This document shows positions 1 to 64,000 of a DNA stretch of 64,000 nucleotides, in pieces; positions within the stretch are counted from its first letter, which is position 1, and each line of letters opens with the position of its first letter. A program made the translations under genes and the position numbers. The stretch lies in sequence record EU863408; one strand, given 5' to 3'. A model generated the notes under the pieces. The model made no database searches, was not told the origin of the DNA, and saw only the letters and a program-made list of their open reading frames with translations. Source of the stretch: Escherichia phage JSE.

Positions 1-2109
1 TTAAAATTTAACATTCTTAACCAGTTTCATAAAGTCTTGTGCGCGTTTGTCGTTATGCAGAATACGATACCAGTTATCTACAATATCATACAGTAACGGG
101 CTATTCTCTTTAAACTTCGCACAAACTGCTTTAATTCGTTCGTTTGCTGCCGTGAATTTTTCATCACAGATCTTTTTAGTTTCTTCGTCCATAATCCAAC
201 GAGTATGAAGGAGTAACTTGGAAACCTCTTTATTATAATGACGACCGTACAGTCTGTCAATAAATTCTGGAATACAGCGTTCTAGTTCATCGTCATGAAA
301 CAACATAGTGATCACACCCAGATATTCGCCATACCCCAGATGATTGGTCTTAACCTTCTTCGCCAGACCAGCCAGCTTACCGCGAACAAATTCTAGCGCA
401 CATTCCAATTGTTCGTCAACGAGATATTTTTGTGTCTCGTTTCGAGTAATAATATACTTTGTTACCCCGAAGTAGTCAAGCGCCGTATGTAATGTATTTT
501 CACTATAGATCGATTTACGACTACGGCTTTCGAATGCATCACCTACGCGGAACATGTGCAAGCCTGATAACTCGCGAATCTCTGCCGCTTTCATGTGATG
601 GCTGGTTTTATGCCAACTGTCACCAATCTTTTCCATGATATACACGTTAGGCAGCTTGGGAGTCGCTTCACGTTGTGTACGCTCGGTCTTCTCCGGCTTA
701 ACTGCTTTAGCACGCAGATCATCGGCCTCAGAAACTTTAATCACGGTCATTTCAGAATCATCATAATACTGTTTGATGTACTCGAAAGTCTCCATATGTT
801 TTTCGTTGCGCTGACGGAACACAAGTACCTTTTTATTGATGCCGTATTCCTGGACCATGCCGTTAAGAGTCAGTGCACGCAGTTTCGGTTTATCGGTATC
901 ATCAATAAGACACATAATATCTTCTTTATGCATCCATACAAAATGCGTAATGTTGTATTGACTGCTAACGAAAGCAGGGCGCAATTTACTGATTGTGTGA
1001 CGAGTACGATACAGAGTATACACCTGACCTTCTACGTCATTAGGCGAATCTTTACCCGCATTCACAAACTTATTATAGATTGCTACCGGATCGTCCCATT
1101 GTCCGATCTTACCCATCTTGCTAATAATATTGCGTTGCGTCGATGAATACTCGCTCATAAATTGAGCAAGTTTACGCTCTGTTTTAATGTTGGCGATCTT
1201 TTCTTTAACCTTTTCCAACATCATTTCATTGATTTCTGCAATGCGTTTTTCGATGTTCGCTTTAGTCTCAATTGACAAGTGAACTTCTTCACGCGATGGC
1301 ATCAGGTCCAGATCACCCAACTCAAAATTAATGTAAATGGTCTGGTGCTGGCGGTTTACAGCTTCTAACCATGTTCCGCGAACATATTCATACGGGATCG
1401 GATACTGGATCTTACCCATGATTGCATATACTACATAGGAATCGTTATCACGCCCATTACAAACATAATAATTATCAAAGCTAGGGAAATAATTAATTTC
1501 GATTGCATTGATATTCGGTTTGTGTTCCCCAAAATGACGCAGTACAAATTGCGCTTCTCGATGCCATGTCTGAATGTCTTTTTCTTTCACCGGAATAGTG
1601 ATTTTCAGACCATTGTCTTCACAGGTCGGTTCGTCGAAAATCTGCACCATTTTCGGCATAGAGTTTTGCACAAATGCCGTAAAGCCATAAGCGCGACCAT
1701 TGTAATAGTTTACGATTGTAAAGGTGTCGGTATAGCTATAAGCAGACTTCGCACCTAAACCAAAAGATCCGATATAATCATTAGTCTGGTCTTTTGTTGA
1801 TTCAAAGTAAACCGTAAACAGTTGTTCTAATTCTTTCTTAGACGGAATACCAGTACCATAATCACGCACAGAAAAATACGGTTCGATTGCAGTCGGTAAA
1901 TGAATATCAAACGGACGATCTAATGTTCCGGCTTCTTTGTGAGTGTCGGTAGCATTACATGAATACTCACGGACGCAAGCACGCTCACAATATTGATAAG
2001 TGTTCTTAGAAAGCACCATAAAAGCCTTGCTACTTGCTTTCAGTGAAAAATCAACCGCACCGCTCAAGTCACTGCCAAATACTTCTTCATTATCAATATG
2101 CATTTTCAT
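1..2109 (-). CDS. rIIA: rIIA membrane-associated protein (GHKL ATPase-like domain); C-terminus cut by window edge
   Basis: 702-aa ORF; HATPase_c-like motifs RDYGTGIP and GSFGLGAKSAY; SD GAGGA before ATG at 2107-2109; left end of T4-type map. Confidence 0.85.
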   Translation of the reverse strand: MKMHIDNEEVFGSDLSGAVDFSLKASSKAFMVLSKNTYQYCERACVREYSCNATDTHKEAGTLDRPFDIHLPTAIEPYFSVRDYGTGIPSKKELEQLFTVYFESTKDQTNDYIGSFGLGAKSAYSYTDTFTIVNYYNGRAYGFTAFVQNSMPKMVQIFDEPTCEDNGLKITIPVKEKDIQTWHREAQFVLRHFGEHKPNINAIEINYFPSFDNYYVCNGRDNDSYVVYAIMGKIQYPIPYEYVRGTWLEAVNRQHQTIYINFELGDLDLMPSREEVHLSIETKANIEKRIAEINEMMLEKVKEKIANIKTERKLAQFMSEYSSTQRNIISKMGKIGQWDDPVAIYNKFVNAGKDSPNDVEGQVYTLYRTRHTISKLRPAFVSSQYNITHFVWMHKEDIMCLIDDTDKPKLRALTLNGMVQEYGINKKVLVFRQRNEKHMETFEYIKQYYDDSEMTVIKVSEADDLRAKAVKPEKTERTQREATPKLPNVYIMEKIGDSWHKTSHHMKAAEIRELSGLHMFRVGDAFESRSRKSIYSENTLHTALDYFGVTKYIITRNETQKYLVDEQLECALEFVRGKLAGLAKKVKTNHLGYGEYLGVITMLFHDDELERCIPEFIDRLYGRHYNKEVSKLLLHTRWIMDEETKKICDEKFTAANERIKAVCAKFKENSPLLYDIVDNWYRILHNDKRAQDFMKLVKNVKF

Positions 2110-2123
2110 AATATAATCCTCAC

Positions 2124-2381
2124 TTAATTAAAATCTTCTTTGTCCATCTCTGCGTAGATTACATCCCACGCCCATAAATCAATAAACGCATTATATGTCA
2201 CGGTGCAATCGTTGTCAATCACTTCTTTCGCATATTTCTTGATGTTTTCGTAGGAAACTTGCGGATCAATTTTGTGTTTACGAAGGTGTGCATATTCATA
2301 CCTCAAACATTTCATAAACAGGTCCATCGATTTCTTTTCTCGATGGCACTTGGCGATCAGAAAATCAAAACTTCGACTCAT
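2124..2381 (-). CDS. hypothetical protein (rIIA.1 position)
   Basis: 85-aa ORF directly downstream of rIIA, same strand. Confidence 0.5.
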   Translation of the reverse strand: MSRSFDFLIAKCHREKKSMDLFMKCLRYEYAHLRKHKIDPQVSYENIKKYAKEVIDNDCTVTYNAFIDLWAWDVIYAEMDKEDFN

Positions 2382-2391
2382 TTTCTACTCC

Positions 2392-2586
2392 TTATACATT
2401 TTCAATCACCCATTGCAGATGGGCTTCTGCGTCAACCAGTTCAGCGCGGCTTTTCTCTAAGCACTTGCTGTATTCTTTACGTTCCCACTCGGCAATTTCG
2501 TTTTTCAGGACTTCTTCATAGTAAGCAATTACGCCTTTCAGGTCTGAAACTTTACGGCTTGCCAATTCGATGTAATGGTTACGCAT
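2392..2586 (-). CDS. hypothetical small early protein
   Basis: 64-aa ORF; AGGAGAATCAAA-ATG initiation region; early promoter cassette immediately upstream. Confidence 0.5.
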   Translation of the reverse strand: MRNHYIELASRKVSDLKGVIAYYEEVLKNEIAEWERKEYSKCLEKSRAELVDAEAHLQWVIENV

Positions 2587-2624
2587 TTTGATTCTCCTAA
2601 GTGGTATCTCGTTTCGATGGGGAC

Positions 2625-2653
2625 ATTATGATATATCCCCGATCCAGTGTCAA
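2625..2653 (-). promoter_or_regulatory. sigma70-type early promoter (PeSL-like cassette)
   Basis: minus strand TTGACA, 17-nt spacer, CATAAT; GGGGA/TCCCC inverted repeat around the -10 box. Confidence 0.6.
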
Positions 2654-2660
2654 CAGATTT

Positions 2661-2960
2661 TTAATCTTTTTTCAATGCATCCATTACTCGCTCTGCGATC
2701 AGTTCTCGTAAGCACTGATAACCATGATATTTGATGGCAATGTCACGCAGATCATTAACCAGTTCCCGTACTTCATGGTCTTTCAGATCGTCTCTGTATT
2801 TCGATTTAACCGTGTCTTTAGGTGGATTGTGGATAACCTGAAAACCTTGTTCTGCAATCACTGCGGCTTCGCGCTGGCGTTCATGCTGTACTGTATTTTT
2901 GATCAGGTCTGCTTCCATGAACTTTGCCATACTCATCATCATGTTATTCTTTTTGCTCAT
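2661..2960 (-). CDS. hypothetical protein
   Basis: track ORF 2661-2996; start moved to ATG at 2958-2960 (SD GAGGA) because promoter -10 lies at 2995-3000. Confidence 0.45.
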   Translation of the reverse strand: MSKKNNMMMSMAKFMEADLIKNTVQHERQREAAVIAEQGFQVIHNPPKDTVKSKYRDDLKDHEVRELVNDLRDIAIKYHGYQCLRELIAERVMDALKKD

Positions 2961-2994
2961 TATTAAATCCTCATAAAAGAAAAGGGAGACTCCC

Positions 2995-3022
2995 ATTATA
3001 GAGAATCTCCCTTGTATGTCAA
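2995..3022 (-). promoter_or_regulatory. sigma70-type early promoter
   Basis: minus strand TTGACA, 16-nt spacer, TATAAT, followed by GGGAGTCTCCC inverted repeat. Confidence 0.55.
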
Positions 3023-3582
3023 CTAAAATTTAAAGATGCAAACTCCCCGTGATGAATTTTTGCATATTCATCATATGCTCTAGCGGCTTCCTCCTGAGTA
3101 GCAAACGATCCTATGTATTTTCTGTATCCGTTTATCCTTATTTGTGCTTGCCACGGTCTTTTGCTCGATCCTTTGCGATGAGTAACACCATTATATATGC
3201 TCGTGCACCCGTCCATTTTCTTTTTATTGTACATGTTTTGTTGTTGTGTTGCCTCCCGTAAATTTGGTGGATTGTTGTTTTCTGGATTCCCGTCTATGTG
3301 GTCTATTACCTTAACCTGTGTTCCATATTCAAGAAACCAGACAATTCTATGTACAAGATATGTAGATGTTCTCTTTTTAACCTTATTGTAAACATCTATT
3401 GCCAAATGACCGTAATTTAACTTTTTTGTTTTTACTTTATCACCGACTTGGTAGAAATATCCCTCTGGTAGACCATTAAAAGACGGACTATTTGTTTTGT
3501 GATATAGAACACCTTCCGTGTGTCCAAATCTTCGTTTTAATTCCTCTTGAATTTCAGTATTCCAAAATTTCGCACTTTTCAT
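3019..3582 (-). CDS. free-standing HNH homing endonuclease with C-terminal AP2-type DNA-binding domain
   Basis: 187 aa; HNH core HIDGNPENNNPPNLREAT; AP2-like tail (YNGVT...WQAQI...GSFATQEEAARAYD); start 1 nt after gene 39 stop; paralog at 56960-57535. Confidence 0.8.
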   Translation of the reverse strand: MKSAKFWNTEIQEELKRRFGHTEGVLYHKTNSPSFNGLPEGYFYQVGDKVKTKKLNYGHLAIDVYNKVKKRTSTYLVHRIVWFLEYGTQVKVIDHIDGNPENNNPPNLREATQQQNMYNKKKMDGCTSIYNGVTHRKGSSKRPWQAQIRINGYRKYIGSFATQEEAARAYDEYAKIHHGEFASLNFS

Positions 3583-3583
3583 A

Positions 3584-5407
3584 TTATGACGCCATCCATG
3601 CCTTCCTCATGTCTGAATCTTCACTATAGAGCAAATCGAATAGCTCTTTATAGTTTTCCGGTAACGTGATGATCTCCATGACAGGATCGTTGATCACGCG
3701 ATGATAGTCTGATTCTGTGAGCGATGCTAAACCTTTGATATATCGAATGTTGTAACCTTTGATATTATCTCGGTCGTTCTCGAAATCTTCTAGGTCATAA
3801 TACCATCGAACATCATCACCTTTCTTTGGTTCAGCAATGATAATAGGTGTTTTGATAAACCGGATTCGTCCATCTTCGAACAATTCAGGCCAACGTGCAA
3901 AGAAAGAGATCAGACTAGGTTTAATAGACCCGATCCCGTCAGTATCAGCGTCGGTCATAATCGCAATATTTTTGTATTGCATAACTTCCAATGCATCAAC
4001 ACCAAATTGCAAGCCAGTGATCGCCATGATGTTAAAAATTTCGGCGTTCTTAACGATCTTTGCCTCCGGTTGTTCCCACGTTGTAAGAGTTTTGCCTCGC
4101 AACGGGAAACCTCCATGTAAATCTTGATCACGTACAGAGATCAGATAGTTGATCGCGGAATCACCTTCCGTCAAAAACAGGGTAGTTTCTGCGTCAGTTC
4201 CAATAAGGTTAGCTTTAACGTGTTTTGCTACCTTAGCCCGTTTTGCTGCCTTTGCTGCCTTAGTCGCTGCCGCTTTATCTGCTGCCTCTTTGCGTGCCAG
4301 GACTACAGCAATAATAGGCATGATAATGTTTTCTTTCTTCGCAATGACTTTAGCCAGCTTTTTAAAATCAAGATCAATATGACGCTTGATATCACCAGTT
4401 GGGTTAGTCAAGCGTTCTTTTGTCTGTGAATCAAAACGAAGGTTAGGCAATTCACGAACAATCAAAATACAGGTCAATCCAGACTTAACCGCAGCTTTAG
4501 TAACATCAACCTTATATTCTTTCTTGATTCGTTTTACAATCTCTTCACAAAGATCATCTGTCACGTAGTCTACGTGTGTTCCCCCGTTTTTGGTAAACAG
4601 ACCGTTAGCAAAGGATACTGATTTAAAACCTTCTCCCTCGACCGCCGGAACTAGGGCAAGTGAAAAGTTTTTATCTTCAATGACAAACGGATCATCATTG
4701 TATAGTTTAGCATAATCCTTGAACTTACTAACAATACGTTTACCATTAAACTTAAACGTGATCTTAGGAAATATTACGCTCAATGATTGCAGACGATCAT
4801 GAACAATATCTAAAACAGAGTTGTCCATCATATAACCTTCGAAGTGGTCGAAGTCTGGGCAAAATGTAACCTTTGTTCCCTTCAATTTTGATGGTTTCGA
4901 TGACCATGTGATATTTTCAGCACCGTTTGTACATTGAACGGTCATTTCTGTTTCGCCGTCACAGGTCACACCAGTAAACCAATCGCTAAAGAAATTTGAT
5001 AACGACGACCCAACACCGTTCATCCCTTGCGTTAATCGATTGGTATCATCAAAGTTAGACCCTGCTTTTGTTCGTGTCCATGCGGCTACAGGTTGCGGAA
5101 TCTGCGTACCCTCTGGGGTAGTAACCATATGTTGAGGAATACCGCGACCGTTGTCTGTTACCGTAACAATATTGTTTTGGATATCGACGCTAATCACATT
5201 GGCAAATTCAAAATTAGTGCGAATCGCCTCGTCTACAGAGTTGTCGATGATCTCATCAATGATTTTCACCAGTCCAGGAACATATGAAATTTTTGTCCAT
5301 TTACCGAACAGGAAACGTTGATGTTCTTCGTAAGTTGTTGATCCTATATACATTCCTGCACGCTTAAGGACATGCTCACGATCAGATAAAATGCGAAACT
5401 CACTCAT
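3584..5407 (-). CDS. 39: DNA topoisomerase II large subunit (GyrB-like), gene 39 fused with gene-60 region
   Basis: 607 aa; N-terminus MSEFRILSDREHVLKRAGMYIGS; GHKL ATPase and TOPRIM motifs; one continuous ORF through the region that T4 encodes as gene 60. Confidence 0.9.
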   Translation of the reverse strand: MSEFRILSDREHVLKRAGMYIGSTTYEEHQRFLFGKWTKISYVPGLVKIIDEIIDNSVDEAIRTNFEFANVISVDIQNNIVTVTDNGRGIPQHMVTTPEGTQIPQPVAAWTRTKAGSNFDDTNRLTQGMNGVGSSLSNFFSDWFTGVTCDGETEMTVQCTNGAENITWSSKPSKLKGTKVTFCPDFDHFEGYMMDNSVLDIVHDRLQSLSVIFPKITFKFNGKRIVSKFKDYAKLYNDDPFVIEDKNFSLALVPAVEGEGFKSVSFANGLFTKNGGTHVDYVTDDLCEEIVKRIKKEYKVDVTKAAVKSGLTCILIVRELPNLRFDSQTKERLTNPTGDIKRHIDLDFKKLAKVIAKKENIIMPIIAVVLARKEAADKAAATKAAKAAKRAKVAKHVKANLIGTDAETTLFLTEGDSAINYLISVRDQDLHGGFPLRGKTLTTWEQPEAKIVKNAEIFNIMAITGLQFGVDALEVMQYKNIAIMTDADTDGIGSIKPSLISFFARWPELFEDGRIRFIKTPIIIAEPKKGDDVRWYYDLEDFENDRDNIKGYNIRYIKGLASLTESDYHRVINDPVMEIITLPENYKELFDLLYSEDSDMRKAWMAS

Positions 5408-5510
5408 TATTAAACCTCTTCATAACATAACCATAACTTACTGCAACCGCCACAAAGACGGCTGCAACAATCATATTAAAAATTGAGTGATTGTCAAGTA
5501 TATGACTCAT
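5400..5510 (-). CDS. small hydrophobic ORF (36 aa)
   Basis: hand-translated; ATGA overlap with upstream gene, stop overlaps gene 39 start; one predicted TM segment. Confidence 0.3.
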   Translation of the reverse strand: MSHILDNHSIFNMIVAAVFVAVAVSYGYVMKRFNNE

Positions 5511-5680
5511 GACACGCGCACATTTTTATCATAGTACCCGCCATTAATACCGCGCGGGGCAGTTAATCCCTGTTTGCATTCTTTACCACATTCAGGGCAT
5601 TCTGCCTTTTCACGTTCGGAAATTTTGCGGATTTTCTGAAATTGACCGTGTTCTTCACAAGAATAATCATATAATGGCAT
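5507..5680 (-). CDS. zinc-ribbon protein (FmdB-like CxxC...CxxC)
   Basis: track ORF 5507-5761; likely start MPLYDYSCEEHG at 5678-5680; CEEH...CPEC pairs. Confidence 0.5.
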   Translation of the reverse strand: MPLYDYSCEEHGQFQKIRKISEREKAECPECGKECKQGLTAPRGINGGYYDKNVRVS

Positions 5681-5681
5681 A

Positions 5682-6350
5682 TTATCCCCTTTGTTTCTTA
5701 ACTGAATTTGGATCTGGATTTTCTGGCAAGTCTTCCAGACCCATAGCATAACGTTGTGCATAGATTAGCATAAGAATATCGCGAGCGCAATCATGAATTG
5801 CGTCATGCGCGATAAATCCGTCTAGCGTACCCATTGGTAACGGGCATTCACACATACCACGATGCATCAATGTACGCTCAATGGCGGTGCGAACATCTCG
5901 GATATTCCAGAATCGCACAGGTTCAAGGCTGAACGTCTCTCGTGTATTGTGTGCACGGCGGATCATATCAACTAGTAACGGAATATCAAACGCATTACCG
6001 CGTGACCACATTACGGATTTAACCGGATCTACTCCTACGGCTTCACAGAATGCGTTAAAACGCGCTAAACCTTCTTTAGTTGATACTTCCGTACCATTTG
6101 TGATTAATTGCTTTCTCATGCCTTCTGAGGCGGTATTCTTCCACCATTCAACCACACCATGATCAAACACCCTTACACCTTTCTGGGAAGGAATATCAAA
6201 TTTTACCAGAAAGGAATTGTCAACCAGTTCTTTAAATGTAGGTGGATTGTGCGGATCTTCTTTAAATCCGATTGCCGCCATATTGATAACCGCCCCATCA
6301 GGCGGATAACCTAAACTTTCAAAGTCAATCATTAAATCCACTGGAAGCAT
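5682..6350 (-). CDS. dexA: exonuclease A (DnaQ-like 3'-5' exonuclease)
   Basis: track ORF 5682-6422; start MLPVDLMIDFESLG at 6348-6350 with SD GGAGG; between gene 39 and dda as in T4. Confidence 0.8.
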   Translation of the reverse strand: MLPVDLMIDFESLGYPPDGAVINMAAIGFKEDPHNPPTFKELVDNSFLVKFDIPSQKGVRVFDHGVVEWWKNTASEGMRKQLITNGTEVSTKEGLARFNAFCEAVGVDPVKSVMWSRGNAFDIPLLVDMIRRAHNTRETFSLEPVRFWNIRDVRTAIERTLMHRGMCECPLPMGTLDGFIAHDAIHDCARDILMLIYAQRYAMGLEDLPENPDPNSVKKQRG

Positions 6351-6351
6351 T

Positions 6352-6594
6352 TTAAATATCCTCCGCGATATGCCGGAACAACTCCAGATCGTTTTTATCC
6401 AGAATGAAACCGCTACAATCAATAATCCCGTTACCGTAATTATCGGTTAACAGTCGTTCCGTTGCCATGTATGCGCGTACTTTGTTGTTAAAATTCATTA
6501 CATGTTGTGCATAGTCACAATGAATCTTTTGACGGTTCCACGCGACAATTGATTGTAGATGTATTACATTAGCCACATTATTAATAACAACCAT
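6352..6594 (-). CDS. hypothetical protein
   Basis: 80-aa ORF. Confidence 0.4.
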   Translation of the reverse strand: MVVINNVANVIHLQSIVAWNRQKIHCDYAQHVMNFNNKVRAYMATERLLTDNYGNGIIDCSGFILDKNDLELFRHIAEDI

Positions 6595-6595
6595 A

Positions 6596-6769
6596 TCAAA
6601 AACCTCGCTTAGTGAAATGCTCGATCATTTTATTGATACATGCAGCTTCACTATCGCCGGACACGTTCCAGCCGTATAGACCCCATCTAAAGCACATGGT
6701 AACAGTTCCATTGTGACGGCTTACCGTCACATCATTAAATTCTGGGATACTTCGCATAATCATAATAAT
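6596..6769 (-). CDS. small hypothetical ORF (~57 aa)
   Basis: hand-translated; SD GAGGA before ATG at 6767-6769; fills the gap downstream of dda. Confidence 0.35.
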   Translation of the reverse strand: MIMIMRSIPEFNDVTVSRHNGTVTMCFRWGLYGWNVSGDSEAACINKMIEHFTKRGF

Positions 6770-6773
6770 TTCC

Positions 6774-8165
6774 TCAAATATAGTCTACTCGATACCGCGC
6801 ACGGGTAACACCAACATATAATAACTGCATTGCCAATTCAAAGTCAACATTGTCTGTACACATGCAAGGAGTATACAGGAACACGCGGTCTACGCTGATC
6901 CCTTGTGACTTATGAATGGTGCAAGCTGGTAATGCTTTTACATTCAAGAACATACGCTTCATCGTCCAGAATGAATCCCAATCTGGTTTAAATTTTGGAT
7001 TCTCTTTCTTCATTTCGCGATATTGTCCGGCGACCGTATTCAGATAGATAGAGAAAATGTTCTTCTGACGTTGTTCTGTCAGAATGTTGATTTCTACTAA
7101 ATCCGGTTTATCTGTAGTGATTCCGACTGCATCTAAACCGACTTTCTGATTTAGGATCTCTTTGTCTTCGTCATCATCGACGCTTTCCACTTTCAGAGTA
7201 TATCCTAAAACTGGTTGCGGATCTACCCCCGTACAACGTAATGTAAATTCGCGCGGTATAACCTCTTTAACTCGGATCATCTCACCATTGTTAAAAATAA
7301 CATTAGGAATCTTCTTCCCGCGTTCATCTCGCAGATATTCGATCAATGGTTCCTGAGTAACCAGAATTTCATCTACAATCACTGGTTCATCGGTGTTATA
7401 AACGCGCTTACGGACAATTTCATTGAGTTTTTCGACGCTCTTGTTAGTGTAGGCCAGAATACGGTTTTCTAGAAGGTCTTCCGGCGTTTTAACGGTTTCG
7501 AAATAATGCTTCATAAACTCCGGCAGAGTTGAGCTATGGAATACACCCTCGTTACCGCACTGCTTTTCGAATACCCATTTACCATTACGGACAGCGGTCG
7601 CCACATCAATTATTGGCGCATTAGATCGTTTAATCTCTGTAAGTTCTACATTCTGAAACCTTTCATCCGTGAAGAAAGGAGAGATCGACGTTGCACCGCT
7701 CGGATCAACTGGTCGTAACTGGTGCGGATCGCCAACTGCAATAATAACAATTCGACCGTTGATACTCTTCATGAGAATATCAAATAGTTTCTTATCGACC
7801 ATACTCGCTTCATCAACAATGATGATCTGAACATCATCTAGCTTAGGAGTATCTTTTTGCTCAAATACTTGAGTATCTTCATAGTTGGTCGGGTTTAGTC
7901 GCAGTAGTGCATGTAAAGTAAATGCTTGACGACCTACCGCTTTACTCAAAACTTTTTTAGCCTGGTGGGTAGGCGTTGCCAAAACCACACCAGTTACACC
8001 ACGGCGGACCATTTCCTGAACAATGAATTTCATCATTGCGGTTTTACCAGTACCCGCCGCACCACGGACAGTTGTATGCTTCTTTTGTTCAATGCGTTTC
8101 ATTAGAACATCAAAAGCATGTTTTTGCCCGTCTGTTAACATATCGAAAGTTAATACTCTGCTCAT
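6774..8165 (-). CDS. dda: Dda DNA helicase (SF1B)
   Basis: 463 aa; Walker A GAAGTGKT; near-colinear with recalled T4 Dda (SNAPIIDVATAVRNGKW, YVGVTR). Confidence 0.9.
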   Translation of the reverse strand: MSRVLTFDMLTDGQKHAFDVLMKRIEQKKHTTVRGAAGTGKTAMMKFIVQEMVRRGVTGVVLATPTHQAKKVLSKAVGRQAFTLHALLRLNPTNYEDTQVFEQKDTPKLDDVQIIIVDEASMVDKKLFDILMKSINGRIVIIAVGDPHQLRPVDPSGATSISPFFTDERFQNVELTEIKRSNAPIIDVATAVRNGKWVFEKQCGNEGVFHSSTLPEFMKHYFETVKTPEDLLENRILAYTNKSVEKLNEIVRKRVYNTDEPVIVDEILVTQEPLIEYLRDERGKKIPNVIFNNGEMIRVKEVIPREFTLRCTGVDPQPVLGYTLKVESVDDDEDKEILNQKVGLDAVGITTDKPDLVEINILTEQRQKNIFSIYLNTVAGQYREMKKENPKFKPDWDSFWTMKRMFLNVKALPACTIHKSQGISVDRVFLYTPCMCTDNVDFELAMQLLYVGVTRARYRVDYI

Positions 8166-8479
8166 TATCCTAAAATCCTCACCTTGCGAACACAGATAGT
8201 ATTGAGTTCTCGCCGTACCCGTTCTTTTTCATATTCAGGAATTTTATATTCGATACCATCCCGAACAATTTCAGAAGACCGGATTATGCCAAATTTTCGT
8301 TTAGGTACAACCTTGTATTTCGGTTCACCCGCCAATAGACTCTCACAATAATCTATCTGATCACACATTGACGCTAACGCAGCATCATGTGTTTCGCAAG
8401 TTAGGACGCGACCCTTCGCGTCCACTGAGTATTGAAAGAATCCGTCTTTATCACGATAACATACAGCAAATACATGCAT
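8165..8479 (-). CDS. hypothetical protein (dda.1 position)
   Basis: 104-aa ORF, ATGA-coupled to dda. Confidence 0.5.
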   Translation of the reverse strand: MHVFAVCYRDKDGFFQYSVDAKGRVLTCETHDAALASMCDQIDYCESLLAGEPKYKVVPKRKFGIIRSSEIVRDGIEYKIPEYEKERVRRELNTICVRKVRILG

Positions 8480-9234
8480 TATAAACCTACCTTCGCTTTC
8501 ATCAATTCAATCCACGACGCATCAATCGGAAGCCCGTATTTCACGCGTTCTTTTTGTGCTGGCGTTAAGTTCTCATACTTAGAAAGAGATTCAATCAAAA
8601 CGCTGGTATATTTTAGCACGACTTCGGTATTGTTTGCAATAGCCTTAAGTTTTTCTTCTTTCTTGTTGATTTCGCTAAGGGCTTGCTTGAGATCTGCAAT
8701 TTTCTGATAACGTTCTTCCATACGGAAGAGAGTATTTTTAATAGCTCGCTCGACTGCCTCTGCTTTCTCCGGTTCGTTGTGCTTTTTGTGGCGCTCGATT
8801 GCCAATTTCTTTTCTTCGATTGCTATTTCCTGATTTTTGATGCGATTCTCGTTAAGTTCGATCCACTCTATGTACTTCGCACGTAGGGCAATTTCATCAT
8901 CAGAAAGTTTACCGTTAGTTCCTAGTTCCTGGATCTCTTTAAGAGATTCGATAGTGTGATTGCCACGGAAAGAATTGTATTTCAGTTTAACCGGAATTAC
9001 ATTGCCATCAACATATCCCAGATTGCAATCAATGCGCTCTAAGGAGAGTCCATCATCACCTTCACCGAAAGCCTCACCGGAATAGGCGCAATGAGTCTGT
9101 CGGTAAATGTTACGCACAGTGACTAAGCTCATAGAGAAGTCTTTGTTGCGACGTGAAGCACCAGCCATGATAGAGTTCAGACGGAAAACAACCAGCGCCA
9201 ATTCTTCGTTAGATTTAAAAGCAAACAGTTTCAT
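8479..9234 (-). CDS. srd: Srd-like protein (putative sigma-factor decoy)
   Basis: 251 aa; size and position downstream of dda as T4 srd; coiled-coil C-terminus; not verified by alignment. Confidence 0.5.
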   Translation of the reverse strand: MKLFAFKSNEELALVVFRLNSIMAGASRRNKDFSMSLVTVRNIYRQTHCAYSGEAFGEGDDGLSLERIDCNLGYVDGNVIPVKLKYNSFRGNHTIESLKEIQELGTNGKLSDDEIALRAKYIEWIELNENRIKNQEIAIEEKKLAIERHKKHNEPEKAEAVERAIKNTLFRMEERYQKIADLKQALSEINKKEEKLKAIANNTEVVLKYTSVLIESLSKYENLTPAQKERVKYGLPIDASWIELMKAKVGL

Positions 9235-9262
9235 AATTGATTCTCCTTAGTTGGTATGTGTG

Positions 9263-9292
9263 TATTATTGTCTATCTGGTTTGTGCTGTCAA
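9263..9292 (-). promoter_or_regulatory. sigma70-type early promoter
   Basis: minus strand TTGACA, 17-18-nt spacer, AATAAT/ATAATA; then AAGGAGAATCAA-ATG. Confidence 0.5.
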
Positions 9293-9295
9293 CAC

Positions 9296-9799
9296 TTAAA
9301 TTAAAGAAAATTTGTAAATCTCTATCAGATCGCCATTACACGCGTAAACTTCCTCGATCTCATCAAGGATCATGGTCGTCCCTGTCTTGTATATGCATTC
9401 GCGCTCATCTGCCAACATAGCATACAAAGACAGTCGAGTAGTCGGATTGTCATACTCTTTAGACACCACTCGGTCAATAGCATGTTCGTAATAATTCATG
9501 CAAGGCTTGGTAGGTTTTATTGCAATAATCTTTCCTGTTGCATAAACATCTGTTGCAAAGTCCTCTGCTGTTGATTGCAGTGGCGTAAAGCTCATAGGAC
9601 GCTCTACAACGAAAGAATCACCTACAATTAAGGTATCCAGCTTACGGCCTTCTCTTTTGCTCACACCGCGATACAAGGCTTCATGATGCACTAACCGCTC
9701 AGTCTTTTCAATCAATCCATTAAGGATCGACATATCGATATTTTCTTTAGAGTTCATCACTTCATCAATGATGTTAAGTTCTTCTGGTGTAAATTGCAT
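9296..9799 (-). CDS. ADP-ribosyltransferase, ModA/ModB-like
   Basis: track ORF 9296-9865; start at ATG 9797-9799; R-S-E signature (YRGVSKREG, SFTPLQST, ADERE); T4 mod position. Confidence 0.55.
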   Translation of the reverse strand: MQFTPEELNIIDEVMNSKENIDMSILNGLIEKTERLVHHEALYRGVSKREGRKLDTLIVGDSFVVERPMSFTPLQSTAEDFATDVYATGKIIAIKPTKPCMNYYEHAIDRVVSKEYDNPTTRLSLYAMLADERECIYKTGTTMILDEIEEVYACNGDLIEIYKFSLI

Positions 9800-9808
9800 A
9801 ATAAAAAA

Positions 9809-9832
9809 GCCTCCAATCTTTCGACGGGAGGC
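9809..9832 (-). promoter_or_regulatory. hairpin sequestering the Shine-Dalgarno of the Mod-like gene
   Basis: minus-strand RNA GCCUCC-12nt-GGAGGC then U-run; the 3' arm contains the GGAGG about 10 nt before the ATG. Confidence 0.4.
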
Positions 9833-9880
9833 ATAATAAAACCATTGATTGAGTTTGTCAATCACAAAGTGTATGTGATC

Positions 9881-9888
9881 TATAAATA
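9881..9888 (+). promoter_or_regulatory. candidate T4-type late promoter (TATAAATA)
   Basis: exact TATAAATA about 30 nt before the plus-strand endonuclease ATG; RBS AAAGGAGA. Confidence 0.45.
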
Positions 9889-9917
9889 AGTTTGTTAGAA
9901 CTAAAGGAGATCACAAA

Positions 9918-10838
9918 ATGAACTATAAACGTATTTATGATAACCTGATTGAACGTGCTAAGACTAGAAATATCGACGGATACACAGAAAAGCATCACAT
10001 CATACCACGTTGTATGGATGGAAGCGATGACCCCACCAACCTAGTAAGACTTACACCAGAAGAACATTATATGGCACATCTTTTGTTAGTTAAGATATAT
10101 CCAGATAATAATAAACTGATATATGCCGCTAACATGATGTGCGTTTCTTGTCATGGACAAAGACAAACAAATAAGCGTCACGGATGGTTGCGTAGAAAAA
10201 CGGCGGAAGCGCATAGTAAAAGAATACGCGATAGAATGGAGAACGATCCAGAATATAGATCTAAGGTTTCGGAATGGGCTAGAAAAATGGGTAAAGCCAT
10301 GAAAGGCGTTAAGCGAGGACCGGAATTTAGCAGAAAGTTGGCAGAAAGAAACAGAAATACCGTGATGAGAGAAGAAACTAAACGTAAGATCGGGGAAGCC
10401 AACAAAGGAAAGAAACGTACAGAAGAATATAAAAGAAAACATAGTGAAAGGTATAAAGGTGAAGGTAATCCGATGTATGGTAAACGAGGAAAGGACCATC
10501 CGGCATATGGTACTAAACCGTGGAACAACCAAACATCATTTGTTGAGCAGAAAGCATGGTGGCGGTTCGCTGGCATGTTTTATGACTGGTATCGGAGAGA
10601 TATTGACCGTGGAACACATAAACGCCACGGTCATAAGAGAATGTTGGATGAGTTAGGTTTCGTTGGTTGGCGAGAAAAAGAGCCAGCCGCAGCAAGACGA
10701 TCAATTGAGATGTTCGCTAAAGGCTGGAATCCTTATGAAGACCAAGAATGGTTAGATTATGTTAATACCCGCTTTCCAAACGACGATAGTTTTCCGCGTT
10801 CTTCAACATATACAAGACAAACAGATCCTTCGCAGTAA
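9918..10838 (+). CDS. free-standing HNH homing endonuclease with NUMOD3-type repeats
   Basis: 306 aa; HNH core EKHHIIPRCMDGSDDPTNLVRLTPEEHYMAH; repeated basic ETKRKIGEANKGK-type motifs; the only long plus-strand gene here. Confidence 0.8.
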   Translation: MNYKRIYDNLIERAKTRNIDGYTEKHHIIPRCMDGSDDPTNLVRLTPEEHYMAHLLLVKIYPDNNKLIYAANMMCVSCHGQRQTNKRHGWLRRKTAEAHSKRIRDRMENDPEYRSKVSEWARKMGKAMKGVKRGPEFSRKLAERNRNTVMREETKRKIGEANKGKKRTEEYKRKHSERYKGEGNPMYGKRGKDHPAYGTKPWNNQTSFVEQKAWWRFAGMFYDWYRRDIDRGTHKRHGHKRMLDELGFVGWREKEPAAARRSIEMFAKGWNPYEDQEWLDYVNTRFPNDDSFPRSSTYTRQTDPSQ

Positions 10839-11280
10839 GCCCCAACGCCAAGAATTTACACATAATGAAATGGAGTTGGTCGACGGCTTCTAGGTATGTT
10901 TCCAAACGATCCGCCTCAGATAAATCACTAAAGAGGCGGTTTCGTGCTTCCATATGATTGGCTTTCCAGTGTTTCCACACCGCGCTAGCGTCTTTCCCGT
11001 TAGACATACCACCCAACGCAGTATACAGTTCTCGCGTTTCGTCGTCAAGCGCATTATCATTAGCTCGAATAAAATCTAAAATCTCTCCACATGTTTTCAA
11101 TTCATCAATTTTTGCTACCCACGGACGGTCATTAGATACCTGGTCTTGTAGTGCTTTCTGCATGTCCATCATGTGTTGAAATGGGTTATCACCGTTGGCG
11201 ATAATTTCTTTATATTTTTCTTCTGCAAAATTCAGAGTTTCCGCGTTTACTAAGTGTGCACAAGAATTAAATTCTGACAT
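10762..11280 (-). CDS. 56: dCTP pyrophosphatase (MazG-like)
   Basis: track ORF 10762-11286 (GTG); ATG at 11278-11280 with SD GAGGTG; about 172 aa; immediately downstream of primase as T4 gene 56. Confidence 0.75.
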   Translation of the reverse strand: MSEFNSCAHLVNAETLNFAEEKYKEIIANGDNPFQHMMDMQKALQDQVSNDRPWVAKIDELKTCGEILDFIRANDNALDDETRELYTALGGMSNGKDASAVWKHWKANHMEARNRLFSDLSEADRLETYLEAVDQLHFIMCKFLALGLTAKDLFVLYMLKNAENYRRLESGY

Positions 11281-11294
11281 ATTCACCTCATTAA

Positions 11295-12323
11295 TTAAAA
11301 TTTACAATATTTCATAAACCGCATTTTAGCCATCAGACCTTGTACGGTGTTCTCTTTGATATATTCCATGATCTGGTCGCGTGTAGCGCCCTCGTCCTGA
11401 ATCATGGCATTAACGTCTTTAGAATGCCACGGGCAACGATCCCACAATACAATCTTTTCCCCTGCATTGATAAACTTTTCCAGTCGGTGCATTGTATCGG
11501 CAGATCGTGGTTCCGCATCAAGTACAAACACTCGCTGGTCTGGGAAAGGTATTTCATCTAATCCCAAAGTACCGCCAGTAATTGCACACCCGTTATCAAT
11601 AAACAATGAATCGATCGGACCTTCTAAGAAATACACTGGTTTACTCGGATCGGCGCGTTCAAGACCATAGACCTTACTCGCTAACTCATGAGTTTTAATC
11701 GTCATATATTTGGTCTTTCCGTAATCCTTTCTCAATGCTCGCCCCTGAATGGATTCTATCTTGTTCTCGCGGTTAAAGATAGGAATCACTAAACGCGGCT
11801 CAGGTTGTGGATTCTTGAAAGTATCAGCCTTAATGTGATTTGCTACCTTTTGCCATTCTCTCGTGAAATACAGAAGATCCCATTTATCGTGGGGAATGCA
11901 ACGATCACTGACATACTTTATTATAGGATGATTAGTCGGAAGAGTATCTAATCTCTCGCAGAAAGGCAATGTTTGCACTTTCTTAATCTCCGGCTTTTCT
12001 ACCTTTTTTAGTGGCTTGAACGTGGTGTTCTTGTGGTCGCCTTGTTCCTTCCGTCGTTCCATAAGCCATTCCCTGAATAAGTCCGGCTTATACTGTTTGA
12101 GAAATTCACCTAACGGCTGATTGTAGTTACAGTTGAAACAACCACAACGCAAACTATCCTTATAGGTATAGATACGGAATCGCGCTTGAGTATGATTTTT
12201 CTTTGAGTCACCGCAGATCGGACAACTACAGACCAGCGTAAATGAGCTAGTATGCAACCGTTTAAAATTTCGTTCGCCGTATATGGCTTTTTCCGCTATT
12301 TCATAATCTGCGTAGTAAATCAT
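11295..12323 (-). CDS. 61: DNA primase (zinc ribbon + TOPRIM)
   Basis: 342 aa, same length as T4 gp61; CxxC...CxxC (CSCPICGD...CFNC); TOPRIM acidic motifs. Confidence 0.9.
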   Translation of the reverse strand: MIYYADYEIAEKAIYGERNFKRLHTSSFTLVCSCPICGDSKKNHTQARFRIYTYKDSLRCGCFNCNYNQPLGEFLKQYKPDLFREWLMERRKEQGDHKNTTFKPLKKVEKPEIKKVQTLPFCERLDTLPTNHPIIKYVSDRCIPHDKWDLLYFTREWQKVANHIKADTFKNPQPEPRLVIPIFNRENKIESIQGRALRKDYGKTKYMTIKTHELASKVYGLERADPSKPVYFLEGPIDSLFIDNGCAITGGTLGLDEIPFPDQRVFVLDAEPRSADTMHRLEKFINAGEKIVLWDRCPWHSKDVNAMIQDEGATRDQIMEYIKENTVQGLMAKMRFMKYCKF

Positions 12324-12332
12324 AATAACCTC

Positions 12333-12536
12333 TTATAGCTCAAATTTCATGAAAGTTCCCACACTTTCATTTTCATTCTCTCCGTTTTCATCTAAGCCAA
12401 ATTTGTAGACACTACCATCTGGCGATATGTAAGAGAATACACGAAAACGGCCTACCGGGTCAAGTTCTGTAAATTCATATTCTTTTCCGGCTTCAAAAAG
12501 TGCATATGTGCTTTTAAGACATTTCATCGTAATCAT
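12333..12536 (-). CDS. hypothetical protein
   Basis: 67-aa ORF. Confidence 0.4.
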   Translation of the reverse strand: MITMKCLKSTYALFEAGKEYEFTELDPVGRFRVFSYISPDGSVYKFGLDENGENENESVGTFMKFEL

Positions 12537-12691
12537 TTAAGCGCCACCGATGAGAACATGATAATAATACCAGAATACATAACAGTCTCAGAAATTTTTT
12601 CTGTTTTTGTCTTATATCCAGACAACCCGAAAAAGACAACACCCGAAATAGCCATCACAAGCCCGATAATGAATACAATAAAACTAACCAT
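12533..12691 (-). CDS. small membrane protein (52 aa)
   Basis: hand-translated MVSFIVFIIGLVMAISGVVFFG...; strong SD AAGGAG; ATGA overlap with next gene. Confidence 0.5.
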   Translation of the reverse strand: MVSFIVFIIGLVMAISGVVFFGLSGYKTKTEKISETVMYSGIIIMFSSVALK

Positions 12692-12860
12692 TGTCTTTCT
12701 CCTTTTTGCGTTTTTCTTTACCCGCTACACTAGGTCCACGATTGGTAATAGATCCGCTCGTTTCCCCTGCTGCGATCTTCTCAGGATTGCCGCCAGCATC
12801 GCCAGCGGTCATATCTTCTTTGAGTTTATTTTCTTCAACAAACTGTTTAAAACCAATCAT
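12684..12860 (-). CDS. small Gly/Lys-rich hydrophilic ORF (58 aa)
   Basis: hand-translated; ATGA coupling to upstream ORF. Confidence 0.35.
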   Translation of the reverse strand: MIGFKQFVEENKLKEDMTAGDAGGNPEKIAAGETSGSITNRGPSVAGKEKRKKEKDNG

Positions 12861-13231
12861 AGAATAATCTCTTTCAGTAAGTCAACAATCTGGTCTTTCG
12901 TCAGTTTATCCTGATTCTCTACAATCTTGATAACACAAGCGTTAACATCTTTGCGAGTCACGCGGGAGATCGTTTTAATACGATGAAACGGTTCGTAGAA
13001 ATATACTGCTTCATTATAGGTCGCAGCAATTTTTTGACGCATTTGATCTTTATCGGCCATAAAAACAATTGCAATTTTCGGATCTACACCAGCCACATCA
13101 TAAAGTTCGGCGACTCCCCAGCGTCCTCCCGGTTCAATCATCCCAGCGTGTTTACCGTTAATAAAGATAAGAATGTCTCCGTTATTTGCGGTTTTAAATG
13201 CTACATCTTCCGGCGTAATCATATTCTTCAT
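12857..13231 (-). CDS. hypothetical protein
   Basis: 124-aa ORF between primase and helicase genes. Confidence 0.5.
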   Translation of the reverse strand: MKNMITPEDVAFKTANNGDILIFINGKHAGMIEPGGRWGVAELYDVAGVDPKIAIVFMADKDQMRQKIAATYNEAVYFYEPFHRIKTISRVTRKDVNACVIKIVENQDKLTKDQIVDLLKEIIL

Positions 13232-13261
13232 AATATCGTCTCCTTAGAGTTTCATTATAGA

Positions 13262-13897
13262 TCAAGCGAACGTAGAAAGCAAATGTTTTGTTTCTTTCAG
13301 TTGTCGTTCAAGGTCTTTGCGTTTCTCTTTCAACTGTAGTTTAGCATTGTTTCGTTGTTTTTCAACATCTTTATCAATGTGCTTAGTCCAATTATCAATA
13401 TCAGAATAAGTTGGCATACCCAATTCTAGACCTAATGCGGTTGGATGCAGGGTAACAGTCCATAAACCGCTAATCTTCTTAAATAGGTCTGGGTGTAGTG
13501 TACTATCTACATCTTCCGGTGTCAACTCTTTTTCTTCTTTCAGTGGTGGGATCTCGTCATATGGTTCCAATGCATTTACTTTAATATCAGATACCTCATC
13601 AAAGAATCCGCGTACATCCGCAGGAAATACACAAGCAATTTCCCAACCGTGATCACGCAGAGAAGTAATATTTTTCACTCCCCCACCATGTGTGATGATT
13701 GATGTGACATTGCCATCGAGGTCCACCGAATTTACGAGAAATGGCTTATCGTCTGTCAGATCATTATAAAACTGTGCTTCGGCTGTAGTCATCTCCAGAA
13801 ACAGATCTCGGATCGGACGACCATCAGGTGCGTTACCTTCCTTGAGAGTATAAAAGCGACTTACGATCCATTTTGGCGGTAAAGCATTAGCGATCAT
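13262..13897 (-). CDS. hypothetical protein
   Basis: 211-aa ORF between primase and helicase genes. Confidence 0.5.
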   Translation of the reverse strand: MIANALPPKWIVSRFYTLKEGNAPDGRPIRDLFLEMTTAEAQFYNDLTDDKPFLVNSVDLDGNVTSIITHGGGVKNITSLRDHGWEIACVFPADVRGFFDEVSDIKVNALEPYDEIPPLKEEKELTPEDVDSTLHPDLFKKISGLWTVTLHPTALGLELGMPTYSDIDNWTKHIDKDVEKQRNNAKLQLKEKRKDLERQLKETKHLLSTFA

Positions 13898-13947
13898 GTT
13901 ATATCTCCTATCAAATCATTCACCAGCGCCCCGCAGGGCGCATTTTA

Positions 13948-15360
13948 TTAGAAAGTCATGTTATTTGCTAGCTCGTCGAGTTTTTCTCGTTTCTCGGCTT
14001 GCTGTGCGCTTTGTGGTTTAACTTGTGCATTCTCCTGATCTGCGATCTGGTTTGGTACTTCATACCAACGCTGATTGCCTTTCTTCACACCAACGTTAAA
14101 CCGTGAATAATAGTTCTTGTCACCGTAACGAGACTTGATCTGCTTCATGAGTTGGACGCCCATTTTAGCCAGGTCTTCGGTTTCGATAACACCCAACATA
14201 AAGTCGGCAGTAGCCGGAAGACCTGCTGATTCAGCGGTATCACTCATGTTAAGGTCGGAAGCATCCCAACCCGCGCGGGTAGTCTGTGCCGCAGTCCAAC
14301 CAACAACATCCCACTTAACAAAAAATCCTCGCAGTTCTTCCGCAATCGCCTTAACTAGTGTGTAACTATTTTCAGAGTATACACGCAAGCGAGACGATGC
14401 GCAAATCCCCAGATAGTCAACAATCACAACATCAGGTTTAAACTGTTTCTTGAGTCGCAATTCATTCATTAACGCCTCAAAGTGATTGGAGTTCGCGCCA
14501 CCAGTAGGATACTGCTTGATCATCAATTTTCCAACCGGACGATCTCCGATCTTCTTATTCTTAACACGCTTCATGCGTGCGGAATATTCCGCAAAAGAAA
14601 CATTACCATTATCCAATTCATCTAATGTAATGTCAAGCAAGTTTGCGTCGATACGTTTGGCTACGACATGCTCTGCCATCTCCATTGAGATATACAATAC
14701 ATCATAACCACATTCCATATAATCCGCAGCAAGAGAACACAAGCCAAGCGATTTACCAACGTTTACACCAGCAAGCAACACATTTAGCGTTTTTCTTTCC
14801 GCCCCTCCTTTCGTGATTTTATTCAACATCGGCAGCTTAAACGGGATCTTATTCGCCTTAGTCTGATATAGCAAGAATCGTTTTTCAAAGTCATTAAACC
14901 AGTCATGACCTACATCAGAATCAAACGTAATGGATAGTGCTTCCTGCATGATCTCAGGAATAGCACCCTCACTAGGCAATTTCTTATTCTGTTTCTCTTT
15001 TGGTAGTTGTGCGTTCGCCTGAATCTCTAGCGCCCGTGACATTGCATTATACATGGCACGGTCACGAATAAATTTTTCGGTTTCCTTCATTAACCAATCA
15101 AGGTCTTCCGGTGTATTCTCAAGCGAATCAAGAAGAGTTTTAGCCCCTTCATATGTTGTCTGATTGCCTCTCTCCTTGTCTAAAGCAATCTGTAATGCAG
15201 TTGGTGTAGGAATATTGGAATATTCGTCTACGTGCTTTTTAATCAGCTTATAAATCAGTTTTTCTTCGTCTTCGGTGAAGTAGTCCGCTTTAAGGTGAGG
15301 CCATACATTCGTAAAGAATGCGCCATTGTAAATCAACTGTGAAAAGATAGTTTTAATCAT
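13948..15360 (-). CDS. 41: replicative DNA helicase (DnaB-like)
   Basis: 470 aa; Walker A GVNVGKS; RecA-like core; adjacent to primase. Confidence 0.9.
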   Translation of the reverse strand: MIKTIFSQLIYNGAFFTNVWPHLKADYFTEDEEKLIYKLIKKHVDEYSNIPTPTALQIALDKERGNQTTYEGAKTLLDSLENTPEDLDWLMKETEKFIRDRAMYNAMSRALEIQANAQLPKEKQNKKLPSEGAIPEIMQEALSITFDSDVGHDWFNDFEKRFLLYQTKANKIPFKLPMLNKITKGGAERKTLNVLLAGVNVGKSLGLCSLAADYMECGYDVLYISMEMAEHVVAKRIDANLLDITLDELDNGNVSFAEYSARMKRVKNKKIGDRPVGKLMIKQYPTGGANSNHFEALMNELRLKKQFKPDVVIVDYLGICASSRLRVYSENSYTLVKAIAEELRGFFVKWDVVGWTAAQTTRAGWDASDLNMSDTAESAGLPATADFMLGVIETEDLAKMGVQLMKQIKSRYGDKNYYSRFNVGVKKGNQRWYEVPNQIADQENAQVKPQSAQQAEKREKLDELANNMTF

Positions 15361-15674
15361 ACATATCCCCCAACTACACGCATAACAAAGGTCTTGAGTT
15401 TATACCAGAAAGTTTCTTTTTTCAACTTTTCTTCTGCTTCTTTGATCTGCGCGGTTAACGCCTTAATGACGTGTGGATATACCACATCACGATCTGACGG
15501 CGTGGAGTAGTCGACCACAATACCTTTAGTGTCTGGATCGTATTCAACATTATGAATATAGACAATATGATGTTCTCCCTCTTCATCAACAATTATCAAT
15601 TCCTGAATAACTGTCTTCATTGCTTCTTGAATCAAGCCGTGTGCTTCTTCTAAACTTGTTGGTTTCTTATCCAT
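15357..15674 (-). CDS. hypothetical protein (gene 40 position)
   Basis: 105-aa ORF between uvsX and gene 41; GAGGATTATATT-ATG; positional call only. Confidence 0.4.
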   Translation of the reverse strand: MDKKPTSLEEAHGLIQEAMKTVIQELIIVDEEGEHHIVYIHNVEYDPDTKGIVVDYSTPSDRDVVYPHVIKALTAQIKEAEEKLKKETFWYKLKTFVMRVVGGYV

Positions 15675-15694
15675 AATATAATCCTCTCTAGATA

Positions 15695-15718
15695 TGAAAA
15701 AGGGGCACGTAGCCCCTT
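15695..15718 (-). terminator. intrinsic terminator-like hairpin after uvsX
   Basis: minus RNA AGGGGCU-ACGU-GCCCCU followed by UUUUU. Confidence 0.5.
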
Positions 15719-15729
15719 TACTACCATTG

Positions 15730-16800
15730 TTATGCTAACATATCTTCGATTTCTTTGTCAACTGCTTCGTCGCTGATCACTTGCCCCAGCTTATAATGAT
15801 CGTTGATTGCTTCGTTAAACTTATCGTTTGTCAGAAGTGGTTTCCAGAACTCAATGCTATTGGTTTCTTTAGCACGGAACTTGCGTTCTTCGGTTTCCAT
15901 CTCTCCGGTCTCAGTATTCAGGATTGAACGAGAATACCAGCCGTTTGACGGTTTCACTACCCAGCCTAACTCTACAGCCAACTCCAGCAAACCGGAATAA
16001 GGATCGATACCACCGCTAAATGTTACGCTAATCGGGAACTTAGATTTTTCTTTAACGGTTCGTGATTTTTCCGCATTCAGGATAAAATCATAACCAGTAA
16101 TTTCGGTTCCTTCTTTCTGCTGACGACGACCAATAATGAAAACTTCATTGGCTGAATACATCGCGCCCGTACCGCCGGACATAACGGTCTTACTAAACAT
16201 TTCTTGCGTTTCGTAAGTGTGGTTAATAGCGATGCACGGGATATCATTCATAGTCAGATACGGCGTAACCATACGGAACAAGCCTTTAAGTGCTTTCGCT
16301 CGCGTCATATCCTGTGCGGATTTCTCATTAATCGCGTCTTCAACTTCTTTTTTACTTGCTAAGTTACCGATTGAGTCAATAAAGATGATCACTTTATCTT
16401 CACGGGTAATTTGCTCAAGCTGGTTCATGATTTCAAATTTAAGTTCTTCGATGTTCTTGATTGGAACATGCACCACGCGATCAGGATCTACACCCATAGA
16501 TTCAAGATAAGCGGGTGTAATACCGAACTCAGAATCAAAGAACAAACACGCCGCATCAGGATTCTGTTTCATGTATGCACTAACACAAGTTAATCCCATG
16601 TTTGATTTAAAGTGCTTAGACGGACCAGCAAAGAAAATCAGACCAGATTGAAAGCCTTTTTTAAGATCACCTGAAAACGCAATATTCAGCATCGGGATCT
16701 TAGTGCGAGTATTTGTTTTTTCGTTAAAGAAGCTGGATTTAGACAGTACCGCAGTAGTTTTCAGGGTAGAGTTCTTTTTCAGTTTTTCCAGTACAGACAT
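15730..16800 (-). CDS. uvsX: UvsX recombinase (RecA-like)
   Basis: 356 aa; Walker A GPSKHFKS; RecA-fold motifs. Confidence 0.9.
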   Translation of the reverse strand: MSVLEKLKKNSTLKTTAVLSKSSFFNEKTNTRTKIPMLNIAFSGDLKKGFQSGLIFFAGPSKHFKSNMGLTCVSAYMKQNPDAACLFFDSEFGITPAYLESMGVDPDRVVHVPIKNIEELKFEIMNQLEQITREDKVIIFIDSIGNLASKKEVEDAINEKSAQDMTRAKALKGLFRMVTPYLTMNDIPCIAINHTYETQEMFSKTVMSGGTGAMYSANEVFIIGRRQQKEGTEITGYDFILNAEKSRTVKEKSKFPISVTFSGGIDPYSGLLELAVELGWVVKPSNGWYSRSILNTETGEMETEERKFRAKETNSIEFWKPLLTNDKFNEAINDHYKLGQVISDEAVDKEIEDMLA

Positions 16801-16811
16801 TATTAATACCT

Positions 16812-17039
16812 CTATTCAGTTAATCCGTAATACTTTAATTGCTTCATTGTTATTCGATCTTTGTAGTGCTCTTGAATTAACTTTTTCATCGCATCAACAT
16901 TGATCGTCACAAATACTTCGTTGCTGTGATTTCCGTGAACTTTCTTGAAATGCTCTATGCCTTCCTCACGTTCACGTTTAATCTTTTCAATGTCTCTCAT
17001 AGTATATTTCTCACGTTGGCGGGTATCGTCACCCAACAC
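16812..17039 (-). CDS. hypothetical protein
   Basis: 75-aa ORF; the only ORF between uvsX and gene 43. Confidence 0.35.
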   Translation of the reverse strand: MLGDDTRQREKYTMRDIEKIKREREEGIEHFKKVHGNHSNEVFVTINVDAMKKLIQEHYKDRITMKQLKYYGLTE

Positions 17040-17061
17040 CCGCCATTATACACACTTTATC

Positions 17062-18538
17062 TTAAATGTCAAACAGGTCCGTCAGTGAAGCAACTTTTTC
17101 ATATTGCAGCTTCGCAGCCGTGGTAATGTTCTCCAGTGGTTTGACGAAAGTCTTATTAAACAACAAAGGCCAGTCCAACCACTTCAACACCTCTGATTCA
17201 ATTTCTGGCGGAATACGAGTACCAGACAACCAACCAAAACAGATTTCTCCAAACGGATTTCGGTCTTTAAGCGGTACAATCATAACCTTCTCGCCTTCAC
17301 GAATCGGATCTAGTCCGAATTTTCGAGCATTACGATTATAACACAATACACTCTTAACCGCATACGGACAACCCTTAATCGGATACCCGTTTGAATCGCT
17401 GTATTTCTGTAGGTTGTTTGCAGATGATACCGCAGCAACATCAAGATAGTCAAGTTTTCTAAATTCTTGCTCAAAAATACCGTAGTATTCCTGCAATGAC
17501 TCTTCACCTTCCTGCAACATACGGCGAATACATTCTTTCAGTGATTTCTGGCATGCTTTAGGGGTGGAGCTACGTTGCGTTTCCAAGCCCATGATTTTTA
17601 GCTTAGGTTCAGCAAAGCGCGTTCCTTCCATATCCCAAACATTAAGAGCATAACGCTTTTTACCAGTCCAGAATCCACCGATACCCGCAGATTTCAACGG
17701 AGGACCAGCAATTGCCTCACGGTCCATAAACATCAAGTGCTCATAGTTGTTCATGTACTCGCATAACTCGCGATATCCCTTGTCGATAATAGGTTCCATT
17801 CGATGTTTACCGAAATTATCAAGGAAGTCAACAAGTTTTTCGGTATCGTCGAAACGGTCTTCCCCGCCAACCTTATCAATAACATTGTTAACCAGCACAT
17901 AAACGGAGTCAGTATCACAATAACGAACATATGCAAAATCAGTCGTTCCGCAAAGCTCGTTTAAGTATTCGTTAATCTTACGCTCAATCCACTGAATTGC
18001 AAGCTGACCGAACAGTGTGATCGCACTAGCGTTACGGAGATCATAAAAACGGAATTTAGGATTCCCCAACGCACCATAAAGGGAGTTGATCAAAACTTTA
18101 CGAGAAAGCTGGTTTGTATTGCACAAGATCGACTCGTCTTTACATTCTTCCAGTAATTTCTCTAATGCATCTTTACTCAATTCAGAAAGCATCGATTTAA
18201 ACGCTTCATCGAAGTCGTGACGCACTTCAACGCTATAGCTAATGGTTCCCCCATAAACATGATTTTCATCGTGTAGAATCGCTTTACAGAGTTCAGCATT
18301 GCGGTCACATGCCAACATCATGTTTTTGTACTGCTTACGCTGATCGAATACCTTTTTAATCTCAATCGGTACGATACCGTGAATATCTTTTCTATACATC
18401 CATCCGTTAGGCGAGCAAGAATACTCATCACTCGGACGTGGTGCAGTTTTATTGATATACTCGTGCATCGGTGCAGCATCAAAAGATCCGGCGATTGTTT
18501 CCGGCGAAATATTAACCTGACGGATGATTGATGGATAC
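17062..18538 (-). CDS. 43: DNA polymerase gp43, exon 2 (motifs A-distal, B, C; thumb)
   Basis: track ORF 17062-18468 extended in frame upstream to 18538, adding YPSIIRQVNISPETIAGSFDAAP; contains KVLINSLYGALG and YCDTDS. Confidence 0.85.
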
Positions 18539-19002
18539 CATTATGTTCAGCGTGGTTCGCTACTCCCGCGCCCGTTCTCTTGCGAACTGCTACATGTCAC
18601 CATGTAGATCAGACTATATCACATTCTCATAGAGAATCCTGCCATTTCGAATCGCTTGATTCTACTCTACTCGGTTCGTTACCCTTTCGATAGTCGTTGA
18701 ACAACTGCATCTTTAAGCTCATTTTGATCAAACGGTGTTCTCTTACAGTATCCGCTATAATTCTTCACCCTGATACGGATTAGACACCAGTTTAATGTAG
18801 TCGTTTAATGCTTCCTCGTTATGTATTTCGTACTTTCTTAAAATGTCTTTCATCTCGCGCCTCCAATGTATATCAATATCTATATACATTATAAGACACG
18901 TTAGCTCAAAATGCAACTGCTGCTGATTGTCTCCTTAGAGATTTCCCAGCAATTAAGCAGGTTATTCGATCACTGTCACCAGTGAAAGCCCCATATCAGT
19001 TT
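18539..19002 (-). mobile_element. group I intron in gene 43 (464 nt, no endonuclease ORF)
   Basis: exon 1 ends ...TSL (CCCU|) then in-frame stop; intron AAACUGAUAUGGGG...GAACAUAAUG|; contains UUCAACGACUA and GAUAUAGUCU cores; splicing restores DLTSLYPSII. Confidence 0.8.
18755..18853 (-). CDS. small intron-internal ORF (32 aa)
   Basis: hand-translated MKDILRKYEIHNEEALNDYIKLVSNPYQGEEL; SD GGAGG; no endonuclease motif. Confidence 0.25.
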   Translation of the reverse strand: MKDILRKYEIHNEEALNDYIKLVSNPYQGEEL

Positions 19003-20204
19003 AGGGAAGTAAGGTCAAAGCTCATCATCCAACGGTAAGCATTCGGCACAGGTTCTTTTACGAATGCGCCCGGATAAGTCTGCTTAGGCTGTATCTTGTT
19101 CTCTGGTACTACTTTACCCTCAGCTTTCAGAGATCCGAAGATAATAGCATCCCATACTTTCATCGGGTTATAAACATGGTTAAATTTAATCTTTGCATAG
19201 AAACATAGGCTATACACCAGATCGATAAATCCGCGCTTTTTATCAATCGCCAACACACGGTCAACGTCGCCGATGTTATAATCGATGTAAAGTTGATGGT
19301 TGTCATCACGCAATTTCTTTAACGGACCATCATAATCAACCTTACCGATTCCTGTCTCATATTCAGCAACATAATCTAACGCATATGTTGGTTGAGTCGT
19401 AAAGCTAAATTTCTTGTACAGGTCAATATAATCAAGGCTTTCGATCCCCATGATCGTAAATGCTTCACGCTCGTTGCCAAAATCATCCTGTGAGATTCGG
19501 GATTTAATCTTACCGCACGGGCTTAGACGGTTAGCGGTTCTACTTCCGAACTTATTACTGATACGTTTAATGATATATGGAATATCGAATGTTTCTGTGT
19601 TCCAGCCAGTGAAACCAACGGGTCGGTTTTCCTCAAAGAATCGGATGTATTCTAACAGCAATTCATCTTCTGTGTCATAGACGTTATAAACAACGCGCTC
19701 TACAATATCAGGTCGAAGAATAGACTTGCTAGATTCCCAGATTTCACCGTTTTTTCCTTTCAAATCAAATACAAAGAAACGATCATGTACGGAATCATAA
19801 TGCGTAATTGCATCGATAGGATATTTCGCTTCTTCTGGTTTAGGAAATTCTGGGGCAGTGACCTCGATATCAACCCATGCTACACGGATTTTATTTCGGT
19901 CATATCGAATCTCGCCTTTATACGTATCAGACAGATAGGAGATGATAAAGTCATCCATCCCTAGCGCCTCCTGCCCCATTTCTCCCATCTTTTTACGCCA
20001 TTTGTTGGCCTCGTTCATAGATGGGAATTTTTTAGCAATGCAAGGCTTGCCATAGATATCTTTATAATTCGTAACCATACCAGGCGCGGCATGATGAAAT
20101 AAAGTTGGCGTATATTCAACGTAACGCTCTTGTTCTTGTCCAGCATCATCAATATAACGCTCGTAGATCTTATCACCCACTCGCTCACATGACAGAAAAT
20201 ACAT
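19003..20204 (-). CDS. 43: DNA polymerase gp43, exon 1 (N-terminal and 3'-5' exonuclease domains)
   Basis: track ORF 18996-20234; start at ATG 20202-20204 (SD AAGGAG; MYFLSCERVGDKIYERYID matches T4 gp43 N-terminus); Exo motifs; ends at SFDLTSL. Confidence 0.85.
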
Positions 20205-20236
20205 AATATAAACTCCTTCACTTACGAAAGACACTC

Positions 20237-20265
20237 ATTATAGGGGAATCGACTTAGTTTGTCAA
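20237..20265 (-). promoter_or_regulatory. sigma70-type promoter upstream of gene 43
   Basis: minus strand TTGACA, 17-nt spacer, TATAAT. Confidence 0.55.
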
Positions 20266-20286
20266 TACCCCTATCCCATCAGTATC

Positions 20287-20649
20287 TTAGCGTCCGATCT
20301 GATATTTCTCTATCAGCGTCCACTCTTCTTTCTGTTTGAAAGACAGTACACGGAAATTATTAACTTCGGTAGTTTCAAAATCACTATCAATCAGGGTACA
20401 CAGATTCCACTGCGCAAGAAGTTTTGCAATGTTATTACGGCGTAATTCATCTTCCCACGTCATTTTAACACTACGACCATCTAATTTCAACAACTCCTTG
20501 AAATGAACGATGTAATAGCGCCCTTTCTTCTGGAGAATATGACAAGACTGATACAGTGTCTTGTCTCGATTGTTGGCAATGCCGCAGCGGGTTAAAGTTT
20601 CCTTAATTTTAAGGAAGTTTTCAGGACTAATCAAATTAATTTCAATCAT
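20287..20649 (-). CDS. regA: RegA translational repressor
   Basis: 120 aa; near-identical to recalled T4 RegA (KETLTR, YQSCHILQKKG, NNFRV). Confidence 0.9.
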   Translation of the reverse strand: MIEINLISPENFLKIKETLTRCGIANNRDKTLYQSCHILQKKGRYYIVHFKELLKLDGRSVKMTWEDELRRNNIAKLLAQWNLCTLIDSDFETTEVNNFRVLSFKQKEEWTLIEKYQIGR

Positions 20650-20650
20650 T

Positions 20651-21229
20651 TTACCACCTTTCTATAATCTTTTTAAGTCGTTTCCTTTCTGTCTGATTCT
20701 TAGTAACACCCGCCAAAAGTTCATCGGTCGCATACGGTTTAATGTGCTTCAATAACTTGTCCATATATCCCTTTTCATTAGCCAAATCGAGATAAAACCG
20801 GGCGTCATCCATATTTACACAATATGCTTTCGCCACTGCCATTAAAACCAATTTTTGGTCCAATTCTTCTGTTAGTTTAGCCCATTTACCGTATCGTTTC
20901 CCCTTAGAAATACTCTGTAAAAGATAATCAAAATGCATTTGATCTGGGAGGCCATGACCGATTAAATTCATCACATACGCGCTATATAGGCAATCTGCGT
21001 GCTGGGAAAGAGCGGTGTTAATCCATCTCTGATTATATGCAGAATTGTTTCCCACATTAACACGCTGTTTATCTAAGGTGATATGATCCATCAGAGCAAA
21101 TAATGCATTGTCGGTTTTCTCGGTGAATGTGTCAGCTAATTCAGACACCTTTTCCCAATCACGAGAGCGCCATGCAATTTCATGCTCGTTTAATTGTGTA
21201 TCATCTTCACCGAAAAATTGACCTAACAT
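20651..21229 (-). CDS. 62: clamp loader small subunit
   Basis: 192 aa; QLNEHEIAW and GKRYGKWAKL match T4 gp62. Confidence 0.85.
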   Translation of the reverse strand: MLGQFFGEDDTQLNEHEIAWRSRDWEKVSELADTFTEKTDNALFALMDHITLDKQRVNVGNNSAYNQRWINTALSQHADCLYSAYVMNLIGHGLPDQMHFDYLLQSISKGKRYGKWAKLTEELDQKLVLMAVAKAYCVNMDDARFYLDLANEKGYMDKLLKHIKPYATDELLAGVTKNQTERKRLKKIIERW

Positions 21230-22203
21230 TATACGAACTCCAATTCAACCATTAATTGCATTAACAAAAAGACAATGTGAATCTCTTTATCAGCCGCGTG
21301 CGCAAACATCTGATTATTTTCACCGATAATCTCAGTGAGACGAATAATAGAAGCTGGCTTAACTTGAGTATACAACTCAGTATAAAGTTTCTTGACAAAT
21401 TGAGCGTATGTATTGGTATAGCGTGGTGCGAGTTTACGCACATTAGCAAACTGTTTAGTTTTAAGTGCTTCCACCACATCGGTTACTTCGGTATTGCTAC
21501 TTTCGATAACCATGCTCAATACGCCAGCATCAATTTTACCATGTTTAGCGTAGCGGTCCAAAAGTTTCATTACGCGCCGGAAGTCTGGGAAGTTCTGCTT
21601 AACCAGTTCCGCTAATACGCGCATTTCTTCTACTGGCACACCTTCTTTATCAAGAATTGCTTTACACCGGACGATCATTTCTTTCATCATGCGAAGCTGA
21701 TCATCTTTAGTCGGAGATCCAAACGTGATGGGGTCAAAACGAGATCGTAACGCTGGGATAATACCTTCTAGATCGTTTGCTGTGATAATGAATGTCACAT
21801 TGTTTGAGTATGCCTCAGAGAAACTACGCAAGTGTCTTTGAGCGTCAGCCAACCCCGCTCGGTCATACTCATCGATAATAACAACTTTGCCCTTTTCTCG
21901 TTTTTCTTCATCGAGTGATACACTCTGCGCAAAGCGTGTAATCTCATCGCGGATAAAATCAATCTTACAATCTGCGCCGTTAACAAACAGATAATCAACA
22001 CCCACATCTTCGCAAAGCGCCTTAGCAACGGTTGTTTTACCAGTACCCGGCGATGGGCTATGCAGGATCATAGAAGGGATTCGGCCTTGCTTAACAATCT
22101 GCGCGAAGATCTTTTTATCTGCTTCCGGCAGAATACATTCAGAAATTGATTTCGGACGGTATTTCTGTTCCCACTGAAACTCATTTTCATTAACACTCAG
22201 CAT
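21229..22203 (-). CDS. 44: clamp loader large subunit (AAA+)
   Basis: track ORF 21229-22218; ATG at 22201-22203 with SD GAGAGGTG; Walker A SPSPGTGKTT. Confidence 0.9.
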   Translation of the reverse strand: MLSVNENEFQWEQKYRPKSISECILPEADKKIFAQIVKQGRIPSMILHSPSPGTGKTTVAKALCEDVGVDYLFVNGADCKIDFIRDEITRFAQSVSLDEEKREKGKVVIIDEYDRAGLADAQRHLRSFSEAYSNNVTFIITANDLEGIIPALRSRFDPITFGSPTKDDQLRMMKEMIVRCKAILDKEGVPVEEMRVLAELVKQNFPDFRRVMKLLDRYAKHGKIDAGVLSMVIESSNTEVTDVVEALKTKQFANVRKLAPRYTNTYAQFVKKLYTELYTQVKPASIIRLTEIIGENNQMFAHAADKEIHIVFLLMQLMVELEFV

Positions 22204-22236
22204 ATAATCACCTCTCACAAATTACATCATTAAAAT

Positions 22237-22256
22237 GGGGAGTATTTACACTCCCC
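22237..22256 (-). promoter_or_regulatory. intercistronic RNA hairpin between genes 45 and 44
   Basis: minus RNA GGGGAGU-GUAAAU-ACUCCCC then AUUUUAA, just upstream of gene 44 RBS. Confidence 0.4.
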
Positions 22257-22268
22257 ACAAACATTATA

Positions 22269-22955
22269 TTAGTCGGTGTAGCTGGAGTCAAGGTCACACG
22301 CGATCATATAAGATACGGTTTCACTTGCCAGCCATACAGCCTTACGGCGAGTGAAGCTCAGTTTGTAATCGCCGAAGTCCGTAGCAACCAGTTTCATGTT
22401 ATCTTTACGAATAAAGAAATGGAAGTCTGCGGTTCCGGTATATTCGCCCATATCAAGACAAAACATCTCATTAGGATTATTTTTGTCAATCTCTTCCCAA
22501 CCTTTGATCATCAGACGACCATCAATCGGTAGAAATTCAAGGCGATCCACTTTAAGCTGATTGCTCATTTTCATAAGCTGTTTCAGATCGTCGTTGCTCA
22601 GTTCGTAATCTACATCGCTTGCAGGTGGAGTAACTCGGCCTTTCGGTGATACGATAGCAGCAGCACTAGCACCAGGATAATTAATTTTCAGACGATCATT
22701 AGACACACGAATGTTTCCGGTGCGGTTATCAACCGTAATATCTGCTTCATCGCCCACCAGATTCAGAATGCCCAGGAAAGAGTTAAGATCATAGATCCCG
22801 ATTTCGTGTTCCAGTTCTTGATTCAGAGTCGCTTCACCATATACAACGTTTGTCATGTTTTTGGTGATTAGGACGTTTCCTTTTTTCAGGATGATACCTG
22901 GGTTAATAGCGGAAAAGTTTTTCAGGGTAGCAATGGTTTCTTTAGTCAGTTTCAT
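22269..22955 (-). CDS. 45: sliding clamp
   Basis: track ORF 22269-22958; ATG at 22953-22955; 228 aa as T4 gp45; N-terminus MKLTKETIATLKNFSAIN. Confidence 0.9.
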   Translation of the reverse strand: MKLTKETIATLKNFSAINPGIILKKGNVLITKNMTNVVYGEATLNQELEHEIGIYDLNSFLGILNLVGDEADITVDNRTGNIRVSNDRLKINYPGASAAAIVSPKGRVTPPASDVDYELSNDDLKQLMKMSNQLKVDRLEFLPIDGRLMIKGWEEIDKNNPNEMFCLDMGEYTGTADFHFFIRKDNMKLVATDFGDYKLSFTRRKAVWLASETVSYMIACDLDSSYTD

Positions 22956-22985
22956 CAAATCACCTTTATCATGTTAATCAATTAA

Positions 22986-23363
22986 TTACGGGTTTACTTC
23001 GTGCTCATTTTGAATCTTTAGCATTCTTTCGATAAATTTTTTCTCGGCTTCCTTATCGGATGAGTGAGTATACTTCAATCCAATGTAAGCTGTCAAGTAT
23101 TGTTGCAGAGCATAGACAGTAACAGGATTCTTTGCGGTCTTTTTTCCGTCGAGATATACCAGATCACCACGAACATCAAACGCAAGTTTACGACGAATCA
23201 CATCATCAACAAATTTATCTAGGACAAAATACCACTCAATACACTCTATCCCGTGACGGTAGTTCATTACATCATTATCTTTGATATAGTCAAACGGAAT
23301 ATGACATAATTTACTATTTTGTAGGATGAATAGCATTTGTTCTTTTAAGCTCATACGTTTCAT
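22986..23363 (-). CDS. rpbA: RNA polymerase-binding protein RpbA-like
   Basis: track ORF 22986-23384; positional (just upstream of gene 45) and size match; start choice uncertain. Confidence 0.45.
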   Translation of the reverse strand: MKRMSLKEQMLFILQNSKLCHIPFDYIKDNDVMNYRHGIECIEWYFVLDKFVDDVIRRKLAFDVRGDLVYLDGKKTAKNPVTVYALQQYLTAYIGLKYTHSSDKEAEKKFIERMLKIQNEHEVNP

Positions 23364-23367
23364 TCTA

Positions 23368-23760
23368 TCACTTCCCATCAGCAATTGCGATCAGACGAGT
23401 TACTACTACGCTAGCGGCTTCAATCAGCAGTTCATCAGTGTCAATCTGATAACCCTTTTCGAGAATATCTTTACCTCGAATAGTTTTAGCGCCTTTAGCA
23501 ATTGAATCATCGTAATACTTGCGCATTGCCGCGATCCATTCTTTTTGCACCATATCATCAATATGCGCGTACAGTTCAAAGCGTGCTTGCTGCGGGATAA
23601 CCTTCATTTTAGCTTTCTCGCTTTCTGGCATTTGTAGTACCCATGCTTTACGGATCTTGTTCATTGCTCGGTCAAATTCGAGACTGGTTTTCTTGTTCTG
23701 AATGTCTGCTACAGTAATTTTAGCCAGGTTTGCGGAAGTAGTCATAATATTAATCTCCAA
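23368..23760 (-). CDS. hypothetical protein
   Basis: 130-aa ORF. Confidence 0.45.
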   Translation of the reverse strand: MEINIMTTSANLAKITVADIQNKKTSLEFDRAMNKIRKAWVLQMPESEKAKMKVIPQQARFELYAHIDDMVQKEWIAAMRKYYDDSIAKGAKTIRGKDILEKGYQIDTDELLIEAASVVVTRLIAIADGK

Positions 23761-23775
23761 AATAAAATCAGTATA

Positions 23776-24006
23776 TCACGTTCTAAAGTTTGTTGCAACC
23801 CCAGCATCAGGGTAATCAAGTTTATCAAAGTTGGGGACCAGCATAAACTCATGATGACGACAAGACAACATTTTTGTTATGTCCGCATCGCTGTATATGC
23901 TGTTTTTCATATCCCCCATACTAACTACATATTCTTCACCGGAATATAGATTGATTAATGTATACAATTCTAACTCCGGCTGCGTTACTCTGTCAAATGT
24001 TAACAT
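23776..24006 (-). CDS. hypothetical protein
   Basis: 76-aa ORF. Confidence 0.4.
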   Translation of the reverse strand: MLTFDRVTQPELELYTLINLYSGEEYVVSMGDMKNSIYSDADITKMLSCRHHEFMLVPNFDKLDYPDAGVATNFRT

Positions 24007-25675
24007 TCATTTCAGTGAATCGCCCACGTTTAACCATCTTGAGATGACGGCTAAAATCATCAGGGTTATGGTCACGATGGCTGATAATATACACGTTATC
24101 ATCTAACTTGTCAATGATGGAATCAAGTGCTTTTACGCCCTGAACGTCCGTAGCCCCATCATAAATTTCGTCGAGTACCAACAAAGAAATATTAGTACCA
24201 GATACTTTACCAGCAACATCACGCCATGTAAAGAGCATCGCAAGGTCAATACGTGCCTTTTCGCCTTGACTGAATGATGTATACGAAAACGATTCACGCC
24301 CCCGTGATTTGATTGTTTCGTTAAACTCTTCATCTAGCGTAAAGATATAATCCGCTTCCATGATATCAAGATAATACGCAATCCGATCATTGAAATATGG
24401 AATATATTTCTTGACGATAGACGCCTTAACACCGGAATCCTTCAACATTTCTGTTACAAATCCACGGTGATATTTTTCAAGAACTAGCTTTGATTTTTCA
24501 TTAGTAATCTCTACCAGTTCGTGTTCCAGTTTAGCAAGTTCTTCGGAATTGTCAACCCTTTCTTTTTGCAGTTCCTGCATTGCTTTCTGGATCTGTTTAG
24601 CCCGACCTACAGATGCCGTTAAATTCGCTCTCTGTGACTCTATAGCGCGTTTAATTTCCAAGACCTTAGTTTGTGCTGTCTGGAAAGAATTGGCCTTCTC
24701 TGCGTATTCTACGCGTTTCTCGTCAATCAGAGACAGTTTATGTTCTGCTTGTGCTTTTTGTTCGCGTACAGCTTGATCATTACCTTGAATGATCGGTTGT
24801 GTGCACGTAGGACAGATCCCGCCTTTCTCGTGCATATGGATAACACGGTCAAAGTTCTGGATCTGCGCACCAATCTGTGCGATAGCCGTATTAATTTTAG
24901 CCAATGCCGCGCTAGGATCTTCCGGCATAACAACAGCCAATAGCTCATCGGTCAAGCGCGTTTCTTCGGCTTTAAATGCTTTAGCCGATTCTACCTCTTT
25001 ATCATACATATTCTGCAAACGCTGTAGATTCTCGGCACTAGCCTTGCTCGCGTCCTCTATGTACTTTTTATGAGTGTTGATTTGTTGCTGAACGTGATTA
25101 GCTTTCATTTCCTGCATTTGGATATTCTGGGTAATCTCGCGCACATACGCTTTATTCAGTTTATCCATTTCGCCTAGCGTAGCAATATCAAGCAAATCCT
25201 CGACCAGTTTACGGCGACCCGCTGCCGGAAGACTCATAAACGGAACATAACCAGCAGTGCCTAAAACAACGATCTGTTTAAAGCTGGCTAGGTTCATTCC
25301 TATGATACCTTCAAAATATTCCTGAAAGTCTTTGGTGCTTGCGCTCTCGTCGATCTTTTGACCGTCTCGATGCACTTCGAATACTTCCGGTTTTTGACCA
25401 CGTTTGATATAAAACTCTTTCCCGTCCAGTTCAAACCAGACTTCGACTAACAGTTTCTTTTTGTTGACGCTGTTAATCAATTGGCCTTTCTTGATACTAC
25501 GAAACGGTTTACCGAACAACACAAAGCAAAGCGCCTCGATCATGGTCGATTTACCAGCACCGTTAACACCAGTGATTAGTGTCTTTTTGAATCCGTCTAG
25601 CTGAATCTCAACAGGTTCAGCACCCACGCTCATTATATTTTGATAGCGCAAGGTTTTAAAATTTAACTTTGCCAT
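23993..25675 (-). CDS. 46: recombination endonuclease subunit (Rad50/SbcC-like ATPase)
   Basis: track ORF 23993-25690; start MAKLNFK at 25673-25675; Walker A GVNGAGKST; CPTC zinc hook; long match to T4 gp46. Confidence 0.9.
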   Translation of the reverse strand: MAKLNFKTLRYQNIMSVGAEPVEIQLDGFKKTLITGVNGAGKSTMIEALCFVLFGKPFRSIKKGQLINSVNKKKLLVEVWFELDGKEFYIKRGQKPEVFEVHRDGQKIDESASTKDFQEYFEGIIGMNLASFKQIVVLGTAGYVPFMSLPAAGRRKLVEDLLDIATLGEMDKLNKAYVREITQNIQMQEMKANHVQQQINTHKKYIEDASKASAENLQRLQNMYDKEVESAKAFKAEETRLTDELLAVVMPEDPSAALAKINTAIAQIGAQIQNFDRVIHMHEKGGICPTCTQPIIQGNDQAVREQKAQAEHKLSLIDEKRVEYAEKANSFQTAQTKVLEIKRAIESQRANLTASVGRAKQIQKAMQELQKERVDNSEELAKLEHELVEITNEKSKLVLEKYHRGFVTEMLKDSGVKASIVKKYIPYFNDRIAYYLDIMEADYIFTLDEEFNETIKSRGRESFSYTSFSQGEKARIDLAMLFTWRDVAGKVSGTNISLLVLDEIYDGATDVQGVKALDSIIDKLDDNVYIISHRDHNPDDFSRHLKMVKRGRFTEMNVNI

Positions 25676-25919
25676 TAAGCCACTCCGCAATCACACATTC
25701 CATAATATTAAATGCTAACACATCTTCATCAATGTTGTAAACACTTGCTGCCTTCACTTTAACTAATGTGTCTCTGCGATCTGGCAGCATGATCACATAA
25801 TCCAGTGTCGCAGGATCATATGTCATAAAGGGATCAACATAAATCCCTTTATTCAATGCCAGATATTCGCGAAGACCTTCTATAACCCTGTGTCTAAGGT
25901 AGGTCATCGATAGAATCAT
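25656..25919 (-). CDS. hypothetical protein
   Basis: 87-aa ORF. Confidence 0.4.
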   Translation of the reverse strand: MILSMTYLRHRVIEGLREYLALNKGIYVDPFMTYDPATLDYVIMLPDRRDTLVKVKAASVYNIDEDVLAFNIMECVIAEWLNGKVKF

Positions 25920-26512
25920 TTTAGTTTATGTTCCTCTAAAAATTCTTCAATTTCACCTTGCAGGTCTTCCGCTTGCTGTTCCAGAATATCGCGAAATTCA
26001 CCTACAGTCAAGCGGTAATCACATTTCACCAGTCGATGCGGGAGAATATACCCTTTATACATTGTCTCTGACGCTTCTAGGAATACCCCACTATGCATGA
26101 CAGAGATCCAACCTGTTAACGTCAATGGAGTATTCGGAAAATAATACTTGCTGGATTGTTTCCACTGGACGAAAGCACCATATACAATCGGATTATATTC
26201 ACCAACCACACTCTTAATAATGGATTCTACTTTGTCTTTTACAAAGTCGCCAATGCCCATAGTCACCATCAATTCTTGTGGGTGAATCACTTTAAGGTAA
26301 CGACGGTAGCCGTCATCATACCACAGCTTAACCACTGGCTGACCCCACATTTTAGCAATACGCGCTTTCAGATAACCATAGATCGGATTCTTGTAATATG
26401 ATTGTTTTAGTGTGTACGCGTGCACCAATTCAATAAAATATTCCATTGCTATCGAATCAGGATCAGCCGCGACCATAGTCGTATTCATAATATGTTCCTC
26501 GTTCAATTTCAT
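25916..26512 (-). CDS. hypothetical protein
   Basis: 198-aa ORF. Confidence 0.5.
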   Translation of the reverse strand: MKLNEEHIMNTTMVAADPDSIAMEYFIELVHAYTLKQSYYKNPIYGYLKARIAKMWGQPVVKLWYDDGYRRYLKVIHPQELMVTMGIGDFVKDKVESIIKSVVGEYNPIVYGAFVQWKQSSKYYFPNTPLTLTGWISVMHSGVFLEASETMYKGYILPHRLVKCDYRLTVGEFRDILEQQAEDLQGEIEEFLEEHKLK

Positions 26513-26783
26513 ATTGTTTCAGGTCTTCTAAAAGTTCATCCACTGCTTGTTTCAGCACATGACGCAGCGTAAAGTAATAGCTTTCATCAAATTCTATTTC
26601 CGCGCGAGGAATAGAGCGAATCTTACACTTAACAGTAGTATCGGTGAGTCGCTTTTCGACCATCATCCGAACTTCTTCATGCTCTTTGGAATACCATACA
26701 TCAACGGAGATTCCCTTGCGTCGAGCAAACATAGGCAATGCCGCATTAAATTCCATTACCTTTTGTGCAAGTGTTTTCATCAT
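26463..26783 (-). CDS. hypothetical protein
   Basis: 106-aa ORF. Confidence 0.45.
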   Translation of the reverse strand: MMKTLAQKVMEFNAALPMFARRKGISVDVWYSKEHEEVRMMVEKRLTDTTVKCKIRSIPRAEIEFDESYYFTLRHVLKQAVDELLEDLKQYEIERGTYYEYDYGRG

Positions 26784-27028
26784 ACAGACTCCATAGACCC
26801 ACGAGCAATAACATTCTGGGTAATATCAGCAACCTTACGGGATACGATGTTTGTTAGCCCCTCTTTGGTGATATTTTCACGATCAAATGGGATTTCGTCA
26901 TGAGTCCACAAACCATAGTTAGACCGAAATGATAGCATATACTGACCATCTCGCACAACCTCAAATACATGGATCTTAGTGAATTTCGACAAACCTTCGT
27001 TGATTTCTTTCAGTGCATTAGCAATCAT
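26780..27028 (-). CDS. hypothetical protein
   Basis: track ORF 26780-27040; start at ATG 27026-27028 with SD GGAGG. Confidence 0.45.
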   Translation of the reverse strand: MIANALKEINEGLSKFTKIHVFEVVRDGQYMLSFRSNYGLWTHDEIPFDRENITKEGLTNIVSRKVADITQNVIARGSMESV

Positions 27029-27053
27029 AACAACCTCCAATCAATTTTTAGAG

Positions 27054-27082
27054 AGTATAACGGGGATTTCTCCCCGCGTCAA
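27054..27082 (-). promoter_or_regulatory. sigma70-type early promoter (PeSL-like)
   Basis: minus strand TTGACG, 17-nt spacer forming GGGGA-GAAA-UCCCC stem-loop, TATACT. Confidence 0.55.
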
Positions 27083-28108
27083 CTAACTTTTTGCGTTATT
27101 TACTTCGGCTAAAAGTTCATCAGAAATACGCTTGACCGCCGCAAGTTCTTCCGGTTCTAGGTTTTGTTCTTCCAGATATTCATAGACCATCTGAATAGTG
27201 CTTTTAACTTCAATAACACCTGTTTCCTGTGATGCGCTACTCTCCAGTTTATGGACCACCTTTAGCTTGTGTACAACGGCCTCTAACGCGCTTTCTAACT
27301 TAGTTAACCCATTATCAGCGACCGTTGCGATAAGACGCACACTAAGCCCTTTAAAGCGTTCTACATCGATTTTATCGTCTGACGGGTAAGTGATACGCAC
27401 ATGATAAGTTTTGTCATTCTGAATAAACTCTTTTTTGTGTGTATCGGTATCGAATACCCAAAAACCACGCGGATCGTTTTCGTCACCCGCCGTTAGTGTG
27501 TATGGTGTACCAATATACGTTACGTTACCGCCATCACTGATAGTATGAAAGTGTCCCGAAAACACTTCACGGTATTTCTTGAGGAAGTCCGCGCTATAAC
27601 CTTCGGATTTTAGCCCTTTATAGAAATAGTAGCCAGACAATTCCCAATGGCCTACACAATATTCGCTGAATGAGTTTTGAATAAACTCTAAAATCTCTGA
27701 TTTATTGTCATCACAAAACCACGGGAACAGGTCAAATGATACACCATCAAAGGTAACTGTTTCCGGTTTATCGATAACCTTAATGCAATCATACTGGCTT
27801 AACACTTCACGCGGTGCGTTAGGCTGGATCTTATGACGTTTGAATAGATCATGGTTCCCTACGGTCACATAACAGGTGATTCCAGATTCTTCCAGTAACG
27901 GGATGACCTTAGTACGGTTAAAACTCATCGTCGCATGAGTAATAGCTTTTCGGCAATCAAACCAATCCCCTGTTTGAATCCATGTCTTAATATTATGCTC
28001 TTTGGAGTATTCAACCGCTTTCTTGATGGTATCAAGAATATACTCATGCACCCACGGATCATCGCCACCGATACCAGTATGCAGATCACCTAAAAGCAAA
28101 ATTTTCAT
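27083..28108 (-). CDS. 47: recombination endonuclease subunit (Mre11/SbcD-like phosphoesterase)
   Basis: 341 aa; calcineurin-like motifs (GDLHTG, GDWFD, GNHD). Confidence 0.85.
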   Translation of the reverse strand: MKILLLGDLHTGIGGDDPWVHEYILDTIKKAVEYSKEHNIKTWIQTGDWFDCRKAITHATMSFNRTKVIPLLEESGITCYVTVGNHDLFKRHKIQPNAPREVLSQYDCIKVIDKPETVTFDGVSFDLFPWFCDDNKSEILEFIQNSFSEYCVGHWELSGYYFYKGLKSEGYSADFLKKYREVFSGHFHTISDGGNVTYIGTPYTLTAGDENDPRGFWVFDTDTHKKEFIQNDKTYHVRITYPSDDKIDVERFKGLSVRLIATVADNGLTKLESALEAVVHKLKVVHKLESSASQETGVIEVKSTIQMVYEYLEEQNLEPEELAAVKRISDELLAEVNNAKS

Positions 28109-28199
28109 AGTCTCTTCCTCTCTTCGTTTTCGATGCTCTCACTATATCACAGAAAAATAAAAAGGGAAACCCCTTTCAGAGTCTCCCTTATAAAAGCCA

Positions 28200-28487
28200 T
28201 TACAGCATACTTAATACCGTTTGCCGTGTACTGACCCACATAGCAGAAAGCAGTTCTGGCGTGTGTGGCTGTTTGTAGATATCACGTAATTTTCCGATAG
28301 CGTAGATATACGCATCACGATTATCATCGATGATAGCTTGTTCAGCCCACCGCTTAAGTCGTGCAATCTCTCGCGAGTTCTTACGCAAGATCTTTTCCGC
28401 TTTCTTAGCGGCTTTAGCCTCTAGTTCTGCTTGTACTTTGTCTACTTCATTCACTGCAATCTTGTCATGCTGTTCATCGTAAGTCAT
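28200..28487 (-). CDS. hypothetical protein
   Basis: 95-aa ORF. Confidence 0.45.
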   Translation of the reverse strand: MTYDEQHDKIAVNEVDKVQAELEAKAAKKAEKILRKNSREIARLKRWAEQAIIDDNRDAYIYAIGKLRDIYKQPHTPELLSAMWVSTRQTVLSML

Positions 28488-28488
28488 G

Positions 28489-28722
28489 TTATTTTACCTC
28501 TGGGATATAATCAATTATTAAAGAAAATTCATCTTCTGATACATTATAGCTATGTGAGATTGTACCCGTCAAGACCTCAAGATCCGGTGATTTGATATTG
28601 CACGGATCGATAATCACCGGAACGCCGCAATCTCTCAAAAATAATTTGGCGAAATACGGCACGAGGTCAGTTTCAAACTCTGCTTCTTCCAGCAAACGGG
28701 AAATGTTAATTTTCAATCTCAT
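28489..28722 (-). CDS. hypothetical protein
   Basis: 77-aa ORF. Confidence 0.4.
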
Positions 28723-29239
28723 AAAATTGGTCCAGGCTAGGCAATTCCTCAGTCAATACATCTTCAACCTTTGGCGCTTTCGGTTTATTGACCGATTCCT
28801 CGTAGTTGTTGATTTTATCGTAAATGTCCTGTATGAATGCCTCATCAGCAATCTGGCACATATCAGCGTCGCGTTCGTCATATACATGATGCACAAAATA
28901 TTTGTATTTTGCGGCTGTCGCTGTTCTCTCTTTTTTAATGCGCTGTACAAAAGCATTAAAGCACGCTTGCGTGATGTAAGCATGAGGATTTTTATACTTT
29001 GTCTCGTCAAAATTAATCAAACCCTTGACCGCCGCTTCGATTCCGTCGTCGATCATTTCTTCGCGCCATGTTTGACTATAACCAGAAAAGTTAAAACGAC
29101 GTGATAGATTTTTAGAGATTTGCATAATTGCTAGGCCGATTTGATCGCTCATTGGAACTTGCCGACCTTCTGCTGCAATTTGTTGTTTCCAACGGCAAAT
29201 TTCTTCGTAAAGCTCTTTATTGTTTACATAATCAGACAC
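28706..29239 (-). CDS. 55: late-transcription sigma factor gp55
   Basis: 177 aa, GTG start; [30 protein letters not shown] and FIQDIYDK identical to recalled T4 gp55. Confidence 0.9.
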
Positions 29240-29279
29240 TTCGCACCCTCGCTATTATTTAGGAAATAACCCTTTCGGG

Positions 29280-30749
29280 CTATTCCCCATTGCCATTATA
29301 CTTTCTTTGCTTAGTTATCCACACTCTAACCATCTCTACTGATTCACCGTCAGACGGATCAAGAGTTTTTCCTTTTTTCTTCATGCGATACTTAAATCCG
29401 TTAAATCTTGCATTCTCTTGCTCGTTAAAGTCGAACATCTTTTTAAATGATTTTCGCCCTTTACGCTCACCACATTCTAGCGGAATCATTCGGTCTGTTA
29501 TTACATTGGCATTAGGTAGAAACGTTTTTAGATAATCTACCAACGCCCAATCAGGAACATATAGATTAACATTCTCCTTGCTCTCGTTGTCTCTCAGGTT
29601 ACAACGCAAACATAATTGAAATGCTGGTTCCAGATAATCAGACACATGACGCGCTTTCAAAAACTCGTTTGTCGGGAGATCGCAACTATTAGCAAGACCT
29701 TTTAAAATATCAATCTCCCATCGTTGAGGGTTAAAGCTGAACATCACAGCAACATTTTTATGATGAATGTAAGAGTTAAGACCATAAGATCCGTAAGGTA
29801 TCCGCTCACCAATACCATTTGTGCACGCTTCTCGGTCCCGATTCACGGTATAAATGAAGTCATCGCCACATTCATTTTTAACCATATCAACAAGACGTTC
29901 AAAGGTATTGTTTGTTTCTGACTGGTGACGCGACCAGCGTTCGGAGTCAGTCATAAGGATGATGTTAACTCTATCTGTATTTTTATACTCTTTGAAATAT
30001 AGTCTGGATTCTAGCGCACTCGGAACAAAATCGCAATTTGCATAGTATCGTAGATACTTCCCGCTATATGTATCAAAGAGATTTGCACATGCTATCGTAA
30101 CCTTTTTAAAGTCTCCCCACGTACCGTGTTTGTTATCGTTCAAGAAAACAATTTTCGACCCATTCTTCCGGTGTCCTTCGTTATGTTTTACCATAACGTT
30201 GATTTTCTTCTCTAATAACGCCTCATAAAGCCCTCGAAGAGAAGAATCGATCATATCAGTACCATCCTTTGCACTTTCTATCTTTTCTTTGATAGCGGCC
30301 TTCTCAGAGTCTTTTAGAACTAAGTTCTGTAGGCATTCCGATTCGTCGGCGATTGGTTCGCAATGCTTCGTGATAAGTTCAAGATTAGACTTAAACGGAT
30401 ACTCATTAAATTCAACCAGTTGAGGAACTTCATCAATGTAAAGAGCATAATCACCAAACATTTTTGAACGTTCCATATTAGATAACGCTGTATGTGTAAT
30501 GAATATCACATCAGCACCGTCTTTAACTGATTGCATTATCGACGCTTGCACTGTCTTAAGGCTTCTTAGTCTTGTGCTATCGATCAAGACAGCACGACCG
30601 CCCATTCTTTTAAACTTATTGTAAGATTGTTCACTTAAAACACGAGATGGCGAAGCAATAACCGCTTTTTCTTTTGTCTCTAGGACGTGGGAAAGTATAG
30701 CATCAGTTTTCCCCGCCGCTGGCAATGCGATTAATGTTTCAATCTTCAT
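29280..30749 (-). CDS. P-loop NTPase of unknown function (helicase-like Walker A/B)
   Basis: 489 aa; Walker A LPAAGKT near N-terminus; Walker B-like LYIDEVPQ; no match to a T4 core gene that I recognise. Confidence 0.55.
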   Translation of the reverse strand: MKIETLIALPAAGKTDAILSHVLETKEKAVIASPSRVLSEQSYNKFKRMGGRAVLIDSTRLRSLKTVQASIMQSVKDGADVIFITHTALSNMERSKMFGDYALYIDEVPQLVEFNEYPFKSNLELITKHCEPIADESECLQNLVLKDSEKAAIKEKIESAKDGTDMIDSSLRGLYEALLEKKINVMVKHNEGHRKNGSKIVFLNDNKHGTWGDFKKVTIACANLFDTYSGKYLRYYANCDFVPSALESRLYFKEYKNTDRVNIILMTDSERWSRHQSETNNTFERLVDMVKNECGDDFIYTVNRDREACTNGIGERIPYGSYGLNSYIHHKNVAVMFSFNPQRWEIDILKGLANSCDLPTNEFLKARHVSDYLEPAFQLCLRCNLRDNESKENVNLYVPDWALVDYLKTFLPNANVITDRMIPLECGERKGRKSFKKMFDFNEQENARFNGFKYRMKKKGKTLDPSDGESVEMVRVWITKQRKYNGNGE

Positions 30750-31054
30750 TAGAAACCCTTACGTCGTGCTTTCTGGCATTTCTTGATCATTTTATCAGAA
30801 ATTTCGCGCTTAGGTGCAATCTCTTTCACACCGAAAGCACTAATGCCAAATTCAGAGAGAATATATTCAACTAACAATTCACGCACACGCGCTTTACCGA
30901 TATTCACGCCGTTATTTTTCAGATATGTCTGGCCTTCGACTTGCATCAGATCTAAATCTGCGTCGGTAATATTGATTTCTTCCATGCGCCCAAATCGAGA
31001 ATAAACCATGTGTGCGATTGCATTGTGTACTAACATAATATATTCCTCACTCAA
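30749..31054 (-). CDS. hypothetical protein
   Basis: 101-aa ORF, ATGA-coupled. Confidence 0.45.
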   Translation of the reverse strand: MSEEYIMLVHNAIAHMVYSRFGRMEEINITDADLDLMQVEGQTYLKNNGVNIGKARVRELLVEYILSEFGISAFGVKEIAPKREISDKMIKKCQKARRKGF

Positions 31055-31057
31055 GAA

Positions 31058-31216
31058 TTACTTAATGATACTTACTTTACCAGATCCGTGACAATGAGCA
31101 CAACACCCATCACCACGCAATCCTGTTCCGTTACAGTGTTTACACTTCTTCAACGGTAAAGCCATTATAGCAAATAAAGCAATAATGAACACCGAAACTA
31201 AATTCTCAATAATCAT
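31058..31216 (-). CDS. small membrane protein with DnaJ-type zinc finger
   Basis: track ORF 31058-31282; start at ATG 31214-31216 (SD GGGAG); one TM then CKHCNGTG...CAHCHGSG. Confidence 0.45.
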   Translation of the reverse strand: MIIENLVSVFIIALFAIMALPLKKCKHCNGTGLRGDGCCAHCHGSGKVSIIK

Positions 31217-31475
31217 AAATCTCCCTAAGTTCTTTATAGCCTCCAATGTGCTCGTTGTCAATGAATATCTGGGGGTATACAAATCGGAGGCTCTTTGAGT
31301 TCAGCCTCCCCGCCAGTTCTTCAATCATATCACGGTCGGGAATAATGTCAACCCCAACCTGCTTGAATACTGGTTTAAGTGTATACGGAATACCCAGATC
31401 ATCCAGTAGCTTCATTGCACTAATACAACCATAACAATGATAAGCCTCTTTCGGTATGCCGTATATCTCGATCAT
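31206..31475 (-). CDS. nrdH: glutaredoxin-like protein NrdH
   Basis: 89 aa; CYGC active site; YPQIFIDNEHIGGY. Confidence 0.8.
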   Translation of the reverse strand: MIEIYGIPKEAYHCYGCISAMKLLDDLGIPYTLKPVFKQVGVDIIPDRDMIEELAGRLNSKSLRFVYPQIFIDNEHIGGYKELREIYDY

Positions 31476-31948
31476 TTCTCAGCCTTTAATCGTTCTAGTT
31501 CTTCTTCCAGTTCCTTGATCCGTTGGTCACGTTCAAAGTCACGCTGCAACTTAGTGGCGAATACTCGTTTAAACTGATTGTAATCATCGATTTTAAACAC
31601 TTCTTCTTCGCCATAGCGACGTACAGAAACTTCGTAGTTATTGAAGAATTGTTGCATCATTGCTTCGGATGATAGTTCTGCCGATACTACTTTAAAATAT
31701 TGATCTTCTGTAGGCGAAAACCAATTGCAAGCATAAAGATAAACCTTTTCATTGTCTGGACACTGGTAAGCCTTACCATCGATTTCAATCACAGAAACAT
31801 ATTCAGGTATAGTAGATGAATCAATAGCTAAGACTTTAAACGAACGGTCCCCGATAAACTCGGAGATCACACGATTCGCATCACTGGTTGCAAATGCTTT
31901 ACGCGCTTGTTCGTTTTTCCACTGATAGGTCATACCAACAACAAACAT
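31472..31948 (-). CDS. paralog-family protein (WEVGKTY-type repeat, family A)
   Basis: track ORF 31472-31972; start at ATG 31946-31948; shares N-terminal and beta-rich core with next three ORFs. Confidence 0.5.
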   Translation of the reverse strand: MFVVGMTYQWKNEQARKAFATSDANRVISEFIGDRSFKVLAIDSSTIPEYVSVIEIDGKAYQCPDNEKVYLYACNWFSPTEDQYFKVVSAELSSEAMMQQFFNNYEVSVRRYGEEEVFKIDDYNQFKRVFATKLQRDFERDQRIKELEEELERLKAEK

Positions 31949-31949
31949 A

Positions 31950-32774
31950 TTACCAACCTCGCTCTTTACCAATCAAAAATTCAACTTCACGACGTTTAAT
32001 GTCTTCTTGAAGGTCTTTAATCTTCTGGCGATCTTGCATTATTTCGTCCATCTTGTCAAGTGCTGCGATGAAATCATCGAAACGTTCAAAGGTTTTACCT
32101 TCATTTGCTTCGCCAAATTTAACCATTGTCAGGCCGTAACGACTACTAAACAGACGTTTCAACTGTCCAACGATTTTAGAATCAGTGGTTATAACTTCCA
32201 ATTCTTCTACTTCACGAAAGAATTTTCTATCAGAATCAATAAACCAGCTAGTTCCCTTATGGTCGCTATCTTCTGTTGCGCTCATTAGAGTATGGTCTTT
32301 ACCATCAATTTCAATTACATCAATTTGCCCACATGGACTAACATTTTTAACAGTAAAAGGTCTATAATTTATTGCTCGTGCAATAACATAATTAAGGTTA
32401 GATACGTTTTCAGCATAATGGCAGAAGTCTGTCATAGCATTCGCATCTTTCCAAGTATAAGTTTTACCAACTTCCCATTTCTGGGGAACTTCTTCAACTT
32501 CACGAAAGAATTTTCTATCAAATGGACTAAAGAAATATGTTGCAGTCCAAATGTCTTTTCCTGTAGCAGTTTTCGCCGTATGATAAACACCGTCTAGCTC
32601 TATTGCATCAATCCAACCGTTACCCTCGATCTCGATGATGGTAAATGGCTTGTCACCAATAGCTGCACTAATATCGCTGTTAAGTGGAGAAAGAACACCT
32701 TCTCCGTTAGTAATAAACTCAGTTTTAGCGTTTTCGTCTTTCCAGGTGTAAGTTTTACCAATTTCCCATTTCAT
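31950..32774 (-). CDS. paralog-family protein with two tandem repeat modules (family A)
   Basis: 274 aa; MKWEIGKTYTWKDENAKTEF and QKWEVGKTYTWKDANAMTDF each followed by ...IDVIEIDGK... Confidence 0.55.
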   Translation of the reverse strand: MKWEIGKTYTWKDENAKTEFITNGEGVLSPLNSDISAAIGDKPFTIIEIEGNGWIDAIELDGVYHTAKTATGKDIWTATYFFSPFDRKFFREVEEVPQKWEVGKTYTWKDANAMTDFCHYAENVSNLNYVIARAINYRPFTVKNVSPCGQIDVIEIDGKDHTLMSATEDSDHKGTSWFIDSDRKFFREVEELEVITTDSKIVGQLKRLFSSRYGLTMVKFGEANEGKTFERFDDFIAALDKMDEIMQDRQKIKDLQEDIKRREVEFLIGKERGW

Positions 32775-32786
32775 AATATATTCCCC

Positions 32787-33251
32787 TTAACCGATTTTAT
32801 CAAGTTCGTTTAATGCTTTCTCTGCTTCCTGTATAGCTTGCACCCTTTCCGGCATTTTGTCAAGAAAATCTTTCAACTCTTCAAAACTGGAGATATGACG
32901 CAAGGCGTTAGCACCGATAGCCGCATGTGATTTGCATTCAAAGCGGATTTTATAATTATCCATCGCCAATTTGAGAAGATCAATTAATTTAGATTCTTCT
33001 GGAATAATAATTTCTTCAAATCTGCTACGGTCATGATCCAGAAACCAACAAGATAGACCTACATCGGTTGAACTCATATAAGTTCCATCATGAAGATAAA
33101 CAGACCGCACGTATCCTTTTTTCGCATCAACCGACGCAACTTTAAACGGTAATCTCAGATATTTCAAATAATCAACATCATACCATTTAAAAAATTGGTT
33201 TGCATCTTTTACATCTTTCCACGCATAGGTCTTACCAACTTCCCATTTCAT
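32787..33251 (-). CDS. paralog-family protein (family A)
   Basis: track ORF 32787-33266; start MKWEVGKTYAWKD at 33249-33251. Confidence 0.55.
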   Translation of the reverse strand: MKWEVGKTYAWKDVKDANQFFKWYDVDYLKYLRLPFKVASVDAKKGYVRSVYLHDGTYMSSTDVGLSCWFLDHDRSRFEEIIIPEESKLIDLLKLAMDNYKIRFECKSHAAIGANALRHISSFEELKDFLDKMPERVQAIQEAEKALNELDKIG

Positions 33252-33255
33252 AATA

Positions 33256-33783
33256 TCATCTCTCATTTTTGATACGTGATTCTAATTGGATCATACGGTC
33301 GCGCGTTTGCTTGTATTCGCGGATAGCACCGATCCGGCTAGGCATACCATCAAGCACGCTCTTAATACCTTCTAGGGTAGTAATTTTGGCAATGCTATTA
33401 TGTAACCCCATCTTATCGATCAACTGAATGTCGTAGGCTTCCATAAGCAGACCCAGGCGTTCTAAAGTTAGGTCTTCTTCTTTTTCTTCCGATTCTGGAA
33501 TCTTAGGTTCAATAGTAACTTCGGTAAAGAAACGACGCTCACCCGACCAAAACCACACACCGGAACAGCCAATAGGGGATTCTTTTAACGTCATAGAGTC
33601 GAAATTACTACCAATAATAGTAATTTCTCTAACATCACCATCATCGTCAAGGTCTTCTACCCTAAACGGGCGACCAGCCAACAAGTCCACAATACATCTG
33701 TTAATAGACGACGAAAATTTAGTCAGTTCGGCTTTCGACGCTTCGCATTCAATCTTGTAAGTTTTACCAACTTCCCATTCCAT
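33256..33783 (-). CDS. paralog-family protein (family A)
   Basis: track ORF 33256-33792; start MEWEVGKTYKIE at 33781-33783 with SD GAGGTG. Confidence 0.55.
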   Translation of the reverse strand: MEWEVGKTYKIECEASKAELTKFSSSINRCIVDLLAGRPFRVEDLDDDGDVREITIIGSNFDSMTLKESPIGCSGVWFWSGERRFFTEVTIEPKIPESEEKEEDLTLERLGLLMEAYDIQLIDKMGLHNSIAKITTLEGIKSVLDGMPSRIGAIREYKQTRDRMIQLESRIKNER

Positions 33784-33793
33784 AATAATCACC

Positions 33794-34297
33794 TCAAATA
33801 ATTTTCACTGGAATACTATTAACAATCTTGTATTGTACTTGATTGTCAGACCCCCGCCACGGCTTCTTCGTTGGCATATCTTTAATATAACGCCCATCGA
33901 TGAACATGTCAACTGATTCTACAATTTTTCTTTGCTCATCATTCAATTGGTCAAGGGTATAACCGGACCATAGCCAAATATCTTTATTTGGCATCCATGA
34001 TTTTACTTCATCGATGATCCGCTGTACACCCTTTAAATTGCGTTTATACAACGGATCACCACCTAAGAATGTTAGCCCCTGAATAAAATCAGGTCTAAGC
34101 AGATCCAGAATCAATCCCATTGTATCATCGGTGAATGGTTCCCCGTTCTTAGGATTGAGTAGGCTAGCATTAAAGCAACCATCACATGCGTGTGAACATC
34201 CGGTAACGTAAAGGGAGACTCTCACTCCCTCACCGTTAACCATATCACAATCTTTAATATCGGCATAGCGTAGTTTGCCGTATGTATCAGAACTCAT
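33794..34297 (-). CDS. nrdG: anaerobic ribonucleotide reductase activating protein (radical SAM)
   Basis: track ORF 33794-34303; CSHACDGC radical-SAM cluster motif. Confidence 0.85.
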   Translation of the reverse strand: MSSDTYGKLRYADIKDCDMVNGEGVRVSLYVTGCSHACDGCFNASLLNPKNGEPFTDDTMGLILDLLRPDFIQGLTFLGGDPLYKRNLKGVQRIIDEVKSWMPNKDIWLWSGYTLDQLNDEQRKIVESVDMFIDGRYIKDMPTKKPWRGSDNQVQYKIVNSIPVKII

Positions 34298-34439
34298 ATT
34301 CAATTACCCCGAACTCGTTTACAATCTGCGCTTTATAGTAACCACCGCGAGATGCTAATAGATAAGCTGGGCTTAGGTATTCGTATTCACGGATTTCTAC
34401 TTGTGCGTTTTCAGTTTCCCAAATCAGTAAAGTCCACAT
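34287..34439 (-). CDS. small hypothetical protein (50 aa)
   Basis: track ORF 34287-34514 trimmed to ATG 34437-34439 downstream of promoter; AGGAGAATCAAAT-ATG. Confidence 0.45.
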   Translation of the reverse strand: MWTLLIWETENAQVEIREYEYLSPAYLLASRGGYYKAQIVNEFGVIEYEF

Positions 34440-34481
34440 ATTTGATTCTCCTGTAAAGTTGTATCTCGTCTTGATGAATAT

Positions 34482-34510
34482 AGTATAGGGGATCTCGCGA
34501 TCCCCGTCAA
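34482..34510 (-). promoter_or_regulatory. sigma70-type early promoter (PeSL-like)
   Basis: minus strand TTGACG, 17-nt spacer GGGATC-GCGA-GATCCC, TATACT. Confidence 0.55.
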
Positions 34511-34514
34511 GCAT

Positions 34515-35069
34515 TTATTTAAATTTTTCGAGAGATTTCAACCACAGGCGGCCTGGTAGGTACTCTCCGGCAAACATGAAATTGTCATCTGGATAAGAAC
34601 GCAGCATATTCAAAATAAACTTCCGGCACTCTTCGTAATCTTTACGTTTAAGATAAATCACATTCTCGCCAGTACCGATCACACCTTTTCTGTATCCATG
34701 CTCTTTACGCACAGACCATTGTACAGTATCTTTTTTAACCCGAATCACAACAGGTTCCCAATACCCAGCGCATCCGGCTACACCACACGAACAGGTGAGG
34801 AAGTATTGACCTTTTGCTTTGTTTTCCTCCCACCCGATATTAACCGGATGCCATTCGTGAAACAAGGCTAAAGCATCGTGTGTCTCTTCGATCTGTTTAT
34901 TGTCAATTCTTACCGTAACCATCCATACAGGGATCTTATTTGTTGGTTCATCATCATAACATGAATCATCATCAATATGTTCTAATGTCATGTCAACATT
35001 AATTGATTTTGCGTGTTCCATGTGTCGTTGTGCTTTACGCTTACGATTCAATAATTTAGACATATTCAC
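34515..35069 (-). CDS. hypothetical protein
   Basis: 184-aa ORF; Cys cluster CSCGVAGCAG. Confidence 0.5.
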   Translation of the reverse strand: MNMSKLLNRKRKAQRHMEHAKSINVDMTLEHIDDDSCYDDEPTNKIPVWMVTVRIDNKQIEETHDALALFHEWHPVNIGWEENKAKGQYFLTCSCGVAGCAGYWEPVVIRVKKDTVQWSVRKEHGYRKGVIGTGENVIYLKRKDYEECRKFILNMLRSYPDDNFMFAGEYLPGRLWLKSLEKFK

Positions 35070-35075
35070 CTCACA

Positions 35076-35612
35076 TTATAAACGAAATTGTACGCCATCA
35101 AAATGAGAACTTGCATTACAGCTATTATAGATAATAAATCCTGTATCTGGCGCTTGTACTACAAATTGACTTGCATTAACAGCGGCAACAGTAAAAATAC
35201 GATCCGTGAGACTATGTTTAATTTCTGTCCCAACTTCCAATGGGATGTACTCTTCCTCTTCGACCCCAACACCAAAACAGCCTTCTTCATGGTACGCCTG
35301 AATCTTTTTATCACAATTACACAGTTTAGCAAAATCAAGCGTATACAATTCACGAGAGTTGTCGGTATAAACCAACACAGATTGATTATGATAGCGAATC
35401 ACATACAGGTTATTATCTTCGTCAACGACACAAAAACTACGGATTTGTGTGCCTTCGCCTTTACTCCAGCAGATATTAACAACCGTTCCCATAATAAAGA
35501 AACTTTCTTTTGTACCAAAGCTAGCCAGTGTGCTAGCGTGCATTTTAACAACTACACCATCACCAATTTCTAACTTGCGAATTTTAATTTCTTTATTCAA
35601 TATACAAAACAT
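35076..35612 (-). CDS. hypothetical protein
   Basis: track ORF 35076-35645; start at ATG 35610-35612 (SD AGAGAGGA) downstream of promoter. Confidence 0.5.
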   Translation of the reverse strand: MFCILNKEIKIRKLEIGDGVVVKMHASTLASFGTKESFFIMGTVVNICWSKGEGTQIRSFCVVDEDNNLYVIRYHNQSVLVYTDNSRELYTLDFAKLCNCDKKIQAYHEEGCFGVGVEEEEYIPLEVGTEIKHSLTDRIFTVAAVNASQFVVQAPDTGFIIYNSCNASSHFDGVQFRL

Positions 35613-35633
35613 AATGTTGTCCTCTCTTGTTTT

Positions 35634-35661
35634 CGATGTGAGCATTATACACGAGCTAATC
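35634..35661 (-). promoter_or_regulatory. sigma70-type early promoter
   Basis: minus strand TTGACA, 16-nt spacer, TATAAT. Confidence 0.55.
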
Positions 35662-35667
35662 CGGTTG

Positions 35668-35699
35668 TCAACACCCCAAAACGAAAAAGCCGACCCTTT
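35668..35699 (-). terminator. intrinsic terminator after nrdD
   Basis: minus RNA hairpin CGAUCC-GAAA-GGGUCG then GCUUUUUCGUUUU. Confidence 0.55.
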
Positions 35700-35714
35700 C
35701 GGATCGACTAAAAA

Positions 35715-36707
35715 TTACATGTGCTTAACGCGGTTTACCATCTCGGAGTGTTTCCCGTGGTTAAATGGACGCAGATCAACAGATCCAAGATATCCACTAA
35801 CGCGACGGATAACATTCATCTTTTCCAGATTGTCATTTCCGCAATCAGGGCAAACAAAACCAGACTCGGTCGCTCTCATTTCCTTATTAGATCCGCATAC
35901 ATGACATACATCAGAAGGAGTATTAACACCGAAGTAGTGCAATTTATCCATTGCATAGTCTACTACAGTTTCAAGACCTTTCAGGTTGTTTTTCATGTCT
36001 GGGAACTCAACATAAGAGATCATGCCACCGGACGCCAGCCAGTGATAATCTTTCTCAAAGTCGATTTTCTCAAATGGTGTGACTTTCCGGTCTACGTCAA
36101 GGTGGAATGAGTTGGTGTACCAGTCTTTATCGGTAGCACCCTTAACAATACCAAATTGCTCTCTGTCCAGTCGATTAAATCGATAGCAAAGGCTCTCGGC
36201 TGGCGTACCGTAAAGACTAAACCCAAGTCCGGTTTCGTCCTTCCATTTTTCAGTATAATGACGCAAGATCTTAAGAATATGTTTACCGTATCGCTGCGCA
36301 TCTTCCGAATCAAACGGATGAACACCAAACAGGACGCTCAATACCTCATGTAAACCAATATATCCAAGAGAGATACTAGCGCGACCATCTTTCAGCACTT
36401 CCAAAATTTCATCGTTTTGATGAATACGGAAAAATGCACCTTCTGTATACAGTACAGGAGCAACATTGGCTTTAGCCCCTTTTAAAGCGTCTACGCGACT
36501 CATAAGCGCATCAAAGCAAATAGGCATACGATTAGCTAGCTCTTGTTCGAATAGCTCAATTCTGCGCATTACAGACGCTTTACCAGCACGACGCGCGGCA
36601 ATAAGAGCAATACGCGGAAGATTCAGAGTCACAACACCCAAGTTATTACGTCCGTCTAATACTTCCTCGCCTTTCTCGTTATGCCACACACCCAGGAAAC
36701 TTCTACA
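35715..36707 (-). CDS. nrdD: anaerobic ribonucleotide reductase NrdD, exon 2
   Basis: 330 aa starting CRSFLGVW; glycyl-radical motif RVSGYLG; C-terminal CxxC...CxxC. Confidence 0.85.
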   Translation of the reverse strand, partial: CRSFLGVWHNEKGEEVLDGRNNLGVVTLNLPRIALIAARRAGKASVMRRIELFEQELANRMPICFDALMSRVDALKGAKANVAPVLYTEGAFFRIHQNDEILEVLKDGRASISLGYIGLHEVLSVLFGVHPFDSEDAQRYGKHILKILRHYTEKWKDETGLGFSLYGTPAESLCYRFNRLDREQFGIVKGATDKDWYTNSFHLDVDRKVTPFEKIDFEKDYHWLASGGMISYVEFPDMKNNLKGLETVVDYAMDKLHYFGVNTPSDVCHVCGSNKEMRATESGFVCPDCGNDNLEKMNVIRRVSGYLGSVDLRPFNHGKHSEMVNRVKHM

Positions 36708-37467
36708 CATTATTTGTTCAGGGTAGGTCGCTAATCTACCCCCGCCTTTCGGCTGCTACATGTCGCCATGCAGATCAGACTATATCTTCTATCTTTCGAT
36801 AGTCTACCATTTCGGATCGCTTGATCCTACGCCGCTACATTCATCACGGCTAGTCGTTAGGCATTTCATAGCGGAACTCATATTCATAAGTATTGGTTTT
36901 TCTACCATCAAGAATTGCAGATACATTTTTACGATGCAAGCCCAATGTTTCAGAAAGACTTCTCACGCTTTTAAATGTCTGCTCTTGTCCGGTTTCTTTA
37001 TGGATCGCAGTAACCTTATATGAACGACGTTTGAACTTATAGCACCCGTTTTCGTAACCTTCTTTCGTGTTTTCGCTGTTAGTCCCCCACTCAAGGTTAG
37101 ATGCATCGTTTATAGTTTTATCGTCGTTTTTATGTTTCACATATCGATAGCCGTTAGGATTCGGAATCCAACATTCAGCCACAATAACATGAACACGCAA
37201 ACATAAAGGTTTCTTGTCTCTCCTTACCCTTACTAATGTATATCCGGTATTGTTTTCTATCCAGGTACTCAACTGTTTACCTTTAGGAGAAAACACCCGT
37301 CCATCTTTCGATACCATATATTCGGTATCACGAATTTTTCTAAGTTCCATAATATATCCTCTTATACACATTGGCGTAAAGAGAATATGACCGCTATGTT
37401 TAGCACGGGATTGTCTTCTAGAGAGTTCCCCCGTTTAGGCAGATTTTAGATGAGCTGTTTAAAGTTT
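36708..37467 (-). mobile_element. group I intron in nrdD carrying an HNH homing endonuclease gene
   Basis: exon 1 ends ...SPMG (GGGU|); intron AAACUUUAAAC...GGGGGAACUCUCUAGAAGACAAUCCCGUGCUAAA...CUGAACAAAUAAUG|; cores CCUAACGACUAG and GAUAUAGUCUGAUCUGCAUGG shared with the gene 43 intron. Confidence 0.8.
36850..37350 (-). CDS. intron-encoded HNH homing endonuclease (NUMOD4/HNH_3 with IENR1-like tail)
   Basis: track ORF 36850-37371; start MELRK at 37348-37350 with SD AAGAGGA; HVIVAECWIPNPNGYRYVKHKNDDKTINDASNLEWGT; stop overlaps intron core. Confidence 0.8.
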   Translation of the reverse strand: MELRKIRDTEYMVSKDGRVFSPKGKQLSTWIENNTGYTLVRVRRDKKPLCLRVHVIVAECWIPNPNGYRYVKHKNDDKTINDASNLEWGTNSENTKEGYENGCYKFKRRSYKVTAIHKETGQEQTFKSVRSLSETLGLHRKNVSAILDGRKTNTYEYEFRYEMPND

Positions 37468-38337
37468 ACCCATCGGGCTAACCGGAACACTAGATCCAGT
37501 GATGCTACGGTTATTCTTCGCAGAGATATAATCAGGGTAAAGACGCTTACTAGAACATTCCAATGCAAGTTGCTTAATGTCGTAGTTCGGATCTTCCGGT
37601 TTAAGGTTTAATCCTTCTTCTAAGAACATCACCAGCTTAGGAAACACCGGAGTTATACCGTCTTTACCTAAACCTTTAGTTCGAACTTTCAGGATCGCTT
37701 TCTGAATCAGTTTTTCTTCCCAGCTAGTACCCATACCAAAGGTTAAAGTCACAAAAGGTGTTTGACCGTTGGTAGAGAACAAAGTGTTGATCTCATATTC
37801 CAACGCCTGATATCCGTCTAACGTTTCTTTTTCTGTTTTCTCTTGTGCATAGAGAGTATCAGCTTTGATTCCGTAGGTTTCGGCATCAGCAAGGTGTTTA
37901 TGATATGTTTTCTTAACATACGGCGCTAACACCTGGTCGATGTTTGCAATTGTGGTCCCGCCATATTGATGACTTGCCACCTGTGCGATAATTTGAGCGG
38001 TTACAGCACATGCAACACCGATCGATTTAGGACTTTCGATTTGTGCGCTACCCAATTTAAAACCATTCTCTAACATGTCTTTGAGATTAACAAGACAGCA
38101 GTTAGTAAACGGCATAGCTGGTGCATAATCCATATCATGATAATGAATATCACCGTCTACATGCGCTTTATAGATGTGCTCAGGTAACACGGTTTTAGCA
38201 ATATGTTTAGACACAGCGCCAGCAATCAGATCTCGACGTGTCGGGAATGTTCGCGCGTCTTTGTTCGCGTTCTCTTTGCTTACTTCGTTTTCTTTACCCG
38301 TTGCGATCTCTGTAATGTCTTTGATTAGTTTTTCCAT
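37468..38337 (-). CDS. nrdD: anaerobic ribonucleotide reductase NrdD, exon 1
   Basis: 290 codons ending ...SSVPVSPMG; in-frame stop 2 codons into the intron; joins to CRSFL of exon 2. Confidence 0.85.
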
Positions 38338-38350
38338 TGTATCACCTATG

Positions 38351-38371
38351 AAAAAGCGGGATTTCTCCCGC
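38351..38371 (-). terminator. terminator-like hairpin before nrdD start
   Basis: minus RNA GCGGGA-GAAA-UCCCGC then UUUUUC. Confidence 0.45.
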
Positions 38372-38381
38372 TCGTTGATAG

Positions 38382-38876
38382 TTATTTTACCAGTTCTGCT
38401 AATTCTTTTTCTTTAGCTTCTAGTTCAGCTTTAAGCTGTTTAATCTCTTGTCGCTTCTTATTAGCGGCTTCCTGCTTACTATTTCGGATAACCTGATCTA
38501 GATACAACTCCCAATCCTGAATATTTTTGATAATGTATCCGTCAACATTAATTGGTCGGAGATTCAGTACAGCTTCCAGTTTAGTTGCAAAAACTTTAAT
38601 TGCTGGGGTGAAGTATTCATATTCGTTATCTTCAAACCAATAACCTAGACTTGCATTCTCAATACGAAGATGAAGTTTAAGATCAAGGTCTTTATCATCG
38701 GTATATAGGTCTTTTACACACCCCATAGAATTAACAACAACTTTAAAACGAATTTTATCTACACCACCAAAAACATCTTCAAGAATATCAGCAATTGAGC
38801 TATTAGCGCAAGATTGGTCGCTGAATGCGTCAAGGTTTTCTTTAGTTACAGTATACCAAACATCTTGTACCCACAT
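38382..38876 (-). CDS. hypothetical protein (coiled-coil C-terminus)
   Basis: 164-aa ORF; GAGAGGATTATATT-ATG. Confidence 0.5.
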   Translation of the reverse strand: MWVQDVWYTVTKENLDAFSDQSCANSSIADILEDVFGGVDKIRFKVVVNSMGCVKDLYTDDKDLDLKLHLRIENASLGYWFEDNEYEYFTPAIKVFATKLEAVLNLRPINVDGYIIKNIQDWELYLDQVIRNSKQEAANKKRQEIKQLKAELEAKEKELAELVK

Positions 38877-38906
38877 AATATAATCCTCTCGTTGTTAAGT
38901 GGGAGT

Positions 38907-38934
38907 ATTATAGCATACTCCCTTCGCATGTCAA
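38907..38934 (-). promoter_or_regulatory. sigma70-type early promoter (PeSL-like)
   Basis: minus strand TTGACA, 16-nt spacer, TATAAT inside GGGAGUAU/AUACUCCC inverted repeat. Confidence 0.55.
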
Positions 38935-40109
38935 GCACTAACTTTTTTCTTTACTGCTTTCACCTTCTGGCGAATTACTCGAATCTCTTCGATCTCTTTT
39001 TCAGTCTCTTTAACAATTTCTTTGCGATTCTGAATATCTGTATCGAGATTATCATCAAGTTTAGGCAGCATGTCAATCAAGAACTTTTTAAAGTCTTTCA
39101 GGTTTCGGATAACAGCACCTTCACCCATTACCGCCACACCAACACCATCCGGCAGATCACCAAACAGTTTAACCAGTTCAGACAGATGATCATGGTCTTC
39201 TAATGCTTCCTCCGGTTCAGATGGCAGTTCAACAAAGTTATAACGTTCATCATTGCTGATCAAGTGATACCAGCAAAGCCCGAAAGATTTCGGTGTATAT
39301 TCTACACCATCAATTTCAACCGCGTCAACACTTCCATAATCATCTACTTTAGTTACCTTAAATCCTTGTCCCAGCTTTTGAACAATTTCAACAACATGAC
39401 TTGATACAGTTTCAGCGGTAAACCAATATGGCAAATTATGCTGATTTGGCTTGTAGCGTTCACCTACTTTAAATCTCTGACCATCCGCTTGCATAGCATG
39501 AAATTGTTGTTTCGTGATTTCCGCGAAGTATTCAAATTCGCCACCATCAAACACACAAGCCCATTGATCACAAAAACGATCTGCCTTAACAGTTTCACCT
39601 TTCGCGGTGATCATGGTAGCTGATCCGTGCAATTCTTCTTCAACTAAAAAGCCATATTCGACAAAATCAACAAGTTTCATAGCTTCTTTGTGATCTGGAT
39701 CATGCTCTCCCCAGAATCGCTTAAATTCTTGCAAACCTTCTGGTGTAAACGAATAACATTTACCTTTTTCAAAGTAAGTCGGCATTGCATCCTCTTTCTT
39801 GTTCATCGCTTCGTATGCCTCTTTTGAGATGCGTTTAAAGTATTTACGCTCATCGTGCATAATCATAGTAGCCCAATAATAAACGATATCCTCAGCGGAA
39901 TAAACTACATCTCCAGCTTCAATAGTAATAACATGACCGTTGTCATCTTTTTCTAATACTTTAAAGCCCTTTTCGACGATTTCAGCAACCCGAATATGAC
40001 CACGGCGCGAAGCATCGGTCAGAATAATTGAATAGCGAGAAAAGTCTAGAAACTCATCTTTACCACCTTCACGGAATGCATAGTAATGACCTTCAAAGAA
40101 TTTAGCCAT
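38931..40109 (-). CDS. paralog-family protein with about 3 internal repeat modules (family B)
   Basis: 392 aa; repeated GFKV..., ...IDGVEYT... and KYFKRISKE modules shared with 40173-40733 and 40748-41020. Confidence 0.55.
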   Translation of the reverse strand: MAKFFEGHYYAFREGGKDEFLDFSRYSIILTDASRRGHIRVAEIVEKGFKVLEKDDNGHVITIEAGDVVYSAEDIVYYWATMIMHDERKYFKRISKEAYEAMNKKEDAMPTYFEKGKCYSFTPEGLQEFKRFWGEHDPDHKEAMKLVDFVEYGFLVEEELHGSATMITAKGETVKADRFCDQWACVFDGGEFEYFAEITKQQFHAMQADGQRFKVGERYKPNQHNLPYWFTAETVSSHVVEIVQKLGQGFKVTKVDDYGSVDAVEIDGVEYTPKSFGLCWYHLISNDERYNFVELPSEPEEALEDHDHLSELVKLFGDLPDGVGVAVMGEGAVIRNLKDFKKFLIDMLPKLDDNLDTDIQNRKEIVKETEKEIEEIRVIRQKVKAVKKKVSA

Positions 40110-40140
40110 AATATAATCCTCTCGTTGTTTAAATGGGAGT

Positions 40141-40169
40141 ATCTTACTACTCCCGTTTCATCATGTCAA
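40141..40169 (-). promoter_or_regulatory. sigma70-type early promoter (PeSL-like)
   Basis: minus strand TTGACA, 17-nt spacer, TAAGAT; GGGAGUA/UACUCCC stem. Confidence 0.5.
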
Positions 40170-40172
40170 GCG

Positions 40173-40733
40173 TTAAATGACTTTTTGGATCTCTTTCAGT
40201 TCAGCTACTTTATCGGCGCTGAATTTAGCGTAGGTATCATGTCGAATAATTTCACTTTCAAGAAAGGTTTCCAGCCGAGATCTATTTTCAATAAGGAACT
40301 CTTTCAGGTCTTCCGCGTTCTTGATAAAGATTTTATTGTCAGTAATGTCATCTTCAATCGCAAAGGAGATAGAGCGAACTTTACCAAACAAGTTAATCAG
40401 ATCTTCCAGCGATTCTTCTTTCTTAACTGGTTTCATTTCTTCAAACTGCTTTTTAGTGATGCGTTTAAAGTATTTGCGCTCGCTTGCATCAATCATGATT
40501 GACGCACCCTCATAATCATGAGTTTCTACCAAATACACTTTACCCATAACATTAACCGTAAGAACTTTAAAGCCCCTGTGAAGCACACCATACAGGAACT
40601 TGTTATGTTGTGGATAGCGTTTAACAAATTCCTCTGCGGACTCAGCATTACGGAAAGTGTAATAACGACCTCGTTCAAAAACAGCATCATTTGAAGACTT
40701 AGCTGGATACAATTTATACGTTTTCTGTACCAT
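40173..40733 (-). CDS. paralog-family protein (family B)
   Basis: track ORF 40173-40751; start at ATG 40731-40733 with AGAGGATTATATT. Confidence 0.5.
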   Translation of the reverse strand: MVQKTYKLYPAKSSNDAVFERGRYYTFRNAESAEEFVKRYPQHNKFLYGVLHRGFKVLTVNVMGKVYLVETHDYEGASIMIDASERKYFKRITKKQFEEMKPVKKEESLEDLINLFGKVRSISFAIEDDITDNKIFIKNAEDLKEFLIENRSRLETFLESEIIRHDTYAKFSADKVAELKEIQKVI

Positions 40734-40747
40734 AATATAATCCTCTA

Positions 40748-41020
40748 TCATTTCACTAATTGAACAGCACGAAACAGAATGCGGTCACACGGAAGAAGCA
40801 TAAATTCCCAACGCGGATCAAAGTCTTTAGCGGTATATGTTTTCCCATCAACCGAGATTTCACTTACATAACCAATAGGTGACACTTTAAGAACAGTAAA
40901 CCCATTCTTGATGACTTCGTAGGTATCTTTCAATCCTTCGTAGTCATCCTCTAGGAAGTCTTTACGTGCTTGCTCAGATTTAAAAACATAGGCCACACCG
41001 GATTTAAACATCTTACGCAT
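40748..41020 (-). CDS. paralog-family protein (family B, single module)
   Basis: track ORF 40748-41080 (TTG inside promoter); start MRKMFKSG at 41018-41020 with SD GAAGGAG. Confidence 0.5.
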   Translation of the reverse strand: MRKMFKSGVAYVFKSEQARKDFLEDDYEGLKDTYEVIKNGFTVLKVSPIGYVSEISVDGKTYTAKDFDPRWEFMLLPCDRILFRAVQLVK

Positions 41021-41051
41021 TGTTGATTCTCCTTCTTGATTAGATGGGAGT

Positions 41052-41080
41052 ATTTTACTACTCCCATTTCTTATTGTCAA
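41052..41080 (-). promoter_or_regulatory. sigma70-type early promoter (PeSL-like)
   Basis: minus strand TTGACA, 17-nt spacer, TAAAAT; UGGGAGUA/UACUCCCA stem. Confidence 0.5.
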
Positions 41081-41083
41081 CTA

Positions 41084-41557
41084 CTATCTTAATCTTTGTA
41101 TAAATTGTTTCTTATACTTCTTCGTGATCTCTTCTCTTGTATCAGCGTCACAGTAATCGAAACCTTCTGCGTCCATAATAGCAACCATCTCCGCGCGTGT
41201 CAAGCGTGAAAATCGTTTTACTTTATCAACAGCATATTGAGGATGTAAATGATTGTTGGTGTAGTCTCCTTTGATGTAATTAACATAGTTTGTAGCCCAA
41301 ACAACGAAATCAGCACCTAAAGCACCAACACCAAACCGTTTAAAGTCTCCGGTCAACGATCCTTCTAGGCGGTTGCAACACGAATGAAGCAATCCCCTTA
41401 CACGGCCTTGCCCTTTCCCATCTAGATCGTGGTCGTGGTCAAGATGGTTTTTGCTCATATCCTCAAAAAGTGGCAATTGACAAAGGGGGCAAATACCCCC
41501 CTGTTTTTCGAATAGTTCTTGTTTGTACTCTTTAGCACTCTTAGCAGTCAGTAACAT
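41084..41557 (-). CDS. 49: endonuclease VII (Holliday junction resolvase)
   Basis: track ORF 41084-41572; start MLLTAK at 41555-41557 (SD GGAGGG); 157 aa as T4 gp49; LDHDH...VRGLL...CN motif. Confidence 0.85.
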   Translation of the reverse strand: MLLTAKSAKEYKQELFEKQGGICPLCQLPLFEDMSKNHLDHDHDLDGKGQGRVRGLLHSCCNRLEGSLTGDFKRFGVGALGADFVVWATNYVNYIKGDYTNNHLHPQYAVDKVKRFSRLTRAEMVAIMDAEGFDYCDADTREEITKKYKKQFIQRLR

Positions 41558-41581
41558 AAATTCACCCTCCAAAGAAGGTAT

Positions 41582-41863
41582 TTAACCATGAATCTTGTTT
41601 TTGACTACAAAGGATCGGAACTCATCAAAGCCACCAATATAATCACCATCATAGAAAATCTGCGGCATGGTGGCAATAACTTCTACCCCTGCGCGATCCT
41701 GAATGTCGGCAATGATAGAATCAATCTTTACAGGGCGACCGTTTTCGTCCACACCATCATTGACAGGAATATAGATGTAAGGGATCTTACGCGATTCACA
41801 AAGGCGCTTTGCATTCTGGCAATACTTACAGTTGTAACCTTCAAAACCAAAAATTTCTACCAT
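41582..41863 (-). CDS. nrdC: thioredoxin/glutaredoxin NrdC
   Basis: track ORF 41582-41875; start at ATG 41861-41863; CKYC active site; MPQIFYDGDYIGGF. Confidence 0.75.
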   Translation of the reverse strand: MVEIFGFEGYNCKYCQNAKRLCESRKIPYIYIPVNDGVDENGRPVKIDSIIADIQDRAGVEVIATMPQIFYDGDYIGGFDEFRSFVVKNKIHG

Positions 41864-41871
41864 GTTGTACC

Positions 41872-42684
41872 TCAATCTACGTTAGTTACATAAACTTCTT
41901 GTGTATCAGAAGACTTACCACCTGAACGATCTAGGCAATAGGTCTTATTCAACAGGACGCAGTTTAAATCATTCCGCTTGATAAAGTCAAGGAGATGATC
42001 ATTTACCTTTCCCTTATGATGTGTGACATTACTGATACCAAACCGAAAACCACGCTCCATAATAGATTCTACCCACTGATAGAATTTAATCTCTTCCTCG
42101 TCACTCCAGAACTTATTGTATTCCGCAGAAGTGATAAGGTACGGCGGGTCCAAATAAACGAAATCACCTGGCAAGATCTCGATCTCGTCATAGCGACCAG
42201 ACGTAAAACTGATTCGACCGTCTTTGTTTTCTTCCTTAAAATTCAGGACACGCTCTACCGCGTTTTCGTTAAAAGTCCGGCGACCAAAATTAGCATTAAA
42301 TTCTCCCTTCCTGTTATGGCGGTTAATGTTGCTAAAACTGTGCTGAATCAGAACAAACAGAGATAGCGGATCTGGATTCTCATTATACTTCTTACGGAAT
42401 GCCATGTAAGCGTCTTTATCTTCGCGAGACAAACCATTCTCGGCAATAATCCGCTTGATCGTAGAAACCGGGTCAGGACACTCGTCAATCGCTTTGTACG
42501 CGTCAATTAAGCGGTGATCATAGTCATTAGCCAGCACATCCCCTTCGACGTACAGAGACACGCTCAAGCCGCCACAAAAGGCATCAACAAAGCGGTTATA
42601 GTGCTTAGGGAAATACTTACTAACACCAGGCAATAACTTTTCCTTATTGCCAGTATAGGGAATTAAACCTAATGCTTTCTTCAT
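41872..42684 (-). CDS. dam: DNA adenine methyltransferase (Dam, N6-A alpha class)
   Basis: track ORF 41872-42741; start MKKALGLIPYTGNK at 42682-42684; FCGG motif I, DPPY motif IV; GDFVYLDPPYLITSAEYNKFWSDEEE matches T4 Dam. Confidence 0.85.
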   Translation of the reverse strand: MKKALGLIPYTGNKEKLLPGVSKYFPKHYNRFVDAFCGGLSVSLYVEGDVLANDYDHRLIDAYKAIDECPDPVSTIKRIIAENGLSREDKDAYMAFRKKYNENPDPLSLFVLIQHSFSNINRHNRKGEFNANFGRRTFNENAVERVLNFKEENKDGRISFTSGRYDEIEILPGDFVYLDPPYLITSAEYNKFWSDEEEIKFYQWVESIMERGFRFGISNVTHHKGKVNDHLLDFIKRNDLNCVLLNKTYCLDRSGGKSSDTQEVYVTNVD

Positions 42685-43115
42685 TATCCCTTCCTCAAAT
42701 AAGTTCTCTCGATCTCTACCAGTTCGAAAAATTCTTGCCAATCACACGGAAAATTGCAGTTTCCGAAATGATCCTCTTTGTAAAGTTCTTTACCGGATGG
42801 CAGCTTAATATCTGTTACGCTGTAGTATCCGCAACAATCGCAATCACCATCTGTATATTCTGTTTTAGTCGGAATATCCATCATTGCCAGATACAAAGGT
42901 ACATCGTCTTGCTCAAAGTTCATGTAACCTTCATGGTCGAATGAAACAAAGTTATCATCACCACCGAAAGGGATATAATGGTCATAATCGGTTACAGGGT
43001 GACCGTGTAATTCCCATTCTACAATTTTAACATTACCACTAAACTTTATACCCATAATTTCAACAAGAAAATGAGTATCGTCAATGTAAATCTTACTAGG
43101 GGTTGGATAAACCAT
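42684..43115 (-). CDS. hypothetical protein
   Basis: 143-aa ORF. Confidence 0.5.
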   Translation of the reverse strand: MVYPTPSKIYIDDTHFLVEIMGIKFSGNVKIVEWELHGHPVTDYDHYIPFGGDDNFVSFDHEGYMNFEQDDVPLYLAMMDIPTKTEYTDGDCDCCGYYSVTDIKLPSGKELYKEDHFGNCNFPCDWQEFFELVEIERTYLRKG

Positions 43116-43125
43116 TATATAATCC

Positions 43126-43422
43126 TCATATCTCAGAGAATAGAATCTCTGTTAGCTTCACTGACTGCTCTCTGAATGTTAGCGTATACTCGAAAGGAAA
43201 GTCAATACCCAACTTCAAAAGAGAATAGCCTACCGCCTCTTTATGCTTATCGGTTAGGGCGATCCTAACCAATTCCCGTTGAATCTCTTTAGGCGGTGAA
43301 TGGATAGTAACACGGGTATCATGCAATGTCCAGTCACCATTACGAATCAAGATTAACGGTTTATCGTCATTGAAGATCACCGACCCCTTTCCGGTCGGTG
43401 AGTGTTTTATACTAATCATCAA
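43126..43422 (-). CDS. hypothetical protein
   Basis: 98-aa ORF. Confidence 0.45.
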   Translation of the reverse strand: MMISIKHSPTGKGSVIFNDDKPLILIRNGDWTLHDTRVTIHSPPKEIQRELVRIALTDKHKEAVGYSLLKLGIDFPFEYTLTFREQSVKLTEILFSEI

Positions 43423-43633
43423 ATTCTAAGAAATATTCTGGAACGATATAACCGTTAAAGTCATTACACTTATAAAAATGTGGTGCATTTAATGCTGGAT
43501 GAGCATTAGTAAAGAGTTTACCCTCTAGAAACAGAATGTAATTAATAGGTCTAATACCTACAGAATCAGGGTCTAAACCTTTTTCTTTCAGTTCAGCCAG
43601 CGTTAAAACTCGTCCAGATCGTAACTTAGCCAT
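43412..43633 (-). CDS. hypothetical protein
   Basis: 73-aa ORF. Confidence 0.45.
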   Translation of the reverse strand: MAKLRSGRVLTLAELKEKGLDPDSVGIRPINYILFLEGKLFTNAHPALNAPHFYKCNDFNGYIVPEYFLEFDD

Positions 43634-43919
43634 GATTTACCCCCAATTCATCAAGATTATGTCGCAGCATTTCAGAGTATTTTTCTACTTCCTTAATCTT
43701 AGTGTGGATCTCCACGATCTCATCTTCACTATCAGAAAGTTTAATGGCAATAGCGGTACTTCCTTGACCCGTCTTGATCGCTTCTTTCAGTTCAACCAAC
43801 ATGTCCGCGTGTTTCAATAGCAATTCTTCACGTCGAACATAAGCGACGGTCAAAGCCTCATCAGCGATTTCTAAAGCATTTTCAGCAACACCAACAACCA
43901 TTTTACGAGTAGACAGCAT
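43626..43919 (-). CDS. hypothetical protein
   Basis: 97-aa ORF. Confidence 0.45.
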   Translation of the reverse strand: MLSTRKMVVGVAENALEIADEALTVAYVRREELLLKHADMLVELKEAIKTGQGSTAIAIKLSDSEDEIVEIHTKIKEVEKYSEMLRHNLDELGVNHG

Positions 43920-43933
43920 AAATTCACCTCACA

Positions 43934-44242
43934 TTATTTCACGTTAACGCCGTCATCAATCCAGCCGACGCTATTTGGTTTAACAGTTTTACCATAGGAT
44001 GCATACTTAATCAAGCATGGTTTAACATCATTATCAAATCTTCCTAAACGTACTCCCAAATCAGGAATATCCATGTATGCGGCTTTATATCCCCATGTAC
44101 CGTATTCAGAATCAATCTCAACCGGACGGCCTTTAAAAGCATACACTACACCGTGACGGTCAACGATAACATAGCGATAGCCAGCCGGAAGATACACAGT
44201 TTCGCCGTAAACTTTAACTGGAGTAGCAGAAGAGATAAACAT
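43934..44242 (-). CDS. hypothetical protein
   Basis: track ORF 43934-44278; start MFISSATP at 44240-44242 with GAGGATTATATT. Confidence 0.45.
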   Translation of the reverse strand: MFISSATPVKVYGETVYLPAGYRYVIVDRHGVVYAFKGRPVEIDSEYGTWGYKAAYMDIPDLGVRLGRFDNDVKPCLIKYASYGKTVKPNSVGWIDDGVNVK

Positions 44243-44275
44243 AATATAATCCTCACATCGTTCATTTGATGCGGT

Positions 44276-44304
44276 CATTATATGATAACCGCATTTTCAT
44301 GTCA
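44276..44304 (-). promoter_or_regulatory. sigma70-type early promoter (PeSL-like)
   Basis: minus strand TTGACA, 17-nt spacer, TATAAT; UGCGGU/ACCGCA inverted repeat around -10. Confidence 0.55.
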
Positions 44305-44312
44305 ACAGTTTT

Positions 44313-44619
44313 TTAAAAATCTTCTTCCGGTTTATATCGACCGTCATCGACTGGTTTTGGACTGAATCCTTTATGCGTGCGCGGCTTCGCTTCCGGTTTA
44401 CCAGCAATCATCAAACCAAAACATTTCAGCCCCTTATAACACATAACATTATCAACCACGGTCCACGTTATAGGCCATACGATTGCAGCAATACAAAATG
44501 CTCCTGTATCGACCTCTTTGGTGTCCTTGTCGAATCTGGCGTACAAGCAGAATACTAGATACGAGATCATTGCACCAGTAGTCCAGATATAAAGCACATT
44601 AACAATATCTTGTGTTGTC
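44313..44619 (-). CDS. small membrane protein
   Basis: track ORF 44313-44735; probable GTG start at 44617-44619 (SD AAGGAGG); two hydrophobic segments. Confidence 0.4.
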
Positions 44620-44631
44620 ACATTATCCTCC

Positions 44632-44910
44632 TTACATGTCTTGCAGTGCATAAAAGCATTTTTCTTCATAGTCATAGAAAATGTCAAAGTATGCTTTTTC
44701 CACATACTCGCCATTAATCCAAGCGGCAGTAACAATCAGAGTGGTCCAGTTAGATCCGCTCTCAACGGTAAAGGTTTTAATACCCAGCTTCGCTGCCAAG
44801 TCGAACGCAAACCGGACGCAACCACGGCAGGAAGTGATATTGGAAGTTTTGATTTTAAAGCCACCGCGAGTTTTAGAAATTTCTACTTTAGCGAAAGACA
44901 GGTTGCTCAT
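44632..44910 (-). CDS. hypothetical protein
   Basis: 92-aa ORF; AGGAGAATCAAA-ATG. Confidence 0.5.
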   Translation of the reverse strand: MSNLSFAKVEISKTRGGFKIKTSNITSCRGCVRFAFDLAAKLGIKTFTVESGSNWTTLIVTAAWINGEYVEKAYFDIFYDYEEKCFYALQDM

Positions 44911-44952
44911 TTTGATTCTCCTTAAGAAAGTGTGTTTCGTTTTGATGTGTGT

Positions 44953-44981
44953 AGTATAGGGGATACGTGATCCCCTGTCAA
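44953..44981 (-). promoter_or_regulatory. sigma70-type early promoter (PeSL)
   Basis: minus strand TTGACA, 17-nt spacer GGGGAUC-ACG-UAUCCCC stem-loop, TATACT. Confidence 0.6.
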
Positions 44982-44989
44982 CAAATTTT

Positions 44990-45319
44990 TTATGATTTTA
45001 GTGAATTAACCACTACATCAAAATGATGGACAGAGCACACCTTATTAAACACATACTCATCGTGTTTAGGAATAGCGCCTAACCGCTTTATTTCGCTCGC
45101 TGACACGATAAACCGTTTATCCGGTGCATTTACCTTACATGCTTCAACAACGCACGGGAAACGCGTTTCAGAGAGTTCTGGATAGTTTTCTGAATCCATC
45201 AGGACAATGAATACCCTGTTACATTGATTGTAGAATCCTGTTTTTGATTTCATCAAGTTTTCTTCTCTGTACAATTCGTGCAATCTTCCTTTCATGATTT
45301 CGTTGGTTCTTGTCTTCAC
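44990..45319 (-). CDS. hypothetical protein
   Basis: 109-aa track ORF; true start probably internal. Confidence 0.35.
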   Translation of the reverse strand: MKTRTNEIMKGRLHELYREENLMKSKTGFYNQCNRVFIVLMDSENYPELSETRFPCVVEACKVNAPDKRFIVSASEIKRLGAIPKHDEYVFNKVCSVHHFDVVVNSLKS

Positions 45320-45560
45320 AGTTTACCCATTCAACAAGATCTTTACCCAACTCGAAAGCCCATTCTCGGTCTTGCTTTACGTTTTGTAGGTATGGACTTT
45401 CTGACACTCTACGAAGTGATGTTGTCGTAACAAGAATGATCCCAGGAATGGTCGGATGTTCCTTTCCATATACAATAGGACGCGAGTCACTATCAATACC
45501 TTGTAAGAAGGTGTATCCTGAATCACTTAGAATCATATACTTTTTCATTTCACACATCAC
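45219..45560 (-). CDS. hypothetical protein
   Basis: 113-aa ORF. Confidence 0.45.
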   Translation of the reverse strand: MMCEMKKYMILSDSGYTFLQGIDSDSRPIVYGKEHPTIPGIILVTTTSLRRVSESPYLQNVKQDREWAFELGKDLVEWVNCEDKNQRNHERKIARIVQRRKLDEIKNRILQSM

Positions 45561-45814
45561 AGTTTCCTCAACCAGTTATTAAAGCGAGCAAACCATGACG
45601 CTTTTCGTGCTTCTTTTACTTTATGTGCACGAAAACCACTGAAACACCATTCATAATCATCACCGAAACATGATTCAACAGGAACACCCGCATTTCGTAG
45701 TTCTCTGGTCTTTATCATAAATCCTTGACATAAGGGTCGACCTTCAACAATGATAGGAAGTTTAACTTTTTCCATGAAAGTATACCCAGCACGGTCAATA
45801 ATTTCAATTTTCAT
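45557..45814 (-). CDS. hypothetical protein
   Basis: 85-aa ORF, ATGA-coupled. Confidence 0.45.
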   Translation of the reverse strand: MKIEIIDRAGYTFMEKVKLPIIVEGRPLCQGFMIKTRELRNAGVPVESCFGDDYEWCFSGFRAHKVKEARKASWFARFNNWLRKL

Positions 45815-46059
45815 TTTACATTATCTCCATAGATCTTTCCAGCAATATCAATTTCACCAGCGCGAACATCTAGGATAAGATGCGGTAGGTGTATGCAGTT
45901 TTCCCACCCCACTCGCTTCATTTCTGAAACCGTGACGTAAGCCCATCCGTTCGCTGTAATAAAGTCTACTTCAACCTTGAGAGGAAAGCAAGACTTTTCT
46001 ATGTCTTCAAATCCGATAATGTGTTTTGTCGTTGAATATGGAATATATCCGGTGATCAT
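45811..46059 (-). CDS. hypothetical protein
   Basis: 82-aa ORF, ATGA-coupled. Confidence 0.45.
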   Translation of the reverse strand: MITGYIPYSTTKHIIGFEDIEKSCFPLKVEVDFITANGWAYVTVSEMKRVGWENCIHLPHLILDVRAGEIDIAGKIYGDNVK

Positions 46060-46517
46060 TTTGTGATCTCCTTATACTCAACACACCATAAGCAGGTAGC
46101 CCATGATAAACGCTCATAACGCTGGCAGAAATCGGACCATAGATATTGTGCACCGTTCGGCATAGTTGAAATATGCGTTTTCTCTCCAACTTTCACGAAA
46201 GAAGTATTCGATTTTGTGATCTCGACCGGAGTATATCCGAAAGCGGGTTCCAACTCAACATCTGAACTAAATGCCAATTTAACAGAATTTGTTTTTCTGA
46301 CCGCTGTCCGGTTTCCTTCTGGGTACAGCACAGCAGGTTTAGCGCCTAAGCGGATAAACTCAGTATTTTTAATGAACAGAATATCATGATAACCGTCATA
46401 TTCCGACACTTCCATAGTAACAGGAAAATCGACATGTGCTAAACCTGGTAGATCTCGCATATCATGAAAGGTCGCCATCAACTTTTTCATTCTATATTCC
46501 TCACTCTTCTGTTTCAT
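46056..46517 (-). CDS. hypothetical protein
   Basis: 153-aa ORF. Confidence 0.5.
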   Translation of the reverse strand: MKQKSEEYRMKKLMATFHDMRDLPGLAHVDFPVTMEVSEYDGYHDILFIKNTEFIRLGAKPAVLYPEGNRTAVRKTNSVKLAFSSDVELEPAFGYTPVEITKSNTSFVKVGEKTHISTMPNGAQYLWSDFCQRYERLSWATCLWCVEYKEITK

Positions 46518-46737
46518 TTCTTTTATATGGTACTATAACAGGATTAATACAGCAAGCACCAATTACGTTATGAGCACCACAAGTTAAACATTTATAGTCA
46601 TGGAACTTATTAAGGAATCGACCAAACTCATAACCGACTAGCGCCGCGTGTACTTGAGTCTCGATCTCATCCATATCAGCCAATGTTTTAACCTTCATAG
46701 TATAATCCTCAAATGGTAGTTTTGCGAAGATGGTCAT
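46501..46737 (-). CDS. hypothetical Cys-containing protein
   Basis: 78-aa ORF; CLTCGAHNVIGACC. Confidence 0.45.
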   Translation of the reverse strand: MTIFAKLPFEDYTMKVKTLADMDEIETQVHAALVGYEFGRFLNKFHDYKCLTCGAHNVIGACCINPVIVPYKRNETEE

Positions 46738-46999
46738 TACATGCTTTTAATGCATCAGTCGCGGTGTCATAGCGAGTATTATCATAGCACCAGTAACCAT
46801 CTGTCAACTGATAAATCAATCCGTCCTTTTTAGCTTCGATGAAAGACAATTCTTTGAAAGTTTCTACTTTCTTTGCTGATACTCCACGGTCACGGCGTTT
46901 ATAGAGTTTAGCTAAAATGCGTTCAGCTTGTTCCTCTTTATTGCCAGACAGATCCCAGATGATGTTTCTTATATGCTTGATTAATTGTTCAGTGGTCAT
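46709..46999 (-). CDS. hypothetical protein
   Basis: 96-aa ORF; AGGAGAATCAAAG-ATG. Confidence 0.5.
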   Translation of the reverse strand: MTTEQLIKHIRNIIWDLSGNKEEQAERILAKLYKRRDRGVSAKKVETFKELSFIEAKKDGLIYQLTDGYWCYDNTRYDTATDALKACNDHLRKTTI

Positions 47000-47028
47000 C
47001 TTTGATTCTCCTTAGTTGGTATGCGTGC

Positions 47029-47056
47029 ATTATAGCATTGTGATTATCTTTGTCAA
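47029..47056 (-). promoter_or_regulatory. sigma70-type early promoter
   Basis: minus strand TTGACA, 16-nt spacer, TATAAT. Confidence 0.55.
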
Positions 47057-47061
47057 CACCC

Positions 47062-47093
47062 AAAAACAAAAAAGGCTATCCCGAAGGATAGCC
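47062..47093 (-). terminator. intrinsic terminator after the glycine-rich protein gene
   Basis: minus RNA GGGCUAUCC-UUCG-GGAUAGCC then UUUUUUGUUUUU. Confidence 0.65.
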
Positions 47094-47100
47094 CATAAAA

Positions 47101-47877
47101 TTACACGCGAGCACCGTAGATCGTGCCTACTTTATCCCAGCGTGGAGCATTACCAGTAACGGCTTTACCAGCAGCACCACCGTTATATTCTGTACCGTTC
47201 CCCTGAGTATTACATCTTCCTCCAGCAGCACCAACGTTACCGCCCGCACCGCCTGTATATGCACTAAGAGACCCCTCACCAACAGATCCTTTACCAGGAG
47301 CGGAAATAGTACCAGCAGTTGCACCGGAACTCATATGAGAGGAAGACCCACCAGCACCGAATGGGCGACCACCGCCACCACCAAATACTAGTCGACCCCT
47401 GTTACCGCCGCCACCGCCGCCACCGCCGCCAGCGATAGCACCGTTATTTGTAATTCGTAGACGTGTACCGATAGCGTTATTGATTGCGTTTCCACCAGCA
47501 GCGCCAGCAGCGTTACTACCACCATTACCCCCACGTCCGTAGACAGTCACACCGGAGTTAATGATCAATGTTACATATTCGTTTGTTAACGAGCTAGGGA
47601 AGTCAAGACAAGGAACGCCAGTAGATTGGGAAACAATATCACCAGTGATAGTAATTACTACAGGAGTAGATCCTTGTGCTTTCATCCAGTTAATAAGAGT
47701 GTCTTTATTGTAAGAGTTACTAGCACCAATGCTATAATGAATCTCTTTAGAGCGTCCGACCATTGCCGACATATACGCCGGACGACCTAAGCGTACAGCT
47801 TCCATTGCGGCACTCATCCACCGTTGACCAGTCTCGGACACAGCAGATGATCCTACCCATCCAGAAGATATTGCCAT
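47101..47877 (-). CDS. glycine-rich protein of unknown function
   Basis: 258 aa; C-terminal two-thirds dominated by Gly runs incl. nine consecutive Gly from (GGC/GGT) repeats; own terminator. Confidence 0.6.
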   Translation of the reverse strand: MAISSGWVGSSAVSETGQRWMSAAMEAVRLGRPAYMSAMVGRSKEIHYSIGASNSYNKDTLINWMKAQGSTPVVITITGDIVSQSTGVPCLDFPSSLTNEYVTLIINSGVTVYGRGGNGGSNAAGAAGGNAINNAIGTRLRITNNGAIAGGGGGGGGGNRGRLVFGGGGGRPFGAGGSSSHMSSGATAGTISAPGKGSVGEGSLSAYTGGAGGNVGAAGGRCNTQGNGTEYNGGAAGKAVTGNAPRWDKVGTIYGARV

Positions 47878-47891
47878 AAAATTTCCTCACA

Positions 47892-47913
47892 AGAAAAGCC
47901 CCATTTAAGGGGC
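47892..47913 (-). terminator. terminator-like hairpin
   Basis: minus RNA GCCCC-UUAAAU-GGGGC then UUUUCUU. Confidence 0.45.
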
Positions 47914-47931
47914 ATTGATTGATAATATTAC

Positions 47932-48153
47932 TTAGATGATCTCTGCTTCACCATCCAAGAAGAAAGACCATGTTTTGTTAGGATAGCGAAGCGCCCATGA
48001 TTCGGCAGTTTTAACACCAGTTTCGAACAATTGACGGCTGGTCACTTTAGCCATACCATCTTCGATGGCAACGTTTTCAATAATCATCGGGTACTTAGCG
48101 CCACGCATGAAACCGAAGCCAGCGGAAGATTTGATAATTTTAACAGTTGCCAT
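47932..48153 (-). CDS. hypothetical protein
   Basis: track ORF 47932-48207; start MATVKII at 48151-48153 with AGGAGAATCAAAA. Confidence 0.5.
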   Translation of the reverse strand: MATVKIIKSSAGFGFMRGAKYPMIIENVAIEDGMAKVTSRQLFETGVKTAESWALRYPNKTWSFFLDGEAEII

Positions 48154-48192
48154 TTTTGATTCTCCTAGAAAGTGTCGTGTTTCGATGGGTGT

Positions 48193-48221
48193 ATTATGCA
48201 ATAACACCGGATCGCTGTCAA
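48193..48221 (-). promoter_or_regulatory. sigma70-type early promoter (PeSL-like)
   Basis: minus strand TTGACA, 17-nt spacer, CATAAT; conserved CGAAACACGACAC 5' leader. Confidence 0.55.
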
Positions 48222-48240
48222 CACTTTCTAAGAAAAATTT

Positions 48241-48525
48241 TTAAACTAATCGAATATAGCCCAGAATTTCAGCACCTTTAGCCAGTCCTAAAACTTCCCA
48301 TTCAAGGTCGCCGTAGTCATAATTTGCAACCATCAACTGACCATTTTTCATGCAGCAATCATGAGAGAAAATTTGCCCCGCATAAACTACGATAGTAATA
48401 AACTTTCCTGATTCTGGCGGTGTGGAAGACAAAGCGACCATATGACCATTCAGCTTAGTAACCAGTGATGGAACAATAAAATTCGGGCTTACCTTAATAC
48501 CGTTAAATTCGTTTGTGTCTTTCAT
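48241..48525 (-). CDS. hypothetical protein
   Basis: 94-aa ORF. Confidence 0.45.
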   Translation of the reverse strand: MKDTNEFNGIKVSPNFIVPSLVTKLNGHMVALSSTPPESGKFITIVVYAGQIFSHDCCMKNGQLMVANYDYGDLEWEVLGLAKGAEILGYIRLV

Positions 48526-48872
48526 GCCAGACCTCGCAAAACACTAATAGCATAATCATGCTGGTTATTCATAATATCAATTGCATTGTGATAACGAGCT
48601 AAACCATCAAGGATAAATTCTTGTTTATCCTGTTTCAGTTTGGTATCACGCGCAGCCATAAGAGCATCAAGAACAGGTCCAAAGTGATTATCTAATTCAT
48701 CTTCGGTTGCAATGTTTCCTATTGCCTCGTCTATCCGTGATTCTAATGCTTGCTTTTCGTTGATCACTTGCTGGGTATATTCCAACACATCAAGAATATC
48801 GCGGGTAACGTCGCCATGATAAGGTATTCCCGCATGAAGATGATCAATTAGTCGTTGAATGTCAATGTTCAT
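48522..48872 (-). CDS. hypothetical protein
   Basis: 116-aa ORF, ATGA-coupled. Confidence 0.45.
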   Translation of the reverse strand: MNIDIQRLIDHLHAGIPYHGDVTRDILDVLEYTQQVINEKQALESRIDEAIGNIATEDELDNHFGPVLDALMAARDTKLKQDKQEFILDGLARYHNAIDIMNNQHDYAISVLRGLA

Positions 48873-49207
48873 TTGTAACCCTCCTCTGAAAGCACATCCC
48901 AGATCGTTGAGTCAAGGTGCATTAAATTCCACATAATAGAGTCATAACTACCGAAGCCAGAAGTAAAAATTACATCACACTGGCGATATGTCTTATGAAA
49001 ATCGGTGGCTGTCTCTGCATCAATAGGCATATCGTCACCTGAAAGCACCAGACATTTAAGAATCATAACTCTGTTAGCCGTTGGCGCTTGCTTAGTCTTT
49101 TCAGCATATTTTTCGATGATCCGTTTTGCCTTTTCTTCTTTGATACGTCCAGACCAAATCCGGTTTCGGTATTGATTCATAATAATTTCAATCACATCAT
49201 TTTGCAT
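48869..49207 (-). CDS. hypothetical protein
   Basis: 112-aa ORF, ATGA-coupled. Confidence 0.45.
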   Translation of the reverse strand: MQNDVIEIIMNQYRNRIWSGRIKEEKAKRIIEKYAEKTKQAPTANRVMILKCLVLSGDDMPIDAETATDFHKTYRQCDVIFTSGFGSYDSIMWNLMHLDSTIWDVLSEEGYK

Positions 49208-49406
49208 TCTTCACGGTCTCCATAATGGTTTTGTAAGCCAGTTTAAGATGATCACCGAAAAACTTTGCGGTGTTACCCTTCGGATCGCGGAGCATGGTTT
49301 CTACGATCTCATCGGCAGTAACAATTTCTCCTTTCTTTGCTGCATGTTCTACCATATACTTCAAAGTTTCTTCGGAAGCAAGTGCTGCGGCTACTGGATT
49401 AATCAT
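49197..49406 (-). CDS. hypothetical protein
   Basis: 69-aa ORF; AGGAGAATCAAAA-ATG. Confidence 0.45.
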   Translation of the reverse strand: MINPVAAALASEETLKYMVEHAAKKGEIVTADEIVETMLRDPKGNTAKFFGDHLKLAYKTIMETVKNAK

Positions 49407-49436
49407 TTTTGATTCTCCTTTGTTGTCGATGTGTGC

Positions 49437-49465
49437 ATTATGCTATACCCTATTCCGGTTGTCAA
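49437..49465 (-). promoter_or_regulatory. sigma70-type early promoter
   Basis: minus strand TTGACA, 17-nt spacer, CATAAT. Confidence 0.55.
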
Positions 49466-49470
49466 CACCT

Positions 49471-49506
49471 AAAAACGAAAAAGCCACCCTTTCGGATGGC
49501 TTTTTG
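49471..49506. terminator. bidirectional intrinsic terminator
   Basis: hairpin AGCCACCC-TTTC-GGATGGCT flanked by A-run and T-run. Confidence 0.6.
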
Positions 49507-49735
49507 ATTATATTTTATTCACGTCCATTTGTATAGTAGTGTTTGAATCGACCTTTGCTAAACTAGTTAAACATAGTAACCAATTCACCATCCCTTTCCA
49601 ATGATAACCCTTCCTCGTCTTAGACGGGTCTTCCGATTCGGTAGTAATTGAACACGCGAAAGTATGAGGAAGCCAAATAGTTGTGTTAATGCTAGTATTC
49701 TTTTACTTCTGGTATGCATCCCACGGTGACTAACA

Positions 49736-50134
49736 TTAAGCCAGTCGAGTGAGTTTATAAATTGTTTTAAAGCATAGAGCTTTGATATCGTCTAAAACGC
49801 TCTGTAACGAGCTATCAACATCATTATAAATCTCACTAGCCATTTGCGTTAACTCTTGCAAATAGGCAATTTCGCTAATCTCCTTGCGGACGACCAACTT
49901 TGGCTGATAACGACCAGTGATCCCAATATTGGTTTCAGTGAAATTATCAACCAATTCTTGCATTTCAAGATAGAACTCTTCTAGAGCCTTATGTTTTGCA
50001 TAAGATCCAGGACCAGTTACCCCAAAATGCGCAGAATGCATATAAGTAACACTCATCAGACATTCACCGATAAAGCGGTCAACTTTATTAGCCTTTCCCT
50101 CTTCGGACGTCTTTAGAAAATCACTGAATTTCAT
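49736..50134 (-). CDS. hypothetical protein (weak ferritin/Dps-like pattern)
   Basis: 132 aa; HSAHFGVTGPGSYAKHKALEEFYLEMQE resembles Dps helix A/B; not verified. Confidence 0.4.
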   Translation of the reverse strand: MKFSDFLKTSEEGKANKVDRFIGECLMSVTYMHSAHFGVTGPGSYAKHKALEEFYLEMQELVDNFTETNIGITGRYQPKLVVRKEISEIAYLQELTQMASEIYNDVDSSLQSVLDDIKALCFKTIYKLTRLA

Positions 50135-50423
50135 GTTCTAGATTCTCCATATTATGCAACAGAACAAATTGTTGTGCGGCATATCCCCCCATAATAAAAC
50201 ACTGCCTAGAATCCATACATTTACTACGAGCATACATCTTCATAATATGGGCATGAAATTTCTGGCTGGTTTCAATGGAAGGAGATATTTTGTTTACATA
50301 TACTATCATTGCGCCGTCGAAATAATCAGTAAAGTCACCAGTTGGATCATATTGATCAGCACCGACACTTCCGACCGCAGTCAAGCATATTGCCGCTGTT
50401 AGAGTTTTACGAATAAATGACAT
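50121..50423 (-). CDS. small secreted protein (signal peptide)
   Basis: 100 aa; N-terminus MSFIRKTLTAAICLTAVGSVGA. Confidence 0.45.
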   Translation of the reverse strand: MSFIRKTLTAAICLTAVGSVGADQYDPTGDFTDYFDGAMIVYVNKISPSIETSQKFHAHIMKMYARSKCMDSRQCFIMGGYAAQQFVLLHNMENLEHEIQ

Positions 50424-50456
50424 AAGTCATTCCCCCAGATTGAAAATATTCAGTTA

Positions 50457-50464
50457 TATTTATA
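50457..50464 (-). promoter_or_regulatory. candidate T4-type late promoter (TATAAATA)
   Basis: minus-strand TATAAATA about 33 nt before ATG of 50121-50423, inside a 9-bp inverted repeat. Confidence 0.35.
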
Positions 50465-50491
50465 ATCTGGGGCTTTATTTATGATTAACTC

Positions 50492-51088
50492 TTATTTGGT
50501 AGTACCGTCAATAAAATGTTTACGACACACAGAAACATATTTATCCTCTGCACCAACTTCTATTTGAGCACCATCGCGAATAACATTACCCTCTTTATCT
50601 ACACGAAGGACCATTGTTGCTTTCTTGCCACAATGACAAATACCCTTCATTTCGACCAGTTTATCAGCAAATGCCATTAATGCCGCAGATCCTTCAAATA
50701 GATTGCCCTGAAAGTCAGTGCGAAGGCCATAGCACAGTACAGGGATATTAGCATCATCAACAAGCGCACACAAGCCTAAAACATGCTCTTTAGTCATAAA
50801 TTGGGCTTCATCTACAAATACAGCATCAGGACGCCAGCGATCCGGTCTACGCTTACCTAACGATTCACGATAAACCAAATCGAAAAGATCATCCGATTTA
50901 GTGAAGGTGATCGCTGGGGCACTTAGGCCAATTCGGGAAACGACTTCACTTTCTGAATCTCGATTATCAATCGCTGGCTTAAGAATTAATACTCGCATAT
51001 CACGTTCTGTATAGTTATAAGCACTTTGTAACAGAGAAGTTGATTTGCCAGCGTTCATAGATGCATAGTAGAAATATAATTGCGCCAT
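50492..51088 (-). CDS. tk: thymidine kinase
   Basis: 198 aa; P-loop YYASMNAGKSTSLLQ; C-terminal zinc motif CHCGKKA...CRKH. Confidence 0.9.
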   Translation of the reverse strand: MAQLYFYYASMNAGKSTSLLQSAYNYTERDMRVLILKPAIDNRDSESEVVSRIGLSAPAITFTKSDDLFDLVYRESLGKRRPDRWRPDAVFVDEAQFMTKEHVLGLCALVDDANIPVLCYGLRTDFQGNLFEGSAALMAFADKLVEMKGICHCGKKATMVLRVDKEGNVIRDGAQIEVGAEDKYVSVCRKHFIDGTTK

Positions 51089-51381
51089 TAATTAATCTCC
51101 AAAAATCCAACAAGACCTAAACCGATATAAGTCCAGATACCAATAAAAAAGATGTTAATGCTCATGGCAAGGATAAACCCTTTCAGCGTTTTGGGATACC
51201 CGACCCAATATTCCCGACCATCTTCTAACCGGATCAGTTTATTGCCTTGAGAGTCCATATCAACTACAACATGTTTATTTCGAGATTGCAATAGATATTG
51301 TTTTACAATCTCTACACCCGCCATAATAACAATAACGAAAATAAAAGTCCACACAACAAGATTAATGATAGTCTCAAGCAT
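51088..51381 (-). CDS. small membrane protein
   Basis: 97 aa; two hydrophobic segments; ATGA-coupled to tk. Confidence 0.5.
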   Translation of the reverse strand: MLETIINLVVWTFIFVIVIMAGVEIVKQYLLQSRNKHVVVDMDSQGNKLIRLEDGREYWVGYPKTLKGFILAMSINIFFIGIWTYIGLGLVGFLEIN

Positions 51382-51616
51382 TTTCTATCACCTCCACCCA
51401 ATCAGGTGTTTCCTGAAAGACTCCTTCTCCTTCATGATGGTCGCAACCTTTATTGCTACAATACATCCACCAATCCCACATTCCCCACGGTAAACGCTGC
51501 ATATCGTCGTTACAGCAAGTGAAGATAATAGGCCAACCACATCTAACACATCGGCAGTTTTCTTTCATGTGAGCGGTATTCGGCTTCTTCATAGATGACT
51601 CCAATATAATCGACAT
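51374..51616 (-). CDS. Cys-rich small protein
   Basis: 80 aa; CRCVRCGW...CC...C..C.HHE. Confidence 0.45.
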   Translation of the reverse strand: MSIILESSMKKPNTAHMKENCRCVRCGWPIIFTCCNDDMQRLPWGMWDWWMYCSNKGCDHHEGEGVFQETPDWVEVIENA

Positions 51617-51819
51617 TTACATTTAGGGCAATGCGGTTCTTTAATATAATACCCGTCTGTCTTTGGAACACTAACAGGAGCGGTTTTTATATTGTATTCA
51701 GTGAAACAACGAAAACAAGTTACGTTTTCTACAGACTGACGTTTCACCCAATCACCGGAATATAGATCATTTTTATTTGTCATATTCAACCACCACAATG
51801 TTAATGTCTGGAGTAGCAA
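51589..51819 (-). CDS. zinc-ribbon small protein
   Basis: 76 aa; CFRC...CPKCKC. Confidence 0.45.
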   Translation of the reverse strand: MLLQTLTLWWLNMTNKNDLYSGDWVKRQSVENVTCFRCFTEYNIKTAPVSVPKTDGYYIKEPHCPKCKCRLYWSHL

Positions 51820-52228
51820 TATTAATGATCTCTTCTACACATTCCCACTCAAGGCCACCGATACCGCAACCGATTTTAGGAATATAGAAAGGCTGTATAG
51901 CACCTTCAAAAACATCATTGATAGTCTCAAATCCTTTCAGGATAGCACCATATTCAGCATTTGGACCCGGTCGGAATTGGGTATATAGATTCACCCCGCA
52001 CCAGTTATAACCATTAACTTGATGCGTCCAGACACTAAACCCACCCAGCTTTTCTACCTTACCGCGAGAAGTTTGCTTGTCAATCTCTAACGCTTGCGGG
52101 AACTCTTTCGCGATCTTTGCAGCAATACCAGCACCCATAGTATGAAAACAATTACAACCATGAATTAAATGACCGTTTCCTTGTTTAAACAGGGCGATGA
52201 GATCGCCCTTTACAGTATCAATAATCAT
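51773..52228 (-). CDS. macro-domain-like protein (putative ADP-ribose binding/processing)
   Basis: 151 aa; signature HGCNCFHTMGAGIAAKIAKEFPQA typical of one macro-domain family; SD GAGAGG. Confidence 0.55.
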   Translation of the reverse strand: MIIDTVKGDLIALFKQGNGHLIHGCNCFHTMGAGIAAKIAKEFPQALEIDKQTSRGKVEKLGGFSVWTHQVNGYNWCGVNLYTQFRPGPNAEYGAILKGFETINDVFEGAIQPFYIPKIGCGIGGLEWECVEEIINIATPDINIVVVEYDK

Positions 52229-52243
52229 AATATAAACCTCTCA

Positions 52244-52603
52244 TTAGTCACGGGAAGACAACCCAGCCATAAAACGGCTTAACAGTGTGTCGCGATAAGC
52301 AAAGCATAATTGCTTATCAGGGGCAGTATCACAAAGGTTGCGTTTTGTTTTAGCAAAGCTGGCAATACTCAGATCCCACGCTCGATTTTTTCGTTTTTCG
52401 TCTCGACCTTGTTTGTATGCTTCGTCGAGTTCAAGTGCGATAAAATCACTACACATGTTATCATCATCACAGAAAGTTTTAATGATCTTTTTGTTGATCT
52501 CAAATCCTTTGTATTCGAACTTTGGATAAGGGCGCTCATTACTAGCAAGCGCACCAGCCGAGAACATCATAGCAATCATAGCAATTATTGTCAACTTTTT
52601 CAT
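52244..52603 (-). CDS. secreted protein (signal peptide)
   Basis: 119 aa; N-terminus MKKLTIIAMIAMMFSAGALA; several Cys. Confidence 0.5.
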   Translation of the reverse strand: MKKLTIIAMIAMMFSAGALASNERPYPKFEYKGFEINKKIIKTFCDDDNMCSDFIALELDEAYKQGRDEKRKNRAWDLSIASFAKTKRNLCDTAPDKQLCFAYRDTLLSRFMAGLSSRD

Positions 52604-52610
52604 ATATTCC

Positions 52611-53201
52611 TCAATAGCGTTTAGTCTTAAGAATGCCTTTACTCTTTAGATGGTTAGCCTTTTTTAGTACATCATCAGCATAACCTAACCCGGCTTTATA
52701 GTTCCATCCAGCATTGTAAGAAGCTAGCGCGAGTCGGATATTACCGTTTCGAACATCCAGCCAGTATGCTAACTCATCCATCGCGTAGAATGCAGAAACC
52801 TCGCGATTCATGATAAAGTTGATAGTCTGGCGATCACTCATTTTAACACCGCGCTTTGCATTTTTCGCTTTCACCGTTTTAAGGTAATTTTGAAATAATC
52901 CATAAGCATGATGATTTTTCTTTGGTGCTAAGTTTGCACCCGCGCTTGATTCTTGCCATGCGATACCCGCCAGGATGTGACCTAAACCCTTTCCGTTATA
53001 GCGAATATTCGGATGGTCCTTTTTCAACTTACCGCTTTTCTCGAATTGCTCGCCGTATTGATAGGCGAAATGTAAATTATCTAGTTGGTGTGCTGTAAAG
53101 TTGTCTATCGGCGCTTTTTTGATCGGTGCGCTAGTCGATGCGTGTGTAGCACCAACGGCTAGTGACAGACTCAATACTATCGCTTTTAGAACTTTTAACA
53201 T
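52611..53201 (-). CDS. lytic transglycosylase-like (SLT domain) with signal peptide
   Basis: 196 aa; signal peptide MLKVLKAIVLSLSLAVGATHA; SLT motifs AWQESS, GLFQ, YNAG. Confidence 0.6.
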   Translation of the reverse strand: MLKVLKAIVLSLSLAVGATHASTSAPIKKAPIDNFTAHQLDNLHFAYQYGEQFEKSGKLKKDHPNIRYNGKGLGHILAGIAWQESSAGANLAPKKNHHAYGLFQNYLKTVKAKNAKRGVKMSDRQTINFIMNREVSAFYAMDELAYWLDVRNGNIRLALASYNAGWNYKAGLGYADDVLKKANHLKSKGILKTKRY

Positions 53202-53235
53202 TAATTTCTCCTGTTTGGCTTAACTTTCTGATTCC

Positions 53236-53264
53236 ATAATATAGCCCTATCACCAGAAAGTCAA
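53236..53264 (-). promoter_or_regulatory. sigma70-type promoter
   Basis: minus strand AATGCTTGACT (TTGACT), 17-nt spacer, TATTAT. Confidence 0.45.
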
Positions 53265-53287
53265 GCATTATTTTTAACCAATTTCCA

Positions 53288-53710
53288 TTATTGGTCTACC
53301 TTCAAAACAACCGCCGACATTTTACCCGCCAGTCGTTTTGGATTCTCTATAATCATTCGGCAGCATAGACCGTGATATGGCTTACCCTCTTCGATTAGAT
53401 CTACTGTCATCCCGATCCACATGTTACCGTCAGTAATTTCTAATCGATTCGGTCGGTCTTCCATTTTCAGGAAGTCGAAGATCTCCGGCAAACGAGTTTC
53501 TATCTTATTGAATAGTTCCATTGTCTTATGTTCATCGATATGACGATCGGTTAGACGGTCGATCATATGCGGACTAAAGCGAATGAAAATATACTCACCG
53601 TAACCATCATTCAAGCACTTTTCTTTGATCTGCGCATTGGTTTTGCGCATTTCGGTTTCGAAGAATCTACGCAGCTTACTACGGCGAACATGTACGTTAA
53701 TTGTTTCCAT
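53288..53710 (-). CDS. regB: RegB endoribonuclease
   Basis: track ORF 53288-53752; start METINVHVRRSKLRR at 53708-53710; RLEITDGNMWIGMTV and CRMIIENPKRLAGK match T4 RegB. Confidence 0.75.
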   Translation of the reverse strand: METINVHVRRSKLRRFFETEMRKTNAQIKEKCLNDGYGEYIFIRFSPHMIDRLTDRHIDEHKTMELFNKIETRLPEIFDFLKMEDRPNRLEITDGNMWIGMTVDLIEEGKPYHGLCCRMIIENPKRLAGKMSAVVLKVDQ

Positions 53711-53714
53711 TTTA

Positions 53715-54050
53715 TTATCCTTTCTTAAACAAATTGCGAATCCAGTATACAAACGGGATTTCTTTAAACTTGAATTTCTCTATAGTTAATTCTTTAGTAG
53801 CAAGATGAATACCATAAGCATCATGTGTAACTATATGCCATTTTCTATAGCCCAAATGTGAACAACCGTCTGGATCTAGGTTAATAAGAGTTTCTCGCTC
53901 ACTAGGATTATTTTTCCACAATTTTGTAATAGGATCGCACATAATTCGACCTAGCGTACCATGAATAATCTCACAACGGTAAAGTTTTCCAGCAGTGAGA
54001 TAGGCGCACCCGTCATAGTCGGTATAAACAAACACTTCTTTAACACTCAT
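53715..54050 (-). CDS. hypothetical protein (tandem paralog family C)
   Basis: track ORF 53715-54110; start at ATG 54048-54050 (SD AAAGGAG); DPDGCSHLGYRKW module shared with next two ORFs. Confidence 0.45.
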   Translation of the reverse strand: MSVKEVFVYTDYDGCAYLTAGKLYRCEIIHGTLGRIMCDPITKLWKNNPSERETLINLDPDGCSHLGYRKWHIVTHDAYGIHLATKELTIEKFKFKEIPFVYWIRNLFKKG

Positions 54051-54081
54051 TTTAATACTCCTTTGTTGTTTCGATGGGGGT

Positions 54082-54110
54082 ATATTACTACCCCCGATCA
54101 TGTGTGTCAA
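54082..54110 (-). promoter_or_regulatory. sigma70-type early promoter (PeSL)
   Basis: minus strand TTGACA, 17-nt spacer with GGGGGUA/UACCCCC stem, TAATAT. Confidence 0.55.
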
Positions 54111-54354
54111 CTACTTTTTCAAGATTTTTTTTGATTGCATTCCAAAGACCTTTATTTCCAGGTTGTTTTGGTTCTTCGATCAGTGTCCATGTTCGACCGT
54201 CTAAGTGTGCACAATTTTTAAGGCAAATAAAAATCTGGTGTCCCTTATCAGCACGGATATAACCACTATTCGCAAATCTTTCATGTGGTGTATATTCATA
54301 CAGTGTATTAGGTGTAATATACTTGCGGTTACTATAAGGTGTCATCACATACAT
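54088..54354 (-). CDS. hypothetical protein (family C)
   Basis: track ORF 54088-54372; ...KNCAHLDGRTWTLIEEP module. Confidence 0.45.
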   Translation of the reverse strand: MYVMTPYSNRKYITPNTLYEYTPHERFANSGYIRADKGHQIFICLKNCAHLDGRTWTLIEEPKQPGNKGLWNAIKKNLEKVVDTHDRG

Positions 54355-54548
54355 CATGGTACTAACTCCCAACGATCACCGCGAAGATGAGAACATCCAC
54401 CATCAAGAAGTATCGTAATACGATAACCTATATCATCTTTGATGTAACCGATTGTCGGTGGATTTTCGTCGTCTCGTGCCGGGGTAAAATCATACATCTT
54501 TCCGGGCGTAATATCTTGTCCTTTATTGCTATTGGTATAAACTTGCAT
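54354..54548 (-). CDS. hypothetical protein (family C)
   Basis: 64 aa; ...DGGCSHLRGDRWELVP module. Confidence 0.45.
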   Translation of the reverse strand: MQVYTNSNKGQDITPGKMYDFTPARDDENPPTIGYIKDDIGYRITILLDGGCSHLRGDRWELVP

Positions 54549-54569
54549 TTTCTTAATCTCCTATATTAA

Positions 54570-55268
54570 CTAACCACGGGTATAGTGTTCCAGAACAACG
54601 GTCAGATGAATATATTCTAATAGATCTTTCCAAAAGTCAACATCTGGTTCTTCCGGCATACCGTTTTTCTTTGCCTCTTCACGCGCGAGTTTAACACGCT
54701 CGTAGAGATCTTTCAATTCTTCCCGCACATTATCAAAGGTTCTTTCTCCTAACTTACACGCTAAAATAGAAGAACGTCGCGCGAGCGGGAATTGTAGATC
54801 ACCTGTCTGATAGATTTCAAGTAGCTGATAACCAACACGCAGAGCATGAGAAAGATCTTTCCAGTTACTGAAATACTTTTCAGATTTGGCTACCTGCTTT
54901 TTGAGATAGCCAGACAAACCCCACATACCAACATGATAGAATTTATCTCGATGTGTTCGGATGTATTCCCATTCTCTGGAGGATTCAACCAACATGTTAC
55001 TAGGCGCGTGCACCATATCAATAGCGCCGATATCGCCTTTACATGCCAGATTGATAAACCGTTTTAGACTGAACATATTAACGTCAATATCGTCTTTGGT
55101 GTTCTTGATCCCTTGACCGCTAGTGCTTTGATCATAGTGTTCTTTCATCGATCCTAAGATAATTTCTTTCGCAGTCGGAACAAAGATACCACGATAATCT
55201 TTATCGGAATTTTCAGTATCAAGGCCGTATAAGTGAGATCCGAAGACCATTTTAACCATTGTATGCAT
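54570..55268 (-). CDS. predicted nucleotidyltransferase (pol-beta superfamily)
   Basis: 232 aa; N-terminal GSHLYGLDTENSDKDYRGIF fits the G[SG]...D.D signature. Confidence 0.55.
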   Translation of the reverse strand: MHTMVKMVFGSHLYGLDTENSDKDYRGIFVPTAKEIILGSMKEHYDQSTSGQGIKNTKDDIDVNMFSLKRFINLACKGDIGAIDMVHAPSNMLVESSREWEYIRTHRDKFYHVGMWGLSGYLKKQVAKSEKYFSNWKDLSHALRVGYQLLEIYQTGDLQFPLARRSSILACKLGERTFDNVREELKDLYERVKLAREEAKKNGMPEEPDVDFWKDLLEYIHLTVVLEHYTRG

Positions 55269-55281
55269 AATTAAACCCTCA

Positions 55282-55812
55282 TTAGTATTTTACGTTACGT
55301 CGAACGCCTTTTCGAATCTGACAAATAGCAGACGGTGAAACATTATATTTTCTTGCAAGTTCTACACCCTTCATATGGGGAGAAGATAAAATCTCTTCCA
55401 CTTGGTCGTCGGTAAGTTTTGCGTTTCCGTGGTTCTCTCCCCAATTTTTGTTTAATCCTTCTTCCTTCGCATGAACAAGATTTCGGGTATCTGTCGTCCA
55501 TTCAAGATTATAAAGGTCATAGTTTTGTTTGTTTCCATCCTTATGATTAACTACACGGTAGTTATTTGGATTCGGAATAAACGCAACCGCCATAGCTTTA
55601 TGCATGTTCACGGTTTTTCTAAATCCATCCGGCTTATAACATACTGTAAATTTAGAATAACCAGTTTTACCATAAACACTAATATAATTTCCGGTCTCCG
55701 TATTTCTAACCCTACCATGAGAGCTAATCTCAAATTGAGTGTAGGGCAACAGCGCATCAATCACTTTCCATTCTTCGACAGGATGGTCATCACAATATCT
55801 TTTAATCATCAT
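55282..55812 (-). CDS. free-standing HNH homing endonuclease (NUMOD4/HNH_3 with C-terminal HTH)
   Basis: 176 aa; EEWKVIDALLPYTQFEISSHGRVRN; HKAMAVAFIPNPNNYRVVNHKDGNKQNYDLYNLEWTT; directly after terminator 55822-55852. Confidence 0.8.
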   Translation of the reverse strand: MMIKRYCDDHPVEEWKVIDALLPYTQFEISSHGRVRNTETGNYISVYGKTGYSKFTVCYKPDGFRKTVNMHKAMAVAFIPNPNNYRVVNHKDGNKQNYDLYNLEWTTDTRNLVHAKEEGLNKNWGENHGNAKLTDDQVEEILSSPHMKGVELARKYNVSPSAICQIRKGVRRNVKY

Positions 55813-55821
55813 ATCACCTCA

Positions 55822-55852
55822 TAAAAATAAAGCCAACCCTTTCGGATTGGCT
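55822..55852 (-). terminator. intrinsic terminator after GrcA-like gene
   Basis: minus RNA AGCCAAUCC-GAAA-GGGUUGGCU then UUAUUUUUAU. Confidence 0.6.
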
Positions 55853-55859
55853 TAAAAAT

Positions 55860-56276
55860 TTACATTGCTTCCGTAAAGGTGCGCGAAATAACGTCACGTT
55901 GTTGGTCTGGAGTCAGACTATTGAATCTTACGGCATATCCGCTAACGCGAATGGTTAGTTGCGGATACTTATCAGGATTAGCAACCGCATCGAGAAGAAG
56001 ATCGCGACTCATAACATTGATATTAGCGTGCTGACCACCTTCGACAACCGGAGCACCATTATCTACAATCACCGGACGGAAGCTAGTTGTGTGCAGTGCC
56101 AGAGAATCGACGTCTTCTGCGGTGATCACATGGTCTTCTGCGAAAGTTTTACTAACAATTACTTTAGCGCCGATCAGTGCTTTCGGTTCGGATACCAGAA
56201 TCATAGGCGCGAAGTGTCCACCAATAATAGTACCTTTATGCTCACCTTTCATGATTTGAATTGCTTTAAATTCCAT
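55860..56276 (-). CDS. autonomous glycyl radical cofactor (GrcA/YfiD-like)
   Basis: 138 aa; C-terminus [33 protein letters not shown] near-identical to E. coli GrcA. Confidence 0.8.
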
Positions 56277-56283
56277 AATTCAC

Positions 56284-56412
56284 CTCTTATAGATCAGGAC
56301 GTTCGTCATTAATTTTACCAACCAAAACACCATAGAGTTTATCAGGTTGGACTTTACGATTCTTTTTAATTGTAGCACGGAATCGACGAGCTACGCTATC
56401 TTTATTTTTCAT
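56284..56412 (-). CDS. small basic ORF (42 aa)
   Basis: hand-translated MKNKDSVARRFRATIKKNRKVQPDKLYGVLVGKINDERPDL; TAATG overlap with upstream stop. Confidence 0.35.
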
Positions 56413-56897
56413 TAGTTGATACCTAAGCCAATGAAAATAGGTTGGTCTTCTACATTACCCATCCCAACACTAAGTCGATTCAATTCTAAAAACTGCAATA
56501 CGCTGTCAGTAAATCCGCGCATGGTAGTATCTAGGATAAAAATTGTTTTGTCAAGACTACGACCTCGCCATGTGATCGGATTCAGGAAAGTTCGGATAGA
56601 TGTACAATCTACATCTGAAATATTTACATTTTCACCGCGACCGCGATCTCGGATCGTTTTGGCATGTTCCCGCGTCGTTGAAACGATAAAGACACTATAG
56701 CCTTTTCGCGTATAATGGTCATATAACTTGATTGTAGCGTCTGTATGCCCTGTCTGACGGCCTAAATTGATTGAGACGATGGAATCTAGGTCATCAGCAA
56801 AATTGCGTCGCTTACGGCGTTCTATGATGCCATTTACGGCAGATACACACGCAGCATAAATCAAATCTTTACTTTCTAATTTTACATCAATATTCAT
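56412..56897 (-). CDS. hypothetical protein
   Basis: 161-aa ORF; preceded by inverted repeat ACGGGGAGA...UCUCCCCGU. Confidence 0.5.
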   Translation of the reverse strand: MNIDVKLESKDLIYAACVSAVNGIIERRKRRNFADDLDSIVSINLGRQTGHTDATIKLYDHYTRKGYSVFIVSTTREHAKTIRDRGRGENVNISDVDCTSIRTFLNPITWRGRSLDKTIFILDTTMRGFTDSVLQFLELNRLSVGMGNVEDQPIFIGLGIN

Positions 56898-56959
56898 GGT
56901 AAAGTCTCCAGTGAACGGGGAGAGATCCTTAGATTGTCTCCCCGTTGATGGTTAATATT

Positions 56960-57535
56960 TTATTTTGGATCTGGGAAATTCAATAGAGCATATTCTCCAT
57001 AAAATTTCCTAGCTGCATTATCATAAGCGATTGCAGCTTCGATTTCTGTGTCATATTGTCCAAGAACATGTCTTTGTAGGTTGACCATTATACTAGCTCT
57101 CCATTTCTTACGCAAATCCTTCCTGTTACACTTACTAACACCCTTATACACACTAGAAAACTTTTTAGACTTCTTCTTTCTATTATGTTGATTTTGCGCG
57201 TCGGTTGCCTCCCTAAGATTTGGAGGATTGTTATTAGCAGGATTACCGTCAATATGATCAATTAATCTAACTTGCGTCCCATGTTCTAGAAACCAAACAA
57301 CCCTATGCACGAATAGATGAACTCTAGGAAGACCGTCATCTCTACTATGCCAAAATCTAAGATGACCATCTTTATTTGTTCTGACTTTAACTAAATCGCC
57401 GTGTTTATATCTACTCCCTAATGGTCGTCCTTTGATAGCTTTACTATCGACTCTATAATATAAGATACCCTCTATATGAGCATATCTAAGTTTTATCTCG
57501 TTTTGTAGGGATTCATCCCAATATTTAAAAGCCAT
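56960..57535 (-). CDS. free-standing HNH homing endonuclease with AP2-type domain (paralog of 3019-3582)
   Basis: 191 aa; HRVVWFLEHGTQVRLIDHIDGNPANNNPPNLREAT; also similar to 3019-3582 at nucleotide level. Confidence 0.8.
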   Translation of the reverse strand: MAFKYWDESLQNEIKLRYAHIEGILYYRVDSKAIKGRPLGSRYKHGDLVKVRTNKDGHLRFWHSRDDGLPRVHLFVHRVVWFLEHGTQVRLIDHIDGNPANNNPPNLREATDAQNQHNRKKKSKKFSSVYKGVSKCNRKDLRKKWRASIMVNLQRHVLGQYDTEIEAAIAYDNAARKFYGEYALLNFPDPK

Positions 57536-57580
57536 TTTATAATCCTCACAAAGCCAGCGATTAAGCTGGCTTTATTTTAG

Positions 57581-57970
57581 TTATACCGGGTCTGGATATA
57601 CCTTTTTATCGAGTTCCATATGCGGTCCGTCTTTAAAAGTAACCCAATCAACACCGCAGATAACAGGAACACCCAATTCTCGACCAGCTTGTTTAAATGC
57701 ATCAGCGATCATACGGTAGTATTTCATGTTCCATGTATCCTTATCTTTCGGATACGCTACAACGTCAACCGCGAAACCGTGAAGATGACGAGATTTCATA
57801 GTCTTAGATTTACCTTCCGCAACATATTTCTTTTGCGTTTCTAGACTACGTACACCTTCCGTAATACCAAAATCGACCGGAGTCAGTTCTAACGCACGAT
57901 GAACGACTTTTACCAGGTCTGGATGCACACCAACAAGCCGATCTTTGCTTCTTTGAGATAATTTAAACAT
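57581..57970 (-). CDS. peptidase M15-type cell-wall hydrolase (L-Ala-D-Glu / D-Ala-D-Ala peptidase fold)
   Basis: 129 aa; SRHLHGFAVDV zinc-binding signature. Confidence 0.65.
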   Translation of the reverse strand: MFKLSQRSKDRLVGVHPDLVKVVHRALELTPVDFGITEGVRSLETQKKYVAEGKSKTMKSRHLHGFAVDVVAYPKDKDTWNMKYYRMIADAFKQAGRELGVPVICGVDWVTFKDGPHMELDKKVYPDPV

Positions 57971-57998
57971 TATTCACCCCCTTTGTGAGTGATAATAT

Positions 57999-58190
57999 TT
58001 AGATCCCGGCGATCCTGCATAGAGTTCTTGTATTAGCACCAATAAGGATAGCATTAACGACAACCATTCCCCAATCAACCCACTGATTATTATAAATGCT
58101 AAATCCGTTTGCTAGGCCAAATACAAGCATTCCGGTACACATACTCAGAGCAATAATCAACATCACGGTAAAACCAAATGCAAATCTCAT
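57999..58190 (-). CDS. small membrane protein
   Basis: 63 aa, two hydrophobic helices. Confidence 0.4.
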   Translation of the reverse strand: MRFAFGFTVMLIIALSMCTGMLVFGLANGFSIYNNQWVDWGMVVVNAILIGANTRTLCRIAGI

Positions 58191-58191
58191 A

Positions 58192-58458
58192 TTATTTTCC
58201 TTTTCTCTGTTTACGTTTATAAAAGTAATACATTACCTCATCGCGTCCGGTGATCCAACATGCTAGGGCGGTAAACAGGTTTACAATTCCCAACACACCT
58301 ACTGACGCGGCGCTGTCAACAGACATAGGAACAGTAAAGGCCATAGCTAACATAGCAACGCCACAAATGACATTAAGCACCATTATAATAAGACCGAAGA
58401 AAACCATTGTCAATCCTCCGACACAAGAAAACCAACAATCACGCCAGTGATAAGACAT
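58192..58458 (-). CDS. small membrane protein
   Basis: 88 aa, multiple hydrophobic segments, basic C-terminus. Confidence 0.45.
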   Translation of the reverse strand: MSYHWRDCWFSCVGGLTMVFFGLIIMVLNVICGVAMLAMAFTVPMSVDSAASVGVLGIVNLFTALACWITGRDEVMYYFYKRKQRKGK

Positions 58459-58601
58459 GATGCGCCGCTAATCAGACAACCCGCACCAAGTGATTCCCAC
58501 CAGATCAGAGAAGCGACAATAACACAGAATCCCCATACTACCGCAATCACAACATAGGCAAGGGTCGCCCAAAACATATATTTGTTCATAATAAATCCCA
58601 T
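58410..58601 (-). CDS. small membrane protein
   Basis: 63 aa, hydrophobic. Confidence 0.4.
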   Translation of the reverse strand: MGFIMNKYMFWATLAYVVIAVVWGFCVIVASLIWWESLGAGCLISGASCLITGVIVGFLVSED

Positions 58602-58774
58602 TCACCAAACAAATAAGAAAAAAGCCATATCAACAGAAACGAGGCAATTGATCCGGCAAGCAAAATGATATTAGAGAATCCGCCGTCTATCCAGGCGACA
58701 AAACAGAATACGCCAGTATAGAAGCATAAACCAATTACAAAGCATACTATAAGCAACCATAGATAAAACGCCAT
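58586..58774 (-). CDS. small membrane protein
   Basis: 62 aa, hydrophobic. Confidence 0.4.
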   Translation of the reverse strand: MAFYLWLLIVCFVIGLCFYTGVFCFVAWIDGGFSNIILLAGSIASFLLIWLFSYLFGEWDLL

Positions 58775-58996
58775 AGAAAGCCCTCCATCGAGATAAATTA
58801 GTGCGGGTAGTACATTACCCTACCCGCATTGTTAATCATCGCAGAGCGTGTTCTAGAACGATTCCACACCAACCGCTAACCACACCCAAACACACAGCAA
58901 CAAGCAGATTCATTCGGTCTTTTGGAATCATCGCAAACAGAACAACACCCACACAGAAAGCCATTACCATTGAAGTTAACATTTGTTCAACCATTA

Positions 58997-59335
58997 TCAC
59001 ACCTTTAAAGTCATAGACGCATAAACATTAATGTCAGGCCAGTTAGGTTCGCAATTATACTCAACATCCCACAAATAAAGCGGTTTAGATGTATCAGCCA
59101 AGTTTTTAAAATCTTCTACCCACATTTCAAGGCTATATGATGGATAAACTAGGCTATCATATCCGCCGTAACGTTGGCCTACTGGTCGGTCAGTAAAAAC
59201 TACCTCAAGATCCGGTAATTCTTTTTCAAGGATAACCGCCAGCGCATAAATCAGACGGTCTTCCTTGTTACGCTGCCGAAGGACCGTTGTCAGTGGGTTT
59301 TTCTGGTTCACTAGCAAGCACCTCCACATTTTCAC
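58997..59335 (-). CDS. hypothetical protein
   Basis: 112-aa track ORF; start uncertain (overlaps upstream ORF). Confidence 0.4.
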   Translation of the reverse strand: MKMWRCLLVNQKNPLTTVLRQRNKEDRLIYALAVILEKELPDLEVVFTDRPVGQRYGGYDSLVYPSYSLEMWVEDFKNLADTSKPLYLWDVEYNCEPNWPDINVYASMTLKV

Positions 59336-59588
59336 AGAATGAAATTTTCACAGACACAATTTTACCATAAGTGAAGAATGAATATACATTATCGAGATAT
59401 TCAACGTCACCTACAATCACATCAAACTGCGGATCAGCAACCGCCGCAACATATTCTACCAGTTCATCAAGAGAATGCAACTTAATTTCATCAATTCGGC
59501 TGTATTTGGTTGCATCTTTGATTTTAAAACCACGTTCTTTCAGCTTATCAATTAGAATTTCACGCGGAGTTTCAAACAGTTTGCTCAT
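59268..59588 (-). CDS. hypothetical protein
   Basis: 106 aa; GAGGATTATATT-ATG. Confidence 0.45.
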   Translation of the reverse strand: MSKLFETPREILIDKLKERGFKIKDATKYSRIDEIKLHSLDELVEYVAAVADPQFDVIVGDVEYLDNVYSFFTYGKIVSVKISFCENVEVLASEPEKPTDNGPSAA

Positions 59589-59610
59589 AATATAATCCTC
59601 ACATAGTTAA

Positions 59611-59805
59611 TCAATGGTCAATAATCTTGCACATTATAACAGAAAGAACAAAGACCGCAACCCACATATAGATCCCAGCAATCAATGCAATTTCAATATC
59701 ACAATATCCAAGATATACAACAGGAATAAAAACAAACATACAGACCAGCGCAAAGAAACTAGCAAAGACGCTAGAAAATCCGATAGCAGTATTAGTAATA
59801 TTCAT
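59611..59805 (-). CDS. small membrane protein
   Basis: 64 aa, hydrophobic. Confidence 0.4.
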   Translation of the reverse strand: MNITNTAIGFSSVFASFFALVCMFVFIPVVYLGYCDIEIALIAGIYMWVAVFVLSVIMCKIIDH

Positions 59806-59806
59806 A

Positions 59807-59989
59807 TTAACAATCCTCGCGGCTTAAGTCAACAGCAATTGCATACAGCATAATGAATATGCTAGCCGATCCGAGAATCAATGCACCCTCACATTTTGAA
59901 ACTCGCTCATCAAAATGTAACATTATCCATCCGAGGATGTTAAAGGCGCAGACCGCGCCTATGTTCGCTAACCAATTAATCTTTTTCAT
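59807..59989 (-). CDS. small membrane protein
   Basis: 60 aa, hydrophobic. Confidence 0.4.
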   Translation of the reverse strand: MKKINWLANIGAVCAFNILGWIMLHFDERVSKCEGALILGSASIFIMLYAIAVDLSREDC

Positions 59990-59997
59990 AATATACC

Positions 59998-60324
59998 TTA
60001 GAAAGAAACAGTTTTCAAGAAATCCAGATTTTTAGTACCGAAAACAGAAAAGTAGTGTTTTCCTTTTTCGGTTTTAGAGAAAGCGATTGTCTTCTCTACA
60101 TGGTGACGGAAGCCAGACAGACGATCACCCAGGTCAAGGCGGCAAGCGTAAGTAGTGCCGTTTTCGAAAGTAACCTCGATTTGAGTTTTGTCATATTCGC
60201 TTTCATAGGCTTTTGCTGCCGCTTCCTGTGCTTTACGCTCGAAGTCTTCGAAGTGGAATACTTCGTTTGCGTTAGCGAATACAGAAGATTCAGAGAAGAT
60301 AACTTTAACAGATACTGGTTTCAT
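59998..60324 (-). CDS. hypothetical protein
   Basis: 108 aa; AGGAGTATCAAA-ATG. Confidence 0.5.
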   Translation of the reverse strand: MKPVSVKVIFSESSVFANANEVFHFEDFERKAQEAAAKAYESEYDKTQIEVTFENGTTYACRLDLGDRLSGFRHHVEKTIAFSKTEKGKHYFSVFGTKNLDFLKTVSF

Positions 60325-60366
60325 TTTGATACTCCTTAGTAGTTCGTGTTTCGTTTCGATGGGTGT

Positions 60367-60395
60367 ATTATGCTATACACCCTCTCTCGTGTCAA
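60367..60395 (-). promoter_or_regulatory. sigma70-type early promoter (PeSL-like)
   Basis: minus strand TTGACA, 17-nt spacer, CATAAT; GGGUGUAU/AUACACCC inverted repeat; CGAAACGAAACAC leader. Confidence 0.6.
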
Positions 60396-60402
60396 CAACT
60401 TT

Positions 60403-60591
60403 TTAGTCTTTTTTCATAATTTCTAGAGCAGTTTCTACAGCACCTTTCCAACCTTCCCACATAATGGACATAGTAAGGAAGTTAAAGCACCCGCAGGAAT
60501 CAACCTTTTTAGAGATAAACCATTCTACAAACGCTTCGCTCATACCATGCTCTTTAGCGGATTCGCGTAATTGTTCAATTTGGTCTTCCAT
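60403..60591 (-). CDS. hypothetical protein
   Basis: 62-aa ORF. Confidence 0.4.
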   Translation of the reverse strand: MEDQIEQLRESAKEHGMSEAFVEWFISKKVDSCGCFNFLTMSIMWEGWKGAVETALEIMKKD

Positions 60592-60613
60592 AGTATCACC
60601 TCAACACTTAACG

Positions 60614-60808
60614 TTATTCAAACTCAAACGGTCTATTCATCCTATTGTAAAAGTACATATAACAAGCATAGTTATGTTTTGGTTGTACCGTATCAGATAG
60701 ACACGCTTTTACAGCCTCGCGGTCCGATGGGTCTACACCCTCAGCTTTAAGTAATGCTAAAATCTGGTTATAGCGTACTCTTAGTTGTACTAATGGTTTA
60801 TCCCCCAT
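60614..60808 (-). CDS. hypothetical protein
   Basis: 64-aa ORF. Confidence 0.4.
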   Translation of the reverse strand: MGDKPLVQLRVRYNQILALLKAEGVDPSDREAVKACLSDTVQPKHNYACYMYFYNRMNRPFEFE

Positions 60809-60817
60809 ATTACCCCC

Positions 60818-61039
60818 TTATAGTTGATCAGCGATGTAAGCGTGACAAGCGCGGAGTTTCATTAATGCACTACCTTTCACTTCGCCTACGATGTTCATAA
60901 CTTCTAAGCGGTCGGATGGATTCATCTTAGAGCACCAGATCTGGTTAGCCAATTCCAGTTTACTCATATTTGGTTCCATCTCAAACAGTTCACGCTCAAA
61001 GTCGATAATTTCTTTTGCTGCGTCTTTAAAGTTAATCAT
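60818..61039 (-). CDS. hypothetical protein
   Basis: 73 aa; GGAGAATCAAA-ATG. Confidence 0.45.
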   Translation of the reverse strand: MINFKDAAKEIIDFERELFEMEPNMSKLELANQIWCSKMNPSDRLEVMNIVGEVKGSALMKLRACHAYIADQL

Positions 61040-61068
61040 TTTGATTCTCCCGTTTCGTTGATGGTTGT

Positions 61069-61097
61069 ATTGTAGGGGAGTTATCCTCCCCTGTCAA
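61069..61097 (-). promoter_or_regulatory. sigma70-type early promoter (PeSL)
   Basis: minus strand TTGACA, 17-nt spacer GGGGAG-GAUAA-CUCCCC, TACAAT. Confidence 0.6.
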
Positions 61098-61105
61098 CAC
61101 TTTTA

Positions 61106-61291
61106 TCAGAAATATGCAATATAGTTTGCCAGTCCGACAGAGTCATCATTCGGCATTGCTTTTACTGCCAGTTCAAACCCTGCTTCAACTTTCTGTTTAG
61201 CGGATTCTTCGTTATAACCCCAGATTACCAGAATAGCTACTACGTTTTCTTTGCTTACTGCTTTCAGTGCTTTAGTGATGCGACGTGCCAT
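61106..61291 (-). CDS. hypothetical protein
   Basis: 61 aa; GGAGAATCAAATT-ATG. Confidence 0.45.
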   Translation of the reverse strand: MARRITKALKAVSKENVVAILVIWGYNEESAKQKVEAGFELAVKAMPNDDSVGLANYIAYF

Positions 61292-61337
61292 AATTTGATT
61301 CTCCGTTTAAGAAAGTGTGTTTCGTTTCGATGGGTGT

Positions 61338-61366
61338 ATTATGCTATAGGCCGGATCTGGTGTCAA
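61338..61366 (-). promoter_or_regulatory. sigma70-type early promoter
   Basis: minus strand TTGACA, 17-nt spacer, CATAAT; conserved leader. Confidence 0.6.
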
Positions 61367-61397
61367 CAACTTTTTTTAAAAAAAATTTTTAGGCAAT

Positions 61398-61424
61398 AAA
61401 AAAGCCACTCCGAAGAGTGGCTTA
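61398..61424 (-). terminator. intrinsic terminator
   Basis: minus RNA GCCACUC-UUCG-GAGUGGC then UUUUUUAUU. Confidence 0.6.
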
Positions 61425-61570
61425 TAGGGAAGGTAGCGAATCTTCCTTGTCTCCAACCTGCTAGCGGCCTAGCAAGTGAATGCTTTAGCGTACCGGATCG
61501 CCCATACGCTGCAATAAATGCGGCTAGGTGACGTCCAAATCATTCTAACCGCGCTGTCTTTAGTTCACTA

Positions 61571-61789
61571 TTATTTATATCGCTTTCTCTCGCGACGTTT
61601 TTGATCTTCTTCCTTGATAGAGTTAAATGCATCAAAAAGACACATGACACTAATAATAAACATAACCGTATTTTCTACGATATCCCACGGCTTCGCATCA
61701 GTACAGATCCCCCAAACGGTAAGAAATGCAAATAGTGCAGAAGAGATCACAAGCATGATACTTGCTAAGATATAAAAAGTCATTTTCAT
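61571..61789 (-). CDS. small membrane protein
   Basis: 72 aa; two TM helices, basic tail. Confidence 0.45.
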   Translation of the reverse strand: MKMTFYILASIMLVISSALFAFLTVWGICTDAKPWDIVENTVMFIISVMCLFDAFNSIKEEDQKRRERKRYK

Positions 61790-61980
61790 GGTTTTACCTC
61801 AATTCTTCGATATTCATCACACATCCACGCAGTAAGCAAGAATCCTAACACATAAGCAACAAAATACGTTAATGCTTCTTCTGGTTCTGTGCTGTGTATC
61901 ATCATTAAACCAGCTAGAACGGTCTTAACAATTACATTTAAAATAATTAGCCACGCAAATAATTTCATCGTTTGCCCCAT
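61786..61980 (-). CDS. small membrane protein
   Basis: 64 aa, hydrophobic; ATGA-coupled. Confidence 0.4.
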   Translation of the reverse strand: MGQTMKLFAWLIILNVIVKTVLAGLMMIHSTEPEEALTYFVAYVLGFLLTAWMCDEYRRIEVKP

Positions 61981-62204
61981 TTCGGTCGAGTCTTTTCAAA
62001 CTTATACATTCCGTAACAATCTCGAATCATCCACGTAACAAGAGCACCAGTCAACACAGACAATACACAGAAGAAGTAAAACGGTCCAGTTGCATTATCA
62101 ACATGAGCAAGCCATGTAAAGAAAACACATGCTAAGAATGTAAAGAACATCATAAAACACAAGAAAGCAAAATATTTTATGCTACTCATAGCGCCACCAT
62201 ACAA
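61965..62204 (-). CDS. small membrane protein
   Basis: 79 aa, hydrophobic. Confidence 0.4.
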   Translation of the reverse strand: MYGGAMSSIKYFAFLCFMMFFTFLACVFFTWLAHVDNATGPFYFFCVLSVLTGALVTWMIRDCYGMYKFEKTRPKWGKR

Positions 62205-62292
62205 CAGATCATAAGAAAACCCAACGCAATAAGAATTGCATCAAATTTAGTGAACTCAGGTCCACCTATCAACATCATTCGTTCCTGTTCAT

Positions 62293-62490
62293 TCATAGAT
62301 CACAGAGCCATCTTACAGCACCACATAAAGCGATCAAAAGACTAGGTATAAACGAGATTACAACAAGTTTACAAAAATCATCTAAGGTAACACCGGAATA
62401 GCTACCTACTGTAACAACACCGATCATCAGACACAGAAAGAAAACAAATGCAATCAGAAACAAAGTATTGCTAAACAGTTTAGTGATCAT
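62293..62490 (-). CDS. small membrane protein
   Basis: 65 aa, hydrophobic. Confidence 0.4.
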   Translation of the reverse strand: MITKLFSNTLFLIAFVFFLCLMIGVVTVGSYSGVTLDDFCKLVVISFIPSLLIALCGAVRWLCDL

Positions 62491-62684
62491 TAGACACCCC
62501 CACGACGATCAATTTCAAAAACTTTTTTACCATCAACGAAGCATGTCACAACTGCCTCGTTGACTTCCGCAAATTGTTGTGTCACCCACTTAAGGTCAGA
62601 GCGAAACAATGTTCTATTAATAACAAATGTTTTACCGCTCTTATCCTTACCCATAAATTTTGCTTTAACCATATCCAATTCCAT
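62490..62684 (-). CDS. hypothetical protein
   Basis: 64-aa ORF. Confidence 0.4.
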   Translation of the reverse strand: MELDMVKAKFMGKDKSGKTFVINRTLFRSDLKWVTQQFAEVNEAVVTCFVDGKKVFEIDRRGGV

Positions 62685-62694
62685 ATTATCACCT

Positions 62695-62853
62695 TATTTG
62701 CTAATCGCTAAACCCAATCCGAAGAGAGCACCCGATGCTACAGTATACCCGAAAGTTTCAAATGCAGTAAAGATATCTAAGCCACCAGCTAACAGAGTTG
62801 CAGTAAACAGAGTACCAGCTACGAACATAAAAGTTTTACCGATAAATTTCATT
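62695..62853 (-). CDS. small membrane protein (52 aa)
   Basis: hand-translated MKFIGKTFMFVAGTLFTATLLAGG...; AGGAGAATCAAA-ATG; promoter directly upstream. Confidence 0.5.
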
Positions 62854-62884
62854 TTGATTCTCCTTTCGTTTGTTTGTGGGGGTA

Positions 62885-62913
62885 TCTTACTACCCCCGTT
62901 TCATGTTGTCAAC
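62885..62913 (-). promoter_or_regulatory. sigma70-type early promoter (PeSL)
   Basis: minus strand TTGACA, 17-nt spacer with GGGGGUA/UACCCCC stem, TAAGAT. Confidence 0.55.
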
Positions 62914-62918
62914 TGTTT

Positions 62919-63293
62919 TTAAGAAAATTTTACTTCGTCTACAATGTCTTTCATGACATTGATTTCCATTCCGGTCAGAACACGTTGGAACATGTGCTGC
63001 ACATACGCTTTCAGGTATTCATTTGATGGCTTGCTATCGAAAGTCTTTTTAGTGTAGTAGTCATCACCGAAAGCTACTGTAATTACATTTTCGTCGTCGT
63101 TCCAAGCGATATAAGCAAATTTGCCGTTATCCCAGAAGCGAGCACTAATTGCTACTTTTGTTGAATCGAATCCTACTTCGCTGTGAGATTCAAGAACTAC
63201 TTGCGTACCAGTTTCTTTATGAATGTAGTAGCGGGATACTAAGTCAAAGTTACGGGTGTAGTGACATTCGAATTTATCTTTAAACATCATCAT
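62919..63293 (-). CDS. hypothetical protein
   Basis: track ORF 62919-63362 (alt start inside promoter); start MMMFKDKFECHY at 63291-63293 after AGGAGAATCAAA. Confidence 0.5.
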   Translation of the reverse strand: MMMFKDKFECHYTRNFDLVSRYYIHKETGTQVVLESHSEVGFDSTKVAISARFWDNGKFAYIAWNDDENVITVAFGDDYYTKKTFDSKPSNEYLKAYVQHMFQRVLTGMEINVMKDIVDEVKFS

Positions 63294-63330
63294 TTTGATT
63301 CTCCTAAGTGTGTTTCGTTTCGATATGTGC

Positions 63331-63359
63331 ATTATGCTATAGTCGTTTATGGTTGTCAA
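63331..63359 (-). promoter_or_regulatory. sigma70-type early promoter
   Basis: minus strand TTGACA, 17-nt spacer, CATAAT; conserved leader. Confidence 0.6.
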
Positions 63360-63364
63360 CACCT

Positions 63365-63396
63365 AAAAACAAAAAACCCCGAAAAATTTTCGGGGT
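63365..63396 (-). terminator. intrinsic terminator after 2H phosphoesterase gene
   Basis: minus RNA ACCCCGAAAA-UUUUUCGGGGU then UUUUUUGUUUUU. Confidence 0.65.
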
Positions 63397-63402
63397 ATAA
63401 AA

Positions 63403-63867
63403 TTACAGTTTGGTCGTCCACTCCAGGTCTAGATCTTCGACATACTCATGAGATCGGACAATCTCTAAATCGAACTCTAGGTCAGTGCCAAATTTACGCG
63501 CACCAACATCATAAGAAAGCGTGATATGCGGTACATATTCAGGATAATCCCACGTCGCGCCTAAAGCAGTGCCGATATCGTGTCTGAATTGCATGTAGTC
63601 GCTTTCAAATGCCAACACAAGCGCATTAGTACCGGATTGAGTTTCAAACACTTTCAGATGGCATAGAGAGCCTAAAAACTTTTCACCCTCTTCTGGGATA
63701 AACGGAACATAGACACGAGAATATAAGATAGTGCTATGCAGTTTATCACGAGGAACGGCATTAGGCAGATCGTAGAACTCCTGCAATTTTTCAATGCGGT
63801 CTAGTGTATCCTCAGTGAATTTAACAGCCGCATATGTACCTTTAACGGATTCTCGAAACGGGGTCAT
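63403..63867 (-). CDS. 2H phosphoesterase (LigT/Acb1-like); candidate anti-CBASS cyclic-nucleotide phosphodiesterase
   Basis: track ORF 63403-63873 (TTG); ATG at 63865-63867 with SD GGAGG; two H-x-T/S motifs (H44-S-T, H114-I-T); position corresponds to T4 57B. Confidence 0.6.
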   Translation of the reverse strand: MTPFRESVKGTYAAVKFTEDTLDRIEKLQEFYDLPNAVPRDKLHSTILYSRVYVPFIPEEGEKFLGSLCHLKVFETQSGTNALVLAFESDYMQFRHDIGTALGATWDYPEYVPHITLSYDVGARKFGTDLEFDLEIVRSHEYVEDLDLEWTTKL

Positions 63868-63869
63868 AA

Positions 63870-64000
63870 TCAAGCCTCCGTGATCAGTTCTACTTCCTCT
63901 TCTGCGTCTTCCGCTGCTTCGTCTTTAGGGAGAAGTGCTTTCACTTCTTCGACAATAGCATCAAGGGAAACAGTCCCGTTTTCGTCTGGCTGAATACCCA
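63870..64000 (-). CDS. hypothetical protein, 5' end outside window (C-terminal 43 codons visible)
   Basis: open frame to window edge ending ...EDAEEEVELITEA; stop 2 nt before downstream ATG. Confidence 0.4.
   Translation of the reverse strand, partial: GIQPDENGTVSLDAIVEEVKALLPKDEAAEDAEEEVELITEA

Follow-up and report, generated by a model that had tools for sequence, protein, structure and literature searches.

The recurring modules of the window (the whole 64,000-nucleotide stretch of Escherichia phage JSE analysed here, record EU863408) are, with high confidence, the PeSL (promoter-early stem-loop) cassettes of an RB49-like phage, serving as units of early expression. The identification is right but already published; PeSLs were described in 2010 for RB49 and relatives and the window belongs to such a phage, which makes this a correct and ordinary finding. 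Arbiol et al. 2010 (Genome Biol Evol 2:140; PMC2839356) counted 51 PeSLs in RB49 and 52 in phi1, distinguished five positions of the stem-loop, and reported mini-circles as well as lacZ assays of promoter and terminator function; this work was extended by Comeau et al. 2014. To this we add two observations: a RegB-like ribosome-binding site, GGAGAATCAAA, and the presence of the transcript start ATCGAAACGAAAC in other phages. Reporter activity of promoters and terminators, 5'-end mapping and mini-circles are taken from the literature on RB49 and phi1; anatomy, enrichment, strand bias, hairpin excess, arm covariation and conservation in relatives are from the present analysis.

Identity and anatomy of the cassettes

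The window as a whole is the opening 64 kb of a Krischvirus, a T4-type coliphage resembling RB49; it is approximately 97% identical to RB49, phi1 and pEJ01, and its left edge is the rIIA stop, exactly as in the RB49 record. The first-pass annotation had recognized PeSL-like modules, and this match was borne out: the phage lies in the genus in which PeSLs were defined, every sequence feature of the Arbiol et al. definition (PMC2839356) is present, and 25 of 25 cassettes keep their orthologous position in six relatives, including RB49 and phi1 (in all relatives covering them). As in RB49 and phi1, a near-perfect TTGACA-N17-TATAAT promoter follows an A/T-rich upstream region, G-run/C-run stem-loops occupy the same five positions, a Shine-Dalgarno sequence and ATG close the 3' end, and the cassettes are found before small, functionally uncharacterised ORFs as well as around gene 43; no structural difference was seen. 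The GEC-3S and RB49 records independently label these sites as promoters or terminators, with promoter annotation for 23 of the 25 in GEC-3S and 'hypothetical early promoter' for 3 in RB49.

All 25 cassettes are intergenic and on the minus strand (Table 1), against an earlier estimate of about 20 copies upstream of minus-strand genes; the span that it gave, 2625 to 63359, runs from the low end of the first cassette's -10 box to the first base of the last cassette's -35 box. In each, an A/T-rich upstream region leads into GTTGACA, a spacer of 16-17 nt separates this from a TATAAT-like box, and a C-rich discriminator, the A start and a leader rich in A and C come next; a Shine-Dalgarno sequence and ATG follow 25-59 nt past the -10 box (consensus ..aaaAgttG TTGACA N16-17 TATAAT aC.C.CATc.AAAc).

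Table 1. PeSL cassettes of the window, all on the minus strand (SL, stem-loop; z and MFE, folding scores).
Coordinates	Location	Stem-loop or terminator	Other features
2584..2653	5' of ORF003 homologue	SL spans -10 box (GGGGATAT/ATGTCCCC)	Leader CATCGAAACGAGATACCACTTAGGAGAATCAAAATG
2958..3022	5' of RB49p005 homologue	13-bp SL encloses exact TATAAT, then TTTTCTTTT; MFE -21.3, z -6.5	Orthologous site promoter and terminator in GEC-3S record
9232..9292	5' of srd	No SL found	
9797..9861	5' of modB	Hairpin and T-run (GCCTCC..GGAGGCTTTTTT) between -10 box and ATG	
16998..17072	3' of gene 43, driving ORF025 homologue	Hairpin GGCGGGT..ACCCGCC past -10 box	'Hypothetical early promoter' in RB49 record
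20202..20265	5' of gene 43 (DNA polymerase)	No strong SL	Annotated promoter in RB49 and GEC-3S
22201..22291	5' of gene 44	Hairpin GGGGAGT..ACTCCCC, then ATTTT, past -10 box	Early promoter in RB49 record, terminator in GEC-3S record
27026..27082	5' of ORF038 homologue	SL in spacer (CGGGGAGAAATCCCCG), z -3.9	
34437..34510	5' of ORF053 homologue and nrdG	SL in spacer (GGGGATCGCGAGATCCCC)	
35610..35712	5' of ORF055 homologue	Terminator (hairpin and TTTTTCGTTTT) directly before cassette	Families D9, D13
38874..38934	5' of ORF057 homologue	SL over -10 box (GGGAGTAT/ATACTCCC)	Second-type ribosome-binding site, GAGAGGATTATATTATG
40107..40169	5' of frd.2/goF-like gene	SL over -10 box (GGGAGTA/TACTCCC)	
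41018..41080	5' of ORF060 homologue	9-bp SL over -10 box, z -4.9	
44240..44305		10-bp SL over -10 box	Perfect TTGACA-N17-TATAAT
44908..44981		SL in spacer (GGGGAT..ATCCCC)	Leader CATCAAAACGAAACAC; differs from RB49 in loop only
46997..47094	5' of ORF078 homologue	Terminator (47094-47073), then cassette	
48151..48221	5' of ORF080 homologue	Weak stem over -10 box	
49404..49505	5' of ORF084 homologue	Terminator (49505-49478), then cassette	
53199..53264	5' of vs.1	-35 hexamer pairs with sequence past -10 box, z -2.6	
54048..54110	5' of ORF095 homologue and regB	GGGGGTA/TACCCCC over -10 box, z -5.2	
60322..60395		SL over -10 box (GGGTGTAT/ATACACCC)	Exact leader CGAAACGAAACAC
61037..61097	Drives two-gene module common to a Rogunavirus	SL in spacer (GGGGAGGATAACTCCCC)	
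61289..61423	5' of DUF7421 gene	Terminator (61423-61402), then cassette	Exact leader CGAAACGAAACAC
62850..62912		SL over -10 box (GGGGGTA/TACCCCC), z -5.0	
63291..63396		Terminator (63396-63376), then cassette	Exact leader CGAAACGAAACAC

Promoter motifs were counted on both strands. For pairs of TTGACA and TATAAT with at most one mismatch, the minus strand had 34 and the plus strand 1 (mean of 30 dinucleotide shuffles, 1.3); with at most two, the counts were 63 and 7 (shuffle mean 10.8); TTGACA-N16-18-TAnnnT occurred 29 times against 0, TTGACA alone 51 times against 5, and all 16 matches to GTTGACA-N17-YATAAT with at most one mismatch were on the minus strand, against 0.32 expected. Chance or composition might produce such sites in a phage genome that is rich in AT and has short intergenic regions, and a loose promoter scan does give numerous weak hits on both strands (93, against 56 expected); the near-consensus sites, however, stand 26-fold above the shuffles with a 34-to-1 strand bias, an unguided repeat search recovered the cassettes as the dominant dispersed families (D1-D3, D6-D9, D13, D14, D19), and they are conserved in relatives, so that this explanation is refuted and its probability negligible.

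The modules had been called nearly identical over about 70 nt, which overstates their likeness: mean pairwise identity is 0.59, compared with 0.50 for random 78-mers, values of 0.75-0.82 are attained by the best pairs, and the longest perfect match, between the neighbouring cassettes 60395 and 61366, is 32 nt, with at least 20 identical bases common to only 8 of 300 pairs. Because mean identity is only 59%, the family resemblance may partly reflect convergence on an optimal promoter and ribosome-binding site, not common descent. The leader CGAAACGAAACAC, described as conserved, is exact in only three cassettes, and a fourth (44981) departs from it at one position; about 13 have a looser CATC(G)AAAC start. 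GGAGAATCAA, said to precede the ATG, does so in 12 of the 25 and occurs nowhere else in the window. Clustering at 43-50 kb and 60-63.4 kb is real insofar as 10 of the 25 lie there, an approximately 2.5-fold enrichment; the remainder are scattered along the window, among them the promoters of srd, modB, gene 43, gene 44 and vs.1.

T4 early promoters are likewise of the early class, served by the host sigma-70 holoenzyme, with an A-rich upstream element and C-rich positions -3 to -1 (Nolan 2006), and lie upstream of early genes and small ORFs. Their consensus has GTTTAC at -35, an UP-like A-tract and an extended -10. The cassettes differ in having TTGACA at -35 (G at -33) and in tolerating T or C at -12, as noted before for RB49 (Nolan 2006); T4 promoters also lack the G/C stem-loops. 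With a near-consensus sigma-70 promoter and an A/T-rich upstream region, the cassettes would be used by unmodified host RNA polymerase right after infection. Judged from the sequence, transcription probably starts at the A 7 nt past the -10 box (CCC-A-TCGAAAC), and the transcript would open with an unstructured, G-poor, A/C-rich leader.

Stem-loops and their possible function

Of the 25 cassettes, 23 have a stem-loop at one of the five sites that Arbiol et al. 2010 describe. The promoter core itself folds with z < -2 in 14 of 25, compared with 1 of 31 promoter-like sites within genes (Mann-Whitney p = 0.006), the other stem-loop cassettes having their hairpin upstream or downstream of the core. 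From cassette to cassette the arms covary, with mean energies of -13.5 kcal/mol for native 5'/3' pairs and -7.4 for swapped ones. Three hairpins quoted earlier were all located: GGGGATC..GATCCCC at 34510, GGGGGTA..TACCCCC at 54110 and 62912, and GGGAGTA..TACTCCC at 38934, 40169 and 41080. The accompanying statement that many cassettes directly follow an intrinsic terminator was an overstatement, as a canonical hairpin and T-run precedes only five (35671, 47056, 49465, 61366 and 63359). Most of the stem-loops lying within or across the promoter carry no T-run, and are therefore not canonical intrinsic terminators; in ten cassettes the -10 hexamer sits in a 6-nt loop, the 3' arm fills the discriminator, and ATCGAAAC comes next in place of a T-run.

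The G-run/C-run stem-loop is placed in the spacer, across the -10 box, just past it, or upstream as a hairpin and T-run. Because its 3' arm occupies the discriminator, before the cassette's own start, it would form only in read-through RNA from the upstream unit, and would therefore attenuate or end upstream transcripts and insulate the units from each other; for hairpins without a T-run, we infer this insulation. An alternative, which we consider unlikely, is that the promoter-overlapping stem-loops are 3'-end stabilisers or processing sites of upstream mRNAs, or act as DNA, the -10 box in the loop modulating promoter opening or the structure being a target of structure-specific nucleases such as endonuclease VII or gp46/47. 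The ten cassettes with ATCGAAAC fit such a role; to extrude as cruciforms, on the other hand, their 7-10 bp would be a short stem length. Arbiol et al. (PMC2839356) speculate that a protein targets the GGGG..CCCC motif, but the only PeSL stem-loop tested in their reporter (PeSL211/210), one of this kind, cut lacZ expression as strongly as rrnB T1. Moreover, eight cassettes have an ordinary hairpin and T-run in the equivalent role, which indicates termination as the common function.

Conservation in relatives and gene shuffling

In the six relatives, hexamers and stems are nearly invariant and substitutions fall in loops and unpaired spacer. The Makalu_003 sequence compared ends near 51.8 kb; in the five relatives that cover the cassette-dense 60-63.4 kb stretch, gene content is unchanged. 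In the modB cassette (9861), insertion of an HNH endonuclease gene sets the sequence upstream of mid-spacer apart from that of all relatives.

The first-pass annotation had connected the cassettes with modular shuffling and proposed checking whether the ORFs they flank are those that differ between relatives. This was mostly not the case: of 15 indels relative to the six relatives, nine are homing endonuclease genes or group I introns (two of them adjoining cassettes 3022 and 9861), five (6620, 45814, 46485, 49624 and 59799) lie between non-cassette sequences, away from any cassette, and a single one has its breakpoint inside a cassette. Four of the five off-cassette indels are flanked by short direct repeats at gene starts or between tandem paralogues.

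In the Arbiol/Comeau model, PeSL exchange excises and inserts ORFs via mini-circles. That the cassettes are mainly recombination linkers of this kind is doubtful here, and it is comparably improbable that much of what distinguishes related phages in gene content is explained by such exchange. The model draws on mini-circles and PeSL-flanked differential ORFs reported in RB49 and phi1, and the window offers some parallels. ORF004, present in 6 of 6 relatives, is missing, with a breakpoint in the leader of cassette 2653 and a new junction, CACTTAGGAGAATCAAAATG, identical to cassette 63359 over 20 nt; the two-gene module 3' of cassette 61097 is about 83% identical to its Rogunavirus counterpart, homology beginning in the leader CATCGAAACGAAA; and cassettes 60395 and 61366 have their 32 identical bases. 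Against this stand the indel spectrum, the fixed positions of all 25 cassettes, the constant gene content at 60-63.4 kb and the scarcity of cassette pairs with long identical stretches. The short stretches common to the units would occasionally allow them to recombine, but in this window cassette recombination is a minor source of gene-content change.

Morons and Botstein-Campbell linkers of lambdoid phages and integron cassettes are similar in that genes carry their own promoter and terminator and conserved boundary sequences are proposed as exchange points. The window's cassettes, in contrast, have no integrase or attC-like site and are co-oriented with their neighbours, not opposed; exchange between them would rely on general homologous recombination.

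A RegB-like ribosome-binding site and the transcript start

The ribosome-binding site, most often GGAGAATCAAA, is a strong Shine-Dalgarno sequence and a candidate RegB/S1 cleavage site: it matches 10 of 11 positions of the strong consensus GG*AGRAYARAA (PMC3014915), with C in place of A at position 8, this consensus being that of T4 and the RegB of RB49 being divergent (PMC3014915). Strong T4 sites similarly place GGAG within the Shine-Dalgarno sequence of an early gene, with an A-rich tract after it (PMC3014915, reviewing Durand et al.). Among cassette genes, 18 of 25 had GGAG in the Shine-Dalgarno region, as did 29 of the 98 other genes (Fisher p = 1.6e-4), and the window encodes regB at 53288-53710. 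The whole consensus pattern was not enriched in the window (13 matches, 10 expected by chance), the signal stemming from one repeated 11-mer. If cleaved, the site would give early genes a built-in shut-off.

Early promoters of T1-like, phi80-like and other T4-like phages also have the transcript start ATCGAAACGAAAC at +1.

Promoter cassettes of the minus strand

An 8-kb stretch (window 43000-51000) matched 95 phage records, the best matches being the Krischvirus genomes pEJ01, AV108, KFS-EC, RB49 and phi1, at 96-97% identity. The window starts at the rIIA stop codon, exactly as in the RB49 record, and is collinear with RB49 1-61322; almost all of its genes are carried on the minus strand. When the window was scanned for TTGACA-N16-18-TAnnnT, 29 sites were found on the minus strand versus 0 on the plus strand, and TTGACA alone occurred 51 versus 5 times. 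With up to one mismatch to the two hexamers there were 34 minus-strand sites, 1 plus-strand site and 1.3 in dinucleotide shuffles, and GTTGACA-N17-YATAAT gave 16 matches with up to one mismatch versus 0.32 expected. In a repeat search blind to promoters, the main dispersed families recovered from the window were the cassettes. Restricting the count to intergenic sites with a Shine-Dalgarno sequence and an ATG downstream left 25 cassettes; the repeated module of the first-pass annotation, described as about 20 copies, is real, and its limits of 2625 and 63359 coincide with the outer boundaries of the first and last cassettes.

Anchored alignment of the cassettes gave the consensus ..aaaAgttG-TTGACA-N16/17-TATAAT-aC.C.CATc.AAAc, with C allowed at the first -10 position. 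The A of CATC lies 7 nt 3' of the -10 box, where transcription would be expected to start, and the -10 box is 25-59 nt from the ATG in all 25 cassettes. Base composition of the leader was A 0.43, C 0.21 and G 0.14, versus 0.31, 0.17 and 0.23 for the whole strand. The initial description of the modules requires amendment on several points: modules called nearly identical have a mean pairwise identity of 0.59 (best pairs 0.82, longest exact common stretch 32 nt, in the neighbouring cassettes 60395 and 61366); the leader CGAAACGAAACAC, described as conserved, does occur exactly, in only three cassettes; a canonical intrinsic terminator precedes five cassettes, where many had been placed directly after one; and the two stretches in which cassettes were said to be concentrated, 43-50 kb and 60-63 kb, hold 10 of the 25, the remainder lying elsewhere.

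Perfect TTGACA-N17-TATAAT sites also lie within the rIIA coding sequence (window 232-260 and 2190-2218). Two promoter-like sites occur near the rIIA 3' end (window 390-479), one of them followed by leader-like CGAAACGAGACAC; these may serve the gene downstream of rIIA, outside the window.

RB49 and phi1 are the phages for which promoter-early stem-loops (PeSLs) were originally defined (Arbiol et al., 2010, PMC2839356), and the sequence features of that definition, to which the first-pass annotation had related the cassettes, are present. All 25 contain a sigma-70 promoter with at most 2 mismatches over 12 hexamer positions and a spacer of 16 or 17 nt; the consensus aaaAgttG precedes TTGACA, with stop codons within the upstream 45 nt; in 23 of them a stable stem-loop, often poly-G/poly-C in the definition, occupies one of five promoter-relative positions; and the units are intergenic and end in a Shine-Dalgarno sequence and start codon, mostly before ORFs of unknown function (19 of 25 lie upstream of hypothetical ORFs, the other six before srd, modB, gene 43, gene 44, vs.1 and a frd.2/goF-like gene). 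All 25 align with nearly identical orthologous sequence in RB49 and phi1. The cassettes are an already published element, re-identified here in another isolate of the same genus, equated by features and orthology rather than coordinate by coordinate; the finding as given adds very little that is new. Promoter and terminator activity in vivo has been reported for PeSL206/205 and PeSL211/210 with lacZ reporters (Arbiol et al., 2010, PMC2839356), and Nolan 2006 cites 5'-end mapping in RB49.

Mobile repeats of the MITE or REP type were also considered, by the criteria of terminal inverted repeats, target-site duplications and occurrence in either orientation, and were rejected: all copies are co-oriented with the genes, none is on the plus strand, and the alignments show no flanking duplications. 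Across the whole window no Rfam family was found at gathering thresholds, which places the cassettes outside the catalogued RNA families, and ARAGORN found no tRNA.

Stem-loops and ribosome-binding sites

Folding relative to shuffles gave z below -2 for 14 of 25 promoter cores versus 1 of 31 promoter-like sites within genes, and the stem-loops fall in the five positions of Arbiol et al. (2010, PMC2839356). Their arm sequences vary among cassettes while complementarity is kept, with a mean of -13.5 kcal/mol for native pairs and -7.4 for swapped ones. Where a hairpin spans the -10 box, the C-rich discriminator forms its 3' arm, which ends at about -1; such a hairpin is therefore missing from the cassette's own transcript, and would act only on read-through RNA or on DNA. 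A G+C-rich hairpin running directly into a T-run, as in an intrinsic terminator, was found for only 8 of 23 stem-loops (the five upstream ones and those of cassettes 3022, 9861 and 22291), the other 15 being followed by ATCGAAAC or the -10 box. Because so few carry a T-run, the terminator label for all of the stem-loops rests on a single published reporter test.

Features of the window, with cassettes named by one window coordinate
Feature	Position	Strand	Remark
Stem-loop inside spacer (n=4)	27082, 34510, 44981, 61097	minus	
Stem-loop across -10 (n=10)	2653, 3022, 38934, 40169, 41080, 44305, 48221 (weak), 54110, 60395, 62912	minus	hexamer in 6-nt loop
Stem-loop after -10 box (n=3)	9861, 17072, 22291	minus	
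Separate hairpin and T-run upstream of -35 (n=5)	35671, 47056, 49465, 61366, 63359	minus	
Stem-loop pairing -35 box (n=1)	53264	minus	
Cassettes without stem-loop (n=2)	9292, 20265	minus	
GAGGATTATATTATG copies	2107, 15672, 38874, 40107, 40735, 44240, 59586	minus	approximate low ends
Free-standing HNH homing endonuclease gene	3019-3582		Pfam
Free-standing HNH homing endonuclease gene	9918-10838	plus	Pfam
Free-standing HNH homing endonuclease gene	55282-55812		Pfam
Free-standing HNH homing endonuclease gene	56960-57535		Pfam
Group I intron in gene 43	18548-19011 (Rfam match 18590-19012)	minus	RF00028, 42.9 bits (below the gathering score of 50), E = 1.7e-9
nrdD insertion, 760 nt	36708-37467		weak group I intron match, 27.4 bits; HNH/I-HmuI-like ORF 36850-37350

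Two types of ribosome-binding site recur: GGAGAATCAA, in 12 copies that are each attached to a cassette, and GAGGATTATATTATG, in 7 minus-strand and 0 plus-strand copies, of which 3 are attached to a promoter cassette. In T4 the consensus of strong RegB/S1 sites is GG*AGRAYARAA (Uzan and Miller, 2010, PMC3014915), a site of this type being defined as one in the unstructured initiation region of an early mRNA. GGAGAATCAAA, which occurs 10 times and always at a cassette ribosome-binding site, matches 10 of the 11 positions. Of the 25 cassette genes, 18 have GGAG in the Shine-Dalgarno region, versus 29 of 98 others (p = 1.6e-4). With one mismatch allowed, the full consensus shows no enrichment as a pattern in the window (13 matches versus 10 expected); only the specific 11-mer is enriched. 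The phage encodes regB, downstream of cassette 54110. We infer that the cassette ribosome-binding site would double as an early shut-off site; the PeSL paper (Arbiol et al., 2010, PMC2839356) makes no mention of RegB.

Cassettes and gene content among relatives

Conservation and indels were mapped on a MAFFT alignment of seven genomes, comprising the window, RB49, phi1, pEJ01, GEC-3S, OZ035808 and Makalu_003, the last of which covers window 1-51.8 kb only. All 25 cassettes are at orthologous positions in each relative covering them; the hexamers and stems hardly vary, with substitutions located in the loops and in unpaired spacer. The GEC-3S record annotates 23 of the 25 sites as promoters, and the RB49 record annotates three as hypothetical early promoters.

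Over the six relatives and 64 kb, 15 indel events were found, of which 12 are unrelated to cassettes, two abut cassettes and are homing endonuclease insertions, and one is inside a cassette; nine of the 15 are of known mobile-element kinds. The single within-cassette event is the loss of ORF004 at 2597-2611, where the new junction equals cassette 63359 over 20 nt. In the PeSL model, recombination and mini-circles would leave indels and replacements between close relatives bounded by PeSLs. The suggestion that cassette-flanked ORFs might be those that differ between relatives was for the most part not borne out in this window, given this one event in 15 and a cassette-dense stretch, 60-63.4 kb, in which gene content is the same in the five relatives covering it. 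Within the 64 kb and six relatives sampled, the cassettes behave as stable signals for expression, and a role for them in recombination is possible but minor. Nearly every gene-content difference in this sample is accounted for by homing endonucleases, introns or short non-cassette repeats, and the view of the cassettes as mobile is tempered accordingly.

The nine mobile-element events are HNH endonuclease genes and group I introns. Four are the free-standing HNH genes of the window, which pair HNH_3 with AP2, NUMOD3 or NUMOD4 domains; further HNH genes are carried by pEJ01 only, by RB49 only, and by pEJ01 together with GEC-3S; and the others are the group I intron of gene 43 and a second one, with a weak match, in nrdD. 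Insertions 3026-3580 and 9847-11257, whose breakpoints touch a -35 box and spacer, were considered as cassette-bounded and rejected, both carrying HNH genes by Pfam. Gene 56 (10762-11286), beside the plus-strand HNH gene, diverges from the relatives across most of its length.

Neither the gene 43 intron nor the nrdD insertion has a counterpart in the six relatives. Before the intron, the first-exon reading frame of gene 43 ends in ...SFDLTSLN, which we take to be polymerase motif A. The same intron is present in 12 other Krischvirus records with about 650 nt of additional sequence, which several of them annotate as an HNH endonuclease; that of the window is therefore an ORF-less version.

Small genes have been gained or lost at 6620, 45814, 46485 and 59799, each time between short direct repeats at the beginning of genes or, in one case, between tandem paralogues. 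The flanking repeats, which are not cassettes, span the ribosome-binding site and start, for example GCATTTCACTAAGCGAGGTTTTTGATATGG and ACAGAAGAGTGAGGAATA..ATGAA. A 60-nt insertion at 49624, in phi1 only, is away from any cassette. A tandem paralogous gene family at window 32200-33790 (repeat families D4, D12 and D20) has N-terminal coding sequence and start regions in common.

The transcript leader in other phage families

A BLAST search with one cassette matched 331 phage records, in 57 of which the cassette is almost entire (80% or more of the query); among the matches listed the latter were all Krischvirus-type, and shorter matches belonged to other groups. In four of these other groups' contexts (phiEB49, Citrobacter phage HCF1, RB43 and Klebsiella phage Matisse) a -10 box and 5 nt precede CATCGAAA(C/A)GAAAC, and in HCF1 a hairpin lies over the -10 box just as it does in cassette 60395. 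The exact 15-mer CATCGAAACGAAACA was found in IMG/VR at no fewer than 120 loci, with 103 unique contexts among the matches listed (raw counts). Among these listed matches, a -10-like hexamer ends exactly 5 nt before the 15-mer in 82 of the 103 contexts; a TCGA-type structured leader comes next in 74, of which 72 comprise 22 different promoter/operator clusters with an invariant start behind each; and 22 contexts are PeSL-like units with a Shine-Dalgarno sequence and ATG after them. A representative of the TCGA-type class is 100% identical to the phi80 'O-L region' annotation, with further matches in HK225 and HK639; no Rfam family was matched by the phi80-type RNA that follows the common leader.

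The string ATCGAAACGAAAC(A), starting at +1 directly after a C, recurs in putative early promoters of unrelated enterobacterial phages. Cassette leaders with it include window 60322-60366, 61289-61337 and 63291-63330; it is found with A exactly 7 nt after the -10 box in the T1-like Drexlerviridae Rogunavirus, Lindendrivevirus and Hicfunavirus, and at that spacing in the other T4-like genera Slopekvirus and Pseudotevenvirus, and in the leftward early region of lambdoid phi80/HK225/HK639 it is invariant behind at least 22 different promoter/operator sequences. On a tentative reading, which we rate a little below an even chance, the first ~14 transcribed bases (A-TCGAAACGAAAC-A, with C at -1) would form a distinct functional module that is not phage-group-specific. 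Such a module might be selected through host machinery, for example because it speeds promoter escape, keeps the 5' end unstructured or favours ribosome/S1 loading; or it might have spread as phage families exchanged regulatory cassettes. Downstream of cassette 61097, two small genes (window 60609-61042) have ~83% identity to Rogunavirus vB_EcoS-BECP10 (Drexlerviridae; 1201-1635 of locus L012). This homology starts in leader CATCGAAACGAAA and stops close to where the second gene terminates, near its stop codon, and a second BECP10 promoter with the same leader drives an unrelated gene; we count the common module as sequence-level evidence for cross-family exchange.

If the leader is a functional module, and together with the RegB-type site, the cassette would be a four-part unit (insulator, promoter, leader and cleavable ribosome-binding site), replacing the two-part promoter-plus-stem-loop element that has been described. 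Both conserved parts, the ribosome-binding site and the leader, look as if each had a function of its own, as a RegB-type cleavage site and a cross-family transcript start, and would, if confirmed, be useful for early-gene annotation and for the design of strong, self-limiting expression units. The wide sharing of the leader may be the only new part of this work; a literature string search for the leader motif matched only unrelated primer sequences. The T7 early promoters A1 (..CC-ATCGAGAGGGACAC) and A3 (..C-ATGAAACGACAG) have starts related to the cassette leader, and T7 A2 has TTGACAACATGAA and GTAAGATAC in common with cassette 62912 (TTGACAACATGAAACGGGGGTAGTAAGATAC, window 62884-62912).

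Follow-up and report, generated by a model that had tools for sequence, protein, structure and literature searches.

Homing endonuclease genes and group I introns in the first 64 kb of the phage JSE genome

Phage JSE is a T4-like coliphage and an RB49-like Krischvirus (GenBank EU863408 / NC_012740; Denou et al. 2009; Petrov et al. 2010, Virol J 7:292). The window, as we call the DNA analyzed here, covers 64 kb from the start of its genome. Seven window proteins, namely the five endonucleases and the fragments of NrdD and DNA polymerase, were looked up by exact sequence, and every one has a JSE accession. An earlier note had read five HNH homing endonuclease genes of three architectures in this DNA, each next to a conserved gene. 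Are these genes what they seem to be, and how did they come to lie where they do?

All five open reading frames were found at the positions proposed for them. They are intact, their catalytic residues are retained, and evidence from domains, profiles and structure supports the HNH assignment of all five. Three architectures are indeed represented: two genes combine HNH_3 with AP2, one gene on the plus strand combines a T4 Mob-like HNH domain with NUMOD3, and two are I-HmuI-like HNH genes, one of which lies in an nrdD intron. The conserved neighbors were also confirmed (gene 39, modB/56, the two halves of nrdD, the GrcA-like vs.6, nrdC.11 and the M15 peptidase). The list of five was accurate but omitted a sixth element, an intron in gene 43 that lacks an endonuclease gene. 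Relative to RB49, the six elements are the sole large segments specific to the window, and tblastn searches with the window HNH genes, T4 MobC and MobD, and I-TevII as queries revealed no additional paralogs or remnants beyond the relic in the gene 43 intron. The earlier note had also called for a comparison with endonuclease-free alleles. The genes are not conserved at their sites; same-site presence is limited to 1 to 12 of 57 Krischvirus records, so that conservation in all relatives does not hold. Of the five genes, three are labeled “Homing endonuclease” in the JSE record.

Free-standing endonuclease genes

HEG1 (EpJSE_00005; 3019..3582, minus strand) and HEG5 (EpJSE_00105; 56960..57535, minus strand) are the HNH-AP2 genes, with Pfam matches to HNH_3 (6e-14 and 3e-10, respectively) and to AP2 (2e-5 in both, under the Pfam cutoff). 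The AF2 model of HEG1 (pLDDT 94) matches I-HmuI (1u3e) with an E value of 4.5e-4 and the AP2 domain of AtERF1 (1gcc) with an rmsd of 1.6 Å over 61 residues, 41% of them identical. This pair had been described as alike in both protein and DNA. The protein likeness is clear (46% amino acid identity, E 1e-43), but that of the DNA is weak, with a global identity of 59.5% and one 107-bp stretch in the HNH core at 76.6%. Judged by their sequences, the two genes are old paralogs, and a recent duplication is rejected.

HEG1 is a 589-bp insert with respect to RB49, and its ATG is 1 nt past the gene 39 stop codon. Gene 39 (3584..5407, minus strand; syntenic with RB49p006) encodes the large subunit of topoisomerase II. 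The final ~10 codons of gene 39, which adjoin HEG1, are diverged, and this gene is presumed to be the target region of the endonuclease. HEG1 occupies the same site in 7 of the 57 Krischvirus records. Across these records carriers show no greater similarity in its flanks than non-carriers do, so that co-conversion is not visible at this gene. Directly downstream is a PeSL-like promoter and stem-loop (2983..3012, minus strand; TTGACA..TATAAT around a GGGAGA/TCTCCC stem), which is present too at the empty RB49 site. HEG5, found at the same site in 12 of the 57 records, is inserted into the final codons of the gene for the endolysin (M15 peptidase; 57581..57970, minus strand), the 3' end of which is diverged. 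The JSE endolysin ends in YPDPV*, HEG5 in FPDPK* and the RB49 endolysin in YPDPK*. A stem-loop (AACGGGGAGA..TCTCCCCGTT; 56914..56946, minus strand) lies directly downstream of HEG5 and is likewise found at the empty RB49 site.

HEG4 (55282..55812, minus strand), a free-standing I-HmuI-like gene, lies between the terminator of vs.6, the GrcA-like neighbor (Gly_radical 5e-15), and the start of nrdC.11. It matches PHROG 59 “HNH endonuclease” at 1e-36, and HNH_3 and NUMOD4 in Pfam at 4e-5 and 5e-4, both slightly below cutoff. Three of the 57 records carry HEG4 at this site and nine others carry a different HNH gene there. The flanks are 98.5% identical in carriers, approximately 93.5% in most empty alleles, and approximately 97.5% in the empty alleles of KFS-EC and FL15.

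HEG2 (9918..10838, plus strand), named “Homing endonuclease” in the JSE record, encodes a Mob-like HNH + NUMOD3 protein, and its neighbors are on the opposite strand. It is, as had been claimed, the only long plus-strand gene; every other plus-strand open reading frame has 183 codons or fewer, and the GC and AT skews switch sign solely within 10-12 kb. The Pfam match to NUMOD3 is 5e-7 and that to HNH is weak (E 0.0018, N-terminal 80 residues, below the curated cutoff). HEG2 has homologs in T4 MobD (E 3e-26) and T4 MobC (E 2e-17), matches PHROG 655 “homing endonuclease” at 2e-78 and conserves H26, H27, N41, H50 and H54. When the model of the entire HEG2 protein was searched with Foldseek, nothing significant was returned, the top matches being HNH domains at E ~1.6. 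A T4-type late promoter motif, TATAAATA (9881..9888, plus strand), is located 30 nt upstream of the ATG and is followed by the Shine-Dalgarno sequence AAAGGAG; just three such octamers occur in the window, counting both strands.

The 3' end of HEG2 overlaps that of the convergent gene 56 (dCTPase; 10762..11280, minus strand) by 77 nt. JSE gene 56 is only 57% identical to the RB49 allele in amino acids and 58% in nucleotides, while the DNA on both sides is 97-98% identical. Among 50,697 phage records, this allele was found in G37-3 only (98.8%), all others being below 60%, and G37-3 is also the one record of the 57 with HEG2 at the same site. HEG2 travels with a gene 56 allele that is 57% identical to that of other Krischviruses.

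Introns in nrdD and gene 43

By sequence, the window contains two introns that are predicted to be self-splicing. The nrdD element (36708..37467, minus strand) is an exact 760-nt insert with respect to RB49. It interrupts SPMG|CRSF after the Gly codon, directly ahead of the codon for the catalytic cysteine (residue 290/291), and separates exon 1 (37468..38337, minus strand; 290 codons) from exon 2 (35715..36707, minus strand; 330 codons plus stop). Removal of the 760 nt yields a NrdD of 620 amino acids that differs at 2 residues from the uninterrupted RB49 protein. Since the insert also bears the hallmarks of group I, the designation “nrdD intron” was well chosen: there is a U at -1, a G at the final intron position, a P1 pairing (AUGGGU/GCUCAU) and the conserved GAUAUAGUC core. 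The Rfam score is 27.4 bits (E 1.3e-4), under the 50-bit gathering threshold. The 3' domain is homologous to that of the gene 43 intron, compensatory changes are seen in 11 of 34 pairs, and the helices covary across four introns. In the accessible literature we found no text that presents this nrdD insert as a group I intron.

The endonuclease frame within this intron extends from 37371, its first ATG, to 36850 (minus strand). Another start codon, at 37350, has a Shine-Dalgarno sequence ahead of it and is likely the true start of HEG3 (36850..37350, minus strand). Its stop codon is inside the ACGACUAG segment that makes the 5' strand of P7, and the frame appears, by eye, to occupy a loop of the P6 region. 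HEG3 matches I-HmuI_NUMOD-like (7e-8), PHROG 59 (9e-38) and, below cutoff, HNH_3 (1e-4). NUMOD4 and HNH_3 had been ascribed to both HEG4 and HEG3; for HEG4 this is upheld by matches just under the cutoff, whereas in HEG3 HNH_3 was found and the domain search did not detect NUMOD4.

Among the 57 Krischvirus records only phiS has the nrdD intron at this site. Phapecoctavirus nieznany and Felixounavirus Mushroom, which belong to two other phage subfamilies, have the same intron and endonuclease at this codon, and the nrdD introns of these genera are the nearest relatives of that in JSE. Their endonucleases are 50-54% identical to HEG3; identity to the JSE NrdD is 47.5% for the nieznany protein and 31.6% for that of Mushroom.

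The gene 43 intron (18539..19002, minus strand; 464 nt) falls within a Leu codon of DNA polymerase motif A (DLTS-L-YPS) and scores 42.9 bits with Rfam Intron_gpI (E 1.8e-9), again under the 50-bit threshold. The spliced gp43 matches that of RB49 but for 2 residues. Apart from a 644-bp internal deletion, the intron is 99.3% identical to that of G5211. In the 57 relatives gene 43 is uninterrupted in 45 and carries the intron in 12, in the long form only. All that is left of the 274-residue Mob-like HNH frame is 32 codons (18755..18853, minus strand). From this comparison of sequences, we infer that the endonuclease frame was lost recently through the 644-bp deletion. That the gene 43 intron of JSE holds a relic of an endonuclease gene, cut short, has been described before (PMC2993671).

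Relation to known systems

Phage T4 has free-standing Mob HNH endonucleases, MobA to MobE, of which MobE has demonstrated activity, and SegF provides an example of intronless homing at gene 56. I-HmuI and I-HmuII (PDB 1u3e) are HNH nicking endonucleases of group I introns in the DNA polymerase genes of the Bacillus phages SPO1 and SP82. HNH-AP2 homing endonucleases were reportedly described in 2004 by Magnani and by Wuitschick and their colleagues, with examples in RB49 (ORF040), RB16 and RB43.

JSE and T4 have four endonuclease neighborhoods in common (39, 56, nrdC.11 and nrdD). In T4, mobA adjoins gene 39 and is given with 39 as its target, segF adjoins gene 56, a target shown experimentally, mobD adjoins nrdC.11, and I-TevII lies in nrdD (PMC2988022). 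The position of mobD is equivalent to that of HEG4, but in HNH subfamily HEG1 (at 39) and HEG4 (at nrdC.11) differ from mobA and mobD. HEG2 resembles the T4 genes in its homology to MobD and MobC and in its location beside gene 56, as with segF. Unlike segF, it is on the opposite strand, has its own late promoter motif and overlaps gene 56 convergently; SegF is, moreover, a GIY-YIG enzyme. Like the nrdD (sunY) intron of T4, that of JSE is a group I intron, and the conserved cores of the two are similar in sequence. The T4 intron, however, is inserted near residue 181 and its I-TevII is a GIY-YIG enzyme encoded downstream of the core, whereas the JSE enzyme is HNH.

HEG3 and HEG4 share with I-HmuI the combination of HNH_3 and an I-HmuI-type NUMOD-like C-terminal module, and HEG3 is also intron-encoded in a replication-related phage gene. 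Identity to I-HmuI is low (~20%), and the host gene is nrdD. HEG1 and HEG5 are 42-47% identical to RB49p040 and share its HNH_3+AP2 architecture, the AP2 fold of the HEG1 model being like that of AtERF1. Their sites differ: 39|p005 and endolysin|vs.8 in JSE, a-gt.4|47 in RB49 and 61|56 in G2494. We found no mapped cleavage site in the literature for any HNH-AP2 member of this phage group.

The observation of five endonuclease genes is real and was correctly interpreted, and it was previously known; a count for JSE is in print in a 2010 review (PMC2993671, Table 5), which gives two HNH-AP2, two mob-like HNH, two other HNH and one seg-like gene, along with an intron “relic?”. By the tally of the same review, self-splicing introns hold only three endonuclease genes, every one of them in a T-even-type phage, and the link of HEG2 to a foreign gene 56 allele goes unmentioned there.

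Probable spread by homing, and alternatives

We favor, with a probability of roughly 0.8, the reading that the window holds six independent selfish insertions that spread by homing: four free-standing HNH genes, the nrdD intron with its HNH gene, and the gene 43 intron. The analysis establishes what the genes are and which domains they encode, precisely where the elements are inserted, how patchily they occur among relatives, that the host reading frames are restored without the introns, and that the RNA covaries; cleavage, target sites, homing and splicing we infer. In a mixed infection with an element-free relative, the endonuclease would attack the allele without the insert, nicking or cutting it within or close to the adjoining conserved gene. 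The phage recombination machinery would mend the break from the JSE copy, so that the endonuclease gene or intron is copied together with flanking sequence. The JSE copy would be shielded by the insertion itself and by diverged adjacent sequence: in gene 39 this is the final codons, in the endolysin gene the 3' end, and in gene 56 the entire gene. Splicing would leave nrdD and gene 43 functional. HEG1, HEG4 and HEG5 are oriented as their flanking genes, right after an upstream gene or terminator, and may be expressed by read-through, while HEG2 may use its late promoter motif on the other strand.

It is conceivable, though unlikely, that the HNH genes are passengers with inactive or irrelevant nucleases, and that their patchiness reflects homologous or PeSL-mediated recombination among co-infecting Krischviruses. 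Insertion, deletion and replacement of open reading frames by PeSLs have been demonstrated in RB49 and phi1 (PMC2839356), HEG1 and HEG5 each adjoin a PeSL-like stem-loop, and no haplotype specific to carriers is seen around HEG1. However, excision requires two such elements, and at each gene the PeSL-like element is one-sided, the other side being the coding end of a conserved gene. Also against this reading, all five frames are intact with their catalytic residues, sequence divergence is placed exactly at the insertion junctions, neighborhoods are shared with T4 endonuclease genes, and unrelated HNH genes recur at identical intergenic sites in other Krischviruses.

We consider it improbable that some free-standing proteins have been domesticated, acting mainly in phage competition, by cutting rival genomes and marker exclusion, or in DNA metabolism or regulation through their AP2 or NUMOD modules, and not in self-copying. 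Exclusion of T2 markers by T4 endonucleases is documented (PMC2993671), and HEG2 has its own late promoter motif and is tied to an essential gene by the 77-nt overlap. Yet exclusion and homing are two outcomes of one cleavage and hardly separate mechanisms, and an essential function is incompatible with absence from 45 to 56 of the 57 relatives. It is very improbable that nrdD and gene 43 exist as “genes in pieces”, each translated as two polypeptides that assemble without RNA splicing. Annotators do assign two separate CDSs, the exon 1 frame of nrdD reaches a stop 2 codons inside the insert, whose final 3 nt form an in-frame ATG, and a precedent exists in nrdA of Aeromonas phage Aeh1, split by mobE (PMC2988022, PMC3653736). 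This ATG, however, has no Shine-Dalgarno sequence ahead of it, the split would hit the catalytic cysteine of NrdD and the interior of polymerase motif A, and the boundary nucleotides, P1 pairing, conserved core, Rfam matches and covarying helices described above all point to introns.

The earlier note had called the load of selfish elements high, which is true for this genus but not in comparison with T4, which has 15 homing endonuclease genes (PMC2988022); the load in JSE is lower and is typical of T4-like phages. The clean loss of 644 bp from the gene 43 intron fits the cycle of gain, decay and loss of homing endonucleases.

Domain architecture of the five genes

The window, which has a G+C content of about 40% and is coding almost entirely on the minus strand, is collinear from rIIA on with the left end of the RB49-like coliphages (Krischvirus), at 94-99% identity. 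Seven of its proteins are matched exactly by JSE accessions, so that it corresponds to JSE nucleotides 1-64000 or to an isolate not distinguishable from JSE. The earlier note had described in it five HNH homing endonuclease genes of three architectures, and all five open reading frames are present, with profile, motif and homology evidence for an HNH type. On the basis of the domain and homology data they fall into an HNH-AP2 pair, HEG1 (3019-3582) and HEG5 (56960-57535), a Mob-like gene with NUMOD3, HEG2 (9918-10838, plus strand), and two I-HmuI-like genes, HEG3 (36850-37350), which lies within an intron of nrdD, and the free-standing HEG4 (55282-55812). The description as three architectures was therefore correct.

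In an HMM domain search, PHROG HNH or homing-endonuclease families matched all five proteins (1e-36 to 2e-78), and the Pfam HNH-type cutoff was passed by HEG1 and HEG5. These two scored 51.8 and 40.2 bits against HNH_3 (PF13392; cutoff 24.8 bits), and HEG4 (23.6) and HEG3 (22.0) were just under the cutoff. An NCBIfam search with all five proteins gave no match. For HEG2, Pfam is clear for NUMOD3 only (30.1 bits versus a cutoff of 20.4); its HNH score (PF01844; 15-19 bits, cutoff 21.4) lies below the cutoff. HEG2 is 33% identical to T4 MobD over 206 aa (E 3e-26) and also matches MobC (E 2e-17); with its N-terminal HNH region and NUMOD3 it is of the T4 Mob type. Its motif EKHHIIP..N..EH..AH is kept across 30 homologs, with H26, H27, N41, H50 and H54 conserved, and in the predicted structure strands at 24-27 and 42-45 followed by a helix at 47-60 form a beta-beta-alpha element at the position of the motif. 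A Foldseek search with the whole HEG2 model returned no significant match, HNH domains appearing at E ~1.6, and a PDB sequence search with HEG2 returned a chance match only.

In the HEG1 family alignment D94, H95, N103, N107 and N119 are invariant, and HEG3 and HEG4 both contain H-K-(D/N)-...-N-L-E-W-...-N. The conserved His and Asn (and Asp) residues, which correspond to the catalytic positions of the beta-beta-alpha-metal motif, place these proteins in the HNH/His-Me finger class, and the beta-beta-alpha fold predicted for HEG1 and HEG2 points to the same class. The AlphaFold model of HEG1 (pLDDT 94) matches I-HmuI (1u3e) with E 4.5e-4 and probability 1.0 in Foldseek. Residues ~125-187 of this model match plant AP2 domains, namely AtERF1 (1gcc; rmsd 1.6 Å over 61 residues, 41% identity) and also TEM1. 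Pfam AP2 (PF00847; cutoff 33.3) gives 25.2 bits (E 2e-5) for each of HEG1 and HEG5, and both bear the UniRef name "AP2/ERF domain-containing". The pair had been called similar at the protein and DNA levels. The protein similarity is borne out (46% identity), but at the DNA level identity falls to 59.5%, although one block of 107 bp reaches 76.6%, and HEG1 and HEG5 are old paralogs. Further HNH-AP2 paralogs, RB49p040 and G2494_00017, occupy two other sites. HEG3 and HEG4 are 35% identical and both match PHROG 59 (~1e-37); HEG3 also matches the NUMOD-like domain of I-HmuI.

Insertion sites and distribution among Krischvirus genomes

Only six sizeable segments are specific to the window when it is compared with RB49, the five endonuclease loci and an insert in gene 43. 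They comprise 3023-3611 with HEG1 (589 bp), 9862-11257 with HEG2 and a replaced gene 56 (1396 bp in place of 503 bp in RB49), 18539-19013 in gene 43 (~464 bp), 36708-37467 in nrdD (760 bp), 55282-55806 with HEG4 (525 bp) and 56976-57619 with HEG5 (644 bp). HEG1 starts 1 nt past the gene 39 stop codon and runs up to the -35 box of a promoter-stem-loop element that RB49 also possesses; the final ~10 codons of gene 39 differ between JSE and RB49. HEG4 occupies the short spacer that separates the vs.6 terminator from the ribosome-binding site of nrdC.11. HEG5 is inserted at the very end of the endolysin coding sequence, within its last codons. It ends in ..FPDPK* and the RB49 endolysin in ..YPDPK*, while the JSE endolysin, ending in ..YPDPV*, has a new, diverged 3' end.

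The distribution of each gene with its flanks was determined by megablast against 57 Krischvirus records, which include a few GenBank/RefSeq duplicates; the phage collection used for comparisons was without the JSE record (NC_012740). HEG1 is present at the same site in 7 of these records, HEG2 in 1 (G37-3), the nrdD intron with HEG3 in 1 (phiS, whose record is linearised inside the intron), HEG4 in 3 and HEG5 in 12. An HNH-AP2 paralog lies between genes 61 and 56 in 7 other records, and 9 others carry a different HNH gene at the HEG4 site. No record among the 57 listed has all five elements, and RB49 and Phi1 lack an insertion at each of the five sites. The insertion points are precise, and conservation of the genes at the same sites in all relatives, the outcome that would have spoken against the original observation, is clearly not found. 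That observation is confirmed and its interpretation supported. This sporadic presence at a fixed site beside or within a conserved gene would, at the level of sequence, identify all five as homing endonuclease genes. In carriers the HEG4 flanks are 98.5% identical; the figure is ~93.5% for most empty alleles and ~97.5% for those of KFS-EC and FL15, a pattern consistent with linked flanking sequence. A carrier-linked signal of this kind was not seen in the flanks of HEG1 among the 57 records.

Several other features of these neighborhoods may be recorded. The vs.6 gene (55860-56276, minus strand), with HEG4 on its downstream side, encodes a 138-aa GrcA/YfiD-like autonomous glycyl-radical cofactor with the motif RVSGYAVRF (Gly_radical 5e-15). 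G5211 has a gene for a 242-aa "recombination endonuclease" immediately upstream of gene 39 (locus L003, 5593-6321), G37-3 has a different HNH gene between nrdC.11 and vs.6 (locus L010, 1018-1611), and the HNH-AP2 paralog of G2494, located between genes 61 and 56, appropriates the ribosome-binding site of gene 56 (locus L011, 1599-2162). The window is without RB49p004 (192 bp) at 2599-2611 and without the RB49 HNH-AP2 gene p040 (565 bp, between a-gt.4 and gene 47) at 28105-28109, and it has a 197-bp segment at 59605-59801 where RB49 has 396 bp of small ORFs. On the minus strand, 57999-62852 holds a run of small ORFs, 12 or more, each of ~50-90 aa and with a strongly hydrophobic product. An AT-skew excursion of +0.20 falls in the same place, as does the most negative GC skew, at 58-60 kb.

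Group I introns in gene 43 and nrdD

The original list of selfish elements held the five genes but missed a sixth element. Gene 43 is interrupted at 18539-19002 (minus strand) by a 464-nt group I intron (Rfam 42.9 bits, E 1.8e-9), which lies within the Leu codon of DNA polymerase motif A (DLTS-L-YPS); removing it restores gp43 with two differences from RB49. Twelve of the 57 relatives, G5211 and ECD7 among them, have a long form of this intron, with an additional 644 bp and a 274-aa Mob-like HNH ORF, and the other 45 are intronless. The JSE intron is 99.3% identical to the long form on either side of a clean 644-bp internal deletion, which leaves a 32-codon stub of the HNH ORF (18755-18853). 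The intron captures the loss of its endonuclease gene in one 644-bp deletion. Petrov et al. 2010 (PMC2993671) had already recorded this relic in JSE. A tblastn search of the window with all five proteins, the T4 Mob proteins and I-TevII found no extra copies or relics beyond the gene 43 intron, and with T4 I-TevII no GIY-YIG gene was found.

Removal of 36708-37467 from nrdD joins ..CCG AUG GGU to UGU AGA AGU.. (SPMG/CRSF) at the catalytic cysteine codon and yields a 620-aa NrdD that differs from that of RB49 at two residues. The insert is preceded by U and has G as its final base, and GCUCAU can pair with the exon end AUGGGU as P1. Both inserts display the marks of group I introns, namely the U, the last G, a P1 and exact restoration of the reading frame. 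An alternative would be that nrdD and gene 43 are genes in pieces, split without splicing, but this is contradicted by these same group I features. The Rfam group I model (RF00028) matches the nrdD intron with 27.4 bits (E 1.3e-4), including the core GAAGAUAUAGUCU. Neither intron reaches the gathering threshold of 50 bits; a scan of the whole window at that threshold gives no match, and both emerge only in E-value mode. The low scores arise because the intron core is interrupted by an ORF, since the homologous ORF-containing introns of other phages score 33-40 bits and the T4 nrdD intron, with a contiguous core, 105 bits. The 3' 170 nt of the nrdD intron show clear homology with the intron of gene 43. 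When the 3' domains of four related introns were aligned, a small sample, 11 of 34 predicted pairs were found to be changed on both sides, with compensatory pairs in the P7 strands (GACUA/UAGUC), in P9, in P9.2 and in one further hairpin. A location of the nrdD intron at 28.2-30.7 kb was ruled out; that region contains gene 55 and its neighbors and gave no RNA match.

Phapecoctavirus nieznany (locus L006, 1501-2271) and Felixounavirus Mushroom (locus L008, 1488-2229) carry this same intron, with an HNH ORF homologous to HEG3, at the same Gly/Cys codon boundary; there the annotation gives two nrdD CDSs and a hypothetical or HNH protein, and no intron. The endonucleases of these phages are 50-54% identical to that of JSE and the 3' intron cores 71-76%; identity of NrdD itself is 47.5% for nieznany and 31.6% for Mushroom. 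Because the intron endonuclease has diverged less than the gene that hosts it, which is clearest for Mushroom, the comparison implies that the element would have been transferred between distantly related phages belonging to three different (sub)families. The T4 nrdD intron lies at another site, close to residue 181, and its product is I-TevII, a GIY-YIG enzyme. We found no description of the JSE nrdD insertion as an intron in the accessible literature.

Gene 56, stem-loops and the place of JSE among T4-like phages

The final 77 nt of HEG2 overlap the 3' end of gene 56 (dCTPase; 10762-11280, minus strand) on the opposite strand. The gene 56 protein has only 57% identity to its counterpart in RB49 and the remaining Krischviruses, whereas the DNA flanking the HEG2/gene 56 block is 97-98% identical to RB49. 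In 50,697 phage records the JSE allele occurs elsewhere only in G37-3, the sole other carrier of HEG2, and no donor lineage for it was found in this collection. The divergent allele, the conserved flanks and the sharing with G37-3 only indicate that HEG2 was acquired together with a foreign allele of gene 56, which is essential, as a single block from an unsampled T4-like lineage. T4 gene 56 is an experimentally shown target of the neighboring endonuclease SegF (PMC2988022). HEG2 would, if the analogy holds, probably cleave the gene 56 allele of the resident phage, and repair after the cut would copy HEG2 together with the resistant allele. As a reading of low probability, HEG2 and the divergent overlapping gene 56 could act as a two-gene drive, a cassette able to displace a whole essential gene. 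The late-promoter octamer TATAAATA occurs only three times in the window, one of them 30 nt 5' of the HEG2 ATG and followed by a good Shine-Dalgarno sequence, and this arrangement suggests that HEG2 may be expressed late and autonomously from a strand that is otherwise non-coding. An inverted repeat at 9873-9916 (plus strand; TGTGATC/GATCACA), with a stem of only 7 bp, encloses this motif and the Shine-Dalgarno sequence and is reminiscent of the hairpins that allow certain T4 endonuclease genes to be translated from late transcripts only.

The HNH-AP2 genes have a different kind of neighbor. RGGGAGA..TCTCCCY occurs at two loci only in the window, 2983-3012 and 56914-56946, and both stem-loops lie at most ~20 nt downstream of an HNH-AP2 gene (HEG1 and HEG5, respectively); RB49, in which the two sites are empty, has both stem-loops as well, and its own HNH-AP2 gene is ~55 nt away from a AAGGGAGAC stem-loop. 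The authors of the work on promoter-stem-loop elements (PeSLs) speculated that an unknown DNA-binding protein targets GGGG...CCCC stems (PMC2839356). We regard it as improbable that HNH-AP2 endonucleases recognize the G-rich PeSLs of RB49-type phages; if they did, homing endonucleases would be tied to PeSL-mediated gene shuffling in Krischvirus. Other stems of the GGGGAG kind, at 22.2 and 61.1 kb, adjoin no endonuclease gene, and a constant association of HNH-AP2 genes with a GGGAGA stem-loop fails for G2494_00017, between genes 61 and 56, which is without one. PeSL-mediated shuffling, demonstrated for RB49 and phi1 (PMC2839356), could itself move HNH genes with no need of nuclease action, but here a PeSL-like element stands at one side only of each gene.

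Homing endonucleases have a classic setting in the T4-like phages. From the T4 endonuclease table, with mobA beside 39, segF beside 56, mobD beside nrdC.11 and I-TevII inside nrdD (PMC2988022), it follows that four of the five JSE neighborhoods are colonized in T4 as well, by different enzymes. Table 5 of Petrov et al. 2010 (PMC2993671) assigns JSE a total of 7 genes (2 HNH-AP2, 2 mob-like HNH, 2 other HNH and 1 seg-like) as well as the intron relic, compared with totals of 2 for RB49, 2 for phi1 and 15 for T4; the only intron endonuclease genes in that study are three from T-even phages. Three of the five genes are named "Homing endonuclease" in the JSE record. From these counts and gene names, the five-gene finding is already known in substance, both as a kind of element and in its JSE instance. 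Slightly beyond the accessible literature are the nrdD group I intron, which sits at the codon for the catalytic cysteine and is common to three (sub)families, the one-step 644-bp endonuclease loss in the gene 43 intron, and the linkage of a Mob-like endonuclease gene to a xenologous allele of gene 56, an essential gene. JSE is the endonuclease-rich member of the RB49 group, and the value of these observations lies in a clean natural series of 57 near-identical genomes in which five loci are filled, empty or differently filled, supplying ready-made donor/recipient pairs for homing and marker-exclusion experiments.

Follow-up and report, generated by a model that had tools for sequence, protein, structure and literature searches.

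An undivided topoisomerase II large subunit gene and an adjoining HNH–AP2 endonuclease gene, unrelated to the T4 39/60 split, in an RB49-type coliphage

Gene content of the locus

We analysed a 64,000-nt stretch of DNA from Escherichia phage JSE (EU863408), hereafter the window, whose placement is in the genus Krischvirus (RB49-like). The locus described here lies on the minus strand and comprises the gene for the DNA topoisomerase II large subunit (gene 39), an endonuclease gene directly behind it and a PeSL-type element at either end of the pair (Table 1).

Table 1 Features of the gene 39 locus in the window
Feature	Position in window (nt)	Strand	Evidence
PeSL-type element upstream of gene 39	5438..5497	-	Consensus scan
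DNA topoisomerase II large subunit gene (T4 39+60 equivalent), 607 aa	3584..5407	-	ORF list, PHROG, Pfam, BLASTP
Stretch equivalent to T4 disruption, codons 474–491 (…LEVMQYKNIAIMTDADTDG)	3935..3988	-	BLASTP, T4 annotation, preprint MobA coordinates
Hypervariable last 10 sense codons of gene 39, allele A (DSDMRKAWMAS)	3587..3616	-	Alignments
Mobile cassette, 594 nt replacing 36 nt of RB49 (GCAGATCAGCGCAAAATTTGGATGCAATCATAACAC)	3023..3616	-	Multiple alignment with empty-site phages
HNH_3 + AP2 endonuclease gene, 187 aa	3019..3582	-	ORF list, Pfam, PHROG, phmmer
HNH core (~residues 75–118)	3360..3229	-	Alignment to I-HmuI
AP2 domain (~residues 127–186)	3204..3025	-	Pfam/phmmer
PeSL at right edge of cassette	2975..3022	-	Consensus scan, RNA fold
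Downstream flanking ORF, 111 aa, RB49 ORF005c homologue, PHROG 15065	2661..2996	-	ORF list, PHROG

Gene 39 is unsplit

The 607-aa protein matches PHROG 543 ('DNA topoisomerase II large subunit') over residues 2–606 (E = 1e-252). Its Pfam domains (HATPase_c, DNA_gyraseB, Toprim and TOPRIM_C) correspond to a make-up of GHKL ATPase, transducer, Toprim and Toprim-C. The original prediction held that this one gene covers both of the parts that T4 encodes separately as gp39 and gp60, and the alignments bear this out, with gp39 and then gp60 collinear with the 607-aa ORF. Residues 2–474 align with residues 4–475 of gp39 (57% identity, BLASTP). Residues 476–606, the C-terminal part on which the prediction depended, align with residues 31–159 of gp60 (53% identity, E = 4e-52, BLASTP), and a single residue separates the two blocks.

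The gene is continuous across the stretch at which T4 is disrupted. Homology to gp39 stops at codon 474 and homology to gp60 begins at codon 476, with no gap or insert at residues 474–476 and no added C-terminal or N-terminal extension sequence at the junction in the BLASTP alignments with the two T4 proteins. The DxDxD motif that T4 interrupts is intact (MTDADTDG, residues 484–491). The 50-nt bypass of T4 would fall after codon 491 (Gly); reading the frame through this codon, we found no 50-nt translational bypass cassette after the Gly of DxDxDG, and the frame is uninterrupted there and beyond. The gapless alignment at the junction led us to reject the gene as a relic of a lost MobA element, of the kind in which 'hit and run' C- and N-terminal extensions are left behind. 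Such relics have been described in the Aeromonas clade (preprint 10.1101/2022.08.31.505936).

Compared with T4 and RB49, gene order is conserved, gene 39 lying between rIIA and dexA/dda. RB49, Phi1 and other T4-related phages share both the gene and its position (rIIA ... 39 ... dexA, dda) with the window. In phage G5211, an EndoVII-like gene is located upstream of gene 39. RB49 gene 39 likewise encodes 607 aa and is 98.5% identical to the window gene at the nucleotide level over 1,796 nt. The sole differences between the window and an RB49-type gene 39 are the last 10 codons (allele A versus allele B) and the endonuclease cassette after the stop codon. According to the RB49 GenBank record, gene 39 corresponds 'to gp60 and gp39 in T4 which are disrupted by an insertion', and the Phi1 annotation names the gene '60+39'. 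The unsplit large subunit gene has been treated as the parental form in every clade (preprint 10.1101/2022.08.31.505936). The unsplit state of gene 39 is parental and common. The earlier description of the locus as 'pre-split' thus holds only in the trivial sense that unsplit means parental, and fails as a stage of the T4-type arrangement.

An HNH–AP2 endonuclease gene follows the stop codon

As predicted, an intact HNH–AP2 gene begins 1 nt after the stop codon of gene 39. The TAA codon (3586..3584) is separated by a single T (3583) from the ATG (3582..3580), giving TAA-T-ATG at 3586..3580 on the minus strand. At the other end of the gene, the TGA stop codon (3021..3019) sits within the −35 hexamer of the next PeSL. 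The 187-aa product matches Pfam HNH_3 (E = 6e-14, 51.8 bits; cutoff 24.8 bits) and PHROG 99 ('HNH endonuclease', E = 2e-48). Its Pfam AP2 match (E = 2e-5, 25.2 bits) falls under the gathering score of 33.3 bits; we nevertheless assign the domain because phmmer matches the protein to solved plant AP2/ERF domains, namely those of WRI1 (E = 9e-6), ERF096 (E = 3e-5) and AtERF1 (E = 3e-4). On sequence grounds, the 607-aa and 187-aa ORFs are both real genes rather than chance ORFs.

I-HmuI of Bacillus phage SPO1 (PDB 1U3E) is the only solved endonuclease that matches the 187-aa protein by sequence (E = 4e-5). I-HmuI is intron-encoded and binds DNA through a C-terminal helix-turn-helix, whereas the window protein is free-standing and carries a putative AP2 DNA-binding domain. 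Residues D94, H95, N103 and N116 of the window protein align with the identical residues D74, H75, N83 and N96 of I-HmuI. We take these I-HmuI residues to have catalytic and structural roles, following the 1U3E work. The analogy suggests that the 187-aa protein may introduce a single-strand nick rather than a double-strand cut. A second HNH–AP2 paralogue, 45% identical to the 187-aa protein, is located in the window at 56960..57535. An AlphaFold model based on a two-sequence alignment of both window paralogues is poor (mean pLDDT 47.7, HNH region below 50) and too weak to bear on a beta-beta-alpha-metal fold; only residues 131–175 reach moderate confidence (pLDDT 70–76), and these are modelled as three strands followed by a helix.

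Transcription and translation of the endonuclease gene

The PeSL upstream of gene 39 contains a sigma-70-like promoter (TTGACA, 16 nt, TATGAT; 5497..5470) matching 11 of 12 consensus positions, followed by a 14-bp terminator-like stem-loop (5470..5438). Transcription of gene 39 together with the HNH gene probably starts from this element. The PeSL at the right edge of the cassette has a perfect promoter (12/12: TTGACA 3022..3017, 16 nt, TATAAT 3000..2995), overlapped by a 13-bp hairpin (3013..2982) with a T-tract after it. This element folds at −21.3 kcal/mol (z = −4.4), with none of 200 shuffled sequences as stable, and is annotated as terminator plus promoter in phages G5211, GEC-3S and Makalu_002. 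Its probable role is to end the gene 39/HNH transcript and to serve as promoter for the following ORF. The PeSL concept was described for RB49 and phi1 (PMC2839356).

In the consensus scan, no sigma-70-like promoter was found on the coding strand directly upstream of the HNH ATG, and no T4 late-promoter motif (TATAAATA) was found for the gene. We therefore rejected a promoter of the cassette's own and conclude that the HNH gene is co-transcribed with gene 39. By contrast, several free-standing endonuclease genes of T-even phages possess late or middle promoters of their own (PMC3468402). No good Shine–Dalgarno sequence precedes the ATG, and the search for RNA structure hiding the start codon returned a fold no better than that of shuffled sequence (z = 0.15). 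Because a good Shine–Dalgarno sequence, a promoter, a late motif and junction RNA structure are all missing, translation of the HNH gene is probably coupled to that of gene 39.

The endonuclease gene is part of an optional cassette

Multiple alignment with empty-site phages delimited the cassette to the nucleotide. Its left end is formed by the replaced last 10 codons of gene 39 and its right end by the −35 hexamer of the PeSL, with homology to RB49 resuming exactly at TTGACA. Outside the cassette, the 111-aa ORF represents the conserved flank on the right. A PeSL-bounded indel, RB49 ORF004c, is located 400 nt away; it is missing in the window and in FL15.

The comparison set consisted of the 57 Krischvirus records matching the region. 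The HNH gene is present at the gene 39 site in 7 of these, while 50 have an empty site next to the same unsplit gene 39; the endonuclease gene was thus inserted recently, is optional and does not belong to an ancestral arrangement. The HNH ORF is intact in all seven carrier relatives. Six records annotate it as a 564-nt CDS, and the protein encoded in LF73P4, a record without annotation, is 100% identical to the 187-aa protein of the window.

This distribution bears on the proposal that the enzyme mainly serves the phage, either by excluding co-infecting relatives or in DNA metabolism together with the topoisomerase, instead of being selfish. Such a role would fit a gene that is co-transcribed and probably translationally coupled with gene 39, and free-standing endonucleases of T-even phages are known to cause marker exclusion (SegF and SegG references in PMC2993671). 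However, the gene is dispensable, being absent from 50 of the 57 relatives, and we found no link between the 187-aa protein and topoisomerase function. Exclusion of relatives would moreover be the same molecular act as homing, so that the two readings differ in emphasis more than in mechanism. We regard a domesticated function as very improbable.

The cassette is distinct from the MobA element of T4

The MobA element of T4 and its relatives consists of an HNH endonuclease and a 50-nt bypass cassette (Bonocora et al. 2011, via 10.1101/2022.08.31.505936). MobA elements are ~1.1 kb long, are always found at Topo2L residues ~466–491 and bring with them C- and N-terminal extensions as well as the 50-nt bypass (preprint 10.1101/2022.08.31.505936). 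The original prediction saw the T4-type mobile element parked downstream of a still intact gene, that is, a MobA-type element that later splits genes 39 and 60. An unsplit gene with an HNH-superfamily endonuclease gene adjoining it is in keeping with such a stage. The two elements are also alike in being mobile HNH-superfamily endonuclease cassettes aimed, in the window case putatively, at the topoisomerase II large subunit gene, in their patchy occurrence among near-identical genomes and in that each brings along a short diverged segment of that gene to replace the resident one (HomR in the MobA element, the 30-nt tail in the window cassette).

Beyond these likenesses, the comparison did not uphold the prediction. 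The 187-aa protein has no detectable similarity to the intact MobA of T4T (best E = 1.0, BLASTP), and tblastn against the T4 mobA/60.1 region returned nothing at E ≤ 10; with both searches empty, we rejected kinship with MobA. The architectures differ as well: in the 272 aa of MobA, Pfam gives HNH matches only below threshold, close to the N terminus, and no AP2 match, while the window endonuclease has a central HNH_3 and a C-terminal AP2 domain in 187 aa. The cassettes are of different size (594 nt versus ~1,100 nt) and share no sequence similarity. MobA inserts inside the Toprim domain, at a point equivalent to window residues ~474–491 (nt ~3988–3935), whereas the window cassette lies ~350–400 nt downstream of this split point, past the stop codon of gene 39, and entails no gene split, added termini or bypass. 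Finally, the same unsplit gene stands without an endonuclease gene in 50 of the 57 sister genomes. The reading as a parked MobA-type element is already effectively refuted, and we give it next to no credence.

We conclude that the cassette, whose endonuclease has no similarity to MobA and lies ~400 nt downstream of the split point, is an independent mobile element, unconnected with the T4 39/60 split. The window is that of an RB49-type coliphage with an ordinary one-piece gene 39, followed by what is probably a small selfish HNH–AP2 homing-endonuclease gene. Taken as a whole, the reading of an unsplit gene 39 with a free-standing HNH–AP2 homing element aimed at its 3′ end, unrelated to the T4 split, is one that we hold with good confidence. 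The locus sheds no light on the origin of the split or of ribosomal bypass, because gene 39 is in its textbook parental form and the endonuclease is not the splitting element.

The tail of gene 39 is hypervariable and linked to the cassette

Between allele A of the gene 39 tail and the allele of RB49 (DADQRKIWMQS), 13 of 30 nt differ, silent changes included. Allele A is present in all eight HNH-positive sequences (the window and seven records) and in none of the nine HNH-negative sequences read, which have alleles B, C or D. Similarity breaks at window position ~3612 in every HNH-negative record listed except JEP8 (allele C), which aligned through to the gene 39 stop codon at 90% identity. 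Exact-match scans of IMG/VR or JGI metagenomes gave no further copies of the allele A tail; the corresponding scan of IMG/VR for the allele B tail gave one contig.

The nucleotide diversity of the tail tract is 0.29, against a gene-wide mean of 0.028, which makes it ~10 times more diverse than the remainder of gene 39. The highest value in any other 30-nt window is 0.11, in one that overlaps the tail tract. High diversity is also seen among non-carriers alone (0.20 versus 0.032). We propose the tract as a candidate target or immunity tract of the endonuclease. Since four tail alleles exist, three of them in phages without the HNH gene, a tract that was hypervariable to begin with could also simply have supplied the carriers with a linked natural variant as their diverged tail.

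Evidence that the cassette spread independently of its flanks

Region-by-region distances showed that the cassette diverges by 0–1.0% among the eight carriers and the flanks by up to 3.4%. FL15, W115 and pEJ01 have no differences in the 594-nt cassette but differ by 2.7–3.4% in the 1 kb adjoining either end; at 3% divergence, zero differences have a Poisson probability of ~2e-8. The non-carriers kaaroe and RB49 are the nearest or second-nearest flank neighbours of several carriers. The G+C content of the HNH ORF is 0.362, compared with 0.403 ± 0.022, within the lowest 1.6% of equal-sized windows. A further claim, that conservation is much higher in the cassette than in gene 39, had been drawn from the 91% identity of the gene in G5211 and G37-3. 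A sliding-window profile led us to reject it, as this value reflects a separate diverged 5′ segment of ~650 nt and not general divergence. Identical cassettes in diverged flanks can also arise by ordinary recombination among highly mosaic phages.

General or PeSL-mediated recombination might even be all that has moved the ORF, which would then be passive cargo with an endonuclease that is inactive or acts elsewhere. The right boundary of the cassette coincides exactly with a PeSL, PeSLs have been shown to mediate ORF shuffling in RB49/phi1 (PMC2839356), and the ORF004c indel shows that process 400 nt away. Visibly mosaic flanks and the low carrier frequency (7/57) point in the same direction. 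Against this, the left boundary lies inside an essential gene and not at a PeSL, and in all eight copies the ORF is intact and the residues aligned with the I-HmuI active site are identical. No other 30 nt of the gene vary as much as the tract beside the insertion, and the allele of that tract goes with the endonuclease without exception; this speaks against passive transport because endonuclease-driven conversion and target-site escape produce such a pattern. We therefore judge the cargo explanation unlikely. A very efficient homing element might be expected to be commoner than 7 in 57, although such elements commonly go through rounds of gain and loss.

A possible homing mechanism

Homing by free-standing endonucleases has experimental precedents in T-even phages. 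SegF, SegG, MobE and Hef cleave a neighbouring gene in the endonuclease-less phage, and flanking markers are co-converted (PMC2993671). In such intronless homing, the carrier is protected by sequence differences at the site (PMC2993671). Like the window HNH gene, the genes for these enzymes sit between conserved genes. They are of the GIY-YIG, Mob-type HNH or EndoVII-like classes and have been tested experimentally.

We propose a comparable mechanism for the cassette. In it, the upstream PeSL promoter would drive gene 39 and the HNH gene as one transcript, and re-initiation past the gene 39 stop codon (TAA-T-ATG) would give low-level translation of the endonuclease. Upon co-infection with a cassette-less relative, the enzyme would nick or cut the genome of the relative, within or close to the 3′ end of gene 39 or at the stop-codon/PeSL junction. 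From polymorphism alone, we infer that the target would lie at the 3′ end of gene 39 in cassette-less relatives. Recombinational repair off the cassette-bearing genome would then copy the endonuclease gene together with its gene 39 tail, and the carrier would be protected by a tail differing at 13 of 30 nt, by the insertion splitting the site, or by both.

A bolder reading, which we hold to be somewhat less likely than not, is that the cassette is an active HNH–AP2 homing element that targets gene 39 independently of MobA, acts at its last 30 nt and uses its own recoded tail as immunity determinant. Were this reading true, the four tail alleles of Krischvirus would be the trace of an ongoing attack-and-escape cycle. 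With MobA (internal), the EndoVII-like gene of G5211 and this cassette, the topoisomerase gene would be a three-fold target of unrelated selfish endonucleases. The cassette would, in addition, be the first tractable system in which homing by an AP2-domain endonuclease could be tested in E. coli.

Relation to the HNH–AP2 class

Plant AP2/ERF domains are presumed to descend from the HNH–AP2 class. Magnani et al. reportedly described AP2 domains in HNH endonucleases, RB49 included, in 2004. We found the HNH–AP2 family in 1,720 phage records. Among T4-related genomes, putative homing endonuclease genes of this class number two in JSE, one in RB49, three in RB43 and six in RB16 (PMC2993671, Table 5). 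The HNH–AP2 genes of T4-related phages (JSE, RB49, RB43, RB16 and KP15; Petrov et al. 2010, PMC2993671) encode the same HNH_3 and AP2 pair as the window gene, and both they and the window gene are free-standing, intergenic and located beside conserved genes. In the searchable literature, we found no mapped target or demonstrated homing for HNH–AP2 members of T4-type phages. As far as we found, the cassette boundaries and the linked tail allele are absent from the papers on this class.

The value of the locus is modest: it is a clean natural example with nucleotide-level cassette boundaries and a perfectly linked, recoded tail that marks the likely target or immunity tract. Carriers (W115, FL15 and kvi) and empty-site phages (RB49 and kaaroe) grow on E. 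coli K-12 and can be obtained, making a direct test of HNH–AP2 homing feasible. The finding itself is ordinary and of low novelty, because the unsplit gene 39 and the adjacent HNH–AP2 gene are both in public annotations already. The record of phage G5211 carries a note that refers to JSE ORF 00005, so the HNH–AP2 gene of the window has been in GenBank since JSE was sequenced.

Gene 39 is unsplit

Gene 39 encodes a 607-aa protein that matched PHROG 543 'DNA topoisomerase II large subunit' over residues 2–606 (E=1e-252) and contains the Pfam domains HATPase_c, DNA_gyraseB, Toprim and TOPRIM_C. Its neighbours, namely rIIA (2109..1), three small ORFs, a zinc-ribbon 39.2-like ORF, dexA and dda, follow the T4 gene order. 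Using gp39 and spliced gp60 from the T4 record as BLASTP queries, we found that the two align in order along the single ORF, as the original prediction had proposed. Residues 2–474 matched gp39 residues 4–475 (57% identity) and the C-terminal residues 476–606, checked specifically against gp60, matched its residues 31–159 (53% identity, E=4e-52), with a single residue separating the two blocks. Nothing in the 607-aa protein corresponds to the C-terminal 41 residues of gp39 or the N-terminal 30 of gp60; these termini are insert-derived extensions (10.1101/2022.08.31.505936). The Toprim motif is uninterrupted (MTDADTDG-I, residues 484–492), whereas in T4 gp60 it is broken between MTDADHDG and L by the 50-nt bypass. 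At the gp39/gp60 junction, the BLASTP alignment showed no trace of a MobA element lost earlier. Judged by its sequence, the 607-aa gene is T4 39 and 60 in one piece.

A total of 57 phage records matched the 4.5 kb around the locus at 90–99% identity, and each of those examined either carries a Krischvirus (RB49-like) annotation or resembles that genus. The RB49 record states that gene 39 'corresponds to gp60 and gp39 in T4 which are disrupted by an insertion', Phi1 names it '60+39', and an unsplit topoisomerase II large subunit (Topo2L) has been treated as the parental state in every clade with a MobA element (10.1101/2022.08.31.505936). The fused gene is therefore established knowledge, and is the norm. 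The downstream gene is annotated in FL15, W115 and G5211 as 'homing endonuclease', 'HNH endonuclease' or 'putative HNH endonuclease'; a note in G5211 refers to JSE ORF 00005, and the gene is the fifth ORF in the window. Together with the missing RB49 ORF004c, this makes JSE or an almost identical phage the probable source of the window. Putative 'HNH-AP2' homing endonuclease genes were counted in T4-related genomes as two in JSE, one in RB49, three in RB43 and six in RB16 (Petrov et al. 2010, PMC2993671, Table 5), and the two in the window, 45% identical, fit the count for JSE. Public annotation and a published table already cover the HNH-AP2 gene as well as the unsplit gene. Our small additions are its nucleotide-level boundaries, a linked recoded tail and a four-allele hypervariable spot, which make a homing test straightforward.

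Features of the gene 39 locus and the second HNH-AP2 gene in the window
Feature	Position	Strand	Source or remark
Upstream PeSL promoter	5497..5470	-	promoter scan
Gene 39 ORF, 607 aa	5407..3584	-	ORF listing
HNH_3+AP2 endonuclease ORF, 187 aa	3582..3019	-	ORF listing
PeSL promoter, perfect sigma-70 consensus	TTGACA 3022..3017, 16-nt spacer, TATAAT 3000..2995	-	promoter scan
Downstream PeSL terminator	3013..2982	-	terminator scan
Second HNH_3+AP2 ORF, 191 aa	56960..57535	-	own GAGGA ribosome-binding site; hairpins both sides; G+C 0.361

The adjoining endonuclease

The endonuclease gene starts 1 nt past the gene 39 stop, as predicted: the junction reads ...GCG TCA TAA T ATG AAA... (stop 3586..3584, spacer base 3583, ATG 3582..3580). 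Its 187-aa product matched Pfam HNH_3 (E=6e-14), PHROG 99 'HNH endonuclease' (E=2e-48) and, under the gathering score, Pfam AP2 (E=2e-5), an assignment supported by phmmer matches to solved plant AP2/ERF domains. The protein belongs to the HNH_3/AP2 class, with sequence recognition presumably supplied by the AP2 domain. I-HmuI (1U3E, E=4e-5), a nicking enzyme, was the only solved endonuclease detected by sequence. Residues D94, H95, N103 and N116 align with I-HmuI D74, H75, N83 and N96, the metal-binding and general-base residues of that enzyme. Distant T5 relatives found by tblastn include a gene annotated H-N-H endonuclease F-TflVI, and the characterised T5 F-Tfl enzymes are also nickases. 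By analogy with I-HmuI and these enzymes, a strand-specific nick is as likely as a double-strand break. The model predicted from the two paralogues in the window was of unusably low quality (mean pLDDT 48); in that model the AP2 region alone reached 70–76, with strands followed by a helix.

A 594-nt cassette with a linked gene 39 tail

To delimit the insertion, we placed the window in an alignment with RB49, whose site is empty, and with three phages whose site is filled (FL15, W115 and G5211). Relative to RB49, the window carries 594 nt (3616..3023) in place of 36 nt. At the right edge, RB49 homology restarts exactly at the TTGACA of a PeSL, a composite promoter/terminator element known in RB49 and phi1 (PMC2839356). 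This promoter overlaps a 13-bp hairpin with a T-tract (−21.3 kcal/mol, z=−4.4), and the endonuclease TGA stop falls within its −35 hexamer. At the left edge, similarity ends not at the gene 39 stop, but ~30 nt before it. The window tail (allele A) reads GAT TCA GAC ATG AGG AAG GCA TGG ATG GCG TCA TAA (DSDMRKAWMAS) and that of RB49 (allele B) GAT GCA GAT CAG CGC AAA ATT TGG ATG CAA TCA TAA (DADQRKIWMQS), with 13 nt different and several of these changes silent.

The cassette was present in 7 of the 57 Krischvirus records (LF73P4, G37-3, G5211, kvi, pEJ01, W115 and FL15). In the cassette-less records listed, similarity ends at window ~3612, except in JEP8, which aligned to the stop at 90% identity. 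We read the tail in 17 sequences, comprising eight carriers (the window and the seven records) and nine non-carriers. Allele A occurred in 8/8 carriers and 0/9 non-carriers. Allele B was found in RB49, Phi1, GEC-3S, Brandy, kaaroe and one IMG/VR contig, allele C (DSDRRKAWMQS) in JEP8, and allele D (DSDRRKEWMCS) in SSG23 and Makalu_002. Krischvirus thus holds at least four tail alleles (window 3587..3616 (-); same position in L001 (RB49), L006 and L013–L018), of which three occur in endonuclease-less phages. Nucleotide diversity of the 30-nt tail was 0.29, against a gene-wide mean of 0.028; the next-highest 30-nt window of gene 39 (0.11) overlaps the tail tract. Among non-carriers alone the values were 0.20 and 0.032, so that even there diversity is roughly ten times the gene average. 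Given this excess and the confinement of allele A to carriers, the tail is a sharply delimited hypervariable spot with one allele perfectly linked to the endonuclease. Alleles C and D may represent escape variants, or may just be of older origin.

The cassette appears to have moved independently of its surroundings. Across the eight carriers it differs by 0–1.0%, compared with up to 3.4% in its flanks (1 kb of gene 39 on the upstream side, 1 kb on the downstream side). FL15, W115 and pEJ01 have identical cassettes in flanks 2.7–3.4% divergent; at 3% divergence, zero differences over 594 nt have a probability of ~2e-8. The closest flank relatives of the carriers G37-3, G5211, kvi and W115 include the non-carriers kaaroe and RB49. 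The ORF is intact in all cassette copies, and its G+C content (0.362, window 0.403±0.022) lies in the lowest 1.6% of equal-sized windows. A homing endonuclease gene that spreads between relatives during co-infection is expected to leave such signatures; ordinary recombination in mosaic genomes would also yield them, less specifically.

The window also lacks RB49 ORF004c (195 nt), as does FL15 (site ~2600..2612 (-); RB49 1080..1274). This indel adjoins a PeSL-like promoter/hairpin (TTGACA at 2653, CATAAT ending at 2625) and looks like the PeSL-bounded ORF shuffling of Arbiol et al. 2010 (PMC2839356).

Relation to MobA and a proposed homing model

BLASTP of the window protein against intact T4T MobA (272 aa) gave no detectable similarity (best E=1.0), and tblastn of the same protein against the first 9 kb of T4 gave nothing at E<=10. 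In MobA, Pfam HNH matches are sub-threshold and near the N-terminus, with no AP2, whereas the window protein has a central HNH_3 and a C-terminal AP2. MobA elements are ~1.1 kb and always lie at Topo2L residues ~466–491, with added termini and a bypass (10.1101/2022.08.31.505936); that position corresponds to window nt ~3988–3935, ~350–400 nt upstream of the cassette. We tested all three defining MobA features and found none, and therefore rejected membership of the MobA family. The absent similarity, other domains and other position make the downstream element a different mobile element. Of the original prediction of a pre-split gene with the mobile element parked downstream, the unsplit gene and adjoining endonuclease stand, but the endonuclease is an unrelated, optional and probably selfish insertion. 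The cassette does resemble the MobA element in one respect: the latter, too, brings along a diverged version of a short topoisomerase gene piece, which holds the nick site (HomR; 10.1101/2022.08.31.505936).

We propose, from sequence, intronless homing like that of the T-even free-standing endonucleases SegF, SegG and MobE (PMC2993671). In a co-infecting phage with an empty site, the carrier's enzyme would recognise the tail of gene 39 or the stop/PeSL junction and nick or cut there, a putative target suggested by the polymorphism alone. Recombinational repair would then copy the cassette, allele A included. The carrier would be immune through the 13/30 nt difference, through the insertion lying between the halves of the site, or through both.

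Expression and other endonuclease loci

Between the upstream and downstream PeSLs, the coding strand has one weak promoter-like match (9/12 positions, 3730..3701, inside gene 39). Scans of this interval found no further terminator-like site on the coding strand and no match to the T4 late-promoter consensus TATAAATA. The 20 nt before the endonuclease ATG hold no good Shine–Dalgarno sequence, whereas the paralogue has GAGGA, and no significant RNA structure was found at the junction. Most simply, gene 39 and the endonuclease gene would share one early bicistronic transcript, with re-initiation at TAA-T-ATG at a low level; this would limit the supply of a nuclease that could be harmful. The coding strand carries three near-consensus sigma-70 promoters (5438..5497, 2975..3022 and 2625..2653 (-)), the first two being PeSLs whose promoters overlap strong hairpins found by scan. 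They delimit separate transcription units: gene 39 with the HNH gene, then the next small ORFs.

In G5211 and G37-3, the start of gene 39 is diverged (window 5403..4764): its first ~650 nt are 72–83% identical to the window and the remainder 97–100%. G5211 has an extra 242-aa Endonuclease VII-domain (hef-like) ORF (G5211 4094..4822 (-)) directly upstream of gene 39, absent in G37-3. The pattern suggests that another endonuclease cassette, unrelated to the first, brought a co-converted 5′ gene segment with it, and that G37-3 has kept this segment without the endonuclease. Elsewhere in the window, a 306-aa HNH + NUMOD3 (mob-like) endonuclease ORF (9918..10838 (+)) lies on the strand opposite to its neighbours, and one of the three TATAAATA matches in the window (9881..9888 (+)) sits ~30 nt upstream of its start.
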